From contig CH464492.1 of NCBI GenBank assembly GCA_000002445.1, forward strand, positions 160,001 through 224,000: a DNA stretch of 64,000 bases. Direction: 5' to 3'. A program made the translations under genes and the position numbers. This DNA comes from Trypanosoma brucei. Taxonomy: Eukaryota. This document shows, piece after piece, positions 1 through 64,000 of the stretch. The notes beneath the pieces are model-generated. The model was given only the letters and a program-made list of their open reading frames with translations, made no database searches and had not been told where the DNA came from. How positions within the stretch are numbered: the stretch's first letter is position 1; each line of letters starts with the position of its first letter.

Positions 1-3000
1 AAGAGTTCCGCACATGGAATGTTGTAAGGAGTGGAATTGAGTTATGGCGTGCACAGCGTGCTTTACCGGAATGTCCTTATTTTCCACAAGCATACGCTGC
101 CATTGTCAACCCAGGGATTGGCAAATCTCAGAATTTGGGTTCTTTCATCCTCTACAAGTTATTGCATTGTGATGTGGAAGAGTTGCCTATTGTTGCGTAT
201 TTCTGCGGCATGGCAGTACTTATATTTGAAAACAACTGACGGACCCTTCGGCATGATCAAGGGAGATGGAAGGCACGCAGCTTTCATGCTGGACGGAAGC
301 ATGCCAAGCATTAGTCATTTTTTCTGCTACACGTTTAATGAAAGTGTGCATTTATCCGAGTTGTCTATGAATTGGGAAGCGCTTCGACCAGTTCGTTTAA
401 TGAGCAAAACTCCCATGGCAGAGCGTTGAACACACCTCATTGCGATGTCGGAATCCGGTACATCTTCGAGAGAGGAGGAGATTAAATGTTCGCGCGCATC
501 CCGTCTTAAGGATTTCGGCAGTCGGACAGTAACGGACTGCCCGGGGGAGAAGGGAAAGCGGCGAAACCGTCCGTTTTCGGGATGGTGGGAAGCATCGGTG
601 TGATCCTCCACGCACGTGCAAACATGATCCTTTCGGTATCTTTAGAGCGCTCTCAATGTTGAGATCGGTAGTGTTGAGCAGAACGCAGGTCTGATCTCAG
701 GTGAGTCGCAGCGGAATTCCGGGGAACTCTACCGGCCGAAAAGGATCACCTAAGCAAATGACTGTAAGAGAAAGGGGTAAATGCCACATTTTGCATGAAA
801 CGTTATCATTATAGGCGGAGGCGGAGTCCACAGTGATGACCGGGTGTTGGAAGATTGATATGGCACGGCCCCTTAAGGTTCCATAAGCGTGGAGATTGGC
901 AATGGATGGGATCGGTGTGTCGAAGGTTCGCAGAAAAAACAAACGAACAAGTACGAAATACGATAGGTTGATCATATTGTATCGCTGGAGCTGCTAATTG
1001 CATCTGTATCGACGTTTTTAAACAAACGAAAACAATAACAAAGGAGGAATCGGGCATACGGTGGCCGATGTAACGTTTCAAAGTAGCCGCGCCCGGGATC
1101 CAACCACAATATCTGTCAACGGATGATGATGTGCTGTGCAATGGCCCTCGCGGCACATGATGGAAATGGCCGGTACGAGGAATGACGCGAGAACGTCCCA
1201 TGTGTAACTGGTTTTCACCTCAAGTCATGGTCGTCTACAGGTTATGTGGGATAGATGAAAATAACAGGAAATTGCGGAAGACAAGGTTTGAAAAGAGTTT
1301 TTCGCTGTCATCGTCATCATTCCTCGGAAAGTCAGCGTATGGGTTGTTATTATGGCGGCGCGAACTAAACCAGTTCGACGACGGCCGCTGCCTTTTCCTC
1401 CCTCGCGGCCACTGATATTTTCTCCGCTTTGTCCTTTTCCAAACACTTTTAACTTCTGAAGGCTTCGACATCTTTTCACTTCTTCAGCTGTGCTCGCGCC
1501 TTCCTTCTGTTCCCGATGTCAACGACTCCTGTCCTTTTTACCTTTGCAGAATTCGCACGCTCTCAAGAATTTCCTGACATTTTGCACCTCTTCCCATTTC
1601 CCTCACCCGCATCGTGATCACCCCAATACCTGCGCTACGATAGCGTGACGGTTTTTACCATACGCCTCGTTACCGAACCTAGCGCCGGTGTTTCCCGCGC
1701 CTGTGAACTTTCGCCCATGGTGTCCACACCAAGTCGTTTCTCAACGATCCTTATTCCGTTGCGTTTGCAAGTTGCCGTTGGCTCTGTTTCACACTTGACG
1801 TCATGACAACAATGGCTGCTTTCGGCTTTGGCATATGGCTTGTGTACATCACCTCTTGTTTCGCTTATTTCTTCTGTTTGTCGAGGGAATGCTGCCGTTG
1901 GCATTGACGTTCTTGAACTCAGCAAACTCCTGCCATCGCTCACTTTCGTGAGTTCCATCAGCCGTCACAGTTGTGCTCTCGAGTTGGCATCGCTCTTTCG
2001 CTTGCTTAGCAACTAATTAAACTGCAATGGCCGTGGGCGTCTCCTGAGCAACAATGCGTTTCTATACCAGCAACATTAGACTTACATTGTTGTGTCGTAT
2101 GTGACGGAGGAAGACGCAGCTACGGTTTCATGGTGGTGAACTCCGTTCGTTTGTATTATTGGTGACGAATTCGATTACCAAATTTGTTTTACCCTTCTGT
2201 AACTTTCCCTTCCCCAGTTTCAACTGTACAGGTTTTCCTGAAAGCCACTCCCATCTGACAAGTTTGTTTGTTTTTTCCTCCCTTTACCACTTCCAGCAAA
2301 CAGAACGCCGTCCGCGACACAACTACATCCCCTTTTTTCCCTTTACCTTCCCCACCGAACAACATCGTTGAAAATTCAATACTTTCAATGCAACTTTAGC
2401 GCAAGAAGTTTTTTGGCGGCGATGGCTAAGAATAGTCAAGTCTCACTTCCCTATAATATAGTAATAGAAAATATATATAACATAATTATAAAAAGTGCTT
2501 TCGTGCAAATGAGTTTTACTGAAATATAACTCATATCGTAAACGAAATTTATTGATACGTATATAACCGCCTCTATTACTTACGAAGCGGAAGTGTCTGA
2601 AAGTGTCCTTAACCCACCTTCCCGCGCTCCCCTTTGCTTGCCCTTTGGACACCCATGGGGTTATCCTTCTGAGGTCACGTGAAACTCCATGAAGAATTAA
2701 TCTTTCCATTTCGCAGCACTCTCCATCTATGGCTAAAGCCTCATGAATCATGGCATTGGAATGTGTGTTGCAATTCCCACTATTTTTAAAAACATAATAT
2801 GCATCATAGCTGCGTTGTCCATGCATACACGTACGAGACTCTTCAATCTACCTCAAAAAGCAAATATTCACAAGTGGACTGCAGTTTCCTAAGCACCACT
2901 TGCAGTTAAGAACTTCTTTTCCGAATTGAGGAATAAAAGAAACATCCTCACCATCTATGCATGGAAGCATCCGTTACCATCATGACCACAGTTGCCACAA

Positions 3001-5944
3001 CTCGCTACCTGCTTACTGGTGTTTTCTTTACAAAAATGCACATTCATTTTTGTGTTAGCTGCAGCGCATATGTGTGTGTGTCTGTGTGTGGTGGCACGGT
3101 TAAATTATTGGGTCACGTCAGGACCATATTGCATCATGACAAATATCATGCTACCATTTAAAAAAAACAAGTAGTAGTAGTAAGAAGAAAGCTATTGTTT
3201 TCTCACTGCTGTCGCGTACATCATGCGTGATACAACAGTTTCCATTTATTCTATGGTAGTTTTAAATATAGCAAGGGATACTCGGAATTGTTGTGCTGCT
3301 TTTATCGTCCCAGCCATACTGTCTGCTTTTCATGGTTAAACTAAAACTCCAATGAAATCGCATTGTTGTTCCATCTTTTGCAAATCACCAATGATAGTAT
3401 GCCCCACATTCCTCCATGCTCGTAACTATTTTGTTTCCACGACATTTAACCACTTCATGCCTCACATTGATACGGATGTTGCATATCCATGTTTGAGTCC
3501 TCAATATTTCAGGGGTCACTTGCTGCAGTTTCATGACATCGGCGTCTTCTAAAAAGAGCTTTGTGATGGTGTGTAAAACTCCAGGGGTCTCTTTATTAAC
3601 TGATGGGGAGTCGATTCAAATTCATTAATTCCCCATTTTCGCTAAGGTATCGAAACCCCAGCCGAATATCTTCAGGTAATTTCACTTGGGAGAGGAACGA
3701 CTTTAGATCAAACATTGCTACAGACTCGCCATGGAGAGTATTTAAATACTGGGAAAAGTGACCCAATGGGAGATATGCCTCATAATCATCCCTGCTCTTT
3801 TTAGCCTTTGGTCATGCAATGGATCAACGCCTTCTTCCAATTCCGTGTTTCCTCCATCACAAAGAATGTCGCACAACCCATCCTGCCATATGTCTCTCTG
3901 AAACTGTGCCAATGATATGCGATTGCTTTATTATTTGGGCATCCTTTTCTACAATGCGCAGTTCACACTCCTTCTTTGATACTTTCTCTCTTTCTTTCTC
4001 TCTGCATCACCTGTGCTATTCATGATGCTCCAAACCTCATCAAATCGTTTACTCGCTGCTTGCATCATCCTCTGTCATATGCACGAAAAGGAAATCATTC
4101 CCACATTCATTTCCTATTGGAGAGGTGAAGTCTTTTTTTTTCCTCATCCCGTGATGTCACCTTTGTTTTCCCTTGTGAGTGTCAAGGAATGCTGTGCCAT
4201 CGATAATTTGGGAAGGTATTCCCCGTTATAAGTCCCGGCTTCCCTCACACTGAGTCCGAACATTCCTTCCAATTGTATCTTACATCAAAGACATTAAAAG
4301 AATCGTCTTGCTTACGGAAGCTGTCACACATCTGAGATACCGCACTGTGCTTCGTTGGAGTTCCATTGTGTAGATGTACTTTCCCAATTGTATTAATAAT
4401 ATGTTGTCAATGTCGTGCTCCATTGCGACTGCTGCCGCTGCGCGTGTCAGCAGTGCTCTTCTCTTTATGGAATGTTCTATCATTACGTATGGTCGTTTCA
4501 GTATGATTTCATTTTCACCCTTGTGGTAATGGCTATGAACTTCTTCCCCTTTCCTCCCGAGGTTCCTCCCTATGACTTTTCTCACACTGGCAGTGTCATT
4601 TTTCCAGTTTATAATTACGCATCGTGTGACTCTGTGGGTATCGCTTTTGAATTTCTTTGGAAGGTTCCCCCCAAAATCCACTATTGAGGCTTGCTTGCCG
4701 TGTGAGTGTGGTATAACATTTTGCTCTTTTTTTGGGAGCTGTGTAATTTCTTTTTGCCATCGCATGGCTGGGTGCAATTCATTCCATTGATATTGCAACT
4801 GGATACCACTCTGGACGGAACTTCCTGCAAGATATTATCGAATCCCCATTACAACATGTGTTGTGTTTGTTTGATGGGCTCACCTGCTACCGTATTGTAA
4901 AGACAGACCCCAAAACAACATCCGCGTCGGTGTGTCCAATAGAGATGATGGAAGAGCTCTCTTGTACTGAAATGGCAATGCTCTTTGCGAGTCGTACACT
5001 TACAACAACAAATAGAAGTGCAGTTACATCCTATGCTGGCATGCGGTAACGATTTTCTGCCAATGCATAAAAACTCCACAAGATGAATTCCCTATCGCTC
5101 ACATGTTTTAGTCCTCAGCCACATTCGCCTTGCTATTCTGTGGGCTCCTGAAACCAATGCCATGATGTACGGATGGCTTTGTGTGGGAACTGGAATAATA
5201 ATAATAATAATAACTCCTTTCACCAATGAGTTTATTCTCGGTTGTAAAAGTGCTCTTGGTGTCACTCCATTTTCCTTTTTGAGTCTCCAACTTTTGAGGG
5301 GCTGTTGTATTTTTTTTAAAGAGTGACGCACCGTTTTATTCCCCACCCCTTTTAGGTGAATTTCTCCTGCACAGTTTATACTTTCCCATTGTAGAATGTT
5401 TCTCAAGGTGTTTCTTTTGTGAAGCTTTGGTTATTCTATAATTAAAGGTCACTGTACCCACTGCTTTCGAGACCTGTTGTTGCATTTATTCCCCTTTAAT
5501 TGCTGCAAATTTATTCATTTGACAATTTGTACTGCAATACTTCACTTGAACACATGTGTAGCATCGTGTCTCGCTACTTTGTAAAAATTCAAAAAGAACA
5601 CATCAGCTGATATTCTTCTGTTCTTACTTCGTACATTCACATCTCTTCCCGCCAGTTCGGAAACTCCCACTCAAACTCACCACTCTCTGAAGATTTGTAG
5701 TTTCCGTTAGTGGTGGGCGTACTGAAGTGGGAATGTTTGGCACTTCAAAACTAATTTTTTTTAAACTTACAGCTTCCTTCTTGCAGAGAGCTAAAGGGTA
5801 AGAGTAAAAGAATAGCTGAGTATTATGAGAAAACATAAGCCCAAAACATTCTCAATGCAAGCTTTCAAAACTGACTACTGTTATGAAATATTTTATTAAT
5901 TTGGTTTATTTACTTTCTTTAAGGATATTAAGAGTTGAGTTATG

Positions 5945-6020
5945 ATGGCGATAGTAATAATGATAATAAGGTTAGGTTTGTGTTGTGAGTGTGTATATAC
6001 TAATATTATAATGAGACTTT
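5945..6020 (+). repeat. 70-bp repeat, single copy, upstream of VSG cassette 1
   Basis: gataataag...gtgttgtgagtgtgtatatactaatattataatgagac matches the trypanosome 70-bp repeat consensus ((TAA)n then GTGTTGTGAGTGTGTATATACGAATATTATAATAAGAG). Confidence 0.8.
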
Positions 6021-6917
6021 TGCGGACCGAAGTAAACTCCAAAATAAAGGAACTTAAAATAATTGAAAGTGATCAACGAGAAAAAGTAGGTTTGCGAGAA
6101 AGGGTTGAAAAAGGAAAGAAGACGAAATGTGTTTAGATTCAAGCAACAATATGACGATGTTCATCATTATACACAAAGAGATGATGGAGGGGTTAATGCG
6201 GAAGAGACAATGTACAAGCCTAGTGGAGTCACAGCGTTACTCACTTCACCACCATCGCAGAAAGTTGTGATATATAAGTATTATCAAGAAAAAATTGGAT
6301 TTCACATCTCACTATATAATGGATATATTCTTTTCAGAGATGACTGCAGCAGCAGCAGCAGTGGTTCTAAACGCTACGCTAATGGAAGTCTTATGATCAA
6401 AACCGTGTAATTGGGATAAATAACACAGGAAACTTGTAAAATTCCTAGCATATCTGAACTAATCAATGCAAAAAGATACTTCCATTAACATAACTATACA
6501 TAGCGGTGAAATGTGAAGAATGCAATAAAGGAGTAGAATTACTCTAGCGTGCTCTGAACAAGCTGTTGCTAAAGGTGACTTATAAAACAAAAGACTGTAG
6601 ATGCCTGCTCAAAGATAAGCCGCACACACTAAGCAAACGTGTAGCAGCAGATACATCATAACAATATCAATACATTGCTTATGTATATAAAACTGTTTCT
6701 TAACTAAACAGCTTAGTAGTACATCTGGCTTATCTTTCTTGAGTTTTCCACATTTTTTAAAATAAAAGCCTAAAATTATAAAGGTATTTTAGGTAATGAA
6801 TTTTCGTATATTTAGAAATTTACTACTACCGTCGTTATTACATTGTGTATTTAAGCACAATATCTATAGAGAACGATGATATAATAAATTTAAAAATTTA
6901 TTATATCATAAGGAATA

Positions 6918-7783
6918 TTGTTAAGAAAACCTAAAGTATTTGTGGCTGCAGTTCAAACTCGTGCAACTCAAGGATGGTGTAGATTCATATTGAGTGCCAA
7001 ACTAAGTAACATTGAAATTACTACAATTACGATGGGAATTTTGTATATCCATGTTAAAAAGTCTAAATGGGTTATGAAATTTTTAGAGAAACAGAATGCA
7101 AGTGATGAGGATATTGTAATTCATTTGGATGGATCTGATGTTATAATTACTGATGGTAAGAAGTATTACAATACGTTGGAATATTTTGTGCAGAATACTG
7201 CAAAAAATGAAGAGAAGTTTAGTGGAGAAGATATAGTAAAAGAGAAGCACATTTCCCCTATTATATTCATGACAACATCAGAGTGTTATGCTCCTCAGTT
7301 GGATTTGCTTATGAATTCAGATCACAGGAGCATGTGCAGAGATGTCTTTGGTTTTTTAATGTTGGTTACCAAAAAGAGGAGGATAAGAAGCTACCGCATT
7401 TACTGAAATCACCTCACAGTAGAAAACCTTATCTTAGTGGTGGAGGTTTGATAGCAAGAGTTCGGGTGTTTAAGAAATTTGAGTATGCATTTGGAGAATT
7501 ACTAAAGGGAAGTGAGAAGTGGTGGTCGGATCAAAGTATCTATACACCATTGCTAATATGGATTGTTACACAGGAAGAAACTGTTGGACAGATATTTGTT
7601 CTGAGGAGAGGAATAATTGGATTGGATTATGAGGAAGGATTTTTTACTATTCAGAATAGTGGAGAAGTCGAAAGCGCATCATTCATCCATTTTCCTGGGC
7701 AGCCTATTGCGTGGGAGGAGAAAACGAAATTGCTTGCGAGAAAACTTTACTTGGCACAAGGAGTTCGAGAAAAGGCAGTTTAG
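6918..7783 (+). pseudogene. GT8-like (glycogenin/LgtC-type) nucleotide-sugar glycosyltransferase fragment, frameshifted
   Basis: Two overlapping ORFs (6918-7406 and 7283-7783) in different frames. Motif order and spacing resemble GT8: HLDGSDVIITD (DxD region), FFNVGYQ (FNSGv-like), WWSDQSIYTPLL (DQD.LN-like) and IHFPGQPIAW (HFxGxxKPW-like). No N-terminal part and no clean ATG. Confidence 0.45.
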
Positions 7784-8083
7784 CCCGGAAGATTTTTTGA
7801 AAAATTCAAACTTACTCTATACGTTGAGGTCAAAGGAAGTTTGAACACTGGGAAATTTGTAGAGATACGTCTACAGAAGGTGATTTGTTTAGAGAAGAAA
7901 GGCGGTAAGTCATAGGCTATGTTCAAACAGTTGTACCCTCAAAGCAGTTGTTGAAGTATCGGTGTAAGATTAGTAAAATAAATATTAAACGACTCTGTTT
8001 CTTAAAGGTGGCCTGCATCGAAAAAGGATTTCCAAAAAAAAAACTCAAACAGCTATAAGTAGCACTTTTCTACAAAGAGGCGC

Positions 8084-9703
8084 ATGCCAATGTACCGAAC
8101 ACACGCCAAGATAAGCATGCCAGTGCTTTGCATTTTTTCCGTCGTGCTGCAAGACATAGCCACAGCGGATGTTGAACCCGGCGACAACGGCGGCTACTAC
8201 GCTAGTACGTGTGCAATCCTCAACATGCTGCTCGGAGCGACCGCACAAACTGATAACCAAGGCGAGGTACAAAAGATAGCCACGGAGATTGGGGCAATAA
8301 ATCTTTCTGTGGCGGATGAAGCTTTCAGAAAACTTATAAAACACGATGCTGACTGGGACGGCGCACCAATTAAAGCAGAACACGAATCTAAAGAATACAC
8401 ACCGGACTGGAAAGCCAAGTACCCGTTCTGGCGGGCAGCGAAGCAAAAACTGCACTCAAGTCCGGATCAGTTCAAACAATGGCAGGAAGCCAAGCTAAGT
8501 ACATCAGCGAAACATCAGCTGCGACAACTCGCCGAACAAGCCTACGCAGACTATTCCGAACCGACGCTGCAAGAATTTCCGAGCCTCAAAAGGGAATTGG
8601 AGGAAAGAATCAACGAAGCTGTTTACGGCACAAAGACAAACGACGACGATACACAAACACCGGACGGCAGCAGCAGGGCAACAGTGTGTGGGGCAGCAGA
8701 CGGAAGCGCAGGATCCGGCGCAGGGTCATCTCTCAAACACGACTTACTTTGCCTCTGCGGCGCGGTATCAGGCAACCTTGACAAGGTATGCTGCGCAGAC
8801 TGCGGTGCCCAAGCCACACACTCGTGGGGAGCAGGCACCACAGTACCAACAGCATGGAAGCCAATAAAAGCCAACTGCCCCACACACGCAGGGACATCCG
8901 TATTAACCACAGCAAACCTCCAACAGGCTGTCTCAGCGTTCTACACAACGATCAGCAAAAAGCAGTCGACTACCCACAAAAAGCAGTACATCCTAGGCTT
9001 ACTTTCAGGCGACGGCACAAGCGGATGCGCCGGAACCAGCGCCATCAACGGCGGCGCGTGCGTAATTTACAAACGCCAGACGACACAACGCAAGACAAGC
9101 GTATCAATACCATGGGCAGACAAGGCCCTAACAGCCGCAGAAATCGCCGACAAACTGATAAAAAGGCAGGGCACCATTCAGCGACTGGAGGATAGGCTAC
9201 GGCTTCTAAATGTCTCCGTCACGGCCTTAGTACACAATATCGCCGAACAGGCGTCAGCACAAGCAGCAGCAAGCGACACAAGCGACAATACCTCACCAGG
9301 ACAGCAAACAAAATCGGAATCAGAGTGTAATGCAGCAAAAGACAACCAAAAAGACTGTGATACGTTAAAGGACAAGGGGTGCGTTTTTGACTCTGAAGGA
9401 GAGAAGGGGAAAAAGTGCACATTGAGTGAACAAGCCAAAAAAGCAGCAGAAAACGCAGCTGCGGCAGGAACAGGAGATGGAACAGCAGGAACAACAGATA
9501 AATGTTCTGCTGCACAGACCCTTGACGATTACGCCAAAATACATGGAACAATTCCTCAAGGAAAGAAAGCTTTTTGTAGGTGAAGAAGTGAGAAATATAA
9601 CAAGAATGAAAAGGACGAAGGTAAATTCCGTGATTCCAGTTTCTTTGTAAACAAGAAATTTGTTACAACGGCTGCTGCTCTTGTAAATTTGGTATCATTT
9701 TAA
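8084..9703 (+). pseudogene. VSG, full-length frame with one in-frame TGA (9584-9586) before the C-terminal tail
   Basis: ATG at 8084; signal peptide MPVLCIFSVVL; A-type-looking N-domain; C-terminus CAFCR*RSEKYNKNEKDEGKFRDSSFFVNKKFVTTAAALVNLVSF stays in the same frame after the TGA; 70-bp repeat upstream; 3'UTR ttaacacttttg element ~9795. Confidence 0.85.
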
Positions 9704-9959
9704 GTATCTTTTCTTAATTTTACGAGACTTATGAATTTATAGAAATTGCTATTTTGAAAGAATTCTCTAAATTTACTAAAATTTAATATAATTTAACACT
9801 TTTGTAAAAACATTGAGAAATGTGCAAATATGAAATTTTAGTAAGACGTGTATGATGATGGAAAATGGGAGTAAAAGTGGTATGGTGATAGGATATAAAA
9901 AGTGAATAATATTCTCAGTATTTTTTGTTTATTTCCACTTTTTATGCATATTATCTCTG

Positions 9960-9986
9960 GTTGCAATAATAAAAATAATAAATAAA

Positions 9987-10017
<31 letters not shown>

Positions 10018-10080
10018 TAATAGAAGGTTCTTATGGGTGTGTATATACGAATATGATACTAAGGGTGATGAAGATAGAGT
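9960..10080 (+). repeat. 70-bp repeat with (AAAT)6(AAT)6 microsatellite
   Basis: aataaataaataaataaataaataataataataataataatagaaggttcttatgggtgtgtatatacgaatatgatactaag. Confidence 0.75.
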
Positions 10081-11590
10081 GTTAAAAAATGAAAGAAATT
10101 AAAACAGTGATAGAGATACAACTGGAGTAAGAAAGGAAGTGGGGGGAGAACGAGGAATATTTATAAATGGGGACTACAAAGGTAGAGAAAGGGAAGTAAA
10201 TGGAATATATAAATTTTAAAACGAAGAAAATATGATGAGCTTCATCATCAAAAAGTAGATGAAATAGCGATAAAGTGCAGTGTACAGGCCAAAAGAAGTC
10301 GGTACAGCTAATAAAAAGAGGCATTGAAGGTGGAAAGCACTTAGGAGCACAATGTCCAATACATTTCAAAGGAATCCTGAAAAAACGCATTATTTCTACA
10401 AAAACCACTGTGATGAAGACAAAAAGTGCCGACGCATATTTCTAAACTGACAGAAGTGGAAGAAGTAATCTAATATTGCAGCTCTAATCACAATTAACGG
10501 TATCAAGTGGCCAGTGGAAAACGAATATAACTTATGATTGCACCCATCCTTCCGAAAAGCGTCAAAACCAGAGCCAAGTGTAAAAGAAGCAACAGGAAAT
10601 GGCGGAATAAAATGAGAAGCATAAAAGGAACGACATTAAAGGCGCTAGTAACTTACAATATAGTCTATAAACAGCGATTCTTACTACATAGAAAGGTGAA
10701 TTGTCAAAGTTATTAGATAGAATAAAAGGGTTTACTTGTTTCCTAGAAAGAAGAATATAAATATAGAAAATTCAGCTTTAATACAATATTTAGTAGATTA
10801 GAATAATTTAGTTTAGAAGAGTGAAATCATATTTAGTTTAACAAACACAAGCTGACAAAGAGCACTCATTTTCATTTAGAATTTGATCCCTTCACATCTC
10901 TGTATCGCCAACTTTAACGGAGAAATAATAGTAAACAAGAATTGAGGACTCAGAAACTTTTCAATTGTATTCATATGAAGAAGCACACAAAATATAACTA
11001 CAAAAATTTAAAGTGACAGTATAACGAAAACAAACCACTAAATGCTATAAATCAGACTACAATTTAGCGGACGCGACTTAGCGCTAGGGTAGAGGCCGAA
11101 AAGACTCAGGAGCTATTAATGCGCCGACAAAAAGTAAGCAGACAAGCCAAACAGCTTGTCACAAATACGCAACCAGAGGGAACCGTTTTTCGCTTAACTT
11201 AGACTCAAACTTCTAGCGAGACTTATAGGGTTCATGGTATCCACAGCAGTACAAAGTCGGCTGTGAAAACAGACAGCGGCCAGTGAATACAAGAAGCGAA
11301 GACACAAAGCGGGGCGCTATAATTTGCAAAATAGGTTCTAAAGGCTAAACATGGATCTAATAACGTAGGCTACAGATGTCATAGATGACAGCAGCGTATG
11401 CAATACCATTCACACTTAAAAAGTAGGGGGCAGAACAGCAGCTAAAGCAACATCATCAACTCAATGGCAAGATAAGTTAACTCATCACCGATGATTATTT
11501 GAAAACAAGGGAAGCAGACACAACTACATCACATGAACACTTACAAGCCTATTCGCTTCTACACTTAGTTTTAGTTACTAAAAATCACAA

Positions 11591-13141
11591 AATGCTGGTC
11601 CCGGTGGTGATGTTGCTAGCGTTGTTTACAAGGCCGTCACCATGTAGCTGCACTGAACTGGACAAAGGCGACTTGGCGAAACATTTCACGGCGCTATGCA
11701 CCATTATCAACATAGCGTCAAAGACACATGTTGCACCTGCAGAAGATAGTACGGCTCAGCAAATAGAGGACATTATTTCCGCAGTGAATCTAACTGTAAG
11801 CGAAGGAAACCTTTCGGCAGACGTCATTGATCAAAAAGACAAAAGCAGGGACAGCCTGAGACCGAAATCCAGCGCGGCCTCAGCGACGGACGACGACACA
11901 TGGGATTTCTGGAAACAAGGGGCCAAGAAACTCAAGGAAGAAGAAGAGAAACAGACGTTCAAACCATGGTCGAATGCGAAAGGCAAACATGAAGCAGTAG
12001 CCATAATGAAACAAATTGCCGCAAGTGCACTGCAGCTCAAGAAAATGCGAAACAAACTTAGCCTTGCAGCAAAGTCAGCCGAAATAAGCAACAAGCTTAA
12101 AGAAGCCTTACTCGGCACCGGCACCCTACAAACGCAAACGGCATGGGGAACAGGAGGCGACACAAGAGCGAAGCTGTGTTGCGGAAATACAGCTGCAAAC
12201 ACACAGCTGGCAGGACAAAGCCTCAAGTTCGACATGCTCTGTCTGTGCAGCAAGGGGGCGACCGCAGTGAGCAACGGCGGCAAGGCATGCTGCAACGGAT
12301 GCGAGACGCCGAACACAGCGCTTGCCGCCCAAACCGACATGGCAGCTACGTGGGCAAACCTGAAACAAAAGTGTTCCGAAAAAGTAGCGACGCCACCGCT
12401 ATCAGTACAGGCGATAGAGGCGGCAATAGCGGCGTTTATGACTTTAGCGACGGCCCCGCCAGGAACGCAAAAGCACAGCGTCCATTTCTTCGGAAAAGCG
12501 GACGGAGCCTTTACCGACGACTGCGACGGCGACAAGACCGCCACCAAAGGCCGGGGCGTCCTCTACAAGCAAAGCGACTTCGCAAACGGTGCAGCCGGTC
12601 CCCAGTGGATGCAGGCGCTCCGTCAAGCACAAGTAGCATTAAATGACATGGAGCATATAAGAAAGCAACTACATGGAATTCAAACAAGTGCAATAGCTCT
12701 AAACTCCAGTCTCGGAAGCCTACTAAGCGAATTGTCAAGGTCACAGCAAACATCTGTTCTGCCTAAAAAGGAAGAGGAAGCGCCAGTAAAAGACTGCAAT
12801 ATCCACACAACAAACGCGACCTGCACAGCAGAAAGTAACTGCAACTGGACTAGCACTGATAAAAGCAACGGAGACTTCTGCAGAGCTGCCAATGGAGAAG
12901 CAAACACAGCAACAACAGCAGGTCAAGGAGCTGCAGGAACAACAGCTTCAACTAGATGTGCAAGACACGGCACCGATAAAACCGCTTGTGAAAATGACAA
13001 AACAAGCGAAAACAAAATTGTGCATTTAGAAAGGGGAAAGACAATGAAGACTAGCCGGAAAAAGAGAAGTTCCGAGGCGAAAGTTTTCATGTAAATAAAA
13101 AATTTGCTATGATTGCTTCTTCCTTTGTTAGAATGGTATAA
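11591..13141 (+). pseudogene. VSG, frameshift in the C-terminal GPI-signal region
   Basis: ATG at 11591 (MLVPVVMLLALFT signal). The ORF-track start at 11499 is TTG. Main ORF ends EAKVFM* at 13094. The GPI tail FHVNKKFAMIASSFVRMV* is in the -1 frame and ends at 13141. Confidence 0.8.
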
Positions 13142-13424
13142 TTTTAAGAATTCTTTCTCAATTTGCTCAAAAATTATTTAATTGATGAGATTTTGAGCGA
13201 ATTTGATATGTTTTAATATTTCTGTCAAATCTTTGTTAAAGTTGAAAAGTATGTAATTATGAAATTGTGGTATGAAAGTGGTCTATAGTTGTAACGTAGT
13301 AGAATTACATGGAATGAAAAATGAGTGATAATCCTATTTGTTTTATTTTTTGTCTTGTTTATTTTAAGGATAATATTAGGGTTATAAAATAAACAGTAAT
13401 TGTAATATTAATGATTGTAAGATC

Positions 13425-13510
13425 GCATTAATGATAATAATAATAATAATGATATAACAGTGTTGTAAGTGTGCATATACTAATATTATTATGAGGGTGA
13501 TGGTGGAGAA
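13425..13510 (+). repeat. 70-bp repeat
   Basis: taatgataataataataataatgatataacagtgttgtaagtgtgcatatactaatattattatgagg. Confidence 0.8.
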
Positions 13511-15224
13511 CGACTGTAGACCCAAAATAAAGCATCAAAAGATATAAATGACATAACTGTGTAATCCCAGTAAGAGAGTAAGTGAAAGAGAGGAAGAAAG
13601 GGAAATAGAATATGCGCTTTTTTTAACACAAATGTGATTACAACTCATCATTTTACACAAGGAGATGATGGACATGTAAATGAAGGAAAGGCGGAGTCCA
13701 GTTTGCAAGCCAAATGAAGTCAGTAAGCTACCTACAAAAGAAGTGACGCTACGCAAAAAATTATGGGAAAAACATGGTGAAATGACAGAATAAAAAACAG
13801 CACATAACAGAGGAAAATAATACATAAAGATAATGTACTTCACATTTTACTCACAAATTGATGGATTCTATTTTATAAATGTTGATAAATATGTTTTTTT
13901 AATGAGATGGTGTAACCTAATACCTAGCTCTAAAGAATTAGTAGAGGTAGGAGCAGAAAGAAGGAATTACGTAAGTGTAGTAAGTAATATAAAATTCTTT
14001 TCCTCATCAGATATAATAATAATTACCAATATTTTCGCCAAACAAAATAATACTATGAGTACTATTTTAAACCTGAGACTGCAATTTAATTACCGTAGAT
14101 AGAAAAAGAAGAATTAAAACACTGAAGCTGTTTAAAGTAAAGCATATTATGTGATGTTAGTGTTGGCAGCCTCATCGTGGTGAAAGAGTCAATGATCCAG
14201 GAAGAATTAAAATTTTCAGGGGAAACTAACTGTTACCACACGAACACTGGCATATTGGCCACAGTGAGTGATTGCTGTGGTTCCAGGGAGAGTGTACTTT
14301 TGGGCGTTAAAAATATTTATGCGTGTGCAGCGCAAATCATTCCGAGAAAAAGTGGCTACTTCATGTTTCGCAGCTAAGGACCCTGTTCAAATGGAGTCAA
14401 TCAAAGTCGCATACGCGCCACTAGCTTTACAGCTAGCGGATGACTTCGCAGGGTTAGATGCCACAGAAGCTATAGGCGGCGTAGCGTTCTGCAATAGAGA
14501 CCGTCTTTTTAGGCCACCGTGCGAGTCGTTGTCACCACTCTCTGGCGAAGTGAGTGTGCAATAATATCCACCTAAGGGTGTTTTAGTGGGTAGTGGCTCG
14601 TTCTCCAGGGCTGAGTCCCACACTATCATGTCATTTGGCATGATGTATATAAACGCATTTCCTCCTCTTTGCCAGTGTATTGTGAAAATGTCACCCATTA
14701 ACATGCACATTGAAGAAAAAAGTCATACAAAATGCGTCCAGCAGCATTTGCACACACAACAATACTATATGCACACACATAGTGAATTTAAAAAACAAAA
14801 TAATCTACAGAGCGTAACTAACTGCGAGACTAGCTTCAGGAATAGCGCACGAACTACAAGTGGAAAGGGGAACAGCATATAAGCTAACTGAAAGGAAGCT
14901 GCACTTTAATCAGTTTTAGGTGAGAAAAACAGCTTTACTCATTGGGAAACTAGTGCTTAAATCCAAGAACCGGGAAAATATTTCTATGGTGGCGTAAACG
15001 AAGCCGTATGGGAGATTGAAAGTATTTGATAAAGAGAGAATAGTTTATGATAGAGGGTATAGAACGGGCAGGTGGAAATGGGAAGATATTGTTTTGTGTT
15101 TGGATTGTGTAACAATGCGCCACGCAAATCACGTTGATTCGACCAACGTTTCTATGTGTCCGGAACAATACGTACACAACTTGCAGGTCCCATTTGATCC
15201 ATCCTAACTCAAGGCAAACACAAA

Positions 15225-16787
15225 ATGAGGAGGCGAATGCAGATGCACGAACCAAAGAGAAGAATCGCTGCTATAATGGTGGTGTTTCTTCTAGATACCC
15301 TCGCAACTGCGCAACCAGCAGACCCCGGAAGCCTAGCAGCGGTCAAAACCACATGCGCCGAAATCTATTTTAACAAGAAATTGGCCGAACACTTAAGGAT
15401 AAATGTCCAAGAATCCCAACAGCGTCTTTCGGACCTCAACACTGAGACGCGCATGTTTTTTCTCGCCGCAACGGCGGCAACGGACACGCAGAGGAAGCTG
15501 CTGTACACAGCCCTCAGCGCAATAGCAGCGACGACGGCAATCAAGCAACAAGCGGCCTTGAAAGAAAAATCAAAAATAATCGAGGATGCGATAGAAGCGC
15601 TTCATAAGCGGAACGGCGTGCTGGGGCAGCTGCTCACTGGAAGGCCGAAGACGATCCAAGCAACAGAGAAGGCACAATGGACAAAAACAAACCAGCGCTG
15701 GCTGAGCGGAAACGGCACAAACGAAGGCAAATGTGTAGCCACGTATAGCGTCACAGCAACAGAAGACAATACCTGCGACGCCAGCGCGGCTTACAAAGAT
15801 GCAATAGACAAGATCAACGATGAAATAGCGGAACTGAAGCACCTAGCACTAACGCCAAACAGTGAACTCAAACCCATGCAGCTTTCATTTGACATCCACA
15901 TGCAAGGCAGCGCCGGAAGCGTCAGTACAGCCGGCGCTAAGCAAGCCGGATACTGTGGAGCAAACGCGGAAACGAAAGGGTCAGTGACTCACGGTGTAGG
16001 AGCAAAGCCTAGTCAATCCCCGGCGGCAATAACGCAGCCAGCCAAACAAGCACTAGGAAAGACAGGACCGGACGACACGAGCTGCGTCGTCAACGACCAG
16101 CCGCTTAAACTAGTAATTTCAGAAAAGACACTGTTAAACAAGGTGTGCGAAGCCAAAAAAGTCCTGATAAAACCAGAGGCGAAAGCAGCAAGTCTGACGC
16201 GCAAGCAAATAGCCAAAGGGTCACCGGCAGCGAAGATAGCATTCCTTTTCACGAAGGGATCGATACCTCTAACGGCAATAGACGGGGACTGGGTAGCCGC
16301 AATAACGGAAGTATACGGACCAGATACAAGCGATATCAACAAGGAGTTCATTGAACCCTTAAAAAATGACAAAATAACGTGCAATGTGGGCTCCAAAACC
16401 ACCGACCCGGACATAGTAGGAGTCTCTAAAACTGCAAATTTTGGTGAAGCAATAGCAGTTGTTTTCTGGAAAGAAAACAGCAGACAACAACAAGCTAAAC
16501 CTAAGACCACTACAGAATCAAAAACTACAGAAAAATGCAAGCCAGACACAGAAGAAAGTAAATACAAAGAGGATTTAGACTACGATTACAAAGACGGAAA
16601 ATGCAAACTTAAAGCGGGAATGAAAGCAGAAGAAAAGAAAGAGGAGAAATGCAAAGATAAGGAAAAGGATGACTGCAAATCTCCAGATTGTAAGTTGTAG
16701 GGCGAAACTTGCAAAGATTCTTCTATTCTAGAAAACAAACACTTCACCATGATGGTTTCTGAATTTACAGTGTTTGTAGTATTTTAA
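15225..16787 (+). pseudogene. VSG with in-frame TAG (16698-16700) inside the CKSPDCKW motif
   Basis: ATG 15225; 491-aa ORF ending CKSPDCKL*; the frame continues GETCKDSSILENKHFTMMVSEFTVFVVF* to 16787; the expected CKSPDCKWEGETCKDSS is changed by two G>T substitutions (TGG>TTG, GAG>TAG). Confidence 0.85.
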
Positions 16788-17014
16788 TATTATACGGACT
16801 TATACTGAATTTTATAAATTTATGAAACTTACTAAAATTTGCTGCATTTCAACACTTTTAAATGAAAATTGGAATTTGTTCAGAATATTAAATTTTGAAA
16901 CTCAACAATATGAAATCTTTGTACGATAGAGGCACCTGGAAGTAAATTAATAGGATAATAGGGCATAAAAAGCGGGTGCTATTTTGATTTGCTTATATTA
17001 TAAATATTAGTTAT

Positions 17015-17095
17015 GTTTATAATAATAATAATAATGATAATGATAGGAGTGTGTTGTCAGTGTATATATACTAATATTATAATAAGAGCAGTGTT
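17015..17095 (+). repeat. 70-bp repeat
   Basis: ataataataataataatgataatgataggagtgtgttgtcagtgtatatatactaatattataataagagcag. Confidence 0.8.
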
Positions 17096-17572
17096 GAAGA
17101 ATAAATGGACTAGAATAGTAGAAGCACTTAAAGCGATATTTATGTGCAATGGCAATAAGGGGGGTGTGAGAGAGAGCACGAAGAATATTATTAAAGGAAA
17201 AAGAGAGAAATGTAGATAAAACATGGTTAGTTTTAATTAAAAAAGAAATGAATTGAAAATTCACGGGAGATGATGGAGTGGAAGGAGATGGAGAGATTTA
17301 GTGCTGTGTACATGGTTAATAAACTTTTTACGTTATGTGCTATGATAGTGCTCTACACAGGAACAAAACAAATCAACAGTATTCACAACCCCACAAAAAG
17401 GCGAAGGAGGAACCACAGATTCTCCATATTTTACTCAAAAAATAATTTGTACAACTAGAGAGATTATAACAACTGTGTTTTTTATTCTGCTTATGAATCC
17501 TGATGTCAAGCGCTTAAACAAGAAAGTAAGCGTTCATAGTGTGAATGCAGATTTTCTTTTAATAGAAAGACA

Positions 17573-20500
17573 ATTTTTTTAAATTTTTCTTCGTGCCTTC
17601 GTGAGAGTTTCCCCCCACTGGCGCGGCCATCAGCCATAACCGTAGAGCCCTGAGATGCTATTGGTCTGGCGACTGTGGCAGAGTCTCCCTTTTTTATTCA
17701 TCCTAACACACTCTATAATTTTTTGTTGTAGCTCCGCAGTTGAACGGAATACAGCAGATGGGGCGAGAAGCCCCCCACCCTGGACTCTCCAAAAGATGTC
17801 ATTTAGCAATCCTTTTGTTTTGATTTTTGTTATTCGTTTATTATTCTCTCCCCCTCTTTCTGTTTCTGTTGCTTGTTGACTGCATACCCCCTCTGTCTCT
17901 GAGGGTGTCTGGACTATTCTTGCGTCCGGTGCTTTTCCTGCTAGCTCCACACTCGGCAATAAGGGGGGAAGTTGTAGAAGGGAGAGTGGGTTGTATGACT
18001 GTTACATTAGGTGAGGACTTCACCTGCGGCCGGCTCCGTTCAACCGCAATGAGAAACTGCGCCAGCCTTTTAGAAAAACATATATCCTGCACACACACAC
18101 CTTCTACCGCAAACCTGACACGTAACTCCTTCAAACCGGGACAGCTCATCAAGTGCAGCGACGTTTCTTCGCAGTCGCCGCGTTGGCTTGTAACAGCGCG
18201 CTCTACCTTCATACCGTGCATCTTCTTTTGATGTAGGGTGAGGCCAGTTTTGCTAGCACACTGCCTTCCGCATGTCGGGTACACCAACATGGATGCATTT
18301 GTATGCGGGGAATCAGTGGCACACAATTTTGTGCTTTTGCTGCATTTAAGCTCCACTTCCTCACCTTTGTGGAAAGCCTTACAGTGTCAGATGAGGGAGT
18401 CCCTGCAACTGAGCATTTTTTGGCACACACCACACTGCACCTCCCCTTTCCCCGGGACGTCAAGGTTTCCCTCACTGGAACGCTTACGAGGGAATTGCAC
18501 CACCACCACGGTACCGTCCTCCGTCACTATGCTCTTATGTTTGAATTTCTTGTGTAGTGACAGGGAAGAGCATGTACCGAATCTCGCCTCGCACAGGTCA
18601 CATTGAAACGGCAGCTTCCGTGTATCCTGAGAGGCTGGCGCTGCTGGGACGCTACCATCTCCTTGCAATGAGTCTTCGTTTTCTCGCCCCCATTTCACGC
18701 GGCAACTACCACAACCTATGCCATGTATTGTTCTAAGGTGGTGTAATAGTCGGCCTAGCACTGCGAATATGGAGGCACAGATGGTACAATGAAGAACCTG
18801 CGGTCTCATCGGGACTCGTGTGCTCGATGGTAGAGGAACGATCGCCACCACTGGAGGGGGCTCCGGGGGGATGTCCACTGCAGGTGTTGCATCGCCGTAT
18901 TTGATCCTCCGGAGGGCATCAGCTCGCACAAAGCCATGTTTGTTTACCATGTGCGTTACAGCACTCGAGCGGCATTGGTATGTGGCATCACATTCCGTAC
19001 ATTTGGTCAATTCGGAGGTTCTCTGAAGAGTGCGTGTCGCAACAGGTTGTTTGGGTTTGTATTGTTGGTCCTATCGCTGCATGCTGCGGGTTACACCATC
19101 GGCACTGTGGAGGCACACTCGGGTCGATCTTTCGCAACATCCATCCATAGTATCTTGAAGACCTAACCCGAAAGCGTGCCAGTGCTGTTTCTTCTTCCCT
19201 CGTCAGTTCTTCTTTATGTTTTGTTGGAAAGTGGTTGCCCGTGATACCAAACCTATGAGTGTTCTCATGGACTTCTTCCGACCTAAGCACTCGCTTCGCA
19301 TAAGCAATGATGTCGGGGATCCATGTGTCTCGCAACTGTGGTAAATCTGCGGACTTTTTGGCCATTTCATCACAAACCTCATTCCGTTTCACGCCACAAT
19401 GGCCAAACACAAATTGCAGTCGGATGCGTATCTTCCTTCTCTGAACTTGAAGCAGAAGCCTCCATAGTCTCTCAGAATTGGGTCCGTTACGGCTAGGGGC
19501 CTGTCTGCAGTGCTGTTAACATTGACAGCGAGTCAGAGAAGATGGACAACCTGCTCGGTGTGGTTCTGTATGCCGGAAGCCATTTCAGCAGCCGTTGCAG
19601 TCCTATCTCTAATGCTACGCATTCCGCTCTGTAACTGCATGAGAGTTCCCCTGCTCCAGTTTTGGGTGCGCAAATCAGCGTGTTGTTTCTATAGAGCAGG
19701 GCAGCTGCTCCGGACTTCTCACCGAGGGACACGGATCCATCAGTCCACAATTCGTAGTGCTCTCGTCGCGGTGGCTCCTTCCCCCTCCGTGCAAAATGCC
19801 GTTCAATCCACTTTTCGGAAGCCTCCCTTTTGACATTGTTAGAGTCATCAGCGCACACAGGCTTTATCTGCGTGTGAAATAGCGGTCGGCAGCTGTGGCG
19901 GAGCGTCGATGTCTCTAGTGGGTTTTCGCGTGGCTCAATGCGGAGGTGAAGGTAGGACCGCATGATGCGGGAATGTGTGGCTCTGACTGGGTGTTTGCTG
20001 TGATATGCTTCCTCAGCACTGCGCCGCAAACATCCGCCTCGTGACTCACACATCAGCATGAATTTCATGCTGCGCACAAGAGTGGTCGTCTTGAGTGGCA
20101 GGAGGTTTGCTTCCAGCAGACAGTCCTCTTTGCTCGTCCCATGTGGTATGCCAGCTATGATGCGACTGACCTTGTGTTGCGCTGCTGCAAGGAGGTCGCG
20201 ACTTCGTTCCGAAGCGTCCCAGTACCATACCTCAATGCCATACATGGTGTGTGCCTGTACGAGTGCTAGATAAAAAGCTCTCAGTACTTGTCGTCTTGGC
20301 CCCCATGTAGAAGCTGAGATGGCTGCTATCTGCAGTAGTAGGAAGTCCATCTTGCGTCTCGTTTCTGCCGCATGTGTTGCCATCCCTTGCAGACACTGGA
20401 ATGTTACTCCTAGAAGCTTCGGTGTCCTGTCAGCTCCTATTCTTTCGCCGTCCATTGTAATGTAAGGGGGTGGCGCTCTATACACCCGAAGAGTGTGCAC

Positions 20501-22818
20501 TTCGTTTTCGCTACGTTGACAGACATGAAGTACTCTTTTGACCACTGTAACACCACGTTTAGGCCGCATTACAGCGTGTGGTTGATGACATCCCTCTCTG
20601 TGTGCCTCGCAAGTAGCGTCAGGTCATCTGCAAAGAATCCGTGCTGCAGTAACGGCACTTCTGCAAGGCGCTGGCTCAACGAGTTCATGACAATAATGAA
20701 CATGATTGGGCCAAGGACAGTTCCTTGTGGCACTCCTCGCTCAAATGTTCTGCTGCTGGAAAGCTTCTCCTTGAATCTCACTCTGCCAGTTCGGTTACTC
20801 AGAAATGATACACACCACTTCACAATGTGGGGTGATACCTTCATTCTGTGCATTTCCCTCGCAATTTTGTCGTGGTCTACTGTATCGAATGCCTTCTCTT
20901 AGTCGACGAATACAGCACCTGTACGATATTGGTGCGTGGGACGGCAGAGGGCAGCGCGGACGTGCAGGAGGTGTTCGAGCGTTGAGCATCCGGGGCGAAA
21001 GCCTGATTGCTGCGGCGTCAGCTGGGACTCAACAGTGTCTCTAAGTCTCGCGGCAATTATTCGCTCCATGACTTTGCAGAGACAGCTCGTGAGCGTCACT
21101 GGCCTGTAAGAATCGAGGTCCTCCGCCTTTTTTCCGGCCTTCAGGATGGGGATGATAACACCAGTCTTCCATGCAGACGGCACGACTCCCGTTCGTAGGC
21201 TCTCATTGAATAGCCTCAGAACAACATTCAGCGCTGTTCTACCGAGATGTTGCAGTGCCTTGTTGTATAAGCAATCAGGTCCGGCTGCGGATCCACTCGG
21301 TAGCAGTTTGATCGATCTCCGTAGTTCAGCCATCGTGATGGGACTGAACTCACTCGCTATCGTCTTTATGTGTGCCGGTGGGTGTGAGTCGGGGTGCCTT
21401 CTTGCGCAAGACGAGTACAGTTTAATGAACCTCTCAGCTTGACGGTAGTCCGTGATGGCCGCGTTATCAACAAGCACAGCCGGTGTGGTTAGTGGTCGTG
21501 GCGCATATACCTTCTTGACAATGTGCCAACTGCAGCGGTCTGACACCGCAAGTCTGGAGCATAGCGTGCTCCATCTCTTCTTTGTGGTACGGTCCAGAAT
21601 CTGCTTACGCGTGGCTACCAACTTTTCTCTTATGTGGAAAGGTCCTCATCCAGCGATCTCTTCATCGAGTTTTGCGAGCTCAGGTGTCCAATGTGGTGGC
21701 GTTGCTCTGCAGCCACGGGGGACGGAGACCTTCGTCGCAATGCGGATGGCGGAGCTCAATTTCTGTTCCATGGTGTTGACGTTCTTCTCTCTAACAATTT
21801 TCCTGCAGAGCTCGTCAACCTTGAGGCGGAAATTCCTCCAGTCAGCTTTTAGCCATGCGTACATGGGCTTTCGAAGCTGCGGGCAACTCAGTGCATCTGT
21901 GCCGTCTCCAACGATAACGTCGAAAAATATGTGATGGTGATCGCTATCGGGAGAATACAGCGATGTCCACGTACACTATTTAATTCCTTGACAGTGTCAC
22001 ATCAGGGGTGGACTCCCCGTGGTGGCGTGCGTACCTGGTGCACTCACCAGTGTTGCAGACCAGAAACTGGTTGTCAATGCACCACTGTGTGAGGGTTTCA
22101 CCCTTGGTATTTGGTGGGCTCGCGCGATCCCATGCCAGCGCGTGTGCGTTAGCGTCTGCACCGATGAGCTTGGCACCGTCAGTCGTCAGAAGCGTATCTA
22201 GGTCAGTTTCCGTGAAGGTGTGTTTTGGTGGGATGTATGCCGACGTGACAGTCAGCGCCGTTCCACGTGCAAGGTGAATTGTTCCATGCACTTGTTCAAT
22301 GCGACCAACAACGGTCATACCTGTCTCGACTGGTAGGTCCTCCCTCACTAGTATTGATACACCACCTCCTTTGCAGTTACGAGCTATTCCGTGATGTTGG
22401 TAGCCAGCAACGCTAAAGCAAGCCGCCTCTCCAGGCGTCATCCTTGTCTCGCTCAACAGACAAAAGGCGATCCGCTCATCAACAAGGGTTTTGTGGAGTG
22501 CTAATCTCTTTCCTTGAGATAGCCCGGCGGAGTTCCACTGCATCCCGCGCAACGACGGGCCGGGATTCTCTTCCACATCACCGGACAGCAGCATCTTAGT
22601 GCGGATGATACTGCTGATGACACGCTGGCACGTGCCCAGGGACCGACAAATGAAGAACGGTGTCCCAGCAAGACGCTGCTGATCCCTGTGCTGTATGATG
22701 CCGTTGCCGGAGCACAGCATTGTTCCCCATGAAAGGAACGCTGCTGGCTCTTCGCTTCCCCCGATGATACGGGGTACTGGACCCTGGCACCACGTTGAGG
22801 TGGCCGGCATTAGCAGGG
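17573..22818 (-). mobile_element. ingi non-LTR retrotransposon, near full length (~5.25 kb), degenerate with multiple frameshifts
   Basis: The 5' end on the - strand reads ccctgctaatgccggccacctcaacgtggtgccagggtccagtaccccgtatcatcggggg (Pr77-like hallmark shared with L1Tc/ingi/RIME). ORF fragments on - are in ingi order: 2A-like + APE endonuclease (21980-22840), RT (20899-21621; 19493-20853 with FADD motif), RNase H-like (18988-19410), C2H2 zinc fingers (18387-19010; 17841-18356). A poly(A) tail shows as a T-run on + at ~17573-17590. Confidence 0.85.
19493..21621 (-). pseudogene. ingi reverse transcriptase region, split over 3 ORFs
   Basis: VVPSAWKTGVIIPILKAGKK...YRPVTLTSCLCKVMERII, GVPQGTVLGPIMFIIVMN...FFADDLTLL and MYGIEVWYW motifs typical of non-LTR RT; ORFs 20899-21621, 20569-20853 and 19493-20569 are in different frames. 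Confidence 0.75.
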
Positions 22819-22840
22819 AATATAATGCATGGCAAATCAA
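21980..22840 (-). pseudogene. ingi polyprotein N-terminal fragment: 2A-like peptide (DVEENPGP) followed by AP-endonuclease domain
   Basis: LLSGDVEENPGP at ~22555-22578 (- strand), then MQWNSAGLSQGKRLALHKTLV...ILVREDLP...SAYIPP (APE-like); out of frame with the downstream RT. Confidence 0.75.
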
Positions 22841-22849
22841 CGAGAATGC

Positions 22850-23066
22850 AGTCTTTTTAGCACTACCTCAAACTACGTTAACCGAAACAACAACAGGTAA
22901 ATATAAGGGTAAACTGGAGAGGGATTGTAAAAATAGGTGAAAATGGGAAAGTCACTCCTGTAAGGATTTCACTATTATTGTAAATAAAAAATTTGTAACT
23001 AATTGTTTCTTCCTTTATGAGCTTTGTTTTGAAGACAGTATTACATTTGTGATAATTTTTCTATAA
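22850..23066 (+). pseudogene. VSG C-terminal stub (about 50 codons plus 3'UTR) directly abutting the ingi 5' end
   Basis: TTGKYKGKLERDCKNR*KWESHSCKDFTIIVNKKFVTNCFFL aligns to the canonical TTEKCKGKLEKDCKSPDCKWE..CKDSSFLVNKKFALMAAAF; degenerate 16-mer tgataatttttctataacac at ~23050. Confidence 0.65.
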
Positions 23067-23234
23067 CACTTGAAAGTTTTTAGTAATTGTAATTTAGATA
23101 AGTAAAATAACTATAGTAAGTAAAATATGCATGATGATGGTTAATAGGTGAAAGGTAGTAAAGTGGAAGAGTATGAAAAATGAGTGGTGTTCTCATTTGT
23201 TTGTTTTCTTATTTTATTTATGTTAACTAGGTTA

Positions 23235-23310
23235 TGATAGTCATAATAATGGTAGTGATATGGGTGTGTTGTGCGTCTGTATACTAGTATTATTATGGGA
23301 GCTGTGGTAA
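23235..23310 (+). repeat. 70-bp repeat
   Basis: tcataataatggtagtgatatgggtgtgttgtgcgtctgtatactagtattattatgggagc. Confidence 0.7.
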
Positions 23311-24695
23311 GGACAAAATGGGCGTAAAATAAATTTACTAAAAACAATGTAAAGGCTTTGATGGAAATAATATATTATATTGAGGAATATTAAAAAAAGA
23401 AAAAAGGAAGGTAGAGTATGCGCAGTTTTCATGCACAAAAATGGCGATGCGTGTCATGACAGAGGCAGAGATTTTTTGTGGAGGAGACGATGACGGAGAG
23501 GTAAAGAAAATCGAGCAGAAAAAATGGGGTTGCTGCGTTAGTGATATGATAGCTGAATTAAACTAAAAGAAGGGAAAAGAATATTGAAAGAAACGATAGA
23601 GGATTCTACAGCACAACATAGAATAAAATGACACATCAGCAAAAGATGATGTTTCTTGTTTTTCACAGAAATCAATAGCCAACACAGCGATGATAATGCT
23701 GATTACTGCAGTTTAGAATCGGATAGCCGATCATAATATTCTTCTGTAAAGTAAAAGAAATAAAAGAGGAAGGAGGAAGGTGTTGAGTAAGTTTGAGGCA
23801 ATTTCGAAGCCTTATTTTTATCAGATATATTAATAATATCAACCATTTGTGGCAGAACACATAATGTTATAGCAACGATATACTTTTAAGAATGGAAAAT
23901 AAGTGGCTTTCAATGAAGCTTAAGAGGAGAATAAAGACGTTAAAACAACTTAAAATAAAACATAAAAGAGCTGAGGAACTTTGTGTGATGTAACAAAGGT
24001 TTCAAATGAAGCTGCATCTCTCATCTGCTGGTTCAGTGGAAAAAAGTTGAACCCATTCAAAGAGCGAATAATTCACATAAAAATACAAACTAACGAAGAA
24101 ATAATGGGGAATGAACACAAATGCGAAAACAAATGAGTCCATTTAGAGACTCAACTGCCTAAAAAGTTAAAGTGACTGACAACAAACCAGGAAAACACTG
24201 CAAAATAATCAACGCCATGCATACGGAAAAACGTCACCGTTATACCGTTTTTAAAGATAAACCGACGCTACAGGAGCCAACCGGTATTAAAACCACACAC
24301 CGACCATACATAATAGATGCAATAGATATAGATATAGATCGATATGGGTTGAGCAGTAAAGCACGAACATTGTTGAAAAACAACATTTAGGTTCAAAATA
24401 TATATCTTGGTGACCGTAAGGTTCTACAGTGAAACCAATCGTTTTGTGAGTTGAAAATATGAGCAAAAAAGCCATTTATAGTGATTATGTGCATATAATA
24501 ATTTTTTAGCCACTTTTTTATTGACACCACAGCAAACGAAAAAACCAGCATTTCTTTTATGACAAATATTGATTGTGTTTTTGTCAGAGATTCGATTTTG
24601 TAACGTCTATAAGTGTTCATTTTCGCACAACATGGATAAATAGCGGAACGTTTCCGTCACAGCAAAGCTAGTCCCTAAGGCAGCGACCTTAAAAC

Positions 24696-26171
24696 ATGAT
24701 TACTACAATAGCAAGCCTAACTCTGGCTTTTATGCTAGCGGCGACAATATCGACAGCAGGTGAAGACAAAACAAACACAATTGCTTTTGAGAGCGACAAC
24801 TAGTGCACGGAACGAAAATTCCTAACTAACACGGTCACAGCCATCCGAATCGTAGTACTGAAGGCATACGAAGGCGTTGAAGAAAAAAACAAACAGCTGT
24901 GCGCATGGAAGCTTGCGGCAGCCGCAACCGACGACATAAATTCAAAAAAGGCATACAAGTTGCTTATGGCTATCGATGAAAAAGCGACACTTCAACGGAT
25001 TTCTAACAGGGTTGCGGCGACAACGGCAGCTGAAAAAGCATCAGCGGTGATCGCAGCACGAATAAACTATCTAAGCCGAGTCCAGGGTGTCGTCATGGCA
25101 CACCCCGCAACGATCCCAGCATCGGCCACAACTTCCGTAACGGCAAACTCAGCCCCGTGCGAGATCAAGATCAGCCCGGCCGCAACAACTGGCCCAAGCT
25201 GCACTGCAACAGCAAAGGAGTCTGCGGCTGCCGACACCATCAGACAGCTGTTGCGGACGGCTACACATATCACTCTACTCGATGAGTTAGACGCCGATAA
25301 ACACGTAGAGGAGAGAATTCTGAACTTTAAGGTGGGAGGCGGCGCCAGCTGGACGACAGCTAGCGACGGCAACGGTCAAGTCTGCAAAACAGACAGCACA
25401 GCACAACAATCATTCAAATTACAACCAGGCAAACAGCCAAAAAACAAAGCACAAGCACCGCAGGCAAGCATCCACAAACTAGAAGACGCAAGCAACAAGG
25501 ATGCGACCGCAACAGAGAACGACTACCCTGCAGCCGAACTCACAGGTAAGCAAATCGCCAAAGTCCTTCACGAGCTGCAAGTAACACTTAACAAGCCAGA
25601 GTTAGACCTCGCTACGTTAACAATCGAAGCCTTAAAGAGCGACTCACAGATAGCAGAACTGGCTAGAAACTTGCTATCTGACAACCCAGGCACAAGCAAG
25701 CTAAGCGATGCGCCGAAGGGCGAATTGCTAACCAGGCTCCTCAACCGATACTTCGGCGACAAAGGGGAGGCATACAATAAGAGATTCTTGAAAGAATTGC
25801 GCAGCAGTGAGCTAACTGTCAAGCTCGGGGACGCAGCCGAAGCGAAACCAATAAGCTTTTTGTGTCAACCGGAAACCTTTGCAAAGGCAATTACATATTT
25901 GCAAGGCCAAATCCTAAAAAAACAAACAGAAAAAGCAATTGTTACAATTTATAAAACCTCAGAAGCGATCTGTAATGACAAAAAGAAAGATGAGTGCAGC
26001 AAAGAGAATAAATGCAAATGGGAAGGTACCGAAGACAAAGGAACTTGCAAACCTAAAGATGAAGAAGACGAGGTGAAAGCAGAGAATGATGGTAAAACCA
26101 CAAACACCAAAGGAAGCAATTCTTTTCTCATCAAAGCTTCCCCTCTTTGGCTTGCTTTTTTTCTTTTTTAA
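24696..26171 (+). pseudogene. VSG with a single in-frame TAG at 24801-24803 (codon 36); otherwise full length
   Basis: ATG 24696; MITTIASLTLAFMLAATISTAGEDKTNTIAFESDN*CTERK... continues in the same frame into ORF 24960-26171; C-terminus ...CKPKDEEDEVKAENDGKTTNTKGSNSFLIKASPLWLAFFLF*; exact 16-mer at 26225-26240. Confidence 0.85.
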
Positions 26172-26224
26172 AATTTTACCCCTCCCTTTAAAAAGAATTT
26201 TTCGTTTGATAAAATTTTGCTATT

Positions 26225-26240
26225 TGATATATTTTAACAC
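26225..26240 (+). promoter_or_regulatory. VSG 3'UTR conserved 16-mer (exact TGATATATTTTAACAC)
   Basis: Exact match 54 bp downstream of the VSG stop at 26171. Near variants occur downstream of every VSG in the window: 30062-30077, 34175-34190, 41511-41526, 52127-52141, ~9785-9805, ~45515-45535, ~49100-49125. Confidence 0.8.
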
Positions 26241-26399
26241 TTTTTGATGAAAGTAAGTAAATTAGTGAAAATATGAAAAGTTTTCGAAAAAAAATTGTAT
26301 GAGAGTGTATGGGTTCAAAGTAGTAAGCCGATAAGATTTGAAAATGAGTGGATTCTAATTTCTTTTATTTAGTTTATTAAGTCTTTTATGCATGTTTTT

Positions 26400-26560
26400 T
26401 GTGATATAATAATAATAAATAATAGGGGACTGTTGTGAGTGTGCATATACGAATATTATAATAAGAGCAGTAATGATAGTAATAATGATAATAATAATGA
26501 CAGTAATAATAATAATAATGATGATGATAATAATAATGATAGGAGTGAGTGAGAGCAAAA
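26400..26560 (+). repeat. 70-bp repeats, about 2 copies
   Basis: ataataataaataataggggactgttgtgagtgtgcatatacgaatattataataagagcag, then a second degenerate unit with a long (TAA/TGA)n tract. Confidence 0.8.
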
Positions 26561-28469
26561 GGAATATTATTAAAGTGAAGGCAGACAGAGAGAAACAAAT
26601 AGAGATGGAATATGCACGATTTCATGATTATCAAGCAGGTGGGAACCCTAGTCAAGCCTCGTAGACTCGTAGCGACAGCAGGTAAAATAACAGAATTGAA
26701 GGTGAGTCAAAAGAAATGCACAGCAAACTACACAACGATACGAGAGGATGTTGTGCTCCACATTTTACTGAAAGTGGATAGGCGCCAGTTTACGGATAAT
26801 AGTTACTCCTTTTTAATTTGACTTTTTATCCTAATATACAGCTGTAAAGAAGTATCGCGCCCAGAATATGGGGTAAGGGATTTTGTAAGTATGAAGTAAT
26901 GTCGAATTATTTTCATAAGATATAGAAATATTGGAAAATATTTGTGCGAAAGAATATAACACTATGGGGAGGGCAATTTAAAAGCTGGGATTACTAATGA
27001 ATTTTCGCCGAAAATAAAGGAGAATAAAGACGAGGAAACCGCTTAAGTAGCGCTTACATAATGTAATGGCATAACTCTATGAAGTGGAGAGAATCAATGA
27101 TGATACTCCTCCAATTCGGTATTGGTATACTGGTCAGACATTAATAATTTTCAGGAGACGGTAAATACACATTAGAATACACACTGATGCGGCGTTAGTG
27201 CAGCGTGTCATGAAACTTTAAAACAAATGAGTTTACTAGTGACTGTAAATTACGATAAAAAGAAGACAAAGATCACTATTTAACTAGTATAAATGTGACA
27301 AGTACTAAAGAGCGTGTTTACTGGCAAAGCAACAGCATTATTTTGTCACTGCGTGTAAACAGCAACAAAACTTGAAGCGCTCCGAAAATATGCACCGGGA
27401 ATAAATGATAAGTGCTTTAGGTGTAGATATAGATCGATATAGAGTAGAATTAAAAGTAGAAACTAGTGGTTAAACAAAATTTACCTTTAAAATCTTTCAT
27501 AATTTCTATGAGTCTCCGTGGAGAAAAAACCTTGTCACAAGTTGAAAAAATGACAAAAAACAATGATTTCTAGTGATAAGTGACATATTCAAATGATTTT
27601 TAGACTGTAAGAATGGAAATCAAAATTGCGCACTTGAAAAAACAAACACGCAGTTTGGAATCATATTACACAAGAAGGTTATTAAGGGGACAATGGGGGA
27701 GAGACGGAGACCATGTGCAGGCCAGATAAAGATACTGCAGTATCAAAAGAAGTCAACAGATATACCGGCAAACAAGGAGGGCAAATACGGAGTGAAACAA
27801 GACAGTGCGTCAAATAGAGGCCATAGGGGCAGATGATACGTAGAGAATTGGTGCACTTTTTTTTATTTACACAGAAACGGATAAATGCAGTAGTGGAGAA
27901 GAGTGCACCAACTGTATTTTCTTCATATTATGGCTTCTCCACGTGTTAAGTGTTAAGGCAAACAAACGCCAATTGATCGAAGGAATGTGTGGTTTGAATT
28001 TTATCAGGGACGTACAGAGAATAGAGGAGAACTAATAGAATTTCGGACCGAAATAGACTGGAATTTCGGAAGTGTGCTTAGGTTGATCTTAGAAGTTAAA
28101 AGCAGAGCATCTGAGGAGGGGTAATGTTCTCACTAACTGCAACCGAAGCACCGCAGAAGGTGGCAATACACTCCGATCTAATAAAACACTCTCTAAACTA
28201 ACCATAATCAGCAGCAGCAGCAGAGAAATAGAAAAGGCGACGAGCGGTCTCGTATAAAAACAAGACAACCAGTGCAAAACATTACTAACAAAAACCAAAG
28301 TTAAAAAATGCAAATGCTTAGGTTTGCACATTCGACAAAGCGGCAACTACAATATAAGCAATATTTTATCATGGTGGCGATATCTCCAAGGCTTGCAATA
28401 CTGGCTTTCCGGATCCTGTACAGTCATCTGCAGCTATAAACTTGACACTAAAGGAAAAGTACCCTAGAA

Positions 28470-29975
28470 ATGACAGAAAGCAGCCAACAAAGAAGGTCGA
28501 CCTTTAACAGGTATATCGCAGCAGCCGTAGCAATACTACTGCCAATACTGCCACAACAAGCGATACAACAACTTCCACCGGCAGTGCTAGCCGACGTAAA
28601 TACAGTATGCAGGGAGGCAACGTACTTTACAGTTGCTTCCAACCAATACGTACAAAAGCTACAACAACTGAGCTCTGACCTTACGAGCAGTCAGATCCAA
28701 ACAAAAGTGTGGCAGCTCGCTGCGGCGAAAGCGGCGGCCGTCGACAAAAAAGCGTTTTACACGTCGTTAATCGCCTACGACAACAAACGGCGCAGGGAAG
28801 CGGCAATAACGGCGACCGCAGCCATACAAGCGGTGACAAGAGCACTAGCAGCGGTCGCAAGGCAGGCCGGCTACTTAAACGGCAGAGAGCACGCAGCGGA
28901 CCTGTTAGCAGGGGCGGCGCTAGCGGGCGACCCTACACACTCGGGAACCAGATGCACACATGCCATCACACAAACTCCAACAACGTTCTCGACGTGCACA
29001 GACGGTTCGCTGGAGGCCGCAGGGTTTACAAACACCGACCTTGACATCTTCAGAACAACCCACGTCAAGATTTCCAAGCACTCAGACTTAAAAACGTTAA
29101 CAAGCACCAGCAATGTAATAGCGACGACCACCGGAACAACCTTCACCGGAGCATCGGCAGGGAAATGCCAAGACAGCTCAGAAAGCGGCATAACCGATGT
29201 ACAACTTTCACTAAAACTAACCAAAGAAGCAAGCCTCTCAACAGCAGCGTCCAAGCTAAAAAATCATGGGACGGCCAGGGACAGCTGCCGGCAGAAACCA
29301 GAACAACAACAAGTCGAGGCCAATGAGGACAAATTAGAAAGGCTCATATGCGAAGCGCAACAGGCAGTGGCAAAAGCAAAACTAGATATAACCGGATTAG
29401 ACGTGGCAGCACTACAAGCCGACGAAGTAATGCTAGAAGCCACAAACAACTTGGCGATGGGCAACGAACGTGTAGGAGACCCGACAAAAAGAGAAGGAAA
29501 AGAAGCTGTAGCCAAGAAAATAGCAGCTCTTGCTGGCGATCCAACAAACTTTTATGCAACCTTCGTCAGCGAGCTTAACAAACAAAAAGTAACATTCAAA
29601 AAAGCAGGCAAGACAACTGAAAAGTCGCTAGAGGATATAGCAAAGAGCGACGATTTCGGTATAGCAGTCAGTTACTTTGAAGGACAAAGTATGTTAGCGA
29701 TAGCCGATGCAGCCACAAAGACATGCAAACCACAACTCACTGAAACAGAAGCAACTTGCGCAGCCAGAGGAGCAGGAGATGATTGCAAATCCCCATGCAA
29801 ATTGGTTGAAGAAGAAGGTGGCAAAAAGAAGTGCACATTGGATGCAAAAGCAGCTAAAAAACAAGCACAAAACCAAGAAACGGAAGACAAAGATGACAAA
29901 ACAACAAGCACCACAGGAAGCAATTCGTTTCTTATTACCAAGGCCCCTCTTTTGCTTGCATATTTGATTCTATGA
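28470..29975 (+). CDS. VSG, apparently intact (501 aa)
   Basis: ATG 28470; uninterrupted ORF; hydrophobic signal AAAVAILLPILP; C-terminal domain with the cysteine pattern CKPQLTETEATCAARGAGDDCKSPCKLVEEEGGKKKC and GPI tail GSNSFLITKAPLLLAYLIL*; 16-mer variant tgatatattttaacat at 30062-30077. Confidence 0.85.
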   Translation: MTESSQQRRSTFNRYIAAAVAILLPILPQQAIQQLPPAVLADVNTVCREATYFTVASNQYVQKLQQLSSDLTSSQIQTKVWQLAAAKAAAVDKKAFYTSLIAYDNKRRREAAITATAAIQAVTRALAAVARQAGYLNGREHAADLLAGAALAGDPTHSGTRCTHAITQTPTTFSTCTDGSLEAAGFTNTDLDIFRTTHVKISKHSDLKTLTSTSNVIATTTGTTFTGASAGKCQDSSESGITDVQLSLKLTKEASLSTAASKLKNHGTARDSCRQKPEQQQVEANEDKLERLICEAQQAVAKAKLDITGLDVAALQADEVMLEATNNLAMGNERVGDPTKREGKEAVAKKIAALAGDPTNFYATFVSELNKQKVTFKKAGKTTEKSLEDIAKSDDFGIAVSYFEGQSMLAIADAATKTCKPQLTETEATCAARGAGDDCKSPCKLVEEEGGKKKCTLDAKAAKKQAQNQETEDKDDKTTSTTGSNSFLITKAPLLLAYLIL

Positions 29976-30227
29976 TGAAATTTCTAAAAGATTTTTAATA
30001 TATTTAATGAAAGTAAAGAATGTTTTCCTTGTTAAGAGAATTTGTTAAATTTGCTGAAATTTGATATATTTTAACATTTTTCGATAAAGAAGTGCAAATT
30101 GTTTAAAAATAAATCTAATATACGAAATTGTCTATGAAAGTGGACTATGAGTGTAATATGGTAGAGTGATATGGTTAAAAAGATAGTGCCATCATGAAAG
30201 GTTTCCTATTTTGTTTATTTTATGGAT

Positions 30228-30290
30228 TGTAATAAAGGCAGCAGGGTATTGTAGGTGTATATATACTGATATTATAATAAAAGAAACTCT
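30228..30290 (+). repeat. 70-bp repeat, degenerate
   Basis: gtaataaaggcagcagggtattgtaggtgtatatatactgatattataataaaag. Confidence 0.6.
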
Positions 30291-32591
30291 GGTAACCAAA
30301 TAAGTAGACAAATGAAATCACTTAAAACAATAGAAAGATGTGTAAAAAAGTGAATGGGAGTAAGAAAGAAGGATAAAGGGTATACCGAGTATTATTAAAG
30401 GAATGAACAAGAAGGATATGGAAGTTGAACAGTTTTAAACACGAACATGGCAATTGCTATATTTATGCCTGACAATATGATAAAGGAAACAATGATTTAA
30501 GGACAGAACACAGTGTACATGTTGAATGGGATCGCTGAGTCATCCACCAAAGCAGCGGAAACCCCGAAGAAGGGGAAACAATACGTAACAAAATAATAGA
30601 ATACGCGATTGCACAGTAGAGAAGAAAATAATACAAGAGGAGGAGGAGATAGTGCTTCTCATTATAATTACAAATTTATGGATGTGGCTGCAGAGATGAC
30701 GTTGTCATATGTGGTTTTTAATATGATAGCAAATCCTGATTTGCTGTTGTGAAGTAGAAGAAGCATAACTAGAAAAAAAAAGAGATCTGTAAGTGTAATG
30801 TAATATTGAAGTCTTTCACCCTCAAATATAGTAATAATAAACAACATTTAAAAAAATAATATCATTTTGTAGGGAAGAAAATATAAAAACTTGTACTATT
30901 ATGGGTTAAAGCAAAGAAACAGAATAATAAAAAGGTTGAAATTATGTAAAATATCACATAGATAAACCGGTAAAAATTTTATATAAAGTACAAAAAATTT
31001 AGTGATGGTACAGCCCCGACTTCATAGTTGTATACAAGCGTTTAATTGGTATGGCTTGAAAACTGTATCATTCACACAAGGATAAGACAAAATGAAACCT
31101 TGCTGACACATGTCAGACATGTTAAAAAAAGAATTCAGTTCACACCAAAATTACAAAGTATTAACCGAAAGTAGCCTAAAAACCAAGAGTATAAAGGAAA
31201 AATGAAAGAAAAGCCACAATCGCGAAAAACCTCTTCCTGGTTGTTCCGCCAGTATATAATGGATAATTTCTGTGAAACAGAAATGCTACTTGAGAATAAG
31301 ATTTAAATTTGTAAATATAGAAATATGTTTGTTGTTTTAAAGGCTAAAAGAAATCAATTAGGAGCTGAACGTAGGTACAATAATAAATATAGAAAGGTAT
31401 ATTTTCGATTTAAAAGTAAAAAAATGTCTAAAAATGAAGTTTAGCCTGTGGTGGTGACCATGGCTTTATATGGTGAAATCAACATTTTTAAAGTTCAACA
31501 TTTGAAAAACACACTTATTTAGAGAGATAATTTACACATTTTAATTAGTAAGCCATTTATCTTCATTAATATGAAATTAATTGATATACCGTTATTTTTA
31601 ATTTTGTTGGCAGTCAAAAATACATTTTTTCATAATTAAATCAATAAAATTCAAAACATCTATATTTAAAAATTAGTAAAAAATATGATAGTCCAAAATA
31701 ACTCAATAGATGCTTAAATTATTTCTATTTACAACTTTTGGAACCTCATTATCCAGTTTTGAATTACATCGTTAATTTCTCTAAAAACGAAATTTAGTGC
31801 ATGATGGAACCTCCTACTTTATGGTCTTCTATAGTGACTTCGCCACTTGAAGAGCCACAATGTGGTTTAAAATCGGCTTTTAACCGTTGCATTGCTGTTT
31901 GTGTGCAAAATCACAAATAATTGTAATGTTTTTTCTTTTAAAAATAAGCGTAGTGGTGGCTGGACATCTTCTTTAGATGCTGCAATAATGCAGTGGCATC
32001 TAACTAGCCGGATAAATAGTATCGTTGAGTAACTAATTTCACCAAATCCGTTGAAGTCATAGCTTTACGCCTGCGTATCTATGGTCAGAACCGAAATTTC
32101 TGAAGCGATTGTAGTCATTTTTTAGTACGAATAGCAGAAATATCCTTGTGAAAAGCTAACTAACATAACAACCTGGAGAAATAGACGGCTTTATGCGTGT
32201 ATACCTCAACTGAGGCAAGAATAGTGCATAAAAGCAGCGAAAATGTGTTTGTTATTTATATCTAAGCAAAATAACGTTGCGGAAGCAGTAAAAAATAAAA
32301 GAACTAATATAAAACACACTAAGAGCGAATGCAGGAAAAAAGAAGCCCCGACCATTAGCGTCTTTCTAACGTGTAGAAAGCAAACAGCAGAGAAGCCGAT
32401 AAGAAGGAACAGCACTTTGAGATAAAAGTTTAAACCTTCTGAAATAACTATAGGGTAGCTGCAACACAAACTAACACGGCTATTTTCGCTAACAAAGTAG
32501 CCTAAATCAATACACAACTTGGTGAATTTACAAAACTTCTCAAGAAGAATTCTTGTTTCACTTCTTCGGCAAAATATCAGAGGGTCATTGC

Positions 32592-34142
32592 ATGCTTTTT
32601 AAAGTAACTCTCACGATTATTGCGGCCACCTGCAAAGGCAATGCGGCTTTCACGGTGACGAACCGAAACGACTTGCCGTTGCTTTATAGTGTCGCAAATT
32701 TGAGAGGCCGCCAGGTGGCAAAACTAAACTTATAAGCTGACTTTGCAAATGATATCAGCGAGCTGGAGAAAATGAACATGTCAGTAGCAGACCCGTTGTG
32801 GCAAGCAAATTTCGCTGGGAACCCAGATACAGACAGCAACGAAAAGAAACACAAAGGCGGTACACAAGAACCATTCAAAACTCACTGGAAGACAAGCTAC
32901 GACAAACGGCTTAGTATCAAGTACAGCACAGCACAGGGACACGGACCAGCACAATGGATAAGCAACAATCCACCACCAACAGGCTGGGCGGCCAAACAAG
33001 CCGCAACAAAAATCAAAGTGACACTGAATGAGCTGGCCACGGTTATCGGCCAATACACAGATGCCAAAGAAGCAACTACGGTATCGCTACCAAAAACGTC
33101 GAAGGAACAAATTTCAGAGGCCATCTATGGACAGGGAGCAACAAACAATAAGTTCGCTGCAGAAAAGGCAGTAGCGGCAGACAGGAATTGGGCAAATAGC
33201 TGCGCATCAAACGGGGGAAAGTCTTTGATAGGAGACATGCTATGCATCTGCGGGAATCGCGGCGCCAACGCTGCGCCAGACTGCGAAAACAACGGCTTAG
33301 CCGTAAAATGGAGCGCCGGCATCGACGAGTCAAGCGGAAACGCCGTGCTTGCAGTGTGTCCGAAAGCGCCAGATGGGCCAGTGACTATAGATGAGCTAAC
33401 AGCAACACTAAACAGAGTGGAAACGGGGATACGGCATATAGCACAGGGAACAAACCTTGTACTTTACCTAGGGACGACAAGTGCCGGAACTTGTGACGGC
33501 AACAGCAGCCGAGCCTGTGTCATCTACACAAAACACTTTGACAAAGGCAGGAGAAAAGGCGTTGTAGACATACCGTGGGGGAAGAAGCTCGCGGAAGCCC
33601 GACAGACGCTCCAGTCAATAGCCAAACAACAAAAAACAGCCGAAGCCAGGGTAGCAGAAGCCAATCAGCTAATCTACGATGCTAAGTCAGCATTTTCACA
33701 CTCACTAACGGCTCCGGCCTCAAGCGTAAAAAGGCCGCAAGATGACAGCAAAGACACGAAACAAAAAGACGAAGAAGAAAAGCAGAAAAAATTGTGTGAA
33801 AAAATAAAGGACAAAGAGAAGTGCAAGGAAATTTGCAAATGGACCAGCGACACAGAGGAAACAGGAAACCGCTGTGGAGTAGATGAAAGTAAGGTTAACA
33901 CTCATAAAAACGCAGCAGGAAAAGGAGATGGAGCAGCAGGAACCGAAACAACAACAGAGAAAAGCAAAGGGAATCATCAAGGGAAGTGCAAATCCCCGGA
34001 TTGTAAGTGTAAAAGAAAAGAGTATGAAGATTCAAGTTCTCTTGTCAATAATAAATTGGCTTTGATTGCTTTTGCTTTTTTGAGCTTAGTATATTTGATT
34101 ATTCTAAGGACTTTTCTGAAATTTATAAAATTCTTTTTATAA
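32592..34142 (+). pseudogene. VSG with an in-frame TAA (32733-32735) and a read-through C-terminal tail
   Basis: ATG 32592 (MLFKVTLTIIAATCKGNAAF signal) in the same frame as ORF 32772-34142; CKSPDCKC (W>C); tail SSSLVNNKLALIAFAFLSLVYLIIL then reads on RTFLKFIKFFL* because the natural TAA is shifted out of frame. Confidence 0.8.
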
Positions 34143-34344
34143 ATTTTTCTTACATTAATAATATTTGATATATTTTAGCAGTATTTGATGAAAATGTGAA
34201 AATTGTATATATTTTTAAAATTTTTAAAATATGATAAATTAGTATCATAGCGTTCTAAATTTTAAAGTATTGGGATTAAGGGAACGAAATGTTAGTGCCA
34301 TTGTAATTTAGTAAAATATTTTTTGTTTATTTTCTTAATATTAT

Positions 34345-34440
34345 TTGTTATTATAATTATAATAATATTAATGATAATCATAATGATAGGGGTGTGTTGT
34401 GACTGTATATATACGAATATTTTAGTATAAGTAGTAGTGA
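34345..34440 (+). repeat. 70-bp repeat
   Basis: ataataatattaatgataatcataatgataggggtgtgttgtgactgtatatatacgaatattttagtataag. Confidence 0.75.
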
Positions 34441-35902
34441 ATACTGAGTGCAAGTCAAAAAACACAAAATATGGCAAAAGTGCTATGTAAGGAACCTAGT
34501 GAGTGAGTAAAAAAGATAAGATAGATAATATTAAATGAGACACAGAAAGAAAAAGGGAAGAGGAGATAAGATATGCGCATTTTCTAACATAAAAATGATT
34601 ATGAGTATCATTATGCACAAGGAGGTCACAGAGGGATGTCTAATGAGAGGCAGAGTGCAGTGTGCACAATAAGTGGGGTAGGCACAACTAACACAGAGAT
34701 TTAGTATAAGTCAAAGTCTTTTTGACCACCTATTGTCGGTACACTCTTAATAACACCTTGAAAATTGCATTATTTCCACTTAGAATACTATTATAGATAC
34801 ACGGAAATGTATCGTGGAGAAAAAAGATGGTTAAAGACATACAGTTCGCCTAGGAGTGCATACTACAGAGGAAGTAACAATAGTAATGTAGCTCAAGCCA
34901 AGTAAGCAGCTGATGATTGCACCTAACCTTGGGGAAAGTTCTAAAATCAGTAGAAAATTAGGTAGACTAGCAATGAACTATAGAATGCACAATAAAAGAC
35001 AAGTAAATCGGCAAAAAGTTTTACCCATCAAAAGATAATGTGTAAAAACTTGGCCTTAACAACCTATACACTCTATTGAGTGAATTATATTATTAGTTAG
35101 GATCAGGAATTACTTTGTTTTCTTGATTTAAACATGTACTAATAGGAAAAGTGGGCTTGAATAAAAAGTTTAGTATAGAAGTGATTTTCCTTACAAGAGG
35201 GTGACCATATGTATCATGGCCTACAGATCCTGAAAAATGCGGCCCATTTCTAGTCTCTATTTGTCCCATACAGAAAACTGTGTTTCAAAGCTTACAAATA
35301 GGTATCAACACAACTCAATAGAGGTGTAGGAGCTGTCGCTGTCGGCCTTTAAAGTTTGAAACCATTTTCAAAGATTTATGAAATTTTTCCGTTACACAAG
35401 CGGTCGGCGCAGCTCAAGAGCAAGTCGGAAGAACAGAGAAGAATATGTTTAGCAAGAATACTACTAGGCAGTGCCTGCAGACAAATTTTCGGCCAACGGC
35501 GATCCGCAATCAGCTGAAAATGTAAGGTAAACACGTTTACTGCAAAGCTTTTCACAGCCGCAGGGTATATAGCAGCAGGGCTTGTGTATACGGAGAGACT
35601 GCTTAAAGGCTATTTATTGTCCCACCCACAATCCAAAAAAAGACAAAGAACGCAGCGCACCGATTTTCAAGCCGCGGGCCCTAAGCCATGCACAGCCATT
35701 CAAACTGCGCTAACGTCACGAAGAGACAAGAAAAACTTCCGATTTTTTTCGACGTGGAGCAACAATCTAAAATACCCCCGGTGTCAATGTATTGCATACC
35801 AGCAACAAGACGCAGCCCAGGACACAAAACATCAATCTCTATTGACAACACTCATGGATTTTTCAACCATGCCAATCACATAGAAAGACAAACAAGCAAG
35901 TG

Positions 35903-37429
35903 ATGTCAATAAGCCATGTCCTGTGGTCTACAGCGCTAATAGCGCTAACAAGTGTGAAAACAGCAGATGCCAACATCGACACAGGTGCCAACCGCCGGGA
36001 GTTCGGTGCCATGTGCAACGTGCTCCGGTGGACCTCAACAACATTCACCAACAAAGCAGACGACTGGGACGACGACAAGATTTACAATAGTATAGCTGAC
36101 ATCAACATGACCCTCGCAGAAAAAGAGTGGCGCGCGATGTTCCTTCAGGAAGGCCAAGCGGAGAAATGGCAGTTAAAGCTACCAACTAAGCACGCAGAAA
36201 ATGCCGCTTTCCAAAAAATGTGGGCACTCTGGGCATGCGCTGCCCAGAGAGTAGGATCGGAACGCGGTCTGACGGACAAATTGAAAAAGCTAAAAGCGAA
36301 CGAACTGACCGCAACAGATCTATCTTTGCGTAGGCAAAGAGTGCAACAAATAGCAGACAAAGCCCATGGCATATACTTCGAACTTAAAAAACTCAACAGG
36401 AAAAAACTAAAAGCAACACCGGCAACAATTAAAGCGAAGATATACACGGCGGTACTAGGCAAAGCGGATGCTGTACTAGGAACAGATCCGACGGACGACG
36501 ACTCAATAACGTCAGGCGGAACCTCGGCAGCGACCCGCAGCAACGGCTGTGGGAACAGCAATATAGCAAATCAGCCCGGCAAAAACTTGGGTACCGTGGC
36601 ACTATGCGTATGTGCAAAAGGGGCAAGCGGTACAGCAGTAGACGACGCGTGCTGGAGTGAGACGGCGGCCGAGGTGGCATACCCAACAGCGGCCAGCCAG
36701 GCGAAAACGAAGATACACGAGCTCATTAAAATGTGTGGGACAGCGGCGCACACAAAGCTGACGGCAGACGCAGTAGAAGCTTCCATCAAAGGCCTGACGA
36801 GCATCATGCACACGTCCAGCAGCGGAACCTATATTGGAGAATATCTCGCAACAGGCTGCAACGGAGAAGACAACGGCGTGGTCTGCTTCAAATATGGCAC
36901 TCTGACGACAACGACGAACAGCAACCTCATGACCATCCCGTGGCTGGCCGAGTTGCACCAGCTAAAGCAGGACCTCACAGGTGACGACAACCTGGAGAGA
37001 GCTGGCCAACCGCTAGTCCAACAACTTACTATCCTTGAAGCGGAGGTGAAAGAAATTACAGCAGGTGAGCTCCTGATGAGGCAAGACAGTTTATTCGTAA
37101 ATCAACCAACTCACCCGGCGTCACCAGAAAAAGTAGCTACAGTCGGCGAAGTGTGTAGCAAACACAACGGCAGCAATACAACTTGTCCTCGAGACAAACG
37201 CACGTACGATGAAAAAGAGAATAAATGCAATCCAATAAAACAAGTAGAGGGAGTAACGGCAGAAGGAACAGGAGAGAAAACAACAACAGAGAAATGCAGA
37301 GGGAAATTGGAGAAAGATTGCAAATCTCCGGACTGCAAATGGGAGGAAACAGTATGCAAGGATTCCAGTTTCCTCGTAAACAAGAAATTGGCTCTGATTT
37401 CTACTAATTTTGTGGATTTGATGTTTTAG
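35903..37429 (+). CDS. VSG, apparently intact (508 aa)
   Basis: ATG 35903 (the ORF-track start at 35900 is GTG); signal MSISHVLWSTALIALTSVKTADA; uninterrupted ORF; C-terminus KCRGKLEKDCKSPDCKWEETVCKDSSFLVNKKLALISTNFVDLMF*. Confidence 0.85.
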   Translation: MSISHVLWSTALIALTSVKTADANIDTGANRREFGAMCNVLRWTSTTFTNKADDWDDDKIYNSIADINMTLAEKEWRAMFLQEGQAEKWQLKLPTKHAENAAFQKMWALWACAAQRVGSERGLTDKLKKLKANELTATDLSLRRQRVQQIADKAHGIYFELKKLNRKKLKATPATIKAKIYTAVLGKADAVLGTDPTDDDSITSGGTSAATRSNGCGNSNIANQPGKNLGTVALCVCAKGASGTAVDDACWSETAAEVAYPTAASQAKTKIHELIKMCGTAAHTKLTADAVEASIKGLTSIMHTSSSGTYIGEYLATGCNGEDNGVVCFKYGTLTTTTNSNLMTIPWLAELHQLKQDLTGDDNLERAGQPLVQQLTILEAEVKEITAGELLMRQDSLFVNQPTHPASPEKVATVGEVCSKHNGSNTTCPRDKRTYDEKENKCNPIKQVEGVTAEGTGEKTTTEKCRGKLEKDCKSPDCKWEETVCKDSSFLVNKKLALISTNFVDLMF

Positions 37430-37614
37430 GAATATTTGTTTAATCGTATAGTATTTATGAAAATTTAATATTTTGAAAGAATATGCTAAATGTTTCTAAT
37501 AGATTATATATATTAACACTATTTAATGAAAATTGCAAATTAGCAAAACTGTTGAAATTTTGAAGAAATATGCCAATTTTTGTATTCTTTTTATTTTGTG
37601 AATATTAGTTAGGG

Positions 37615-37725
37615 TTATAGCAGGAAGGATAGTAATAGTAAGGATAACAGTAATATCACTGATGATGGTAACAGTGTGTTGTGAGTGTGTATACACTAAC
37701 AGTATAATAAGAGTGGTTGTCAACC
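37615..37725 (+). repeat. 70-bp repeat
   Basis: gtaatatcactgatgatggtaacagtgtgttgtgagtgtgtatacactaacagtataataagagtgg. Confidence 0.75.
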
Positions 37726-39874
37726 TAAAATAGTAGATGAAATAAAAGTACTCACAACAATTGCAAGGTGCAGTAGAAGTGATACAGAGAATAAGAGAGA
37801 ACGAGGAATATTATTAAAGATAACACTGAAAGATAAATGGAAAGAGTGGGAATGTGCGCAATATCAAGCAAGAGAATTCACTGAATGCAGAATCATCCGC
37901 AAGGAGGTAACTGATTGGATAATGAGGAAACAAAGAGTGCAGTGCATATGTCAAATAGATTTGTTACAGATAACACAAAGAAGCAGTGGAATTGTAGCGC
38001 ACCAAAAGGCATCATTTCAGCATGCTGTTAAGAACACTTTAAAGAATGCTACTTTCTAGTAAAATTACTATTATGGATACGCAGGAATATGTAGTGGCGA
38101 ATTTAGTCGACAAAGAGTGTCATATATGTCGAAAATTGCTCTTCTTACACAAATTAGTATATCGGACTAAGGTGAGAAAAAAAGCAACTTATGATCGCAC
38201 GGACTCTTATATAAAACGGCCAAATCAGCGCAAAATTGAGAAAGAGTATCAAGAGGAACACGCAAAAAAGGCAGTAATAAAAATGCTACTGTAACGCAAA
38301 GTGGTTTAGAACAACTGTGCGTTAACAATAATTACAGTCAGGAAAATTAGAAAAGTTATTGAATAGAAATAAACTCTTCCTTTTTTGTGATCAAGCACGT
38401 TGAAGTCTAAAATTTTGCTTGTATATCAGACTTAGAGAATTGGATCACGGTTTATCTAGGAGAAAAAACGTGAATGCAACGTTGTGACACTAAACAAGTA
38501 ACTGCATTCATTTCCCTTACGCATCTGTCCTATTTACAGCCGCCTGTATCTTTGAATTGAGGGCCAGAAAGAAATAACACAGAAGTAAAATATAACTCTC
38601 TTATGCGGTTAAATTGTATTTCAAAGCAACTCGCCGGATTAAAAGAGTTTCAACTGCGAAATCTGAATCAACACCGGGGAAAAAACTGCTGCGGTTAAGC
38701 GAGAAAGACGTACGCTCAGCAATGTTCGAGGAAGCTTTAAAAAAGAGGTTAGGAGTTGGTATAGCTCAAGACCTCAGCACAAAACAGCAATTGATAACGA
38801 TGCTGGCGTGTAATCTAGTCATCGTCATAGAGAGGTTGGTGAAACCCACTGCCAAGATAGTAAGTGAACTTGAATGTGGCGACATGCGCCCATAACTTGT
38901 TGGTGAGAAGTCGCTGCAGCTTAGCTGTTAACAGCGTGGACAAGAAATGGGGTTTTCAGGGGCATTACTGCCACTTAGAAAGAAAAAGTTCACCACAAAG
39001 AAGAGGAAAACAAGTAAAGAAAGAGCATTTATAAATTCTAACAGTCTTTTACTGTTTTCAAAAAAGTATAAAAAGTAGAAGAAACACGCCGTAGAAAACT
39101 AAAGCACAAGATTGCGATCAGACAGACATATAATTTTAATAAACTGCAACAAGTTATAGTTTGCTTATAAGTCGACACAAAAGAGAAGGAAAACCTAAGA
39201 CACATTCAAGGATGTACAAAAAGTGCACTGCAGAAAGTCTCTGCAACGCAGCGGCAACACAAACATATAATATTCGTGTGGAAAACAGCCACCAAAAAAC
39301 AATTGAATAGTAATACAAACAACGCGTTCCGTAATCGACCCTCCTCAAAGCAGTAACCAAGTTGTATTTTATATACCTTACATTACCAAACGCACTCAAC
39401 GCCAACGAGCAGTAACCAAAATGTGGTGTAGCTGCCGAAATGACTCAGTGCACACGGGAAATAGAAAATGACCTTGTGAATAAATTAACAACGAAAACCA
39501 GAAACAAACTAGCTAAACTGCTCCTGAGGATACACACATAAATAAATCCGCGTAAAAACGCGCGAAACTCATACCTCTAATAGCGATCATCGCTCACTGC
39601 GTGTAGGAACACAAACAGAGCCGGGCAGGACTACCTAAACTCAACGATACAACACGCACTGTCCAGAGTAACCACTCTAAAAAATCCGAAGGTCAACACA
39701 GTGTGACGAAGACAGAAACGGTAGAACGGAGCAACTCATGCTAACCTTACATCAACAACCTAAAATATTAAGCTTCAAAAACAAACATAACAGTACCTGA
39801 CCAAAGTTCTCAAATAATAGTACCCGGTAACCCCACAAATAAACGTTACAACAAAGGCAAGAAAATTCAAGGAC

Positions 39875-41447
39875 ATGAATGCGGAGTGGCACATACAAGG
39901 CTCGAATATATCTTTCTTTTTCTTCCTAGCAGCCGTATCGCACATCGCCATCGACAGCGCCGACAGTCAGTCACCGACAGGTTATGACAAGGCAGGTGAT
40001 AGCGTTTCTGATTTGTGTGGGGAGCTACGGTACAACATGGGCCTAACCAAAATATTCGAAAGTGAAGCAGACAGTATCATTCAACAGGTACAGAAGAGCA
40101 CAGAAGAGGCGGCGGCGTACAGGCTGGCAGCACTAGCACAAAATTCACGCAAAACAAAACTCGGACTCACGGCCCTTGCAATTCGCAAGCAGGAAATACT
40201 GCAAAGCAGGATCGCCAAGGGACTAGAGGCAGCTGCAAAGAAAAGAGAAGCGGCATCCGCTCTTGCAGCACGGCGAGCTCGACTAATATAGCTGCGGAAA
40301 CTGCAGGTCTCTAAATCGCAGCTCGGCAAGGCAAGCCACGAAAGCAACGGCAACACCTACATGAAGGGGATGTAAACAACCGGGATAAAAATGGACTTGA
40401 CCCTCCAGGCAACGGAAGCGGAAAACTGCTCGACAGCGGACCTCAATGACAGCAACTGGCCGAAACAAAGTAAAATAGCACATACAACAGCAACTAAAAT
40501 GAAAATGGTGCCAGACACGGCCTTTGCACAGCCGACTATAAAGCTGCAGGTTGGCATGAAAGGTAACCCAGCTCGAGGCAGCGCGAACAACTACGACACG
40601 CCCGGACTAGCTCTCGATAGCGCGGGGAGCTGCAGCGCACACTGCCTCGGCGCCAAAGCCATACCCACTGCACAACGAAGCCAGACCCCAACTGACCAGG
40701 ATCTTTTCACAGAAGCAACAGCGAGATCAAAATGCAAAACGCACGACACCAACAAGCAATGGTACAGCATATCGGTGGAAGCCACACTAGCAGCCGTATG
40801 CGAAGCGACCACAGCAAACTTCGAACCATCATCCCTTGCTTTAACAAACGACATTAACAGCCTGAAGCAAGATGCCGAGCTAGCGAAACTGCTACTGCTG
40901 CTGCAGGGAAACAATAGCAAAAAATCACTCGAAGCGGCCAGCAAACCAGAAGCAGTAGTGTTAGAATTTCTATGCAGCAATCAACAAGCATTCGACGAAG
41001 CCTTTTTAAAGTTTGCAACCACAAGCGAGCACACATTCAACATCGCTGGGACAGAAATAAAAGGAATTTTGCTCAAAATCGCGCAATGTAAAGACGCCGG
41101 AAAAGTTCTAGCATATTTAACCAACAAAAACACACGGAAAGCAACGGAGATAACATCCAAACCAAGCCAAGAAAAACCAGCCGAAGACAAATGCAAAGCA
41201 ATAGAAGACAAAGAGAAATGCAACAATAAGAATGGGTGTGAATTCAAAGATGGGGAGTGCAAGGCTAAAGAAGATGGAGCTGAAGGAGAACAAAAGAAAG
41301 AGGAGAAATGCAAATGGAAAGAAGAGAAAGATTGTAAATCTCCGGATTGCAAATGGAAGGATGACAGAGTTAAAAGATTACAGCTTTCTTGTCAATAAGA
41401 ACCTTGTTCTGATGACTGCTACCCTTATAGGTTTGGTAGGATTCTAA
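39875..41447 (+). pseudogene. VSG with two in-frame stops (TAG at 40292-40294 and TAA at ~40370) and a frameshifted GPI tail
   Basis: ATG 39875 (MNAEWHIQGSNISFFFFLAAVSHIAIDSA) is in the same frame as ORF 40391-41398; C-terminus CKSPDCKWKDD...; the tail KDYSFLVNKNLVLMTATLIGLVGF* is in another frame and ends at 41447. Confidence 0.8.
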
Positions 41448-41694
41448 TATTATAAGGACTTTCTTTCAATTTTATGAAATTTAAGAGAGTTGAGAGAATT
41501 TGCTAAGATTTGAGATATTTTAACAATTTTTGATAAGAATATGCAAATTTAAGAATTTAACACCCTAAAATGTTTGAAAATGTCATGATCGTGGCCTATA
41601 GGCAAAATATTGTATGGTGTTATATTATTAAAAATGAGTTTTATTATAATTTGGTTTATTTGTTTCTTGTTTATTTGTAGATATCAAGAAAGGT

Positions 41695-41790
41695 TATAAT
41701 AGTAATAGTAATGGCAACAATAAAAATAATATGGGAGTGTTGTGAGTGTGTATATACGAATATTTTAGTATAAGTAGTAGGGAACAGCGC
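41695..41790 (+). repeat. 70-bp repeat
   Basis: taatagtaatagtaatggcaacaataaaaataatatgggagtgttgtgagtgtgtatatacgaatattttagtataag. Confidence 0.8.
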
Positions 41791-42739
41791 ATTGTCGACC
41801 AATATAGAAGCCATGTAAGCTAGTGGAAAGGGTGCAACAAGGGTAAGTGAGTGAGTGAAGCAGTGACTGACTGAGAGGAAATGAGCCATATTGTCAAATG
41901 ACATTAAAAAAGACAGAAAGAGAAGATGGAATATGCATGGATTCAAGCATTAAAGTGACTAGAGGCATTATCATGCACGCAAAGATTATTGAGGGAGACT
42001 ATGTGGAAAAGAAAAGGTCTACTGTACAAGAAAATTGGCGTTTCTACGTTATCAGCGGTGATAGAAGCGGAGATAGAAAACTGGAAAACACAGCACGTAA
42101 CAAAAGTAAATGATAGAAAAGAAACAGATTATATAGTCTAATTAACCCAAAAATGGAAAGATGCCACTTCAATGATGGACGTATAAACCACAGGGGAAGT
42201 AGTTGTTGAGTCTGCGCTGTTAGGATTGCGTATTGAAAACGGACGGTTGTGCTATTTATCACAGGCAGATGGTAAGAGCTTTAGTATATATAAAATAAAC
42301 AGTGCAACTAGCTATCCCTACTCCCATATCAACATATGAAGGTCAAATATGAAGAATGCAAAGAACATCAGAATACACGAGTAAGTAGAAGTGACTGTGG
42401 TTGAAGGTGATTTCTACTAAAACCCCTCTATGACTAATCAAATAAAAGATTTAGACACTATGCACACCCACTCTTCAGCAACTACATTATTAAAATATAA
42501 AGGAAATACTCATACATGCAAGCACTATGGTGCGACAAATTATTTATGTTGTTAATATTTTCAAGTCCATCATATAATTTTATCAAATTTAAAGACAGGC
42601 TAGGTCATGAAACTTTGCATATTGAGAACTTTAATATTACCATTGATGTTACATTTATTGTACTTCACCTAAATATCTTTACAAGATGATATTGTAATAA
42701 AAAACAAATATGATAGAGAATAACACTAAGAAACAAAGA

Positions 42740-43700
42740 GTGCCTGTAGTTTTCGCTCAAACTCATCCAACTCAAGGATGGTGTAGACTCATATTGAGTG
42801 CCAAAACTGACCCATGTTGAAATTATTACAATTGTGATCGGAGGTTTTGTATAGTCATGTTAAAATACCTATATGGGTTATGGAATATTTATAGAGAAAC
42901 AGAATGCAAGTGATGAGGATATTGTAATATAAGTTGATGGGTTTGACGTTATTGTTTCTGACGTAAAAAAAAATATGAAAATGCTGTGGAATATTTTGTG
43001 CAGAATACTGCAAAAAATGAAGAGAAGTTTAGTGGAGAAGATATAGTAAAAGAGAAGCACATTCCCCCTATTATATTCGTGACAACATCAGAGCGTTATT
43101 TTCCTCAGTTGGATTTGCTTATGAATTCAGATCACAGGAGCATGTGCAGAGATGTCTTTGGTTTTTTAATGTTGGTTACCAAAAAGAGGAGGATAAGAAG
43201 CTACCGCATTTACTGAAATCACCTCACAGTAGAAAACCTTATCTTAGTGGTGGAGGTTTGATAGCAAGAGTTTTGGCGTTTAAGAAATTTGAATATCATT
43301 TGAACATTTATTAAAAGGCAGTAGGGAATGATGATCCAATAAGAGCATTTTAAAGCGTTTACTAATTTGGACTGCCATTCAGGAAGAGGCTGTTGGACAG
43401 AAATTTGTTTGGAAGGGGGGAATGATTGGATTAGATTATGAAAAGAGATTTTTTTCTGAACCAAATAATGGTAAGATTGAAAGGACAGTATTTATTTATT
43501 TTTGTTTTTCAGCCACTTGTATGGGAAGAAGAATCAAAATTGATTTTTAGAAGTCTTACCCTGTATAAAGAAATTGAAGTAATGTGGTTTAGTACGAAAG
43601 AGTTGTGTGAAGTTGAAATTTATACAATAATTGGCACAAAATGGATTTCAAATATGGAGATATTTGCGCTCGAAATTTTATATGGTGGAGTTATTTAAAG
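42740..43700 (+). pseudogene. GT8-like glycosyltransferase fragment, second and more degenerate copy of 6918-7783
   Basis: 42990-43270 is near-identical at nucleotide level to 7180-7460 (EYFVQNTAKNEEKFSGEDIVKEKHIPPIIFVTTSERYFPQLDLLMNSDHRSMCRDVFGFLMLVTKKRRIRSYRIY); the flanks are similar but more diverged. Confidence 0.5.
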
Positions 43701-43887
43701 TTAATAAATTGTAGAAGAGCTATGAAGACGGATACTCAGAGCAAGCACAGGTGAGAGCAAGAAATGTTACATTTTTTGTCTTTGTTGTTGTCTGTAAAAC
43801 AGTAGCTGTGAAGCCCTATAATATAGCTGTAAAAAGCAAATTGTTTCTCCATTAATAGTGTCCGTTGGACATCAAATTTAAGCGCAA

Positions 43888-45474
43888 ATGATTCGACCGA
43901 TCCAAGCCGTTTACGTAGCATCGATAGTGATTGCAGCTGCAGTCTGTCAAAGATCCGCGGAAGCGACTACTGAACCAGGCCCAAACGGCGGTGCATTTTC
44001 ATTACTCTGCACTATCATCAACATGTTAAATGCAGGAACACAGCCGCCTGACACCATCCAAGCAATCGAGCATCTCGCAGCTGAGATCGGTGCCTTATAC
44101 CTTTCTCAAGCGCCGGCGAAATTCTGGGATTCAATAGAGGAGGATAAAACGTGGCAAACCCTAGCAGACACCGAAAAGCCCTCAGCTGACGACGACAAGG
44201 CGACATGGGAAAAGTACTATAACTTCTGGGCAGCCTCAAAGAAGCAGATCGCAAAGAAAAAAGAACAATACGAAACTTGGGGCAAAAAGAATCTTGCAGG
44301 TGACTACCTCTCGGAACTAAAAAAATACGCGGAAATGGCATACAACGCGTATACAAACGCAGAGTTGACAAAGTACGCCACGCTCGAGACCACGAGAGAA
44401 ACGTAAGCCGACTTGGCCTTGTACGGGGCCGCAGGCAAAGACAAGGAAAATACCGACGATGCAGCAGGAACGCGAGAGAACAGCTGTGGCCTCGGAGACG
44501 CAGGGACGAGCAACCAGGCCGGAAAAACGATAAGACGGGACATGGCTTGCCTCTGTGCGAAGGGGACAGGGACAGAAGTCAACAACGTTTGCTGCCGCTA
44601 CTGCGACTACAGCGGCGAGTCGACATGGCGCACAGCCCAGCATGCCAAAGCCAAATTCGAGCACCTCATTACGAAATGCCCAGCTTATGCGCCTACACTG
44701 GAGGTAACTAGCTCTAACCTAAACAACATCTTAGCCAAATTGCATGTCACCATAGGCGGCATTCAAGGAACAACAGCGAAGAAGCCCTATGTCCTCGGGC
44801 ATTTAGACGGGACCGGGAACAACGGTTGCGACGGCAAATCTGAAGGAAACGGCGGTGTATGCGTAATCTACAAAGAGACAGCTGGCGGCACAACCAAACA
44901 TGCCGACATTGCGTGGGAGCAGCCAGCAAAACTAGCGTAGGCCGCGGCCGACAGCATGGAGGCCAACAAGCAGAGATTACTCGAGATGAAGGCAGAACTG
45001 ACACTACTAAATGTCACCGCCGGAACAATCAGCCTCTGGGGCAGTCGGCAGCTCAGTGTTACTAGCACAAACAAAGTTGAGCCGGCCGCCCAATGCAATA
45101 ATCACAAAACAAACAAGACCTGCACAGCAGCTAAGTGCAAATTGGAAGAAAAAGATGGAAAGGGTGAGTGCAAACCTAAAGATGGAGCAGAGCAGAAAAA
45201 AGCAGCAGGAACAGGAGGAGATGGAGCTTCAGGAACAGCAGCTTCAACTGAGTGTGCAAAACACGGGACCAAAACTGAGTGCGATGCTGACAAAAAAGAT
45301 GACAAGCAAAATTGTGCATTTAGGAAGGGAAAAGATAATGAAGATGACAAGGTTACAGAAAAGCGCCGCTCTTCTAGTTTTCTTATCAAGAAGAAAATTG
45401 CTATGATTGCAGCTGCTTTTTGTGAGTGTGGTATTACTTTAACGATTTTTGCTCATTATTATGAAATATTTTAA
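43888..45474 (+). pseudogene. VSG with two in-frame stops (TAA 44404-44406, TAG 44938-44940); same subfamily as the VSG at 8084
   Basis: ATG 43888; ORFs 43888-44406, 44413-44940 and 44956-45474 are all in one frame; N-terminus EPGPNGGAFSLLCTIINML matches EPGDNGGYYASTCAILNML of VSG 8084; C-terminus CAFRKGKDNEDDKVTEKRRSSSFLIKKKIAMIAAAF plus an extended tail. Confidence 0.85.
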
Positions 45475-45744
45475 TTTTTTCTATTTTTTAAGAATTTGCT
45501 GAATTTTATAAAATTTAATATATTTAACCACTTTTGGATAAAAATGTTCAGATTGAATAAATTTTTGATAATTCAAAATTTTTTTAAAAGCTTTTTATGA
45601 TACTGGCATATGGGTGTAAAGTAATATTGTGATAGGGCATAAAAAATGAGTGCTACTATAATTTGTTTTTTTCTATATTTTCTGGATATTAGAAACAATT
45701 TAGGTTTACAATCAAAAAAATGAAGACGGTTAAAGAGGTTATTT

Positions 45745-45900
45745 CGATATTAATAATGATAATGATATGAGAGTGTTGCGAATGTGTATATACGAATATT
45801 ATAATAAGAGCAGTAATAGTAATAATAATAATAATGATGATGATAATAATAATAGAAGAGTGTTGTGAGTGTGTATATACGAATATTATATTAATAGTAG
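45745..45900 (+). repeat. 70-bp repeats, 2 copies
   Basis: gagtgttgcgaatgtgtatatacgaatattataataagagcag...(TAA/TGA)n...agagtgttgtgagtgtgtatatacgaatattatattaatag. Confidence 0.85.
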
Positions 45901-47601
45901 CAGTGAATACTGAATAGGCTGGCAAAGTATATGTATTTCAAACAGTGTAAATGCCGAAATGGGATTAAGTAAGTTGGTATGAAAGATAGTAAAAAAAATA
46001 TTATTAAAGGAAACGTGGATAGAATGAAGAGAAAGAATGAATGAGACCGAATACGCGCAGTTTCAAACACAAACATGACGTGAGGCACCAACTCATGCTA
46101 GGAGATTGTGAGGAGGCCGATTATTAGGAGAAATAGTGCAGTGTACAGGGAAATTGTAGGTTCTACAAGACAATACAAAGGAGAAATACTAGATGAAGTT
46201 GAATATGTGCACAGTTGTCAATATTTTCTCAAGACATACTTGACAAATGCATTAATTTATCACAAAGAACTATTATTGAAACAAACATATCAGCTGCAGA
46301 GAGAACAACTGAAGAACAGTATGTAACTTGTTTAAAAGCTTTTCGAACAGCAAATTTTCCTACTCCTGAGCGGCGATTCCATCAAAAAAGTTATCTAATG
46401 ATTTCGCAATACATTGATACAACAATAAAAGAAAGCTATAAATTCAGAAAATATATCAGCAAATTAGATAAAGGGCAGAAAAGCAAAAATACAGTCACAA
46501 ATTAGAACTTTATTACATTACAAGGTTGTGTAGAGAGAGAATAACTATTAGTATCTCATACATTCAAAAAAAGTGGAAATTTATTAGATCGAAACAAAAA
46601 TTTTGTGGCCTTCTATATGAAAGCATGTAAACGTTTGAAAATGACCTTAAATGATAGATTTAGTATGTTAAAAACTGGGTGAAACCTAACACTATGATTA
46701 TAATTACATTAAATTAGAGATTATAAGCCAGAAGGTAACGTTCATTTCACAACAATATTTCATTTACTTTACGGCTTTATGCATCATTAAGTCTAGAACT
46801 GAGCGACACAAAAGAGGGATACAAGTAAAAAGCACGATTAGATTTTATGTGAAGACAACCAGGCCCATAAAAAAGGTTAAAACTGATCTCCAAAATGGAA
46901 AATCAACTCAAACAGGGCACAAAGCCGGTCGAACATTCAATCAACTAGCAGTTTTTCAGACGAATTCAGTGACACGCCCACCAGCGGGCGTGTCAGACCT
47001 GGGGCGCGAGATTATAAACGCGGCAAATTTAGCACGTAAGTTACCCACCTTTACTCAAAAAGTGGCGGAAAATGCACAGCTAGCATGGGAACTGGTTAAT
47101 ATAAGGGTGTTTCTGGCAGGCTTTCGACTGAGAGAAATAACAGAATTCTAGACGCCGACAGGCAATGAATATGTAATTTTCCCTTGGGCCTGCGGCCGTC
47201 ACCCACAGAAGAAGTGCGTAAAATATTTTTATGGCTGTAGTTTTAACAAGTTATGAAGCACATGTCTTTCGCTTTGGCTTCCGCCGTGATTTCTTACAGT
47301 AAAGACCTGCTTTGAAAAAGTGTAACGAATCCATATGGAGTCACTCAAGCAAACAAAGAAGCGGAAATAGGAACCTAAGCAAACGCAACTGGGAAAGAGT
47401 CTGGTAGCGCTACCTACACTGTGTGAAGTCTGTAAATATGTCATTTTTCACAACGAATAAAGCAAAGCTTCAATAAAACCCCTGTCGGCAAACAAGCGCT
47501 CCCTAAACCACTAGAAGCCACCCTTCTCCACCAGCAAAATTTTCTATTGTGAGCAGTGGCAAGCAACCAACCACTGACCAAGTATTTAAAGATCACTGGT
47601 A

Positions 47602-49014
47602 ATGGCCAAAGTAGCGCAGTGGCACTTACTACTCGCCTTCATCCTCACTGTGGCCAAAGCAGACGATAAAAAACCAGCCGATGTGGCAACGGACGCGTGC
47701 AAACTAGGTCGAGTTCTACAGGCCATAGCGACGCAACTGGAAGGTAAACTGCAACCTGCGGCAGCAACTATATCAGGCAAGCGGCCGCTAATAGCCCGGC
47801 TAATGGATGCCACCGGGCAGGGCTCAGCGGAAATACACCTGCTGGCGGCTCCAATCCTACTGAAGCTAACAACGGCTGTCACGACCGCCGAAAGCAAATT
47901 GAAAGCGCTTACAGCAAAAACAACAGCACTAGCAACGAAGTTGAGGGTGGAGGCAGTCAAAGCCCCCGCAATAACGGAAGCCGTTTCCGTTCAGGTTAAA
48001 ACCACGGACACAGGCGACACCAACGGCACCACGCTGAACCAGGTCGACAATATTCAGTTTACAGAGATAAAGACAGGGACGACGGCCTGCCCGGGCACAC
48101 TCACACAGGCAGCAGAACACGCCGCCGACTGGATTCAGCCGGAAAACCTTTAAACCATGGTTTTTTACAGGCTAAAGATCAACGAACAAACAGGTTTAGC
48201 GAGGCTGCCAACCCTTGGCAAAGGGGCCGGTGGAGCTTGTACGAACGGCGCAGCAAGCGTAGCGAACGGTGGGATAACAGGCACAAACCTTTGCATCGCG
48301 GGGGGCCCAGTGCTTGTGGCCGATAAGCGAACTCACGCGGCGGCCCACAACAGTAACTACATAGCACAGCCAGTGACCGATATGGAGAGAGAAGCGGATC
48401 CAGATAAAAGCGAGCAGGCGCTTGCACAGGAGCTGCTGGACGTCGCCCAGGAATGGCACACGGCGAACTTTAACTTTGATGCACTAGAGATAAGCAGCTA
48501 CACTACCGATGACACCTTTAAAGCGGCAGTAGCAGCAGCCGTAGGCAACCTCAAAGAGCCGTACGACTCGGCAAAACATGGGGAGATCATTTCGAGATTA
48601 ATATCCAACAAATATGGCGACAGCAAGGAGACATTTAAAAATAAATTCTGGGAGCCGCTCAGCAAACTGCCAGTACCCAAAGTAGCACTAGGTACTGATA
48701 GCGATGGCACCGTCGCGCAAATATCCGACACAGCAACAACAGCGAAGGTGTTGCTACACGCAGCAAAGCAGAGGCAAAGTAAAACAGAAAAAAGAGCAGC
48801 CAATGCAGCAGGAAAAAACAGAATAAGAGAAAGACGGGATAAAGCAACCGCAGCTGAGTGCAAAGCCACTGAGGAGGGTAAATGTGACGAGGAGAAATGC
48901 ACTTGGGATAAGGACAAGAAGGAGTTCAAAGTTTAAAAAGGAGCAGAAGTTATTTGTTATGTGATGAATACGCCTCTTTTTCTTGCATTTTTGCTTCTAA
49001 AAATAACCTTTTAA
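47602..49014 (+). pseudogene. VSG (B-type-like N-domain) with two in-frame TAA stops (48154-48156; 48934-48936)
   Basis: ATG 47602, signal MAKVAQWHLLLAFILTVAKA; ORF 48157-48936 is in the same frame; after the second TAA the frame continues KGAEVICYVMNTPLFLAFLLLKITF* (GPI-type tail); the cysteine-rich C-domain AAECKATEEGKCDEEKCTWDKDKK is shorter and less canonical than the others. Confidence 0.65.
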
Positions 49015-49289
49015 AAGGTTTCTTTATCAATTTTATGTAGCATATGAAATTCGTGAAATTTGCTGTTTTGGCATAATTTAATAAGATTTAATAATATTTA
49101 ATATAATATAACACTTTTGTAAAACCTTTGAGAAATTAAAATTTTTTAAAATATAAAAATTTGGTTTGATAGTGAAATATGAGTGTGAAGTTATAGGAAA
49201 ATATTATGGTATATAATATGATTTCTACTCTAATGTTGTTTATTCGGATTGTTCTGTTTACTTTATGGATAATAGAGTTGTGGATATGA

Positions 49290-49380
49290 TGGTAATAGTG
49301 ATAATAATTATTATTATTATGATACTAATAATAGAGTGTGTTGTGAGTGTGTATATACTAACATTATGATGAGAGTGGTG
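49290..49380 (+). repeat. 70-bp repeat
   Basis: gataataattattattattatgatactaataatagagtgtgttgtgagtgtgtatatactaacattatgatgagag. Confidence 0.8.
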
Positions 49381-50576
49381 GTAAATGGTAAACGCACTGA
49401 CAAAATAAAAGCACTCTAAATATTAAGGGTGAAATTGGAGAAATTGAGTAAAAGAAAGTTTAAAAGAGGGCGAGGAATAGTGTTATGGGAAAGACATGTG
49501 ACTGAGAATGTTAATAAGATTTAATACACGCACTTTTAAACACATACATGACGGCAGGTTTCACTATATGAAAGGATATGATGGAAGGGACAATCAAGAA
49601 GAGACAGAATGCAGTGTACAGGGCAAATGGGGTCGCTACGTATCCGCAAAAGTAGTAACATGATAAGAAAGGAAAGGAAAATCGATGGTGGATTACCAGG
49701 ATATATGGCACAGCAAAGCGCATATAAACATAGTACAGGAAGAAATTGGTGGCTACATTTAACATAAAATAGATAGATACTACCGCTAAAATTGACGAAA
49801 ATGTGTTTTTTCAATCTGGTAGCGGATCCTAATATCCAGCTGTGAAGAATGAGGAACTGAAGAAGAAAAAAGTTTGACTAAAACAAGAAGGGAAACCACC
49901 ACCAAAAAAAAATAAATTACTCCGGCGACACTACAGCAGATGATGTTTACGAAGAGTAAAAGGTTGTAATGGTACTCTTCCAATTCCGTATCGGTATACG
50001 AAGCAGATTCTAAAACCATCGAAGAAACAAGTAATTAACATAAAAGGCGTCGCGGCCGCACATCTAGCGAAGCGCATAAGCTAAATAATACATGAAAAGG
50101 AAGTTGTGTTTGGCGCCCCCAAATTAATGTATAAAACGGCGTCAAAGCAAAATGATATCGGATGCTTGCAAACAAAAAAGGCCCAATCGTACTCGCGAGA
50201 AGCAGTAACTTTAGTTTTTTTATTGTATAAGTGGCAATAAGATATTCTGTCACTCGAAATAGAGCAAATTAACGGCTGTAAAGGTTTATAAGTTAGATAT
50301 AGAATGGTTTGGATGATTTCTAGAGGTAAGTTTCCTGTATCATAGTAGATAGAATCAAAAAATAGAAGATAAAGAAAAATAAATTAAAATCGATAAGAAA
50401 AAAGAAATACTAAGTTTACAGAGAGTAAAGCAGCCTCAAATACAGGGATAAACAGAAAAAAGCGGAAAATGCATTGTCACCGAGTTACAAACAGCAGACC
50501 TGTTTAAACGGCTACCCCAGCGCTGCCGCATATTGACTCTTTTCTTTCACCTTTTCGAACTCTAATAGCTATCTAG

Positions 50577-52053
50577 ATGCTGAAGGTGTTCGCTCTCATT
50601 TTAGTGTCCGCGTTTGGCGTAAACAAGCAAGCGAATACAGCGGCCTTAGCCAACGCAGTGGAGTTCAGACTGCTTTGCAACCTTTACAACCTAAACAAGC
50701 AAAAGGACATGGTAAAAAAAGCAAAAAACGTTCGCACCAGCTGCAGAGACCGTCTCTGAGCTCGAGAAATTAGACGTGTCGACGTCTACTGATTCTTTCT
50801 TCGAAATGCAGGACGGGTACTACACAGATACCGGCGGCAAACAGAACGGGGAAGGATTGCGACAATGGGCAGACAAGAATAAAGCTATAGTCTCAACCGA
50901 AGTCGACGGCTTAAAACCCTATGCACGAATAAGCTTGGAAAGGGAGAGGCTGCGGGCAAATGCTGTAATAAAACGGCTTCTAAGGAGGGCGCAGGGGCTG
51001 ACGGGTAGCTACACATCAAATTTCCAAGCAGTAACAGGCAACGAAACAGCAGCACTACAAAACTGGCGGAAGCAGCTTCTGGCAATGGAAAAACGGCGTT
51101 CAATCCGGACTATTTCAAGAAAGAACGAGCTGACATCTGCGGTGGCATAACAGCCGGACACAACGACGTCAGCAGTTCCATAGCAGCCGATCTGATTTGC
51201 CTGTGCACCAGACAAGGGGTCTTAGCCACAAACGACTGTGGTAACGGCTTACAAGGACAACTCGACGACGGCGGCAGCAAAGAAGGAGCTGCCCCGGCGC
51301 TGTGGAGAGCAATCGAACAACACTGCGCAACATTTCCAAAGCCAAAACTTATAACGAGTGAATTAATTCACCAAAAACTAGCGGCATTCTCAGCGCAAAT
51401 TGGAAGGGGAAACACAGACACGACACAGGCGAACGAAAGATTCACGCTCGGAGCAACTACAGGTTCAGATTGCGACGGCGGCGACGGCAAAATATGCGTC
51501 AATTATCACCTGCAGCTTGGAAAGGGCAAGCCGGGGATACCGTGGGTAACAGCATTGGAAGAGGCGGCCACCTACCTAAAAAATGCCGAGGAAGTGGCAT
51601 TAGCAGCGGAAAAAGCAAAGCAGACAATAGAAATTCTTACAGAACAGGCTAGGAATGCTTACATCGAGGCAGCATTCGAAGCAGCCGAACCACGCAAAAC
51701 ACAGCAAGCGAACAACAACCCTTCAACAAAAAACCCAACTGAGGAAGACTGCAGCAAACACCAATCAAGCGAGAAATGTACAGCCCCCTGCAAATGGAAC
51801 GAGAATTCAACTGACAAAAGCAAGGGTGAATGCTCATTAGACCCAGTAAAAACAGCAAAACAAGCAACCCGAGCAGCAGGAACAGAAGACAAGAAGGAGG
51901 AAGAGAAATGTAAAAGAAAATTAGAGGATGCCTGCAAGAAAGACACTAGATGCAAATGGGAAGATAACAAATGCTTACAAAGATTCCAGTTTCCTCGTCA
52001 ATAAGAAATTGGCTATGATCAATGCTGCAATTTCAAATTTGGTAGAATTCTAA
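50577..52053 (+). pseudogene. VSG with multiple frameshifts
   Basis: ATG 50577 with signal MLKVFALILVSAFG (frame 0, stop 50757); the middle part 50776-51150 is in frame +1; the C-domain ...DCSKHQSSEKCTAPCKWNENSTDKSKGEC...CKRKLEDACKKDTRCKWEDNKC (ORF 51555-52004) is back in frame 0; the GPI tail DSSFLVNKKLAMINAAISNLVEF* is in a third frame and ends at ~52053; 16-mer variant at 52127-52141. Confidence 0.8.
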
Positions 52054-52177
52054 GCAATGCAAGGATATTTTTCAAAAATTATGAAACTTGGCATGCTTAG
52101 AGAATTTACTAAAATTTGATATATTTTAAAGTCTTTTCATGGTAATGTAAAATTTTGAGAATTTTGAAAAAAAATAA

Positions 52178-55100
52178 TTTTTTTATTTTTCATTAATCTG
52201 TACGCACTTCAATTGATCTACATAAACGTTCATGGTGAATACTTTCTACAGCTATACGTTTCTTACCCTCACCATTCGCCACTTTTTTCTTCCTGTGGGA
52301 CATGGATAACCAAGCATTGTTGAGGAAGCGCCCTTTGAATATTGACTTACATCATTTGAGGAAAATCTTACTGGTTGTCATCCAAATGTGTCGCATGTAG
52401 TCAGTGGATATTTAGCATGAAAGTGACCTTCCTCTCTTTATACATTTTGGGGTTATAAGTTTCTTCGTGTCTATAGCGGGAACCGGAATTGCCGTTGGCA
52501 AGAAGACTGCCCTTGGGAAGTTGGTAAGCTTAACACCAAAGTATATATCTTCCCCTTTCGGACTGTCTACTTCATGCTCAGACCTAAGTTTACTCAAAGA
52601 CAGACACTGTAACAGGTGAATCGATGTTTCTTTTCATTTCTCTTTTAGCTCATTTCGCCTATCAGAGCCACGTGCTTGTCCATGTGCTTCTTGGAGGTGC
52701 ATTGTTAGATATTTCTTGTGCGCCTTAGTGCACGAGAGGAGCCAGTGGTGTGATTTCAAGGAGTCTTTCCTCACACTCCCTCTTTACAGTGATTGCATTT
52801 TGGTGGTGTGTGCTTGTATGCCATACTAGTGCACACCATGACATGTAGATGATCTCAAACCTGCTACATGCAAACTCTCTACGATGGTTTTCTGTGTGAC
52901 CTTGATTCCTCTGCTGTTTGTGTTTCGGATCCTCTCTCTGATCTCTCGTATTCTTCTCACCTTTTGGCGTGTCATGCTCAGTCTCTCTTCTTCTCTTTCT
53001 TGTCGTGAAGTTCAAATTTTAATTGTGTGTAACAAGTCTGAGTTGAGAAGTGCTCTATTTATTGAGCCAGGCTTCGACCCATTTTGGTAGTTGTATCTAG
53101 TTATTTAGCTGCTCTATGGTGGTTGTTCACATTCTCACTTTTCGTGCCATTTCTTTCTATGCTCACACACTTGAAGCGTGTTAGTTATGTCTTGCTTTTG
53201 AAACCCCTCTTGCATTTGCCGCAAACACAAAGTGGTGTTTCATCGTCATCCTTATTTTTGTTGTCGCAACTAGTGTCTTCCTTTGATTGTGACTTTGATA
53301 TCTCCTTCGTCGATTTGCTTATCTTTATCGGATATGGACTAAGTGAGATATCATGCCCATGGTGCTTTGTATTCATATGGCGGAACGTCCAGCTATGGTG
53401 GTATTCTTCACCGCATACCTTACATGCTCCTCTCTCCCGCAGTGCTTCCTGTAGTTGTGCGCTTGGTTCCTCTTTGCTCTGCTCCGGATTCCACTTATGT
53501 CTGGTGAGCTAGGTTTTGCTTTTGTACACCTGTTTGCAGAGGAGAGATTCTTATACTTGTTGTACTTGTTCTTGCTCATCTTCGCTGCTCACATCCTGCA
53601 TTTCCGTTTTTTCGTGTTTCATCGGTTTCTCTTTTCGGGATGTTTCAGTCGTATATGTGTGGTCAACAAGTCATACGTGGCATACTGCTTGGGGCAGCAT
53701 TAACACTTGCCGACAGTTTGTACCGAATGTTCTTCTTCTCGCTTCCTCTTTTGTCGCTCTGTCCTTACTACTGGAGTTTTCGGAGGCTGTTGTGGCAGTA
53801 GTTCCTTTCGGTCGAATACTTTACCACATACGTGGCATCGATAGATGCCATTATACGCCTGTGCTACTCCTGGCTCCCTCTTTAATGCAGCTAGTGTATT
53901 TTCACGAACCCACTGACGTACTTTCATTATGTAAAAAACTCCCGCTTGCTATCTTGCACACATGATATTTCATAATGGGCATATGATCTGTTCATTCTGT
54001 CTTGTAGCTAATGCCACCTCGCCTTCCTCATTGTCTTCCATCTTTACAATGTTTTTAGTGTGGCAAGGGGTATTGAGAATGTTCCCCGTATGGTTTGTAC
54101 ACCATCTATATTCCAGTTCGTCAATCTGCCGTGTGATCACCCTATGTAACTATTCACAATGTTTTTGAAGCCCCTGTTCCAAATCGAGCTAACAGTGACT
54201 CATCTTTTCTCTCAAGATCCTTTCTTTTTTGGGTGTCGGTTTTATATGGTTTAGTAAAGCGCTGCGGTGTGTGTTGGGGCACGGCCCTCCTAAAAGCCGC
54301 GTTGTGCTTGATTACGTAATTGGCGCATTATACCTGTGAAAATGTCGGTGATCCATTCAGGGTAAGTTTGCAGCACGTGGTTTTGCTTGCTTGCGAACTC
54401 GTCTACTTTGTCATTTCGCAGGATACCGCAATGCGAAAAAACAAACTGCAACTACATGACTAATCTGGGTTTCATGAAGTGTAGGATCAGATTCTATATG
54501 CGCAAGAATATGGAATCCGTCACTACCTCAGAACCTTTTTTTACTGCCATTAATAAGGATACCGAGCCTGTAAATATTGCCACTTCCGTTTTTATGCTCT
54601 CGTTGATCTTTATTACCGACTTGAATTTTATAAGTCCTGCATTCATGGCTACACGCTTGGCTCTGTATCTGCACGCTAATCTGCCTGCTCATTTCTTCAC
54701 TTTTACTGCATTACCTTGTCTGGATTATATTATCGCGCCGGAACCAGAGGATTCGTTTAGTATCACCGACCCTTCCATACACACTTGATAATCGTAGTCT
54801 TTGAATCTACGTACCCTTTGCATTGTGTGTCTTTTTTTCTCTGTCGGAAGCGTCAGAATGGAGACCACCTGGTGTTGTGGTGTTGAAGTACGGTCTCCTC
54901 ACCAGTTGCAATATACTTGCCATGTGTGGCTTCTCCGGTCTGTCTACTTCTTCATACAGGTGTTACACACTCTGCAGTCGCGTGTGTATCGGACGAATGG
55001 GTGGGAACATTTTCCCCACCATATCGGCTGATGCCCTACCGTTTGCCTGTGTGGTTAAATAGTATTCTATTTCTCGTCTCTGAGCAATATCATCTATTTT

Positions 55101-57853
55101 GTGAAGTTTGACCTCATTCATGACATCTTGCCGATTCAAGTGCTTTGAAATACCCGCCATAACATGTGCCGCCTGCGCTTGTACTCGTTCAAGTCTCTCC
55201 TTTTTTTGATAGAGAAGTATTGAACGACCACGAAGCGATACCATAGGATAACTTTGCCTGGATTAAGGTTAAGTAAAATGCTCGAACGCTTTCTTTACCT
55301 TCCCCACATTCGGGTGATGCAACAGCCCTTGGTTTCATTAATCTCACATTTGATGCTGCTTGTGGGGTGTGAGCATGTCTGCTTACTCAGCTCTTTGTTT
55401 GGCTGTATTGTCACCCCAAGTTGTCTGAAATTTCTCGTCTCATTTAATCTGTGTTCTCACAGCATTAGGTGTAATGTGTCTCTGTCTCTCACCCCAAATA
55501 ACGTATATTCCGGTTTTTCTTCAGACACCTCCATGCACAATCCTGCTGACCAGCTCGATATACAATCCATTCCTGTTTGCAGTGTCTGCCGAATAGCTTC
55601 CCAGTCAGTGTTAGAGCATACTATCATGATGTCGTCTCCGAAGAACCAGTCTTTAAGGGATGTTATGGCATTTAATTTCACGCTGGGGGAGTCCATTGCG
55701 ATAATGAATGGCAACGGCCCCAACCCTAACCCTAACACGGAACCTTATGGAACACCACACGTGAGTTGTATTTTCTTTGAAAGAGTGCCGTTTACTCGTT
55801 AAACTGCAGTCCGTCACTCCAAAAAAGTTTCAAACCCACGCAGTGTGTGCACGCTTACCTCATATCTTTTTAGTGCATCTATTATGCACCTGTGATCCAC
55901 AGAGTCTATTGCCCTGTCATAATCTATGAATACCGCTGCAGCTCTCTTCTGCTATTCTATACGTCATGTAGTCTGTGAGTGTCATCAAGGAGTCTAACGT
56001 AGAGCTCACCGGACGAAAACCAGCTTACTGTGGTTGTAGCTTACATTCTACTGTGTCTCGTATTACTCTCTCTACAAACCTCTCCTTGAGTTTACAGATG
56101 GTGCAAGTGAGTGTGATGGTTTGGAAAGATAACATACACTTGGCCGGTTTGTTGGGTTTGAGTAGTGATACAATAGCAACATGCTTCCACTTCTCCGGCA
56201 CCCGGTGTCTCTGTAGGCTACAGTTGAATTGCTTGAGGTCACATATTTCTTGCTGTAGCTTCCTAATTGCTTTAACTAACCGTTCACAATGTATATTGTC
56301 CTTACTGATGGAAGTGCCTGAAGACAGTTCCTTCAGTACTCTCTCAAGTTCTGCCATCGTTGTTGGTGCGAATACTCCGCTCATTCGATAAGGTATACTC
56401 ATGGAAGGAGCATCTGAAGTTTTCGTCAGCCGCTCTCTATACATCTGTGCTAGTTTATTAGTTTGCTCTCTGCGTGTTAGAGGGTGACTATTTACTACCA
56501 GAACAGAAGATATCAGTGGTCTCGGTGCATATCTGGGATTTACTAAATTCCAACATTTTGTATCGGTCACTGACATCTTCGAGACATTTTCCTTCTATTG
56601 TTGTATGGAAGTTTCAGCAAGAACCTTCCTTCTCTTGTATATAATTGCATCTCTATATGCTTCTCATTTGTACACTCCCTTATTTTTGCGTCACGTTATG
56701 TCAATTCTCGTGTGCAGAAGGGTGGCGATACACCCTTACCTTTATTTTTGATTTTCTTTGCTGCTGTGCGAATGCCTTTAGTCACTGCTTCAGTCATGGC
56801 ATCCACATTCTTTCCAGACTTCCTTAATTTTTTCAACATTTTCACTTCACACAATTTTCTAAACTCACGCCAATTTGCTTTATTCCAAGCATACAGTACC
56901 CTTCGTAGCTTTGAAATGGCAGTCGTTTCTACACCAATGCCAATGCACACCTCAAATATTATCCAGTAGTGCCCACTATCTGAACTGAGACTTGCTTCAC
57001 ATCTTGTGACCTCGCATTATCTGTACATCCTAACGTCTGGAAACGACATGGCTTCCGTGTGAGGAATTCTTGTTGGGGTGCCATCATTTGCAATCTTGAT
57101 ATCATTTTGTGGACACCAGTCTACAATGCATTCTCCCGCTGTATCATTTGAGTGAAGCGGGTCCCATGACTCGTGATGTGCGTTGTATAGGATCATATCA
57201 CCAGTGTTCTAGTTTAGCTCTTAAGGCTATCAAGCGTGGAGGTAGTGAAATCTTCCTTCTGTTGGAAGTAAACTGACTTTATAGTTAACATTGGATTAGT
57301 TGAACACATCAGTGTTGCCGAGACTCTTTTCGGCAGTTCCTCCTCCTTTGGACCTTGGAAGACTCCCGTGCTATCTTTGACAAAAATTGATACCCCAACA
57401 CCATGTGGAAAGCCTTCCATTCCCATGTGTTGTTATCCACTGATTTTTAATGCATAATATTATTCTGCTGCCAAGTGAGTCTCCTGCGATAGACAGAAGA
57501 CTACCATATTCTCGTGGAGCTTCTTCCATGAGACAATCCGTTTCACCTGAGAAAGACCCCCAGCATTCCACTGGGCTCCACAAATGATGGGACCGGGATT
57601 CTGTTCCACATTTCCGCTAAGTAGTATAAGCCTACGTATCCTAATCGAGGCGCGCTCGGACGTGCAGAGGAGCAGTCTCACATATTTCTTCACTCCAGAG
57701 TGCTGATGTTTCTTCTTGCTCCTTTTCTGGTTGTCAAAATCCTGTTGCCCTCCCAAATCCTGTCTGAAAAAGTATGATTCGGACACTTGGCTTCCTTCGG
57801 GATGGAGCAATAAATCCTGGAACCACGATGAGATGGCCGGCGTCACCAGGGAG
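52178..57853 (-). mobile_element. DIRE (degenerate ingi-related non-LTR retroelement), ~5.7 kb
   Basis: The 5' end on the - strand reads ccctggtgacgccggccatctcatcgtggttccaggatttattgctccatcccgaaggaagccaag (Pr77-like). ORF 57460-57846 has a 2A-like NVEQNPGP plus an endonuclease start CGAQWNAGGLSQVKR. ORF 56025-56576 aligns to the ingi RT N-terminus (RYAPRPLISSVLVVN vs VYAPRPLTTPAVLVDN). ORF 55457-55738 has the FGDDIMIV (FxDD) RT motif. C2H2 fingers at 53700-53927 and 53185-53376. A T-run at ~52178-52190 marks the poly(A) end; the 3' boundary is uncertain by about 200 bp. Confidence 0.75.
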
Positions 57854-57874
57854 ATTTAACATTTTCGTCAAAAG

Positions 57875-57890
57875 GTGTTAAAATATATCA
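57875..57890 (-). promoter_or_regulatory. VSG 3'UTR 16-mer (exact) of the minus-strand VSG
   Basis: The + strand reads gtgttaaaatatatca, the reverse complement of TGATATATTTTAACAC; it lies about 20 bp from the DIRE 5' end. Confidence 0.8.
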
Positions 57891-59353
57891 ATTTTAGTAA
57901 GTTTCATCAAATTCATAAAATTGAGAAAAAAGTCTCTGAATGCTACCAAACTCATAAAAGCAGCAGCAATCATAGCAAATTTCTGATTTACAATAGAACT
58001 GGAATCTTTGCACTCTTTTCAATCCCATTTCAAATCCGGAGATTTGCAATCTTTATCTAATTTCCCTTTGCATTTCTCTGTTGTTTTTTTCTGCAGCTCT
58101 CTCTGCTCCTTGGCTTTGCTTCTCTTCCGGATGTGCTTCGCATGTGCCTTCAGCTTCTGTCCCATCCCATTTGCAACCCTTATCTTCACAGTTCTTCTTT
58201 GGTTTGTGTTGCTTGCACTCCTCCTGCTTTTGTGCATTATTGCTGGTGTTTCTACATTCTGCTGCAGGTTTTTCTCCCTTTAAAGCTTGATCTATCAGTG
58301 TTATCTCCAGTTTTTTTAGTTCTGTCGTTATGGTCTCTGAGTCGTCTTCTACAAAGCTCTTAAGCTGCTTGCTTATGGTGTTTAGTTCCTCTGCCGTGAT
58401 GTCATATGTCCCTTCTTGGTCGGCGTCTCCCAAGTCTTTCTTTGGGTTTTTGGTCTCTGGTATGTTCGGCTCGTCGCCAGTTCCTAGTTTGTTTATGGCG
58501 GCAAGTTTGTCTAGGGCCCCGCCACGTAAGTTGTTTAATTTTTCTTGCGGGATATCGTTGTATTCCCTGATCGGGCTCCCCGTCGGTAAGCCGCCGTTTA
58601 TGTTTGCGAAAACAGACGTCGAAGTATCCGACGTATGGATGAACAGCAAGCCGCCCATTGCTGGTATCGGTCCCGCGGCCGCCGCACTGTGCCCGAAGCC
58701 GTCCGTATTGTCGGAGGACAGCAGCTTGCAGCTGTCGTTGGTTGCTCTGTGAGCGGTGGTTGTCCAGTCGGCTGCTTTGGGAATGTTGGCTTCTGCGTTT
58801 TGAGCCGTTTTAATGTCCTTTGTTCCTAGCGTTGTTCTCCAGGCTCCGTCGACGAAGCATTCTTCCAGGTGGTCTGCTGTGGCGAGTGTGTTGCCGTCGT
58901 CTTGTGTCACGCAGAACTGACCGTTTTTGCTGCCTTTTGTGGCGAAAAGCAATTCGCCAAATTCGTCTATTCTGTCTGCAGCTAGAGCCGCTGCACCAGC
59001 TTTTTTGCTTGCTCCTGGCACGTTGTCTTTGAGTTGATTGCTGTCTCTATTTGCCTGCGTGTGTGTGTAATTACAAATTTTTTTTTTGGATGGAGCGGCT
59101 TCGGAGACTTCAGAGTTGCTAGTGTTAACTGGGCTTGCGTCTTGGCAGCCGCTGATATGATGGTCATCGCGTCCGAGACAGCCTGCTCTACGTAATTGGT
59201 AGTGTCTTTTAGGCTATTCGATAACTTGCACACGAGATTGAGGCCCGACACTTTTATGCCCTTTTTGGCTGCATGCGACTCTTTGGGCATAAATAAGCAC
59301 ATTGCCAGGCTTATTGTGAGTCGGAAACCATTGAACATTGTTACTTGAGGCAA
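57878..59353 (-). pseudogene. VSG (- strand) with frameshifts and a read-through tail
   Basis: ORF 58053-59021 (...CKQHKPKKNCEDKGCKWDGTEAEGTCEAHPEE...) plus 58019-58237 (KCKGKLDKDCKSPDLKWD) in another frame; the tail ECKDSSSIVNQKFAMIAAAFMSLVAF reads through the 3'UTR and stops at the TAA inside the 16-mer (57875-57890); N-terminal part is ORF 58982-59353. Confidence 0.75.
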
Positions 59354-61084
59354 CTGCTGACTTGCTACCTTTTTTGTTATCTTGCAGCCTCAGTTTCTGT
59401 CTGTCTCGTGCAGGTTCAGCAGGTTGCTGTTGTGTTTCGCCAACGTTAGTGTGTTTTTGTTTTTCTGCTGCTTGTTGCGGCCGCGACGCAGCTGATCTTC
59501 CTTGTGTTGTGTGCAATTTTTTTCTGTTGTCGTATGATTGAAGTGTGATGGGATAAACCTAGGTTTATGGCTCCTTGGAGTTTGAGGTGCACTGTGAATT
59601 GACAGCTTTACAGTTGGCTGTTTTACAGTGTCGTCTGCACCAATGTGTTTTTCGGCATCACGTTGGGCTGACATAGGTGCAATATTTGAAGTTTGGATAC
59701 GTTGTTTCTTGTTGGTGGTGGTGGTTCACACCTACATACAGGCTTCCTTTTGTTTATAAATTTTTTTATATGAGATGTCGTTTCTGATTCTTCTATTTTT
59801 TGTTGAATGTACTAAATTGGCCATTTTGTCTCTGCATTACTTGCATCACAAAGATTTTGCTGCCATAACTCCGTCATGGGCATATCTGTAAGAATAAGCT
59901 CCGTGCTCAACTTTTTAGCGCCATTTTTCAGTGATCTGTAACATATAGTGCTGATAGTTACATCTCTGGTGTCTGCAGCGGCCTTTATTAAACTTTCTTA
60001 GTTACTACATCCGTTTATCTTTTTGCTTCATTACCCTCAAACATTATTTTTGTCTTTTTGTTTCCTTTCTTCCACTTATGGCTTATCTAGACCAGAGCTG
60101 ATGCTGAAACATGTTTCTTATATCTCTTTTTATACGCTTTTATTCCAAGTGAAATACAACCGCTTCTAGCAGACCTATTTATTCGACTATTATTGCTTTT
60201 CTTCTGTGGTCACAATAAAGAAAGCTGTGAAATAAAAAGCTTACAAGAAACAACTATTCTTTACTAGTTTCGGACTACTAGGAAGGATTTACGTGCATTA
60301 TTTCAGTTAGTCTGCTTCTAATCTACTGAATTAGCCATTTAACCACATTTTTACTAATTCTTATGACTTCACTTAAAGAAAAAACCAACGATTTCTTCCG
60401 TACAGTACCTTTGTGTATTTGCATTAGTTTAAGATCCACAAACATTCATCATTTCTACAGCGTCTCGTGATGCAATAACAGCTTTATTTCTATTTTTAAC
60501 TTTCTCTGTTGACATATTCTGCAGCTTGGTGTTATTCTTCCTAATTTTCTGCTGCCTTAAAAACTTTTCGCGAGGTTGGTGTCAACAATAATCTGTTCTC
60601 TTGCGCAGTTCTTCGACACTTTTGTTATTTCTGTTCCGAGACAAACTTTTTGATGATTGTGATGGTTTTTAGCATCTGAGTTGTATGCAGCATATCCCTT
60701 TATTTCTACCATAGTATCTTATCTGAAATTAATGTATTTTTCAAAGAGTTCTTAGAAGAATATTAGCCATGCCGTACTCAGTCGTTTTCCTCTTGCAGTT
60801 CATTTTTGTGTAGTTGTAGCGACTCTATTTTCTCTATATACAGGACCATGCCTTTTTCTAATTGACCATAATTTCTTCACCATGTGCACAAAAATGTCTA
60901 TAGCCATGTTTGTGTATGACACTGATCATAGTTCATCTTATTTTCCTCCCATATCATCCTTCCAATTCCTTTAATAATTTTCCTTTTTTATTTCATTCAC
61001 TAACTTACTTACCCCTATTGCACTCTTACCATTGTTTCAAGTGCCTATATATATTTTTTGAATCCGTAACTGTTGTGATTACAA

Positions 61085-61200
61085 TATTAGTACATACATA
61101 CTCACAACACTATTCTATACTAATAATAATTATTATTATTAGTATTGTTGTTACTATTCATATTTTAATCATCACTGATATTTATACAATAATAAATAAT
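61085..61200 (-). repeat. 70-bp repeat, minus-strand orientation
   Basis: The reverse complement of 61090-61150 reads ctaataataataattattattagtatagaatagtgttgtgagtatgtatgtactaatat. Confidence 0.75.
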
Positions 61201-61440
61201 GACCCAAATTACGGTAGAATTTTTTTACACTGTATCATCCTGTTTCTTAAATCCTATAAGTCACTTTCATAGTAAAAGTTCGCCCTTCTCAAATTATTAA
61301 AAAATTTTCTGTTTTGTACATTTTTATCAAAAACTGTTAAAATAAATAAATTTGTAGCAAATATTTTTAAAATATAACAAATTATCTCAAAGTGAAAAAT
61401 TTCATAATATTGAGCAAAACCCATTGAAATTTTAGAATAG

Positions 61441-63010
61441 TCAAAATGCTACAAATCTCATGAACTTAGGAGCCATAAGAGCCAATTTATTATTGAGTAA
61501 AATGCCGGAATAACGGCACATTTCTTTTTCTAGATTAGGCTCATCATCTTTACCCTTCCTCCATGCACAATTTTGTTTATCGCCTATTTTGTCATTTTCA
61601 CAAGCGGCCTTATTGGTTTGTGTTTTGCACATCCAGTTGCAGCTTCTGTCCCTGCTTCGTTTGTCTTCTCTTTTTTATCTTTAGGTTTGCATGTTCCTTC
61701 TGTTTCACCTGTTCCTTCCCATTTACACCCTGCCCCTGTGCATGTCGTGTTTGTCTTAGCGCTGCACGGAGCAGTTTTGACGTTTGATTTTGTTTTGCCG
61801 TTAATGATCGCGGTCTAACTTTCTTCTGAAGCGGTTGTTTCAGCTTCTGCTACTGCTGCTGCTGCGGCGTTAGAGAGTTGTTTAAGTTTGTCGTTGATGC
61901 TGTCCGCTACCGCTTTTGCTTCCTGTCTCTCGTTTAGTTGAGTTGCTAAGTCGTTTATGGAGGTTAGCCATGTTAGTTTCTTTATCGTTGTGTCGGGGTC
62001 TGCTAAATAGCCGGTAAATTTTACACAAACACCGTGGCCGCTCGAGGCATTGCAGCCACTTGCCTTTTAGGCTCCTAAATAACCGTGTGTGCCGTCAGTG
62101 TGGATTAGGCTTTTTAGTTTTTCTGTCGCTGCTATTAGGTTTCTGGGTGTTATTTCTTGTCCTTTTTTGCTGTGACAGCTTTTCGCTATTTTGGTTGTGT
62201 CTCCTGTGTTCGGAGATGATGTCGCGCTGTCCCAGCCTGTCGTTCCGTCCGCTTTGTCTGTGCAGAATCCTGTCTGTGCGGTGTAGCTCACTTTCGTTGA
62301 CTTCATGCACAGACAGACTAATGCCGTCACTGCACTTTTGACTTTCTTTGAGGCGGCCTCCCCGACACAGACGTTCTCTCTGGCATCTCTGTTGATGGCG
62401 CATCCGAACGCTTCGTCCTGTGTTACCGACGCTGGTGTCGCCGTTGAGACACCAAAGGCTGCTTCTTTGATTTTGTTTATTGCTATCGTTTCCGTTAGCT
62501 TCTCCGCTCCTGTAGATAGCTGCAGCAACCGCTTTTTGAGTTTCCACGCCTTTTCCGCTACTGATTTCAGTTTTGCGTGGGCTAGTTTTTTGGCTTTTCC
62601 GAATAATTTTAAAGCTGCTTCTTCTTTTAGCTTATTTTCTACCGTTGGCTTGCAAAGGCTTCTGCAGCTGCTTTCCAATCCGCCCAGTGCTCTGCAAAAT
62701 CCGAGATTTTTTTGTGGTAGTCCTGTGCATCAGCGTGCACTTTTGACTTTTTTCCATCCTTGTAGAAACTGTCTTGCCATTCACGCTCCGCTGTGGAGAA
62801 ATTTAAGGCCTTTATATAGTTGTAGGCTTCAGTGTCTATTACCGGCTTTTGTGCGACCTCTATTTTTCCCTGCGCCAGAGCTACGAAGGTACAGAGAGCT
62901 GTGTTTTTTTTTTTGTTTGCTCCTTCTGCTATGTTGCCACCCCTGGCGCCAGCACCGGTCCAGGTTACCAGTATTGCGAAACAATTTACTGTTCATCGAC
63001 ACTTTTCCAC
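61441..63010 (-). pseudogene. VSG (- strand), frameshifted at the N-terminal region and hinge; same subfamily as the VSGs at 8084 and 43888
   Basis: C-terminus MCKTQTNKAACENDKIGDKQNCAWRKGKDDE...SGILLNNKLALMAPKFMRFVAF* (61441-61632); middle ORF 62067-62678; N-domain (frame shifted at ~62670 and at the A10 run at 62901-62910) reads ...GGNIAEGANKKKNTALCTFVALAQGKIEVAQKPVIDTEAYNYIKALNFS...FAEHWADWKAAAEAF; no intact signal peptide. Confidence 0.75.
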
Positions 63011-63174
63011 TTCTTGTGTATCTTCTTGGTGAGGTTATCTGTGTTATAGTCGCCTCCTTAGTTTTATTATTATAAAGCCTTTGGGATGCAAAGTATTTAT
63101 TGTTTGTGAACAGGTACCAAGCTAGAAAGATGCGATGTAGTGCTTTAGTGTAGTATTCAGCATTGAAATTCGTG

Positions 63175-63903
63175 TTAACATGATGTTATTTCTCTGGTTT
63201 TAAATTTATTTCGTGCCGGCGCTTCATTTGTTTTTTGTGGGTTCCTCATTAGCCACTTGTAGTCATCTTCTGTAATATGGTGGAAAACAATAAGTTTAGG
63301 ATTGCCTTTTACAAATCGACTTAGTGGCCTTTCCACATGCGTTACATAATGACAATCTTGCATAACCACTGTCAGTAAACCTTCAAATTTCAATTTGTTC
63401 CTTATAAGTTCTCCAATCATTATATTCTCGTTCAGTACAGCATATTCAATATATTTGTCAAAGTTTCGAAAACTCACTCTGCTGAATAATAGTTTGTAAA
63501 TGGCCGAATATCCGACTATTTCTCCCACGATATATCTTGAAATTGTATTTGCATACCCAACAACATACCACGTTAGTTTTCCAATATACTCGTTAAGTTC
63601 ACCCAATGCCCTCCCCATATTTAATTTCTCTCGTGGAAGCACCTCCAGATATTTTAGATACAAAGGCACTCTCATAAATATATCATCATCTGCCCTCATT
63701 ACATAGGAAATAGTTGGTTTAAATATTTCAACTGCAAATTTGAACCACAAATATGTTTTTCTACTCATCGTGAGTTCCGCTTCCCATCCCCAATTACCCG
63801 GCTCTCCCACTTTCTTATTTGTTGTTGGATTCACATCACAAACAGGTAAAATAATAACATCTTGATTTGAATATCCTTTCTCTCCAACACTTTCTCTGAG
63901 TTA
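63175..63903 (-). pseudogene. beta-1,3-glycosyltransferase-like fragment (trypanosomatid UDP-Gal/UDP-GlcNAc-dependent GT family), C-terminal ~240 codons only
   Basis: Open frame from the TAA at ~63904 down to 63175 (the ORF-track start at 63834 is GTG); contains YVMRADDDIFMRVPLYLKYL (beta3GT DDD motif), a WYVVGYANTISRYIV block and NENIMIGELI (EDVYVG-like); no upstream ATG or signal-anchor within the window. Confidence 0.6.
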
Positions 63904-64000
63904 GCAATTGTTGTTTGTATGAGGTTAAAGGGCATATACTATAATCAACTTCCCACTAAAATTATTTGACTTCTTCGCAACTTCAGGATAACTCCAACAA

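Follow-up and report, generated by a model that had tools for sequence, protein, structure and literature searches.

The frameshifted fragment at positions 6918-7783 of the Trypanosoma brucei DNA analyzed here (64,000 nt of contig CH464492.1, hereafter the window) belongs to a pseudogene of ESAG3, a classic expression-site-associated gene. We consider it very probable that this is a non-functional ESAG3 copy in a cassette of a silent VSG array, where it would have become trapped and then been passively copied along with a class-B VSG. A first-pass annotation, made from the letters alone, had called the fragment a glycosyltransferase pseudogene, and the ESAG3 identity together with the published enzyme confirms a metal-dependent, retaining parent of the GT-A type.

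Two ORFs on the + strand, which overlap in different frames, make up the fragment. The first (6918-7406, 162 aa) corresponds to ESAG3 residues ~42-176 and contains the DXXD metal-binding motif as HLDGSD, and the second (7283-7783, 166 aa) corresponds to residues ~176-316 and contains the Gly loop SGGG, WWSDQ, and IHFPG, which includes H297. Across the two ORFs the motifs follow one another in the order HLDGSDVIITD, FFNVGYQ, WWSDQSIYTPLL, and IHFPGQPIAW. A frameshift-aware protein-to-DNA alignment reveals a full-length ESAG3 pseudogene, here termed psi-1, that extends on the + strand from an ATG at 6796 to a TAA at 7906-7908 (6796-7908). All 368 residues of ESAG3 P0001 align with it, and 248 of 370 positions are identical. 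The earlier description of a frameshifted fragment lying between a 70-bp repeat and the VSG at 8084 is borne out, in that both flanks and both ORFs were found, but the pseudogene is larger than was thought and has about five frameshifts and a stop rather than a single frameshift. Based on the protein-guided alignment, and not on intact ESAG3 DNA, the approximate positions of the frameshifts are 6875, 6927, 7326, 7743, and 7801, and that of the in-frame stop is 7825. Extra bases are present near 6875, 6927, 7743, and 7801, and near 7326 one base of the K176 codon has been lost (7324-7328, + strand), which accounts for the frameshift noted in the first-pass annotation. The first 41 codons, which comprise the signal peptide and an N-glycosylated stretch, are badly decayed, as are the last ~50 codons, and no single frame links the signal peptide, the half with the DXXD motif, and the half with the His motif. 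With its signal-peptide region destroyed and its frame broken by five frameshifts and a stop, psi-1 makes no enzyme; it is a pseudogene of the ESAG3 family and not a functional member. Within the decayed N-terminal part there is also an AT-rich, near-perfect palindrome of 34 nt (6876-6909; TGATATAATAAATTTAAAAATTTATTATATCA). It has no counterpart in psi-2, the second ESAG3 pseudogene of the window, and may be a chance product of AT-rich decay.

Several comparisons place psi-1 within the ESAG3 family. The joined translation of the two ORFs matches an ESAG3 protein cluster with an E value of 1.4e-142 and 77% identity over 95% of the query, and the members of this best-matching cluster are 368-aa ESAG3 proteins from T. 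brucei bloodstream expression sites (BESs). By tblastn, the two core pieces of psi-1 are 73% and 78% identical to ESAG3, and over its full length psi-1 is 65-68% identical to 13 BES ESAG3 proteins. Identity is 43-58% to short ESAG3-like fragments and at most 31% to full-length GRESAG3-like representatives. Given that psi-1 is closest to BES ESAG3 and far from the GRESAG3 type, it is ESAG3 sensu stricto (Fam53). A word-indexed protein search with the joined fragment matched only one ESAG3 cluster, and the wider family was taken from an exhaustive HMMER search that yielded 46 representatives. An exact-protein look-up in public assemblies, made for sister loci, found VSG-8084 (the VSG beginning at 8084), ESAG3 P0001, and both pseudogene ORFs not on record.

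Genetics, in vitro assays, and cryo-EM have recently established ESAG3 as a UDP-glucose:VSG α-O-glucosyltransferase, a retaining GT-A enzyme that is Mn2+-dependent and UDP-glucose-specific, resides in the ER, assembles as an 18-subunit ring, and acts on class-B VSGs, in which the acceptor is a serine; O-glycosylation of VSG3 in vivo requires it (bioRxiv 10.64898/2026.01.27.701950). Its active site consists of the DXXD residues D110/D113, G215-G216, W242, E244/Q245, and H297, and the D110N and W242A mutants are inactive (bioRxiv 10.64898/2026.01.27.701950). Using this numbering, which we checked on P0001, D110, D113, G215, G216, W242, Q245, and H297 are all still legible in psi-1. E244 has been replaced by D, and the resulting D-Q pair is the consensus of both the wider ESAG3 family and LH3; the interface residue H54 is R in psi-1. 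Three of the four motif assignments of the first-pass annotation coincide with this active site: HLDGSD, read as a DxD motif, is the DXXD motif with D110/D113; WWSDQS, read as a DQD-type motif, covers W242 and E244/Q245; and IHFPG, read as the C-terminal His motif, includes H297. The fourth, in which FFNVGYQ was equated with the "FNSG" strand and loop of GT8 enzymes, is probably wrong, as residues 178-195, which include this segment, are predicted to form a helix. YLSGGGLIA, on a predicted strand at residues 213-220 that carries the G215-G216 pair of the published structure, fits better as the putative counterpart.

The surroundings of psi-1 form a compact cassette. At its upstream edge is a 70-bp repeat copy (5938-6016, + strand), recognized by blastn to other copies, in which the repeat core GTGTTGTGAGTGTGTATATAC is exact at 5980-6000. 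The repeat is followed by ~0.8 kb, psi-1, ~175 bp, and the class-B VSG-8084 (8084-9706, + strand), which contains a 499-aa ORF matching VSG_B (PF13206, E 6.8e-66) and has mVSG1954 as its closest solved structure (E 7e-28). An in-frame TGA at 9581-9583 ends this ORF, and a hydrophobic tail resembling a GPI signal (DSSFFVNKKFVTTAAALVNLVSF, up to its own stop) continues downstream in the same frame. VSG-8084 is therefore probably itself a pseudogene, disabled by one nonsense codon that likely arose when TGG became TGA. At ~9030-9075 it encodes a Cys-flanked Ser/Thr loop, GC-AGTSAINGGA-CVIY (GCAGTSAINGGAC, residues ~316-330), that aligns with GC-DGIGGSNGGK-C, the corresponding loop of metacyclic VSG1954 (PDB 8B3W), and resembles the O-glucosylated loop of VSG3, C-TGSASEGL-C. 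The VSG1954 loop served as a test peptide for ESAG3 (bioRxiv 10.64898/2026.01.27.701950). Judged by this resemblance, the loop of VSG-8084 is a candidate ESAG3 acceptor site adjoining a dead ESAG3 gene.

The window as a whole represents a silent VSG array of subtelomeric type, in which many VSGs and VSG pseudogenes lie on the + strand, each with a 70-bp repeat upstream. ESAG3, the 70-bp repeats, and the VSG domains all point to T. brucei sensu lato. The setting of psi-1 includes 11 repeat cores, where none would be expected by chance, multiple VSG_B and A-type VSG ORFs, and a retroelement. The latter is an ingi-like non-LTR element inserted in the array at ~18387-22840 on the - strand; its ORFs are broken, and its recognizable domains are RVT_1 (E 5e-11), Exo_endo_phos_2 (E 1e-11), and a C2H2 finger. 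Toward the far end, an A-type VSG fragment (58053-59021) and a 70-bp repeat core (61090-61110) both lie on the - strand, which suggests that the orientation of the array changes somewhere around 50-58 kb. An ORF on the - strand at 63175-63834 matches Galactosyl_T (PF01762) below the threshold of 23 bits (19.8 bits, E 7.5e-4) and may be a relic of the other subtelomeric family of trypanosome glycosyltransferases, which are UDP-Gal/UDP-GlcNAc-dependent.

A second cassette with the same layout is present 36 kb away. A 70-bp repeat copy (41700-41767, + strand, recognized by blastn similarity; core 41737-41757) is followed by ~0.85 kb, the ESAG3 pseudogene psi-2 (42607-43714, + strand), ~175 bp, and a class-B VSG pseudogene broken into three ORFs (43888-45474, + strand; PF13206, E 1.7e-19). 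psi-2 is more decayed than psi-1, with at least 12 frameshifts or stops. No VSG in the window is closer to VSG-8084 than the VSG pseudogene next to psi-2 (tblastn E 9e-58, 29.8% identity across 470 aa), and this pseudogene likewise has a Cys-flanked loop in the same place, with one Ser. On the simplest reading, a 70-bp repeat, an ESAG3 pseudogene, and a class-B VSG made up one ancestral cassette that was copied whole. The first-pass annotation had proposed that the fragment is a relic of the context from which the VSG cassette originated; this proposal is reasonable in view of the twin layout with the most closely related VSG, but it is not new in kind.

psi-1 and psi-2 share 79.5% nucleotide identity (psi-2 vs. 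6790-7735), and this identity is unevenly spread. In a sliding window on a MAFFT pairwise alignment, a tract of ~300 bp (7175-7465 in psi-1, 42985-43275 in psi-2, + strand) is 93-100% identical, and it is perfectly identical over 7318-7440; its flanks are 57-85% identical and the ends of the pseudogenes are worse. This tract is likely a recent gene-conversion patch between psi-1 and psi-2. The loss of one base at K176 is common to both pseudogenes (~7326 in psi-1, ~43136 in psi-2), and both protein-guided alignments have a 2-nt codon at residue 176. We considered whether this frameshift proves that both pseudogenes descend from one dead copy and dropped the argument: the lesion lies inside the near-identical tract, so conversion, in place of common descent, may account for its presence in both. 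Between the two copies there are, outside the tract, 44:36:61 differences at codon positions 1, 2, and 3 (p 0.03). This is essentially a pattern of near-neutral decay in which past constraint has left a faint trace at most, and the slight excess at third positions would be compatible with some divergence before the copies lost function. A Nei-Gojobori dN/dS of 0.40 for psi-1 vs. psi-2 was discarded, given that protein-guided codon choice lowers dN; we rely instead on the count by codon position, which is independent of the alignment.

We infer the following history from two cassettes in one window. An ESAG3 copy would have been trapped 3' of a 70-bp repeat and next to a class-B VSG, where it died, and since then it would have been passively duplicated along with its VSG. 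The dead copy presumably decays almost neutrally, and other ESAG3 sequences would sometimes patch it by conversion. Given its position 3' of the 70-bp repeat, psi-1 would move with its VSG, as passive cargo in duplicative transposition events that have their upstream boundary in the repeat.

A reading compatible with this history is that the dead gene has been kept as useful DNA, namely as a 1.1-kb block with homology to the ESAG3 sequences of expression sites, including the pseudogenes 3' of the repeats in BES7 and BES15. Such a block would help to align the cassette for gene conversion and would thereby bias the time at which its VSG is used. The near-identical 300-bp tract indicates that psi-1 and psi-2 take part in gene conversion. 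Furthermore, the choice of donor in VSG switching is reported to be homology-dependent, some switches recombine between ESAGs, and recombination breakpoints at ESAG3 loci, with a suggested role in orienting expression sites, have been described (Hertz-Fowler et al. 2008, PMC2567434). Nevertheless, we consider retention for this purpose unlikely. No sign of selection for retention was seen, and outside the tract the sequence is decaying, most of all at its ends. In addition, there is no ESAG3 relic beside three other class-B VSGs in the window, and upstream homology is already supplied by the 70-bp repeats.

The linkage with class-B VSGs deserves a separate comment. An ESAG3 pseudogene 3' of the 70-bp repeat is listed for BES7 of Lister 427 (VSG 427-3), and ESAG3 pseudogenes are recorded in BES15 (VSG 427-11) (Hertz-Fowler et al. 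2008, PMC2567434); the VSGs of these two sites, VSG3 and VSG11, are class B and O-glycosylated (bioRxiv 10.64898/2026.01.27.701950). ESAG3 relics 3' of a 70-bp repeat thus adjoin class-B VSGs in all four cases visible (the two described here, BES7, and BES15), a count that proves nothing alone, as the four cases are not independent and the two in the window are related. It is conceivable, and in our estimation quite improbable, that the linkage is non-accidental, with the relics reflecting either an ancestral mobile unit of glucosyltransferase and substrate VSG or a homology block that steers class-B recombination. If ESAG3 relics do prefer class-B VSGs, which are the substrates of the enzyme, this would bear on the question, left open by the authors of the enzyme study, of why an O-glucosyltransferase is encoded beside VSGs (bioRxiv 10.64898/2026.01.27.701950).

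Both the arrangement, an ESAG3 pseudogene in a VSG array, and the function of the enzyme are already known. ESAG3 pseudogenes have been reported to be prevalent in subtelomeric VSG arrays, where most subtelomeric copies are pseudogenes, and the association with VSG cassettes, for which the first-pass annotation knew of no described GT8-type gene, is not undescribed. Our literature search found nothing that pairs ESAG3 with the term "co-transposed region". The additions made here are minor: the anatomy of psi-1, the twin cassette, the conversion patch, and the class-B adjacency of the relics. As it stands, psi-1 adds a further dead ESAG3 copy to those known from VSG arrays and is of little importance in itself. 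The reading of motifs from raw sequence did recover a glycosyltransferase identity that was established experimentally only in 2026.

Could psi-1 instead be an intact, expressed ESAG3-like gene whose frame breaks are errors of sequencing or assembly? Most of its catalytic residues are preserved, and the genome reportedly has ~50 intact ESAG3-related genes elsewhere than in expression sites (bioRxiv 10.64898/2026.01.27.701950). However, error would have to account for about five independent frameshifts and a stop, for the decay of the N-terminal 41 and last ~50 codons, and for codon-position differences from psi-2 that are near neutral. Moreover, the K176 deletion recurs in a copy 36 kb away, which an error would not do. 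We regard this explanation as highly improbable.

Equally hard to sustain is the view that psi-1 derives from a GT8 glycosyltransferase gene with no relation to the known genes of expression sites. This view has in its favor a GT8-like order of motifs and against it the 65-78% identity to ESAG3, the lack of any match to PF01501 (Glyco_transf_8) or PF03407 (Nucleotid_trans) at E<=10 in Pfam searches of the two ORFs, the joined protein, and three intact ESAG3 proteins or at E<=1 among 21 ESAG3 family members, and PDB sequence and profile searches in which no GT8 chain was matched. GT8 membership, as suggested by the first-pass annotation, is thus refuted.

Both sequence and fold indicate that the nearest outside relative of the kinetoplastid ESAG3 family is the LH3/PLOD-type glycosyltransferase domain. 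The best Pfam match is GT_PLOD (PF25342), which is sub-threshold for the first ORF (23.7 bits vs. 27, E 3.2e-5) as well as for intact ESAG3 (16.5-20 bits, below the same 27-bit threshold) and spans only the N-terminal third of the model. A profile of 21 ESAG3 family members, searched against the PDB, retrieves the LH3 glycosyltransferase domain with an E value of 7.4e-5. Structural comparison of an AlphaFold2 model of ESAG3 (pLDDT 82, pTM 0.82) gives the highest scores to Mimivirus R699 (15.7) and the glycosyltransferase domain of LH3 (15.6 and 15.1), followed by A64R (12.5), XXT1 of GT34 (11.4), the GT8 xylosyltransferase domain of LARGE1 (11.2), UGGT of GT24 (11.0), and the GT8 enzymes GlyE (10.1), LgtC (9.9), and glycogenin (9.5). 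In Foldseek, E values for the same model are 1e-7 to 1e-5 for LH3 and 1e-2 for glycogenin. GT8 structures are therefore not the nearest in fold to the ESAG3 model, and the LH3/PLOD type is nearer. In LgtC, a GT8 enzyme, the DxD motif, D188/Q189, and H244 have the roles that the motif analogy implies. This chemistry does not discriminate between families, because retaining, Mn2+-dependent catalysis with a DxD motif and a C-terminal His is common to several retaining GT-A families; α-linkage, Mn2+ dependence, and inactivity of D110N are all reported for ESAG3 (bioRxiv 10.64898/2026.01.27.701950). The cryo-EM study likewise found the GT-A fold of ESAG3 nearest to the glycosyltransferase domain of LH3/PLOD3, with active-site residues that superpose (bioRxiv 10.64898/2026.01.27.701950), so that ESAG3 shares with LH3/PLOD both the closest fold and a superposable active site. 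"GT8-like" is a fair description of architecture and chemistry (retaining, metal-dependent GT-A), but not of membership.

psi-1 can be set against several known systems. GT8 enzymes (LgtC, glycogenin, GlyE, and the xylosyltransferase domain of LARGE1) resemble ESAG3 in their GT-A fold, in their Mn2+-dependent retaining chemistry, and in a similar order of the DxD, Gly-containing strand, DQ, and C-terminal His motifs, but they are clearly more distant from it than LH3 and R699 are. The glycosyltransferase domain of human LH3/PLOD3 (PDB 6FXR, 6WFV) and mimivirus R699 (9DYT) have weak but real sequence similarity to ESAG3, amounting to only 13-19% identity. They differ from ESAG3 in that the latter forms an 18-mer, and the acceptor of LH3 is the galactosyl-hydroxylysine of collagen, whereas that of ESAG3 is a VSG serine. 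The GRESAG3 and ESAG3-like genes of trypanosomatids, reported to be an ancestral lineage on core chromosomes, belong to the same family as psi-1 and conserve the motifs FDGxDT, YLNGGG, WWCDQS, and LHF, yet they are only ~27-31% identical to it. Expression-site ESAG3 (e.g., AAA63784 and CAQ57304; Fam53) has the same family and length (368 codons) as psi-1 and has in common with it the DXXD, Gly loop, W242, (E/D)Q, and His motifs; in an expression site, functional copies are found on the upstream side of the repeat block, whereas psi-1 lies in a silent array and 3' of a 70-bp repeat. A parallel in arrangement is offered by BES7 and BES15, in which the 70-bp repeat, an ESAG3 pseudogene, and the VSG follow one another in the same order as in the psi-1 cassette, although those copies are found in telomeric expression sites and psi-1 in an array.

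What the first reader, a model, noticed from the sequence alone, without database searches (positions are those of the whole stretch)
8084..49014. Nonsense-only VSG pseudogenes predominate: whole-length frames interrupted by only one or two stop codons
VSG 8084 (TGA), 15225 (TAG), 24696 (TAG at codon 36) and 32592 (TAA plus a tail shift) each carry a single in-frame stop. VSG 43888 and 47602 carry two each, and 39875 carries two plus a tail shift. In all of these a single frame otherwise stays open across ~450-520 codons. Several stops are G>T changes of canonical residues (CKSPDCKWEGE > CKL*GE). Long open frames with point nonsense mutations fit recent pseudogenisation, or maintenance of frame integrity because these copies act as donors for segmental or mosaic gene conversion. 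Only VSG 11591, 50577 and the two - strand VSGs are frameshift-ridden.
Basis: partly seen in the sequence, partly recalled or inferred. Interest (0 to 1): 0.5.

Follow-up and report, generated by a model that had tools for sequence, protein, structure and literature searches.

The report
Lightly damaged silent trypanosome coat genes
This is an ordinary silent array of Trypanosoma brucei coat-protein (VSG) genes, most of them lightly damaged pseudogenes of the already well-described kind. The damage is about half stop codons and half frameshifts, and it sits mostly at the dispensable 3' end.

Summary
The window is a subtelomeric VSG array of T. brucei brucei TREU927. It holds 13 full-length VSG cassettes, one C-terminal fragment and two ingi-type retroelements.

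The headline that nonsense-only pseudogenes predominate is overstated:
- "VSG 11591" starts at 11592. Its frame is open for 500 codons and it carries one tail frameshift and one stop.
- VSG 43888 has a missed +1 insertion in its GPI signal.
- The tally over 11 pseudogenes is 14 stops and 12 frameshifts. Only 4 pseudogenes are nonsense-only.

Two patterns stand out:
- 12 of 26 lesions lie in the last 56 codons, which are 11% of coding length.
- Tail lesions tend to be shared with relatives in other strains, while N-terminal-domain lesions are mostly private.

The sharing means those tail lesions are real and predate the strain split.

A neutral simulation predicts about 3.6 to 7 new stops for the observed amino-acid divergence. 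Four are seen, so there is no significant excess of open frame.

This fits neutral decay of silent copies plus the known tolerance of 3' damage through "3' donation" and mosaic gene conversion. It is a known phenomenon and of low interest.

The parts
8084..9703 (+). B-type VSG pseudogene, nonsense only. TGA at 9581-9583 (codon 500 of 539) replaces a Trp codon. Two C-terminal-domain cysteines are lost by missense.
   Evidence: P0019 (VSG 1125.261) reads W at that position. P0020 (VSG 1125.4202, 93% identical) ends at the same residue.
11592..13141 (+). B-type VSG pseudogene. The frame is open from 11592 to 13094. There is a -1 frameshift near 13010 in an A-rich stretch, and a TAG at 13052 in the restored tail frame.
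Evidence: One blastp HSP to P0055 covers residues 4-499.
15225..16787 (+). A-type VSG pseudogene, nonsense only. TAG at 16698 (codon 492 of 520), CKW-E > CKL-*.
   Evidence: P0022 and P0023 (92% and 85% identical) end at the same residue. P0024 (Lister 427 VSG 1059) ends one codon earlier. Differences from relatives fall in mosaic patches.
22818..23060 (+). VSG fragment consisting of C-terminal domain only, abutting the ingi element.
   Evidence: tblastn hits to many VSG C-terminal domains.
24696..26171 (+). A-type VSG pseudogene, nonsense only. TAG at 24801 (codon 36). The tail, the GPI signal and the exact 3'UTR 16-mer are intact.
   Evidence: P0032 and P0035 are 100% identical ORFs, and P0035 starts at the codon after the stop.
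28470..29975 (+). Intact VSG of 501 aa, the only apparently functional copy in the window.
   Evidence: Exact match to XP_828104.1, 'VSG, putative', TREU927.
32592..34142 (+). B-type VSG pseudogene. TAA at 32733 (codon 48). A shift in the last codons removes the normal stop.
   Evidence: P0033 (VSG 1125.2895, 86% identical) aligns without gaps over residues 126-416.
35903..37429 (+). Uninterrupted VSG of 508 aa, annotated 'atypical'.
   Evidence: 100% match to an NCBI TREU927 protein named 'VSG, atypical'. Pfam finds VSG_B and the C-terminal domain.
39875..41444 (+). A-type VSG pseudogene. TAG at 40289, TAA at 40373, and a 1-nt shift near 41366 in the tail.
   Evidence: One HSP to P0082 covers residues 15-463.
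43888..45474 (+). B-type VSG pseudogene. TAA at 44404 (from Gln), TAG at 44938, and a +1 T insertion in the GPI signal near 45415-45420.
   Evidence: P0050 (VSG 1125.5447) reads Q at codon 173 and ends at codon 350. P0180 (VSG 1125.153) has the same frameshifted tail.
47602..49014 (+). A-type VSG pseudogene. TAA at 48151 and TAA at 48934, both from Lys codons. The normal stop is lost, giving a 4-codon extension. No frameshift.
   Evidence: P0070 (Lister 427 VSG 1305) reads K at codon 184. P0036 (VSG 1125.5491) starts at M186 and reads K at codon 445.
50577..52053 (+). B-type VSG pseudogene with three frameshifts (near 50715, 51044 and 51975) and no in-frame stop.
   Evidence: The reconstructed protein aligns in one HSP to P0043 and P0054.
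57935..59338 (-). A-type VSG pseudogene. One frameshift lies between about 58985 and 59040 and one near 58091 in the tail. TGA at 58021. The normal stop is lost.
   Evidence: P0034 (VSG 1125.4914, 84% identical) stays in frame across the first shift and shares the out-of-frame tail ending.
61441..62996 (-). B-type VSG pseudogene. Frameshifts just after the ATG, near 62652 and near 61612. TAA at 62069 and TAG at 61817.
   Evidence: P0037 (VSG 1125.2839, 90% identical) reads Y and S at the two stops and shares the tail frameshift.
17800..22840 (-). ingi-type non-LTR retrotransposon interrupting the array.
   Evidence: ORFs. Pfam RVT_1, Exo_endo_phos_2 and C2H2 zinc finger.

Best explanation
The region is a typical silent subtelomeric VSG array of Trypanosoma brucei brucei TREU927.

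Each cassette has this layout:
- a 70-bp-repeat core 1.2-2.2 kb upstream
- a coding region of about 1.5 kb
- a conserved C-terminal tail
- a 3'UTR 16-mer

The cassettes are transcriptionally silent, so individual copies decay by ordinary mutation. That gives about one lesion per gene body, with stops and frameshifts in roughly equal numbers.

Lesions are about seven times denser in the last 56 codons (C-terminal domain end and GPI signal), and the decay extends into the 3'UTR 16-mer. When an array VSG is copied into an expression site, the downstream conversion boundary often lies inside the C-terminal domain. The resident 3' end is then kept ('3' donation'). 3' damage is therefore invisible and persists for a long time. 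Damage in the antigenic N-terminal domain disables whole-domain donation, and those copies can contribute only short mosaic patches.

Shown here:
- identity of the locus
- the lesion catalogue
- the tail bias
- sharing of tail lesions between strains
- mosaic patchwork among relatives
- a nonsense count compatible with neutrality

Inferred: tolerance through 3' donation, rather than a raised mutation rate in the tail, causes the tail bias.
For: Identity:
- 100% matches to TREU927 VSG proteins on a 286-kb contig.
- Pfam VSG_B, Trypan_glycop and Trypan_glycop_C.
- 70-bp-repeat core: 9 hits against 0.4 expected.
- 16-mer: 13 hits against 1.4 expected, only 2 of them exact.

Lesions:
- 14 stops and 12 frameshifts in 6,517 codons.
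- Body lesions per gene are Poisson-like: 14 over 13 genes, 5 genes with none (my arithmetic on the list).

Tail bias:
- 12 of 26 lesions fall in the last 56 codons, which are 11% of length (binomial P=8e-6; threshold-free KS P=7e-4).
- Target size explains little: p_stop is 1.1-1.2x higher and homopolymer runs 1.6x denser in the tail. After correction P=0.02 for stops and 0.0015 for frameshifts.

Shared tail lesions:
- 8084 stop (1125.4202)
- 15225 stop (1125.4267 and ARB50647)
- 43888 GPI frameshift (1125.153)
- tail frameshift of the 62996 VSG (1125.2839)
- tail frameshift of the 59338 VSG (1125.4914)
- 47602 stop loss (1125.5491)

Private body lesions:
- 43888 codon 173
- 62996 VSG codons 308 and 392
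- first frameshift of the 59338 VSG

Other support:
- Neutral simulation gives 3.6-7.0 expected new stops against 4 observed.
- Differences from relatives fall in mosaic patches.
- At DNA level only tails and 3' flanks are similar between unrelated VSGs in the window.

Literature:
- About two-thirds of array VSGs are pseudogenes with stops, frameshifts or deletions (PMC3467770), and only 4.5% are intact (PMC1868767).
[quoted passage not shown] 42% of N-terminal-domain donors were pseudogenes (PMC3708902).
- Mosaic patches of about 45 bp are templated from family members (PMC13233330).
Against: - No DNA of the relatives was available. dN/dS and true neutral divergence could not be computed, and the neutral test uses amino-acid differences as a proxy with an assumed split between lineages.
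- The relatives come from ORF-based VSG catalogues (ORFs of at least 250 aa). Copies sharing mid-gene stops are under-represented, which inflates the 'body lesions are private' pattern.
- The shared-versus-private contrast is marginal. My count is 5 of 6 tail against 1-2 of 7 body lesions, Fisher P about 0.03-0.1, computed by hand and not with a tool.
- The 56-codon tail boundary was chosen after seeing the data.
- The sample is 13 genes from one array.
- An elevated error rate at recombination endpoints in the conserved tail is not excluded.
Confidence: 0.85

Rival explanations
1. Active maintenance of reading-frame integrity. Second-order selection, or repair by gene conversion from intact relatives, keeps N-terminal-domain frames open because these copies serve as donors. 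The 3' tail is left to decay.
For: - Lesion density in the body is about 7x lower than in the tail.
- Old, strain-shared lesions are mostly in tails, and body lesions are mostly private.
- In the 15225 family, three or four ORFs that are 76-92% identical all keep about 490 codons open despite 36-116 amino-acid differences.
- All conserved N-terminal-domain cysteines are retained in the six B-type copies.
- Missense divergence in the tails of 8084 against P0019 and of 43888 against P0180 is not higher than in the body (my reading).
Against: - The unbiased test on window copies shows no significant deficit of new stops relative to missense change: 4 observed against 3.6-7.0 expected.
- Relatives are ascertained as long ORFs.
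- Patch repair of about 45 bp does not need an open donor frame (PMC13233330).
- This model predicts no preference for stops over frameshifts, and none is seen (14 against 12).
Confidence: 0.35
2. The tail is a mutational and recombinational hot spot. The conserved 3' end is the homology used to end gene conversions. Imprecise junctions and slippage in A- and T-runs create frameshifts there, and the conserved TGG (Trp) codon is nonsense-prone.
For: - Tails and 3' flanks are the only DNA similar between unrelated VSGs.
- Tail frameshifts lie in A- or T-rich runs.
- Homopolymer runs of 4 or more are 1.6x denser in the tail.
- Nonsense recurs at the C-terminal-domain Trp codon in 8084/1125.4202, Lister 427 VSG 1059 and 1125.2895.
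Against: - Target-size correction leaves a significant excess.
- Missense divergence in the tail is not elevated in the two families where it can be read.
- Each tail lesion in the window is different, so a single defective tail has not spread.
Confidence: 0.3
3. The stops and shifts are sequencing or assembly errors in otherwise intact genes.
For: None found. Single-base homopolymer errors could in principle produce the tail shifts.
Against: ORFs from other strains end or shift at the identical position for at least six lesions. The named sources are listed. TREU927 annotation itself gives protein entries only to 28470 and 35903 among the ORFs looked up.
Confidence: 0.03

Closest known systems
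Silent subtelomeric VSG archive of Trypanosoma brucei (full-length pseudogene class of the TREU927 annotation and VSGdb)
   Same: - Same organism and strain.
- Same cassette anatomy: 70-bp repeat, A- or B-type N-terminal domain, C-terminal domain, GPI signal, 16-mer.
- Same mix found here: 1 intact, 1 atypical, 11 pseudogenes and 1 fragment. Published figures are about 4.5% intact and about two-thirds pseudogenes with stops and/or frameshifts (PMC1868767, PMC3467770).
   Different: Nothing categorical. The lesion load in this array is light (at most 5 per gene) and biased to the tail. That is a quantitative description, not a new kind.
3' donation and mosaic (segmental) VSG gene conversion (Hall et al. 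2013, PMC3708902; PMC13233330)
   Same: This work explains why copies with damaged C-terminal domains or GPI signals remain usable, and why relatives differ in patches. Such patches are seen here between 8084 and 1125.4202 and within the 15225 family.
   Different: Use of these particular cassettes as donors was not tested here. Only the footprint of past conversions is seen.
Functional pseudogene donors in other antigenic-variation systems (Anaplasma marginale msp2, as cited in PMC3467770; Borrelia vlsE silent cassettes and chicken Ig V pseudogenes, from my own knowledge)
   Same: Silent, non-expressible copies act as templates for segmental conversion into one expression site.
   Different: Those donors are truncated cassettes that lack ends by design. 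The copies here are full-length genes with point lesions, numbering in the thousands per genome.

Membership tests
Trypanosoma brucei VSG gene | N-terminal domain of type A (PF00913) or type B (PF13206) | tested here: met
   VSG_B E-values run from 1e-50 to 1e-73 for 8084, 32592, 35903 and 43888. Trypan_glycop hits 47602. The other A-type copies are supported by 28-93% identical named VSGs.
Trypanosoma brucei VSG gene | Cysteine-rich C-terminal domain (PF10659) followed by a hydrophobic GPI signal | tested here: met
   Trypan_glycop_C hits 6 of 9 copies. The remaining copies show the CKSPDCKW...DSSFLVNKK or GSNSFLI tails once stops and shifts are bridged.
Trypanosoma brucei VSG gene | Cassette flanks: 70-bp repeat upstream and conserved 16-mer in the 3'UTR | tested here: met
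   70-bp core: 9 hits against 0.4 expected. 16-mer with up to 3 mismatches: 13 hits against 1.4 expected, placed after nearly every VSG but mostly degenerate.
VSG full-length pseudogene (VSGdb/GeneDB class: includes frameshifts and/or stop codons) | Full-length VSG homology interrupted by at least one in-frame stop or frameshift | tested here: met
   11 of 13 full-length copies qualify.
   Only 8084, 15225, 24696 and 47602 qualify, which is 4 of 11. 32592, 39875, 43888 and 11592 also carry tail frameshifts.
Mosaic / 3'-donation donor | Documented contribution of the copy to an expressed VSG | not testable with these tools
   This needs expressed-VSG cDNA data such as Table S1 of PMC3708902, matched by gene ID. 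Only patchwork similarity to relatives was seen.

The most novel reading that the evidence does not exclude
VSG pseudogenes decay 'tail first'. The C-terminal-domain end, the GPI signal and the 3'UTR 16-mer accumulate lesions that persist across strains. N-terminal-domain reading frames are kept open about 7-fold better than neutral, by second-order selection or conversion-mediated repair. If so, most annotated 'pseudogenes' would be functional N-terminal-domain cassettes rather than decaying genes.
Probability: 0.35. Interest if true: 0.35.

Novelty: already known. Interest (0 to 1): 0.15.

Why it matters
The finding re-describes a textbook feature of African trypanosome antigenic variation: most silent VSGs are pseudogenes, usable through segmental conversion.

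The added value is quantitative:
- Stops do not outnumber frameshifts.
- The stop count matches neutral expectation.
- Lesions concentrate in the 3' tail that 3' donation replaces.

A genome-wide version of the tail-versus-body and shared-versus-private comparison could measure how much of the "pseudogene" archive is effectively functional as a source of N-terminal domains. That is a refinement of existing models, not a new mechanism.

Tried and rejected
- **Codon composition.** I tested whether VSG codon usage makes these genes unusually nonsense-prone. It does not. The share of substitutions that create a stop is 0.039-0.044, the same as for uniform codon usage and for the ingi ORFs.
- **G>T signature.** Rejected. 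The inferred ancestral codons give a mixture of change types.
- **Exact look-ups for genomic context.** The look-up of encoding contigs found nothing for 28470, P0001 or P0020. No DNA of relatives could be obtained, so no dN/dS was computed.
- **Profile searches with A1 and A2.** They returned only relatives of the first sequence in each alignment.
- **Alignment A4.** An alignment of 17 fragments was too scrambled to use.
- **Alignment A5.** It worked.
- **Literature.** Marcello & Barry 2007 (Genome Res) could not be read; it is not held.
None were found where relatives exist. There are zero gaps against P0019 and P0020 for 8084, and only rare in-frame gaps elsewhere. For the N-terminal 270 codons of 24696 only the off-frame stop-density argument is available.

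Full report
**What the window is**

The ORF at 35903-37429 is 100% identical to an NCBI protein named [quoted passage not shown]. The ORF at 28470-29975 is exactly XP_828104.1, "VSG, putative", from the same strain. Both are on record with a 286,308-bp contig.

Pfam finds VSG_B, Trypan_glycop (A-type) and Trypan_glycop_C in the conceptual translations. tblastn and six-frame reading map the following:
- 13 full-length VSG cassettes, eleven on the + strand and two on the - strand
- a fragment consisting of C-terminal domain only, at 22818-23060

An ingi-type retrotransposon lies at about 17.8-22.8 kb on the minus strand. It has reverse transcriptase, AP endonuclease and C2H2 fingers. A degenerate ingi-like element lies at about 52.2-57.9 kb.

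The 70-bp-repeat core GTTGTGAGTGTG occurs 9 times against 0.4 expected, each 1.2-2.2 kb upstream of a VSG. The 3'UTR 16-mer occurs 13 times with up to 3 mismatches against 1.4 expected, just downstream of nearly every VSG. This is a standard silent subtelomeric VSG array.

**Checking the observation**

Each of those frames is otherwise open for 466-539 codons. In-frame stop density is 14 per 6,517 codons. The other two frames carry 0.02-0.09 stops per codon, so the open frames are far beyond chance.

Corrections:
1. "VSG 11591" is an off-by-one error. The ATG is at 11592 and the frame is open to 13094. The only lesions are a -1 shift near 13010 in an A-rich stretch and a TAG at 13052 in the restored tail frame. 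It is not frameshift-ridden.
2. VSG 43888 has a +1 T in its GPI signal. Removing one T restores ...AAAFVSVVLL-stop.
3. VSG 47602 has lost its natural stop.
4. The "frameshift-ridden" genes carry two or three shifts each.

The full tally:

| Category | Count |
|---|---|
| Pseudogenes | 11 |
| In-frame stops | 14 |
| Frameshifts | 12 |
| Nonsense-only pseudogenes (8084, 15225, 24696, 47602) | 4 |
| Intact (28470) | 1 |
| "Atypical" (35903) | 1 |

**Relatives and what they show**

Three word-indexed searches and one exhaustive profile search gave close relatives for seven of the eleven pseudogenes (followed by local BLAST and MAFFT). Most are ORFs from the EATRO1125 and Lister 427 "VSGnomes" (names). 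The EATRO1125 set is an ORF catalogue with a 250-aa minimum (PMC9765701).

| Window lesion | What the relatives show |
|---|---|
| 8084, TGA at 9581 | VSG 1125.261 reads Trp there (TGG>TGA). VSG 1125.4202 (93% identical) ends at exactly that residue. |
| 15225, TAG at 16698 | 1125.4267 and ARB50647 end at the same residue. Lister 427 VSG 1059 ends one codon earlier. |
| 43888, stop at codon 173 | Gln in both relatives, so the stop is private. |
| 43888, stop at codon 351 | 1125.5447 ends at codon 350, so the stop is shared. |
| 43888, GPI frameshift | 1125.153 has the same shifted tail. |
| 47602, both stops | Lys in relatives (AAA>TAA). 1125.5491 starts right after the first stop and also lacks the normal stop. 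|
| 62996 VSG, both stops | Tyr and Ser in 1125.2839, so both are private. |
| 62996 VSG, tail frameshift | Shared with 1125.2839. |
| 59338 VSG, first frameshift | Absent from 1125.4914, so it is private. |
| 59338 VSG, tail frameshift | Shared with 1125.4914. |

At least six lesions recur at identical positions in independent sequences. This makes sequencing error very unlikely and shows that those lesions predate the strain split.

Differences between relatives come in patches. Between 8084 and 1125.4202 there are 4 differences in the first 300 residues and more than 25 in residues 303-409. In the 15225 family the patches are complementary. This is the footprint of segmental gene conversion.

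**Is there more open frame than neutral decay predicts?**

The fraction of random substitutions that create a stop in these frames is 0.039-0.044. That is no different from uniform codon usage, so composition neither inflates nor deflates nonsense.

I mutated each window copy in silico (kappa=2) until it reached a set fraction of the amino-acid differences from its closest relative.

| Share of differences placed on the window lineage | Simulated new stops | Observed private stops |
|---|---|---|
| Half | 7.0 +/- 2.7 | 4 (P of 4 or fewer = 0.18) |
| Quarter | 3.6 | 4 |

Outgroup polarisation for 8084 suggests the share is nearer a quarter. There is thus no significant excess of open frame.

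Body lesions per gene (0,0,0,1,0,1,0,2,2,1,2,1,4) look Poisson with mean about 1.1 (my arithmetic). The stop-to-frameshift ratio of 14:12 implies frameshifting indels at about 3% of the substitution rate, which is unremarkable.

**The pattern that is non-random**

Twelve of 26 lesions fall in the last 56 codons, which are 11% of coding length (binomial P=8e-6; threshold-free KS P=7e-4). Ten of the 11 pseudogenes have such a lesion.

Mutational target differences are small. The stop-creating fraction is 1.1-1.2x higher in the tail and homopolymer runs are 1.6x denser. The excess remains after correcting for them (P=0.02 for stops, 0.0015 for frameshifts).

The decay continues into the 3'UTR. 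The 16-mer is exact after only two VSGs and carries two or more mismatches after most. C-terminal-domain cysteines are also lost by missense in 8084 and 15225.

Tail lesions are mostly shared with relatives (5 of 6 that can be evaluated). Body lesions are mostly private (5 of 7). This contrast is marginal statistically and is biased by the ORF-based nature of the relatives.

**Mechanism**

The literature on this same strain explains the pattern.
- About two-thirds of array VSGs are pseudogenes with stops, frameshifts or deletions (PMC3467770).
- Only 4.5% are annotated intact (PMC1868767).
- 42% of N-terminal-domain donors were pseudogenes (PMC3708902).
- Mosaic formation is short-patch (about 45 bp) templated repair from family members (PMC13233330).

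The window's own DNA agrees. Only tails and 3' flanks are similar between unrelated VSGs, and that similarity is the homology used for the downstream conversion boundary.

Under this mechanism a tail lesion is harmless. A body lesion of either kind blocks whole-domain donation but not patch donation. Donor function therefore gives no reason for stops to be preferred over frameshifts, and none is observed.

**Rivals**

- *Active maintenance of N-terminal-domain frames* is compatible with the 7-fold difference in lesion density and with the long-open 15225 family. It is not demanded by the nonsense/missense test.
- *A tail hot spot* (slippage in A/T runs, the nonsense-prone conserved Trp codon, sloppy conversion endpoints) probably contributes. 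Missense divergence in the two readable tails is not elevated, which argues against it as the whole explanation.
- *Sequencing error* is effectively excluded for the shared lesions.

**Verdict**

Its headline is overstated, and one gene was misread by one base. The biology is the well-known state of the T. brucei silent VSG archive. Novelty: already known. Interest is low. The modest new angle is the tail-first, strain-shared decay, which deserves a genome-wide test rather than a claim.

Noticed in passing
window 17800-22840 (-) and 22818-23060 (+): A near-complete ingi-type non-LTR retrotransposon (reverse transcriptase, AP endonuclease, C2H2 fingers) directly abuts a VSG fragment that has only a C-terminal domain. 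This suggests insertion into, or truncation of, a former VSG cassette. No N-terminal part was detected on the other side.
   Followed up: partly
window 52200-57900 (-): Degenerate ingi-like ORFs (endonuclease- and RT-like peptides with no significant Pfam hits) lie between the last + strand VSG and the two - strand VSGs. They mark the point where the array changes orientation.
   Followed up: no
window 6790-7735 and 42601-43545 (+): A 955-bp element duplicated at 79% identity sits upstream of VSG 8084 and VSG 43888, which are related B-type genes (about 31% aa identity). It has a weak glycosyltransferase-like hit (GT_PLOD) below the Pfam cut-off. It is probably a decayed passenger gene that was duplicated together with the cassette.
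   Followed up: partly
window 9784, 13204, 26225, 30062, 34166, 37504, 41511, 45516, 49099, 52117 (+); 57890, 61379 or 61349 (-): The VSG 3'UTR 16-mer TGATATATTTTAACAC follows nearly every cassette. It is exact only after 24696 and the minus-strand 59338 VSG. The intact 28470 has 1 mismatch and most others have 2-3. No copy was found after 15225.
   Followed up: partly
window 9581 (VSG 8084); relatives P0020, P0024, P0033: Premature stops recur at or next to the conserved C-terminal-domain Trp codon (CKW/CRW) in independent VSG families and strains. TGG is the most nonsense-prone codon.
   Followed up: partly
window 9530-9650 and 16560-16620: Conserved C-terminal-domain cysteines are replaced by Tyr or Arg in 8084 (compared with 1125.261) and by Tyr twice in 15225 (compared with 1125.4267 and Lister 427 VSG 1059). 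These C-terminal domains are decaying by missense as well as nonsense.
   Followed up: partly
window 12990-13020 and 61600-61640 (-): VSG 11592 and the minus-strand 62996 VSG have independent frameshifts. Both lie within about 20 codons upstream of the same conserved 'DKQNCAFRKGKDNE' tail block, in a stretch rich in A-runs. In 43888 the block is in frame.
   Followed up: partly

What the first reader, a model, noticed from the sequence alone, without database searches (positions are those of the whole stretch)
41695..45474. Segmental duplication of a whole cassette (70-bp repeat + GT8-like fragment + VSG); the flank is better conserved than the VSG
Cassette 5945-9703 and cassette 41695-45474 share the same architecture. 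The GT8-like segment is near-identical over ~280 bp (7180-7460 vs 42990-43270, a handful of mismatches). The two VSGs are clearly homologous but much more diverged (EPGDNGGYYASTCAILNML... vs EPGPNGGAFSLLCTIINML...). Stronger conservation of the non-coding or pseudogenic upstream flank than of the VSG ORF fits diversifying change in VSGs, or gene-conversion tracts that homogenise the co-transposed region.
Basis: seen in the sequence. Interest (0 to 1): 0.5.

Follow-up and report, generated by a model that had tools for sequence, protein, structure and literature searches.

The report
ESAG3 pseudogene conversion patch, VSG cassettes
Two silent trypanosome surface-antigen gene cassettes each carry a dead copy of the ESAG3 glucosyltransferase gene upstream of the antigen gene. 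A 286-base stretch was recently copied between those dead copies, which is an ordinary example of known subtelomeric recombination, not a recent duplication of the whole cassette.

Summary
Both cassettes read 70-bp repeat, about 0.8 kb, glycosyltransferase-like pseudogene, about 175 bp, class-B VSG. A 7177-7462 matches B 42987-43272 at 281 of 286 bases.

The "GT8-like fragment" is a full-length ESAG3 pseudogene in each cassette: A 6796-7902 and B 42607-43667, 67-68% amino-acid identity to expression-site ESAG3.

Identity is layered, not uniform:
- 5' flank 65%
- left part of ESAG3 77%
- core 98%
- right part 67%
- no homology in the spacer before the VSG
- VSGs 31% amino-acid identity, with synonymous sites saturated

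Outside the core, each pseudogene is closer to functional ESAG3 than to the other, and they share no inactivating lesion. Their divergence carries a purifying-selection signature (dN/dS 0.18-0.5). Inside the core they share a 1-bp deletion and six derived residues.

The best reading is a recent, short, patchy gene conversion (A-like donor into B) laid over cassettes that are at most anciently related. A recent whole-cassette duplication is rejected. Diversifying selection on the VSGs cannot be tested.

Both the architecture and the process are already documented in T. brucei, so interest is low.

The parts
5951..6016 (+). 70-bp repeat at the head of cassette A
   Evidence: Matches the other 70-bp repeats of the window
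6353..6795 (+). 5' flank of ESAG3 pseudogene A, specifically homologous to B 42191-42606
   Evidence: Local alignment A 6353-6888 vs B 42191-42701 is 65% identical (JC distance 0.47). Score is 62.5-67.5 against 14 +/- 1.7 for shuffles. B is its best partner in the whole window
6796..7902 (+). ESAG3 pseudogene A: full length (aa 1-367), 5 frameshifts and 1 in-frame stop
   Evidence: 76% identity to Q26748, which belongs to the expression-site ESAG3 cluster. Frameshift-aware protein-to-DNA alignment gives 68% identity
7177..7462 (+). Gene-conversion island, copy A (probable donor or donor-like copy)
   Evidence: 281/286 identical to B 42987-43272, with no synonymous difference and no A-private change relative to ESAG3
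7325..7326 (+). Site of the 1-bp deletion (after the His codon of NSDH|KEHVQRC), shared with B at 43135-43136
   Evidence: It is the only inactivating lesion common to both pseudogenes, and it lies inside the island
8084..9703 (+). VSG-A, class B, with a premature TGA at 9581-9583 that removes the GPI-signal region
   Evidence: Pfam VSG_B plus the VSG C-terminal domain. The 539-aa VSG 1125.261 aligns in frame over 8084-9700
41696..41784 (+). 70-bp repeat at the head of cassette B
42191..42606 (+). 5' flank of ESAG3 pseudogene B, homologous to A 6353-6795
42607..43667 (+). ESAG3 pseudogene B: aa 1-353, 9 frameshifts and 4 in-frame stops
   Evidence: tblastn. Frameshift-aware alignment gives 67% identity to ESAG3
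42987..43272 (+). Gene-conversion island, copy B (probable recipient)
   Evidence: All 5 differences are B-private relative to ESAG3 proteins
43064..43101 (+). 38-bp patch holding all 5 mismatches of the island; probably unconverted B sequence, making the tract discontinuous
   Evidence: 87% identity inside the patch. The chance that 5 random sites span 38 bp or less of 286 is 0.001
43888..45474 (+). VSG-B pseudogene, class B, with in-frame stops at 44404-44406 and 44938-44940
   Evidence: Three collinear ORFs in one frame carrying VSG_B and the VSG C-terminal domain

Best explanation
The window is a Trypanosoma brucei subtelomeric array of silent VSG cassettes. Two cassettes lie 35.8 kb apart in the same orientation. 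Each carries a decayed full-length copy of ESAG3, the VSG O-glucosyltransferase gene, between its 70-bp repeat and a class-B VSG pseudogene. The two ESAG3 copies are old, separately decayed members of the ESAG3 family. They differ by about 23-35% in DNA, and much of that divergence arose while the genes were still under purifying selection. Recently a short homologous-recombination event without crossover copied about 286 bp from copy A, or from an unseen A-like copy, into copy B. A 38-bp patch inside the tract was left unconverted. The event carried a 1-bp frameshift deletion and six derived codons with it. The result is the near-identical island and the impression that the flank is far better conserved than the VSG. 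The VSGs belong to the same class-B subfamily but diverged long ago. Shown: element identities, layered identity, shared versus private lesions, and the statistics of the island. Inferred: recombination as the cause, direction A to B, and the relative ages.
For: Identity by segment: 5' flank 65%, left 76.7%, core 98.3%, right 67.2%; spacer and VSG N-domain have no nucleotide homology. Permutation test: 0 of 100,000 shuffles reach the 171-bp perfect run. Comparison with 11 expression-site ESAG3 proteins: in the flanks A-ESAG3 is 76-77%, B-ESAG3 64-76% and A-B 53-60%. Shared derived residues: 3 of 77 derived states in the flanks against 6 of 10 in the core (Fisher p=3e-5). The only shared frameshift lies in the core; the 4 other frameshifts and 1 stop of A and the 8 other frameshifts and 4 stops of B are private. 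In the core there are 0 differences at 55 synonymous sites, against dS 0.44 (left) and 1.48 (right). This excludes selection as the cause of the identity. All 5 core differences are B-private and fall within 38 bp. Literature: ESAG3 loci are recombination breakpoints in expression sites, and ESAG3 pseudogenes occur 3' of the 70-bp repeats in BES7 and BES15 (PMC2567434). ESAG pseudogenes are prevalent in VSG arrays (PMC4766357).
Against: No ESAG3 DNA from outside the window could be obtained. A third copy as donor to one or both pseudogenes therefore cannot be excluded, and the outgroup comparison is at protein level only. Copy A is itself unusually close to ESAG3 over codons 90-212 (7% against 25% different, p=9e-5). 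That region extends beyond the island, so A's centre may also have been refreshed earlier or may have been more constrained. The direction A to B rests on five sites. Left and right flanks differ in age (synonymous differences p=9e-4), so more than one event is needed for the full pattern.
Confidence: 0.72

Rival explanations
1. Ancient duplication of a whole cassette (70-bp repeat, intact ESAG3, class-B VSG). Recurrent gene conversion then kept parts of the ESAG3 flank similar while the VSG diverged to saturation. It is compatible with the best explanation for the core; it differs only on the origin of the shared architecture.
For: Spacings are nearly the same: 70-bp repeat to ESAG3 ATG is 780 vs 823 bp, and ESAG3 stop to VSG ATG is about 175 bp in both. 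The VSGs are reciprocal best hits in the window. VSG-B ranks 4th among non-orthologous cluster representatives for VSG-A out of 283 hits. The A-clade and B-clade are sisters in an NJ tree. Right-flank dS of 1.48 is of the same order as VSG C-domain dS of 1.35.
Against: The sister grouping has only 47% bootstrap. There is no homology in the 175-bp spacer. No lesion is shared outside the core. VSG N-domain synonymous sites are fully saturated, whereas the non-coding 5' flank has a distance of only 0.47. Only 5 class-B VSGs are in the window, so reciprocal best hit is weak evidence.
Confidence: 0.45
2. A recent segmental duplication of the entire cassette, after which the VSG diverged rapidly by diversifying selection or hypermutation while the flank stayed similar.
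For: Architecture is shared, and the flank is more conserved than the VSG.
Against: Only 286 bp are near-identical. The rest of the ESAG3 unit is 65-77% identical, with private frameshifts and stops. VSG synonymous sites are saturated, which selection on the protein cannot produce. Each VSG has closer relatives elsewhere (42% and 38% identity for A; higher-scoring clusters for B).
Confidence: 0.03
3. The island is the functionally constrained core of ESAG3, retained in both copies by past purifying selection, with no recombination between them.
For: The island includes the glycine-rich loop (SGGG) of the GT-A fold. Both copies are 89-94% identical to functional ESAG3 there.
Against: There are 0 synonymous differences at 55 sites, against dS 0.44-1.48 in the flanks. 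The copies share a frameshift and six shared non-ESAG3 residues. Polymorphism among expression-site ESAG3 proteins is similar in all three segments: 15/85, 10/95 and 8/92 sites.
Confidence: 0.04
4. Assembly or polishing artefact: reads from one copy were used to correct the other.
For: Repetitive subtelomeres are error-prone. No reads are available to check.
Against: The flanks are only 67-77% identical, so reads spanning the island boundaries would not cross-map. The 38-bp internal patch of B-specific bases and the sharp boundaries look biological.
Confidence: 0.03

Closest known systems
ESAG3 pseudogene located 3' of the 70-bp repeats in Lister 427 bloodstream expression sites BES7 (VSG 427-3) and BES15 (VSG 427-11), Hertz-Fowler et al. 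2008 (PMC2567434)
   Same: Same order of elements: 70-bp repeat, ESAG3 pseudogene, VSG. ESAG3 is inactive and sits inside the unit that can be co-transposed with the VSG.
   Different: Here the cassettes lie in a silent multi-cassette array, not at a telomeric expression site. No DNA comparison with BES7 or BES15 was possible. VSG-A and VSG-B are nearer to VSG1954 than to VSG3 among solved structures.
Functional expression-site ESAG3, a Mn2+-dependent retaining GT-A O-glucosyltransferase of class-B VSGs (bioRxiv 10.64898/2026.01.27.701950)
   Same: 67-68% amino-acid identity over the full length. The DXXD and glycine-rich motifs are recognisable. The adjacent VSGs are class B and carry a Cys-flanked Ser-containing loop (CAGTSAINGGAC; CDGKSEGNGGVC) like the substrate loops tested in that study.
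   Different: Both copies are pseudogenes with many frameshifts and stops. B has lost the E244/Q245 and H297 equivalents. No expression is expected in a silent array.
Segmental gene conversion within subtelomeric multigene families of T. brucei: VSG mosaic formation, ESAG recombination blocks, and VSG family conversion (Gjini et al. 2012, PMC3472502; PMC2567434)
   Same: A short, sharply bounded tract of near-identity inside diverged paralogues, with no crossover.
   Different: The tract lies in a non-functional flank gene, so it has no antigenic consequence. It is patchy: 77 + 171 bp perfect, separated by a 38-bp unconverted patch.
ESAG pseudogenes scattered through silent VSG arrays (stated in PMC4766357; also Berriman et al. 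2005, from my own knowledge)
   Same: A decayed ESAG3 copy interspersed with VSG pseudogenes and 70-bp repeats.
   Different: Nothing of substance. This is an instance of that known class.

Membership tests
ESAG3 / GRESAG3 gene family | Full-length sequence similarity to expression-site ESAG3 proteins | tested here: met
   A covers aa 1-367 at 68% identity and B covers aa 1-353 at 67%. The stitched A protein scores 76% identity, E=2.5e-138, to the ESAG3 cluster.
ESAG3 / GRESAG3 gene family | Intact open reading frame (a functional member) | tested here: not met
   A has 5 frameshifts and 1 stop; B has 9 frameshifts and 4 stops. Both are pseudogenes.
ESAG3 / GRESAG3 gene family | GT-A catalytic residues (D110/D113, G215-G216, E244/Q245, H297 per the 2026 preprint) | tested here: inconclusive
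   A keeps DGSD, GGG and H297, with D in place of E244, a variant also seen in expression-site ESAG3. B keeps DGFD and GGG but has NK in place of EQ and Y in place of H297.
ESAG3 / GRESAG3 gene family | Location in a telomeric bloodstream expression site | tested here: not met
   The window holds at least ten consecutive 70-bp-repeat/VSG cassettes plus a decayed retroelement, which is array context.
CAZy/Pfam GT8 (Glyco_transf_8) | Significant match to the GT8 profile | tested here: not met
   No GT8 hit at E<=0.1 for the pseudogene ORFs or at E<=1 for intact ESAG3. The only glycosyltransferase hit is the PLOD GT domain, below threshold (23.7 and 16.5 bits against a cutoff of 27).
Class-B VSG | VSG_B N-terminal domain and VSG C-terminal domain | tested here: met
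   VSG-A: VSG_B 6.8e-66 plus the C-terminal domain. VSG-B: VSG_B in two ORF pieces (1.7e-19, 1.5e-32) plus the C-terminal domain 1e-18.
Class-B VSG | Uninterrupted ORF ending in a GPI-anchor signal (a functional VSG) | tested here: not met
   VSG-A has a TGA at codon 500, upstream of the GPI signal. VSG-B has two in-frame stops.
Recent segmental duplication | Roughly uniform high identity across the whole duplicated unit, with shared lesions | tested here: not met
   Identity ranges from background (VSG, spacer) through 65-77% to 98%. Only one lesion is shared.
Ectopic gene-conversion tract | Sharply bounded island of near-identity within diverged homologues, beyond chance | tested here: met
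   0 of 100,000 permutations reach the observed island.
Ectopic gene-conversion tract | Phylogenetic discordance: the copies are sisters inside the tract only | tested here: met
   Shared derived states are 6 of 10 in the core against 3 of 77 in the flanks, p=3e-5. The outgroup is protein-level only.
Ectopic gene-conversion tract | Identified donor and recipient | tested here: inconclusive
   All 5 differences are B-private and clustered, which favours B as recipient. A third donor outside the window cannot be excluded.

The most novel reading that the evidence does not exclude
ESAG3, recently reported to be the O-glucosyltransferase that modifies a Cys-flanked serine loop of class-B VSGs, was ancestrally part of the transposable cassette of a clade of class-B VSGs. 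Enzyme gene and substrate gene would then have moved into expression sites together. The decayed ESAG3 copies now persist as homology islands that still recombine and could set the upstream boundary of VSG conversion. Pointers: both ESAG3-bearing cassettes here carry class-B VSGs with such a loop. The two Lister 427 expression sites with an ESAG3 pseudogene 3' of the 70-bp repeats hold VSG3 and VSG11, both O-glucosylated class-B VSGs. That is four of four, which by chance is about 1 in 16.
Probability: 0.1. Interest if true: 0.5.

Novelty: new member of a known kind. Interest (0 to 1): 0.15.

Why it matters
It matters little on its own. It is a clean worked example showing that silent array cassettes 36 kb apart exchange short, patchy tracts even within dead flank genes. 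It also shows that similarity of cassette flanks cannot be read as evidence of recent cassette duplication or of diversifying selection on the VSG. The one point worth a follow-up is whether ESAG3 pseudogenes in the 70-bp-to-VSG spacer are preferentially linked to class-B VSGs that carry the O-glucosylation loop. A genome-wide survey would settle that quickly.

Tried and rejected
**No outside DNA.** Six exact-protein look-ups all returned nothing: VSG-A, three ESAG3/VSG relatives and two cluster representatives. No ESAG3 or orthologous-locus DNA from outside the window could be used.

I computed it, but it is uninformative: pS is 0.73-0.76, which is saturation.

**Link to the VSG3/VSG11 clade.** This is not supported by sequence. 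The only solved N-domain matching either VSG at E<=0.001 is VSG1954.

**An N-terminal deletion in ESAG3 pseudogene A.** I dropped this idea. The frameshift-aware alignment recovers the start codon and signal peptide in both copies.

**Homology of the first 340-400 bp after the 70-bp repeat as evidence of duplication.** Rejected. Scores against other cassettes are just as high: 32, 30 and 29.5 against 34 for A vs B.

**Bootstrap runs.** The first timed out and a second, using the Kimura protein distance, failed numerically. I repeated it with Poisson distance.

**Other ESAG3 copies in the window.** There are none.

Full report
**Context.** The window is a Trypanosoma brucei subtelomeric array of silent VSG cassettes.
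- There are about a dozen VSG-like ORFs.
- 70-bp repeats head the cassettes at 5951, 10002, 13434, 17025, 26404, 34374, 37660, 41716, 45747/45831 and 49312 on the plus strand, and at 61139 on the minus strand.
- Pfam VSG_B or A-type VSG domains are present.
- The closest database relatives of the VSG at 8084 are T. brucei EATRO1125 VSGs.

**Checking the observation.**
- The strongest internal similarity of the whole window is 6953-7645 vs 42757-43454, at 85.9% over 703 bp.
- A global alignment of the two cassettes shows strongly non-uniform identity.
- A finer alignment places a sharply bounded island at A 7177-7462 = B 42987-43272. It is 286 bp with 5 mismatches and no gaps, made of perfect runs of 77 and 171 bp separated by a 38-bp patch that holds all five mismatches.
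- Permuting the alignment columns 100,000 times never produced a perfect run longer than 78 bp, nor a 286-column window with fewer than 32 differences.
- The VSGs are homologous (BLASTP E=5e-63) but only 30-31% identical in protein and 46% in DNA.

**What the "GT8-like fragment" is.**
- A stitched translation of the A copy hits a single protein cluster at 76% identity (E=2.5e-138). Its members are the expression-site-associated gene 3 (ESAG3) proteins of T. brucei.
- Pfam gives only a sub-threshold match to the PLOD glycosyltransferase domain and nothing for GT8.
- A 2026 preprint reports that ESAG3 is a Mn2+-dependent retaining GT-A O-glucosyltransferase. It is structurally closest to LH3/PLOD3 and glucosylates a Cys-flanked serine loop of class-B VSGs.
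- A frameshift-aware protein-to-DNA alignment shows both copies are full-length pseudogenes, not fragments.
  - A: 6796-7902, aa 1-367, 68% identity, 5 frameshifts, 1 stop.
  - B: 42607-43667, aa 1-353, 67% identity, 9 frameshifts, 4 stops.
- These are the only ESAG3-like sequences in the window.

**Extent of A/B-specific homology.**
- Homology runs from about 440 bp upstream of the ESAG3 start codon to the end of ESAG3. A 6353-6888 vs B 42191-42701 is 65% identical, with a local score of 62-67 against 14 +/- 1.7 for shuffles. Each is the other's best partner in the window.
- The first 340-400 bp after the 70-bp repeat are no more alike in A and B (score 34) than either is to other cassettes (up to 32). 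That segment is generic cassette sequence.
- The roughly 175-bp spacer between the ESAG3 stop and the VSG ATG shows no homology, nor does the VSG N-terminal domain at DNA level.
- The repeated unit is therefore the ESAG3 gene with its 5' flank, not the cassette as a whole.

**Layered divergence inside the ESAG3 unit.**

| Segment | Nucleotide identity |
|---|---|
| 5' flank | 65% |
| Left of the island (6906-7176) | 76.7% |
| Island | 98.3% |
| Right of the island (7463-7800) | 67.2% |

I projected B onto A's codons and compared both with 11 full-length expression-site ESAG3 proteins:

| Segment | A-ESAG3 | B-ESAG3 | A-B |
|---|---|---|---|
| Left | 76% | 76% | 60% |
| Island | 94% | 89% | 96% |
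| Right | 77% | 64% | 53% |

- Derived states shared by A and B are 3 of 77 in the flanks but 6 of 10 in the island (Fisher p=3e-5).
- The only frameshift common to both copies is a 1-bp deletion after the His codon of NSDH|KEHVQRC (A 7325/7326, B 43135/43136). It lies inside the island; every other lesion is private.
- Nei-Gojobori estimates for A vs B:
  - Left: dS 0.44, dN 0.22.
  - Right: dS 1.48, dN 0.27. The excess of synonymous change has p=1e-8.
  - Island: no change at 55 synonymous sites and 5 non-synonymous changes.

I draw three conclusions.
- Outside the island, much of the divergence accumulated under purifying selection. The two copies therefore descend from distinct, once-functional ESAG3 lineages and were inactivated independently.
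- The island has a separate and very recent common ancestry that selection cannot explain.
- The left and right flanks differ in age (p=9e-4 for synonymous differences). The pair is therefore a mosaic with at least three strata, as expected for a family that recombines repeatedly.

**Mechanism and direction.**
- The simplest account is a short ectopic gene conversion without crossover between two direct-orientation copies 35.8 kb apart.
- All five island differences are B-private relative to ESAG3 proteins. They cluster in 38 bp, and five random sites would do so with probability 0.001. Identity in that patch is 87%, closer to the flanks (67-77%) than to the perfect runs on either side.
- I read the patch as unconverted B sequence within a discontinuous tract. 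B would then be the recipient, and A or an unseen A-like copy the donor. This step is inference.
- One caveat: A itself is unusually close to ESAG3 over codons 90-212. An earlier refresh of A, or a third donor, cannot be excluded without ESAG3 DNA from the rest of the genome. None could be retrieved.

**The VSGs.**
- VSG-A spans 8084-9703. A TGA at codon 500 removes the GPI-signal region. The 539-aa VSG 1125.261 aligns in frame across it, and the 93%-identical VSG 1125.4202 has the same 499-aa length.
- VSG-B (43888-45474) has two in-frame stops.
Diversifying selection can be neither supported nor refuted.
- In an exhaustive HMMER search of 1.84 billion cluster representatives, 283 proteins matched VSG-A. 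VSG-B would rank fourth among non-orthologous relatives of VSG-A. VSG-A ranks about eighth for VSG-B. Each has closer relatives elsewhere.
- In a neighbour-joining tree the VSG-A clade and the VSG-B clade are sisters, but with only 47% bootstrap.

**Was there ever a cassette duplication?**
- A recent one is excluded by the layered identity, the private lesions, the saturated VSG synonymous sites and the non-homologous spacer.
- An ancient common origin of the architecture remains plausible. The spacings are nearly identical (780 vs 823 bp; about 175 bp in both), and the VSGs are probably in sister clades.
- Right-flank dS (1.48) is of the same order as VSG C-domain dS (1.35). I give this about 45%.
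- It is compatible with the conversion explanation for the island and can be settled by looking upstream of the nearest VSG relatives in complete genomes.

**Comparison with what is known.**
- ESAG pseudogenes are prevalent in VSG arrays (PMC4766357; also Berriman et al. 2005, from my own knowledge).
- An ESAG3 pseudogene 3' of the 70-bp repeats is documented in Lister 427 BES7 and BES15. ESAG3 loci coincide with recombination breakpoints in expression sites and do not cluster by position (PMC2567434).
- Segmental gene conversion is the established mode of evolution of these families (PMC3472502).
- The finding is therefore a new instance of known elements and a known process.

**The most novel reading not excluded.**
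- ESAG3 is now reported to glucosylate Cys-flanked serine loops of class-B VSGs.
- Both VSGs here are class B and carry such a loop: CAGTSAINGGAC in A and CDGKSEGNGGVC in B. In HMMER's alignment VSG-A's loop lines up with the VSG1954 loop used as a substrate peptide.
- The two Lister 427 expression sites with an ESAG3 pseudogene between the 70-bp repeats and the VSG carry VSG3 and VSG11, both O-glucosylated class-B VSGs.
- Four of four is suggestive but weak, about 1 in 16 by chance. Neither VSG here is VSG3-like by sequence. Three other class-B VSGs in the window lack ESAG3.
- I give an ancestral enzyme-substrate cassette linkage about 10%.

**Verdict.** Novelty is low and interest is 0.15.

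Noticed in passing
window 9581-9583 (VSG-A codon 500): VSG-A is truncated by a TGA where the 539-aa VSG 1125.261 has Trp. The 93%-identical EATRO1125 VSG 1125.4202 is also exactly 499 aa. The same GPI-signal-less allele therefore seems to be shared between strains.
   Followed up: partly
window 6100-6230; 13516-13722; 34549-34679; 37835-37929; 46027-46166: A generic conserved element lies about 100-250 bp downstream of the 70-bp repeats and is shared by several otherwise unrelated cassettes. Local scores are 22-32 against about 12-13 for shuffles.
   Followed up: partly
window 17841-22840, minus strand: A decayed non-LTR retrotransposon (endonuclease, reverse transcriptase and a zinc-finger piece, in broken ORFs), presumably ingi-like, interrupts the cassette that starts with the 70-bp repeat at 17025.
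   Followed up: partly
window 63178-63834, minus strand: An ORF with a sub-threshold Galactosyl_T match (E=7.5e-4, 19.8 bits against a cutoff of 23). It may be a remnant of a different glycosyltransferase family.
   Followed up: no
window about 50000-64000: The array changes orientation. The 70-bp repeat at 61069-61139 and the VSG-like sequences at 57.9-59.0 kb and 61.5-61.8 kb are on the minus strand.
   Followed up: no
window 9023-9058 (VSG-A) and 44839-44874 (VSG-B): Both VSGs encode a Cys-flanked Ser-containing loop (CAGTSAINGGAC; CDGKSEGNGGVC). In HMMER's alignment VSG-A's loop lines up with the VSG1954 loop GCDGIGGSNGGKC, which was used as an ESAG3 substrate peptide in the 2026 preprint.
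   Followed up: partly
window 45380-45474 (end of VSG-B): The C-terminal hydrophobic tail of VSG-B (SSSFLIKKKIAMIAAAFCECGITLTIFAHYYEIF) looks longer than a canonical VSG GPI signal. That suggests loss of the normal stop codon (the canonical length is from my own knowledge).
   Followed up: no

What the first reader, a model, noticed from the sequence alone, without database searches (positions are those of the whole stretch)
46000..46165. Conserved ~150-200 bp element immediately downstream of every 70-bp repeat block (core GTGCAGTGTACAGGG)
About 100-350 bp 3' of each 70-bp repeat there is a recurring block, AATATTATTAAAGG ... GAATATGCGCAGTTTCAAACACAAACATGACG ... CACAAGGAG(A/G)TGATGGAGGG ... 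AGTGCAGTGTACAGGGCAAAT. Instances are at ~6100-6260, 10190-10330, 13590-13740, 17130-17320, 23385-23520, 26565-26700, 30350-30520, 34545-34700, 37800-37960, 41900-42070, 46000-46165 and 49430-49640. It is present even where the downstream VSG families differ, so it behaves as part of the repeat-boundary module rather than the family-specific co-transposed region. A matching conserved block (AAAAATGAGTG ... TTTGTTTTATTTT) precedes each 70-bp repeat. Its function is unclear; it could be a recombination boundary or an RNA-processing signal.
Basis: seen in the sequence. Interest (0 to 1): 0.5.

Follow-up and report, generated by a model that had tools for sequence, protein, structure and literature searches.

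The report
Conserved flank beside VSG 70-bp repeats
Every 70-bp recombination repeat in this Trypanosoma brucei surface-antigen (VSG) gene array is followed directly by the same heavily diverged ~270-bp non-coding stretch, which looks like an inherited part of the repeat's junction module and not a separate RNA or protein signal.

Summary
The window is a T. b. brucei TREU927 subtelomeric VSG array. Leave-one-out nhmmer profiles recover all 12 claimed copies (E 1e-6 to 3e-25). They also find a 13th copy on the minus strand (60805-61065) and a 5'-truncated copy (27612-27747). A reversed decoy gave no hits. The window-built profile finds the element after all 7 70-bp repeat loci in two unrelated T. 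equiperdum contigs.

The element starts at base +1 after the repeat, not at +100. It ends sharply at about +260 to +280, at the CAGTGTACA block. Copies are about 53-55% identical with no family structure. Beyond the boundary the flanks split into at least two types that cannot be aligned with each other.

It has no ORF, no Rfam hit, no conserved or unusually stable fold, no polypyrimidine tract, and no match to the 70-bp repeat profile. Within flank families it is no better conserved than the adjacent family-specific flank.

Best reading: it is the universal first segment of the VSG upstream flank. It forms one junction module with the VSG 3' flank and the 70-bp repeat, is inherited by descent, and lies upstream of where VSG-plus-flank exchanges occurred. 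Any role as imperfect recombination homology is inferred. Interest is modest, and I found no description in the papers I could read.

The parts
45906..46172 (+). Focal copy of the element (the finding's 46000-46165 is its 3' two-thirds); pan-family homology ends about 46165-46185
   Evidence: nhmmer profile positions 2-257, E 1e-47; leave-one-out E 2.6e-17; boundary
45741..45815 (+). 70-bp repeat, first of two at this locus
   Evidence: 70-bp profile E 4.6e-17
45827..45904 (+). 70-bp repeat, second copy, directly abutting the element
   Evidence: 70-bp profile E 1.2e-16
45373..45740 (+). Conserved upstream flank of the module (end of the preceding VSG, its 3' flank, and the T-rich block at ~45662)
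   Evidence: Column conservation 0.5-0.75; self-BLAST coverage ~10; motif hits
47602..48936 (+). VSG served by this flank (A-type; two adjacent ORFs, probably a pseudogene), 1.7 kb after the repeat
   Evidence: ORFs; Pfam Trypan_glycop 9e-8
6025..6246 (+). Element copy (lacks the AATATTATTAAAGG block)
   Evidence: leave-one-out E 3.7e-19; alignment
5949..6021 (+). 70-bp repeat
10081..10321 (+). Element copy
   Evidence: leave-one-out E 4e-8
10001..10070 (+). 70-bp repeat
13506..13738 (+). Element copy
   Evidence: leave-one-out E 3.9e-21
13428..13504 (+). 70-bp repeat
17097..17346 (+). Element copy (this unit's VSG is replaced by an ingi-like retroelement)
   Evidence: leave-one-out E 5.8e-11
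17019..17094 (+). 70-bp repeat
23313..23542 (+). Element copy
   Evidence: leave-one-out E 2.5e-11
23233..23307 (+). 70-bp repeat
26544..26625 (+). Element copy, only the middle part recognisable (profile 68-151); the rest is diverged but collinear with unit 23.3k
   Evidence: leave-one-out E 1.4e-6; collinear HSP 23028-24506 vs 26187-27601
26406..26547 (+). 70-bp repeat with an extended TAA/TGA tract
27612..27747 (+). 5'-truncated second element copy (profile 124-260) with no 70-bp repeat, at the junction of two tandem upstream flanks
30293..30550 (+). Element copy
   Evidence: leave-one-out E 6.3e-15
30226..30289 (+). 70-bp repeat
34438..34700 (+). Element copy
   Evidence: leave-one-out E 1.1e-20
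34361..34438 (+). 70-bp repeat
37733..37983 (+). Element copy
   Evidence: leave-one-out E 1.4e-11
37644..37720 (+). 70-bp repeat
41783..42062 (+). Element copy
   Evidence: leave-one-out E 7.7e-18
41704..41780 (+). 70-bp repeat
49387..49654 (+). Element copy
   Evidence: leave-one-out E 3.4e-25
49307..49381 (+). 70-bp repeat
60805..61065 (-).
   Evidence: Found by profiles built without it, E ~1e-13
61067..61143 (-). 70-bp repeat of the minus-strand unit

Best explanation
The element is the universal first ~270 bp of the VSG upstream flank, that is, the start of the 'co-transposed region'. It abuts the 70-bp repeat. Together with the preceding VSG's 3' flank and the repeat itself it forms a junction module of roughly 1 kb that every array unit shares.

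It acts, if at all, as DNA. It is non-coding and unstructured. It is most simply explained as inheritance from the ancestral array unit: the module has stayed in place while the VSG and the more distal flank were exchanged downstream of it. That would leave a sharp end of pan-family homology at about +270.

Its most likely role is passive. It would extend, with very imperfect homology, the short single 70-bp repeat on the VSG side of the recombination boundary.

Shown here: family membership, adjacency to the repeat, extent, the sharp boundary, absence of coding or RNA features, and presence in a second (sub)species. Inferred: the history by descent and exchange, and any recombination role.
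For: The element follows 13/13 70-bp loci in the window and 7/7 in two unrelated T. equiperdum contigs, always in the same orientation. In the window each copy starts within ~13 nt after the repeat. One of the seven equiperdum repeats is interrupted by an assembly gap.

Conservation is continuous from the preceding VSG's 3' end, through the repeat, to about +270.

Between-type identity equals within-type identity up to about +260 and then drops to baseline. BLAST HSPs between units of different flank families end within the first ~300 bp after the repeat, for example 5890-6237, 16986-17320, 41697-42047 and 45813-46156. The same two distal flank types occur in T. equiperdum.

Within flank families the element (0..+300: 0.49-0.58 in families A and B; 0.51-0.68 for the single family C pair) is no better conserved than the family-specific flank at +300..+700 (0.48-0.56), so no special constraint needs to be invoked.

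There is no phylogenetic signal within the element (E1 vs E2 r=-0.14), only a weak link from its 3' half to the next segment (r=0.39), while the two distal segments correlate at r=0.59.

In pair u06/u41, identity is about 0.5-0.7 near the element but 0.78-0.85 at +900..+1200, which indicates exchange downstream of the element.

The same element precedes both A-type and B-type VSGs.

Recent work reports error-tolerant, RAD51-dependent recombination using short imperfect homology in T. brucei (PMC13233330).
Against: Identity of about 53-55%, with a median longest exact in-register match of 8 nt (range 5-17; the 70-bp repeat gives 11, range 5-30), is poor substrate for classical homologous recombination.

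With 19 copies there is some among-site rate heterogeneity: 31 columns reach >=85% majority against 13.7 expected, and the variance is 0.032 against 0.019. This could mean weak constraint centred on AGTnCAGTGTACA, or it could be an alignment effect.

Equal within-family and between-family divergence does not fit a simple neutral tree. It needs either a burst of duplication, or exchange, or a constraint plateau, and these data cannot separate the three.

No expression-site, minichromosomal or metacyclic-site copy could be examined.
Confidence: 0.55

Rival explanations
1. It is a constrained cis-acting DNA site, for example a binding or cleavage site that marks the inner edge of the 70-bp region, or a chromatin or replication factor site. 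The part-palindromic AGTnCAGTGTACA block at its 3' end would be the functional core.
For: There is an excess of well-conserved columns with 19 copies: 31 against 13.7 expected at >=85%. The only run of conserved non-A columns is T-G-T in CAGTGTACA. That block sits exactly at the sharp 3' boundary. The element is present in 20/20 loci across two (sub)species. Deleting the co-transposed region together with the 5' end of VSG2 in an active expression site is reported to lead to rapid switching (Davies et al. 1997, as cited in PMC8612549).
Against: Almost no column is invariant: 1 column reaches >=95% against 0.5 expected. With 12 copies there is no excess of near-invariant columns (24 against 22.6). 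The 9-mer has <=2 mismatches in only about 13/20 copies (read from the alignment). The element is no better conserved than neighbouring family-specific flank.
Confidence: 0.15
2. It is an RNA-level feature: either a processing signal, or the body of a trans-spliced, polyadenylated non-coding transcript that starts at the T-rich tract and AG just upstream of the 70-bp repeat.
For: A T-rich block lies within 300 nt upstream of the repeat at 10/12 loci, and polypyrimidine tracts are seen at about -90 to -190 in several units. Unstable transcripts from the co-transposed region of the active site are reported (PMC5698767).
Against: The element itself is 64-76% purine with only 5-17% C and carries no polypyrimidine tract. 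Downstream polypyrimidine tracts are inconsistently placed, at +343 to +674 or absent. RNAalifold predicts 0 pairs on either strand. Mean folding z-score is 0.07. There is no Rfam hit. Array copies lie in regions generally considered silent (background knowledge).
Confidence: 0.08
3. It is a run of ancient, decayed 70-bp repeats.
For: By eye, GTGAGTGAGTGA...ACGAGGAATATTATTAAAGG resembles the repeat's GTGAGTGTGTATATACGAATATTATAATAAGAG, and GATGATGG...AGTGCAGTGTACA loosely resembles (TGA)n...GAGTGTGTATATAC.
Against: The 70-bp profile finds all 14 true repeats (E 1e-10 to 1e-18) but nothing in any element copy at E<=50. A core-only profile run with filters off gives no consistent hit, and its scores are no better than for reversed or locally shuffled copies.
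Confidence: 0.07
4. It is a chance or compositional artefact of aligning A-rich sequence.
For: The region is A-rich (0.42 A), and most of the best-conserved columns are A.
Against: Leave-one-out E-values reach 3e-25. There are independent hits in T. equiperdum at E 5e-17 to 6e-31, plus one at 8e-10. The decoy gave none. The blocks of normal complexity are conserved in register.
Confidence: 0.01

Closest known systems
T. brucei 70-bp (76-bp) repeat, the 5' boundary of VSG gene conversion (Hovel-Miner 2016, PMC4858185)
   Same: Same loci, same orientation and physically contiguous. Both lie upstream of essentially every VSG. Both are non-coding and belong to the recombination boundary.
   Different: The sequence is different: there is no hit to the 70-bp profile. 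It is not tandemly repeated and has no (TAA)n tract. It is far less conserved (0.55 against 0.69 mean identity; core columns 0.86). No experimental role is known.
[quoted passage not shown] 1997, as cited in PMC8612549 and PMC5698767)
   Same: By position the element is the first ~270 bp of this region.
   Different: The one paper read here that characterises this region's sequence calls the VSG221 copy a unique sequence (PMC5698767). This segment is instead shared by all units and all flank families.
[quoted passage not shown]
   Same: It is a non-coding block of about 300 bp directly after a repeat array, upstream of VSGs, whose phylogeny is decoupled from the VSG by recombination.
   Different: CNE1 is 87% identical across copies and telomeric, and was proposed to be a promoter. 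The present element is about 55% identical and sits in silent internal arrays. Homology between the two was not tested (no T. congolense DNA was available).
Borrelia flanking sequences, one on each side of the silent antigen gene, that order antigen switching (as mentioned in PMC3467770; the names UHS/DHS are from my own background knowledge)
   Same: It is a conserved sequence at the 5' border of every silent antigen cassette. Barry et al. speculate that conserved VSG flanks might act in a similar way.
   Different: There is no evidence here that crossovers occur in the element or that its similarity predicts activation. Its presence in expression sites was not tested.

Membership tests
T. 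brucei 70-bp repeat | Match to the repeat consensus (GT-rich core GAGTGTTGTGAGTGTGTATATACGAATATTATAATAAGAG) | tested here: not met
   A profile of the window's 14 repeats gives no hit in any element copy at E<=50. The core-only profile with filters off scores no better than on reversed or shuffled copies.
T. brucei 70-bp repeat | (TAA)n/(TRR)n tract and tandem arrangement | tested here: not met
   Tandem Repeats Finder reports arrays only within the 70-bp loci and none in the element. The element is a single copy per locus.
VSG co-transposed region | Lies between the last 70-bp repeat and the VSG start codon | tested here: met
   In the window the element starts within ~13 nt after the repeat. 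VSG ATGs lie 1.46-2.10 kb after the repeat.
VSG co-transposed region | Is copied with the VSG into the expression site during duplicative switching | not testable with these tools
   No expression-site or switcher sequence was available. Collection scans found no trypanosome DNA.
VSG co-transposed region | Sequence unique to each VSG (stated for the VSG221 copy in the one paper read that characterises it) | tested here: not met
   Shared by 13 window units and 7 T. equiperdum units across flank types.
Structured non-coding RNA | Rfam family match, or conserved or unusually stable secondary structure | tested here: not met
   No Rfam hit at gathering thresholds. RNAalifold predicts 0 pairs on both strands. 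Mean z-score 0.07 over 20 copies.
Protein-coding gene or pseudogene | A reading frame shared by the copies | tested here: not met
   Stops occur in every frame in nearly all copies and no frame is consistently open. Indels are frequent in the alignment.
Trypanosome trans-splicing / polyadenylation signal | Polypyrimidine tract followed by AG on the transcribed strand | tested here: not met
   No polypyrimidine tract falls within 0..+300 in any unit. The + strand is 64-76% purine. Actual processing sites cannot be tested without RNA data.
Retroposon (ingi/RIME-type) | Similarity to the retroelement copies present in the window | tested here: not met
   The element profile has no hit in the ingi-like region 17.5-22.9 kb or anywhere else.
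Upstream-homology sequence of an antigen cassette (Borrelia-type) | Present at the 5' border of every silent cassette | tested here: met
   20/20 loci.
Upstream-homology sequence of an antigen cassette (Borrelia-type) | Also present at the expression site, used as the crossover point, and similarity predicts the switch rate | not testable with these tools
   This needs expression-site sequences and switch-junction data.

The most novel reading that the evidence does not exclude
The element is a functional 'address' at the inner edge of the 70-bp boundary. In one version, its conserved 3' block (AGTnCAGTGTACA) is recognised by, or is prone to breakage for, the machinery that sets the 5' limit of VSG conversion. 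In the other, the copy-specific similarity between a donor's repeat-plus-element and the copy resident in the active expression site tunes how readily each array VSG is activated. That would be a Borrelia-like determinant of the VSG expression hierarchy.
Probability: 0.1. Interest if true: 0.7.

Novelty: new member of a known kind. Interest (0 to 1): 0.35.

Why it matters
The 70-bp repeat is the textbook 5' boundary of VSG switching, yet array copies carry only one ~75-bp repeat. A universal ~270-bp neighbour would more than triple the recognisable shared sequence on the VSG side.

It also gives a profile that marks the inner edge of every VSG cassette. That profile is useful for annotating arrays, for spotting rearranged units (as at 26.5-27.7 kb), and for asking where conversion junctions fall.

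If its copy-to-copy variation influenced donor choice, it would bear on the unsolved question of what orders the activation of array VSGs.

If it is only an inherited relic, which is the likelier case, it still shows that array units share one ancestral junction module into which A-type and B-type VSGs and at least two distal flank types were exchanged.

Tried and rejected
1. Exact-motif definition. The 15-mer and 26-mer cores are too variable to define the element, so I replaced them with profiles.

2. Decayed 70-bp repeats. Rejected at HMM sensitivity.

3. Coding remnant. No shared frame.

4. Structured RNA. No Rfam hit, no consensus pairs, no excess folding stability.

5. Splice or poly(A) signal. 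No polypyrimidine tract, and the downstream tracts are placed inconsistently.

6. Long homopurine (H-DNA-type) tract. The longest purine runs (median 14 nt) are what a 68% purine composition gives by itself (median 12 nt).

7. Strong position-specific constraint. No excess of near-invariant columns with 12 copies, and only moderate heterogeneity with 19.

8. Recent homogenisation by gene conversion. No pair exceeds 62% identity in the element.

9. External DNA. Three look-ups with window VSGs and one with the identical TREU927 protein returned nothing. Scans of the metagenome, prokaryote-genome and viral collections for the 70-bp core found nothing. Only two T. equiperdum contigs could be fetched.

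10. Literature. Searches and reads found no description of this element. The papers most likely to mention it could not be read: Aline et al. 1985 and Marcello & Barry 2007 were requested and are not held, and Campbell et al. 1984 was not requested.

11. Pfam on ORFs in 1-5.9 kb and 52-58 kb found nothing.

Full report
WHAT THE WINDOW IS

The window is a Trypanosoma brucei subtelomeric VSG array.
- ORFs on the + strand carry Pfam VSG_B, Trypan_glycop (A-type) and Trypan_glycop_C domains.
- One window VSG (35903-37429) is 100% identical to a T. b. brucei TREU927 'VSG, atypical, putative'.
- Another has 76-82% identical relatives in the EATRO1125 and Lister 427 VSG catalogues.
- A profile of the 70-bp repeat finds 14 repeats at 13 loci. 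Twelve loci are on the + strand and one is on the minus strand at 61067-61143. Only the locus at 45.7 kb has two repeats.
- VSG start codons lie 1.46-2.10 kb after the repeats.

Yes.
- Exact motifs are poor descriptors. GTGCAGTGTACAGGG is found within 3 mismatches at only 4 sites, against 1.0 expected. The 26-mer from the focal copy is unique.
- A MAFFT alignment of the 12 listed regions nevertheless shows blocks in register.
- Leaving each copy out of the nhmmer profile in turn still recovers it (E 1.4e-6 to 3.4e-25).
- The profile has no other hit in the 64 kb on either strand, and none at E<=10 in the reversed window used as a decoy.
The best blocks are of ordinary complexity: GGAATATGCGCAGTTTCAAACACAAACATGAC, ATCATTATGCACAAGGAGATGATGGAGG and AGTGCAGTGTACAGG.AAATGG.GT.

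INDEPENDENT CONFIRMATION

Trypanosome DNA is absent from the scannable collections. Four exact-protein look-ups failed. Two T. equiperdum OVI contigs could be fetched through VSG homologues (L001, 21.5 kb; L002, 10.5 kb). Their VSGs are unrelated to the window's (28% identity), and megablast finds no orthologous unit.

The window-built profiles find the element directly after every 70-bp locus there:
- L001: 630-796, 3697-3930, 7567-7780, 11916-12173, 15509-15720 and 19487-19691.
- L002: 1465-1666.
- E-values run from 8e-10 to 6e-31.
- The one locus with no 70-bp hit has its repeat interrupted by an assembly gap of Ns.

That makes 20 of 20 repeat loci, in two (sub)species.

ANATOMY

Conservation does not begin 100 bp downstream as described. 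It runs without a break from the preceding VSG's 3' end, through the T-rich block and the repeat, into the element from base +1. The focal copy is therefore 45906-46172.

The 3' end is sharp:
- In 40-column windows over 18 typed copies, identity between the two distal flank types equals identity within types (0.50-0.62) up to about +260.
- Beyond that, between-type identity drops to 0.33-0.44, which is the level of unrelated sequence, while within-type identity stays at 0.45-0.60.
- BLAST HSPs between units of different flank families end in the same zone, within the first ~300 bp after the repeat.

Beyond the boundary the flanks fall into type A (units at 10.1, 34.4, 37.7, 45.9 and 61.0 kb) and type B/C (the rest). 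Both types are also present in T. equiperdum.

Flank type is not tied to VSG domain type. Type A flanks precede both B-type VSGs (11592, 35903) and A-type VSGs (48157, 58053-59021 minus strand).

WHAT IT IS NOT

- Not coding. Stops occur in all frames in nearly all copies and no frame is shared.
- Not a known or structured RNA. There is no Rfam hit. RNAalifold gives 0 pairs and 0 kcal/mol on both strands. The mean folding z-score over 20 copies is 0.07.
- Not a splice signal. The + strand is 64-76% purine with 5-17% C over 0..+300 and carries no polypyrimidine tract. The T-rich tract lies upstream of the repeat, where it plausibly serves polyadenylation of the preceding VSG. That last point is inferred from the known coupling of trans-splicing and polyadenylation in trypanosomes.
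- Not a long homopurine tract beyond what the composition gives.
- Not recognisably derived from the 70-bp repeat, despite a resemblance by eye between AATATTATTAAAGG and the repeat's AATATTATAATAAGAG.
- Not related to the ingi-like element in the window.

HOW IT EVOLVES

- Copies are very diverged and equidistant. Mean pairwise identity is 0.55 (range 0.48-0.62) and no pair exceeds 0.62, so there is no recent homogenisation.
- Within flank families the element is no better conserved than the family-specific flank that follows it. Values for 0..+300 are 0.49-0.58 in families A and B (0.51-0.68 for the single family C pair), against 0.48-0.56 for +300..+700.
- With 12 copies, the distribution of column conservation fits a uniform-rate star model for the conserved tail: 24 columns reach >=11/12 against 22.6 expected.
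- With 19 copies there is moderate heterogeneity: 31 columns reach >=85% against 13.7 expected, but only 1 column reaches >=95% against 0.5 expected. The excess may reflect weak constraint or alignment effects.
- Distance matrices show no shared signal between the two halves of the element (r=-0.14). There is a weak link from the 3' half to the next segment (r=0.39, p=0.002) and a strong family signal between the distal segments (r=0.59).
- In the closest pair (units at 6.0 and 41.8 kb), identity is about 0.5-0.7 near the element but 0.78-0.85 at +900..+1200. The VSG-proximal flank therefore shares a more recent ancestor than the repeat-proximal flank.

MOST LIKELY EXPLANATION

The element is the universal first segment of the VSG upstream flank. 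It is one arm of a junction module of roughly 1 kb (VSG 3' flank, T-rich block, 70-bp repeat, element) that all array units inherited. VSGs of both domain types, and at least two kinds of distal flank, were exchanged downstream of it, which left a common homology end at about +270.

This part is inference from the nested pattern of homology. The data fit it better than they fit a discrete selected motif.

Whether the element does anything is open. The most economical role is passive: imperfect homology that lengthens the single ~75-bp repeat of array copies on the VSG side.
- Against this, the median longest exact in-register match between copies is only 8 nt, compared with 11 nt for the repeat.
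- In its favour, recent work reports error-tolerant, RAD51-dependent recombination on short imperfect homology in T. brucei (PMC13233330).

COMPARISON WITH WHAT IS KNOWN

- By position the element belongs to the co-transposed region. The one paper I read that characterises that region's sequence calls the VSG221 copy a unique sequence that yields unstable transcripts (PMC5698767). Deleting the region together with the 5' end of VSG2 is reported to lead to rapid switching (as cited in PMC8612549).
- Analyses of the 70-bp repeat (PMC4858185), of expression sites (PMC2567434) and of switching hierarchy (PMC12137147) do not mention a conserved segment after the repeat.
[quoted passage not shown] CNE1 is 87% conserved and telomeric (PMC6152948).
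- Barry et al. speculated that conserved VSG flanks might order activation in the way the flanking sequences of silent Borrelia antigen genes do (PMC3467770).
- The older papers most likely to have noted the element could not be read: Aline et al. 1985 and Marcello & Barry 2007 are not held. 'Not described' is therefore provisional.

VERDICT

This is a real, general, sharply bounded but weakly conserved non-coding flank of the 70-bp repeat. It is ordinary in kind, being a conserved border of an antigen cassette. It appears unannotated and has no demonstrated function. Interest is modest (0.35). The more exciting reading, a functional address or determinant of the activation hierarchy, is not excluded but has no positive support here.

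Noticed in passing
window 17019-22885: This unit has the 70-bp repeat, the element and about 170 bp of type-B flank. A degenerate ingi-like retroelement then follows on the minus strand (ORFs with zf-C2H2, RVT_1 and Exo_endo_phos hits), running up to a VSG 3' end at ~22885. The unit's VSG is missing.
   Followed up: partly
window 26403-28470: Two upstream flanks lie in tandem before one VSG. The first is a full type-B flank (26548-27601), collinear with unit 23.3k. It is joined at 27602 to the 3' half of a second element copy (27612-27747) plus its flank, with no VSG or 70-bp repeat in between. This looks like a deletion that fused two cassettes, with one breakpoint inside the element.
   Followed up: partly
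window 5891-7859 vs 41639-43666: These two units share 2 kb of flank at 67% identity overall, rising to 78-85% about 0.9-1.2 kb after the repeat, while the element is only ~0.5-0.7 identical. This is a mosaic history within the upstream flank.
   Followed up: partly
window 51742-58225: The arrays converge here. A + strand VSG 3' end (51742-52153) faces a minus-strand one (58225-57854). The 53.8-57.7 kb stretch between them is 78-80% identical to T. equiperdum L002 5253-9102, and 55892-56256 resembles part of the ingi-like element. ORFs in the stretch have no Pfam hit.
   Followed up: no
window 45741-45904: This is the only locus in the window with two 70-bp repeats. All the other loci carry a single repeat.
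   Followed up: yes
window, 20-250 bp upstream of each 70-bp repeat (e.g. 45662-45690): A T-rich polypyrimidine block lies within 300 nt upstream of the repeat at 10 of 12 loci. It is a plausible signal for polyadenylation of the preceding VSG mRNA (inference only).
   Followed up: partly
window 1-5800: This stretch has no internal repeats, no long ORFs and no Pfam hits. The first array unit (70-bp repeat at 5949) has only ~150 bp of the usual upstream flank, so the array may start here.
   Followed up: no
L001 (T. equiperdum CZPT02001055.1) and L002: The same two distal flank types (A and B, where B carries an extra ~60-70 nt right after the element) occur in T. equiperdum. The dichotomy therefore predates the separation of these two lineages.
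   Followed up: partly
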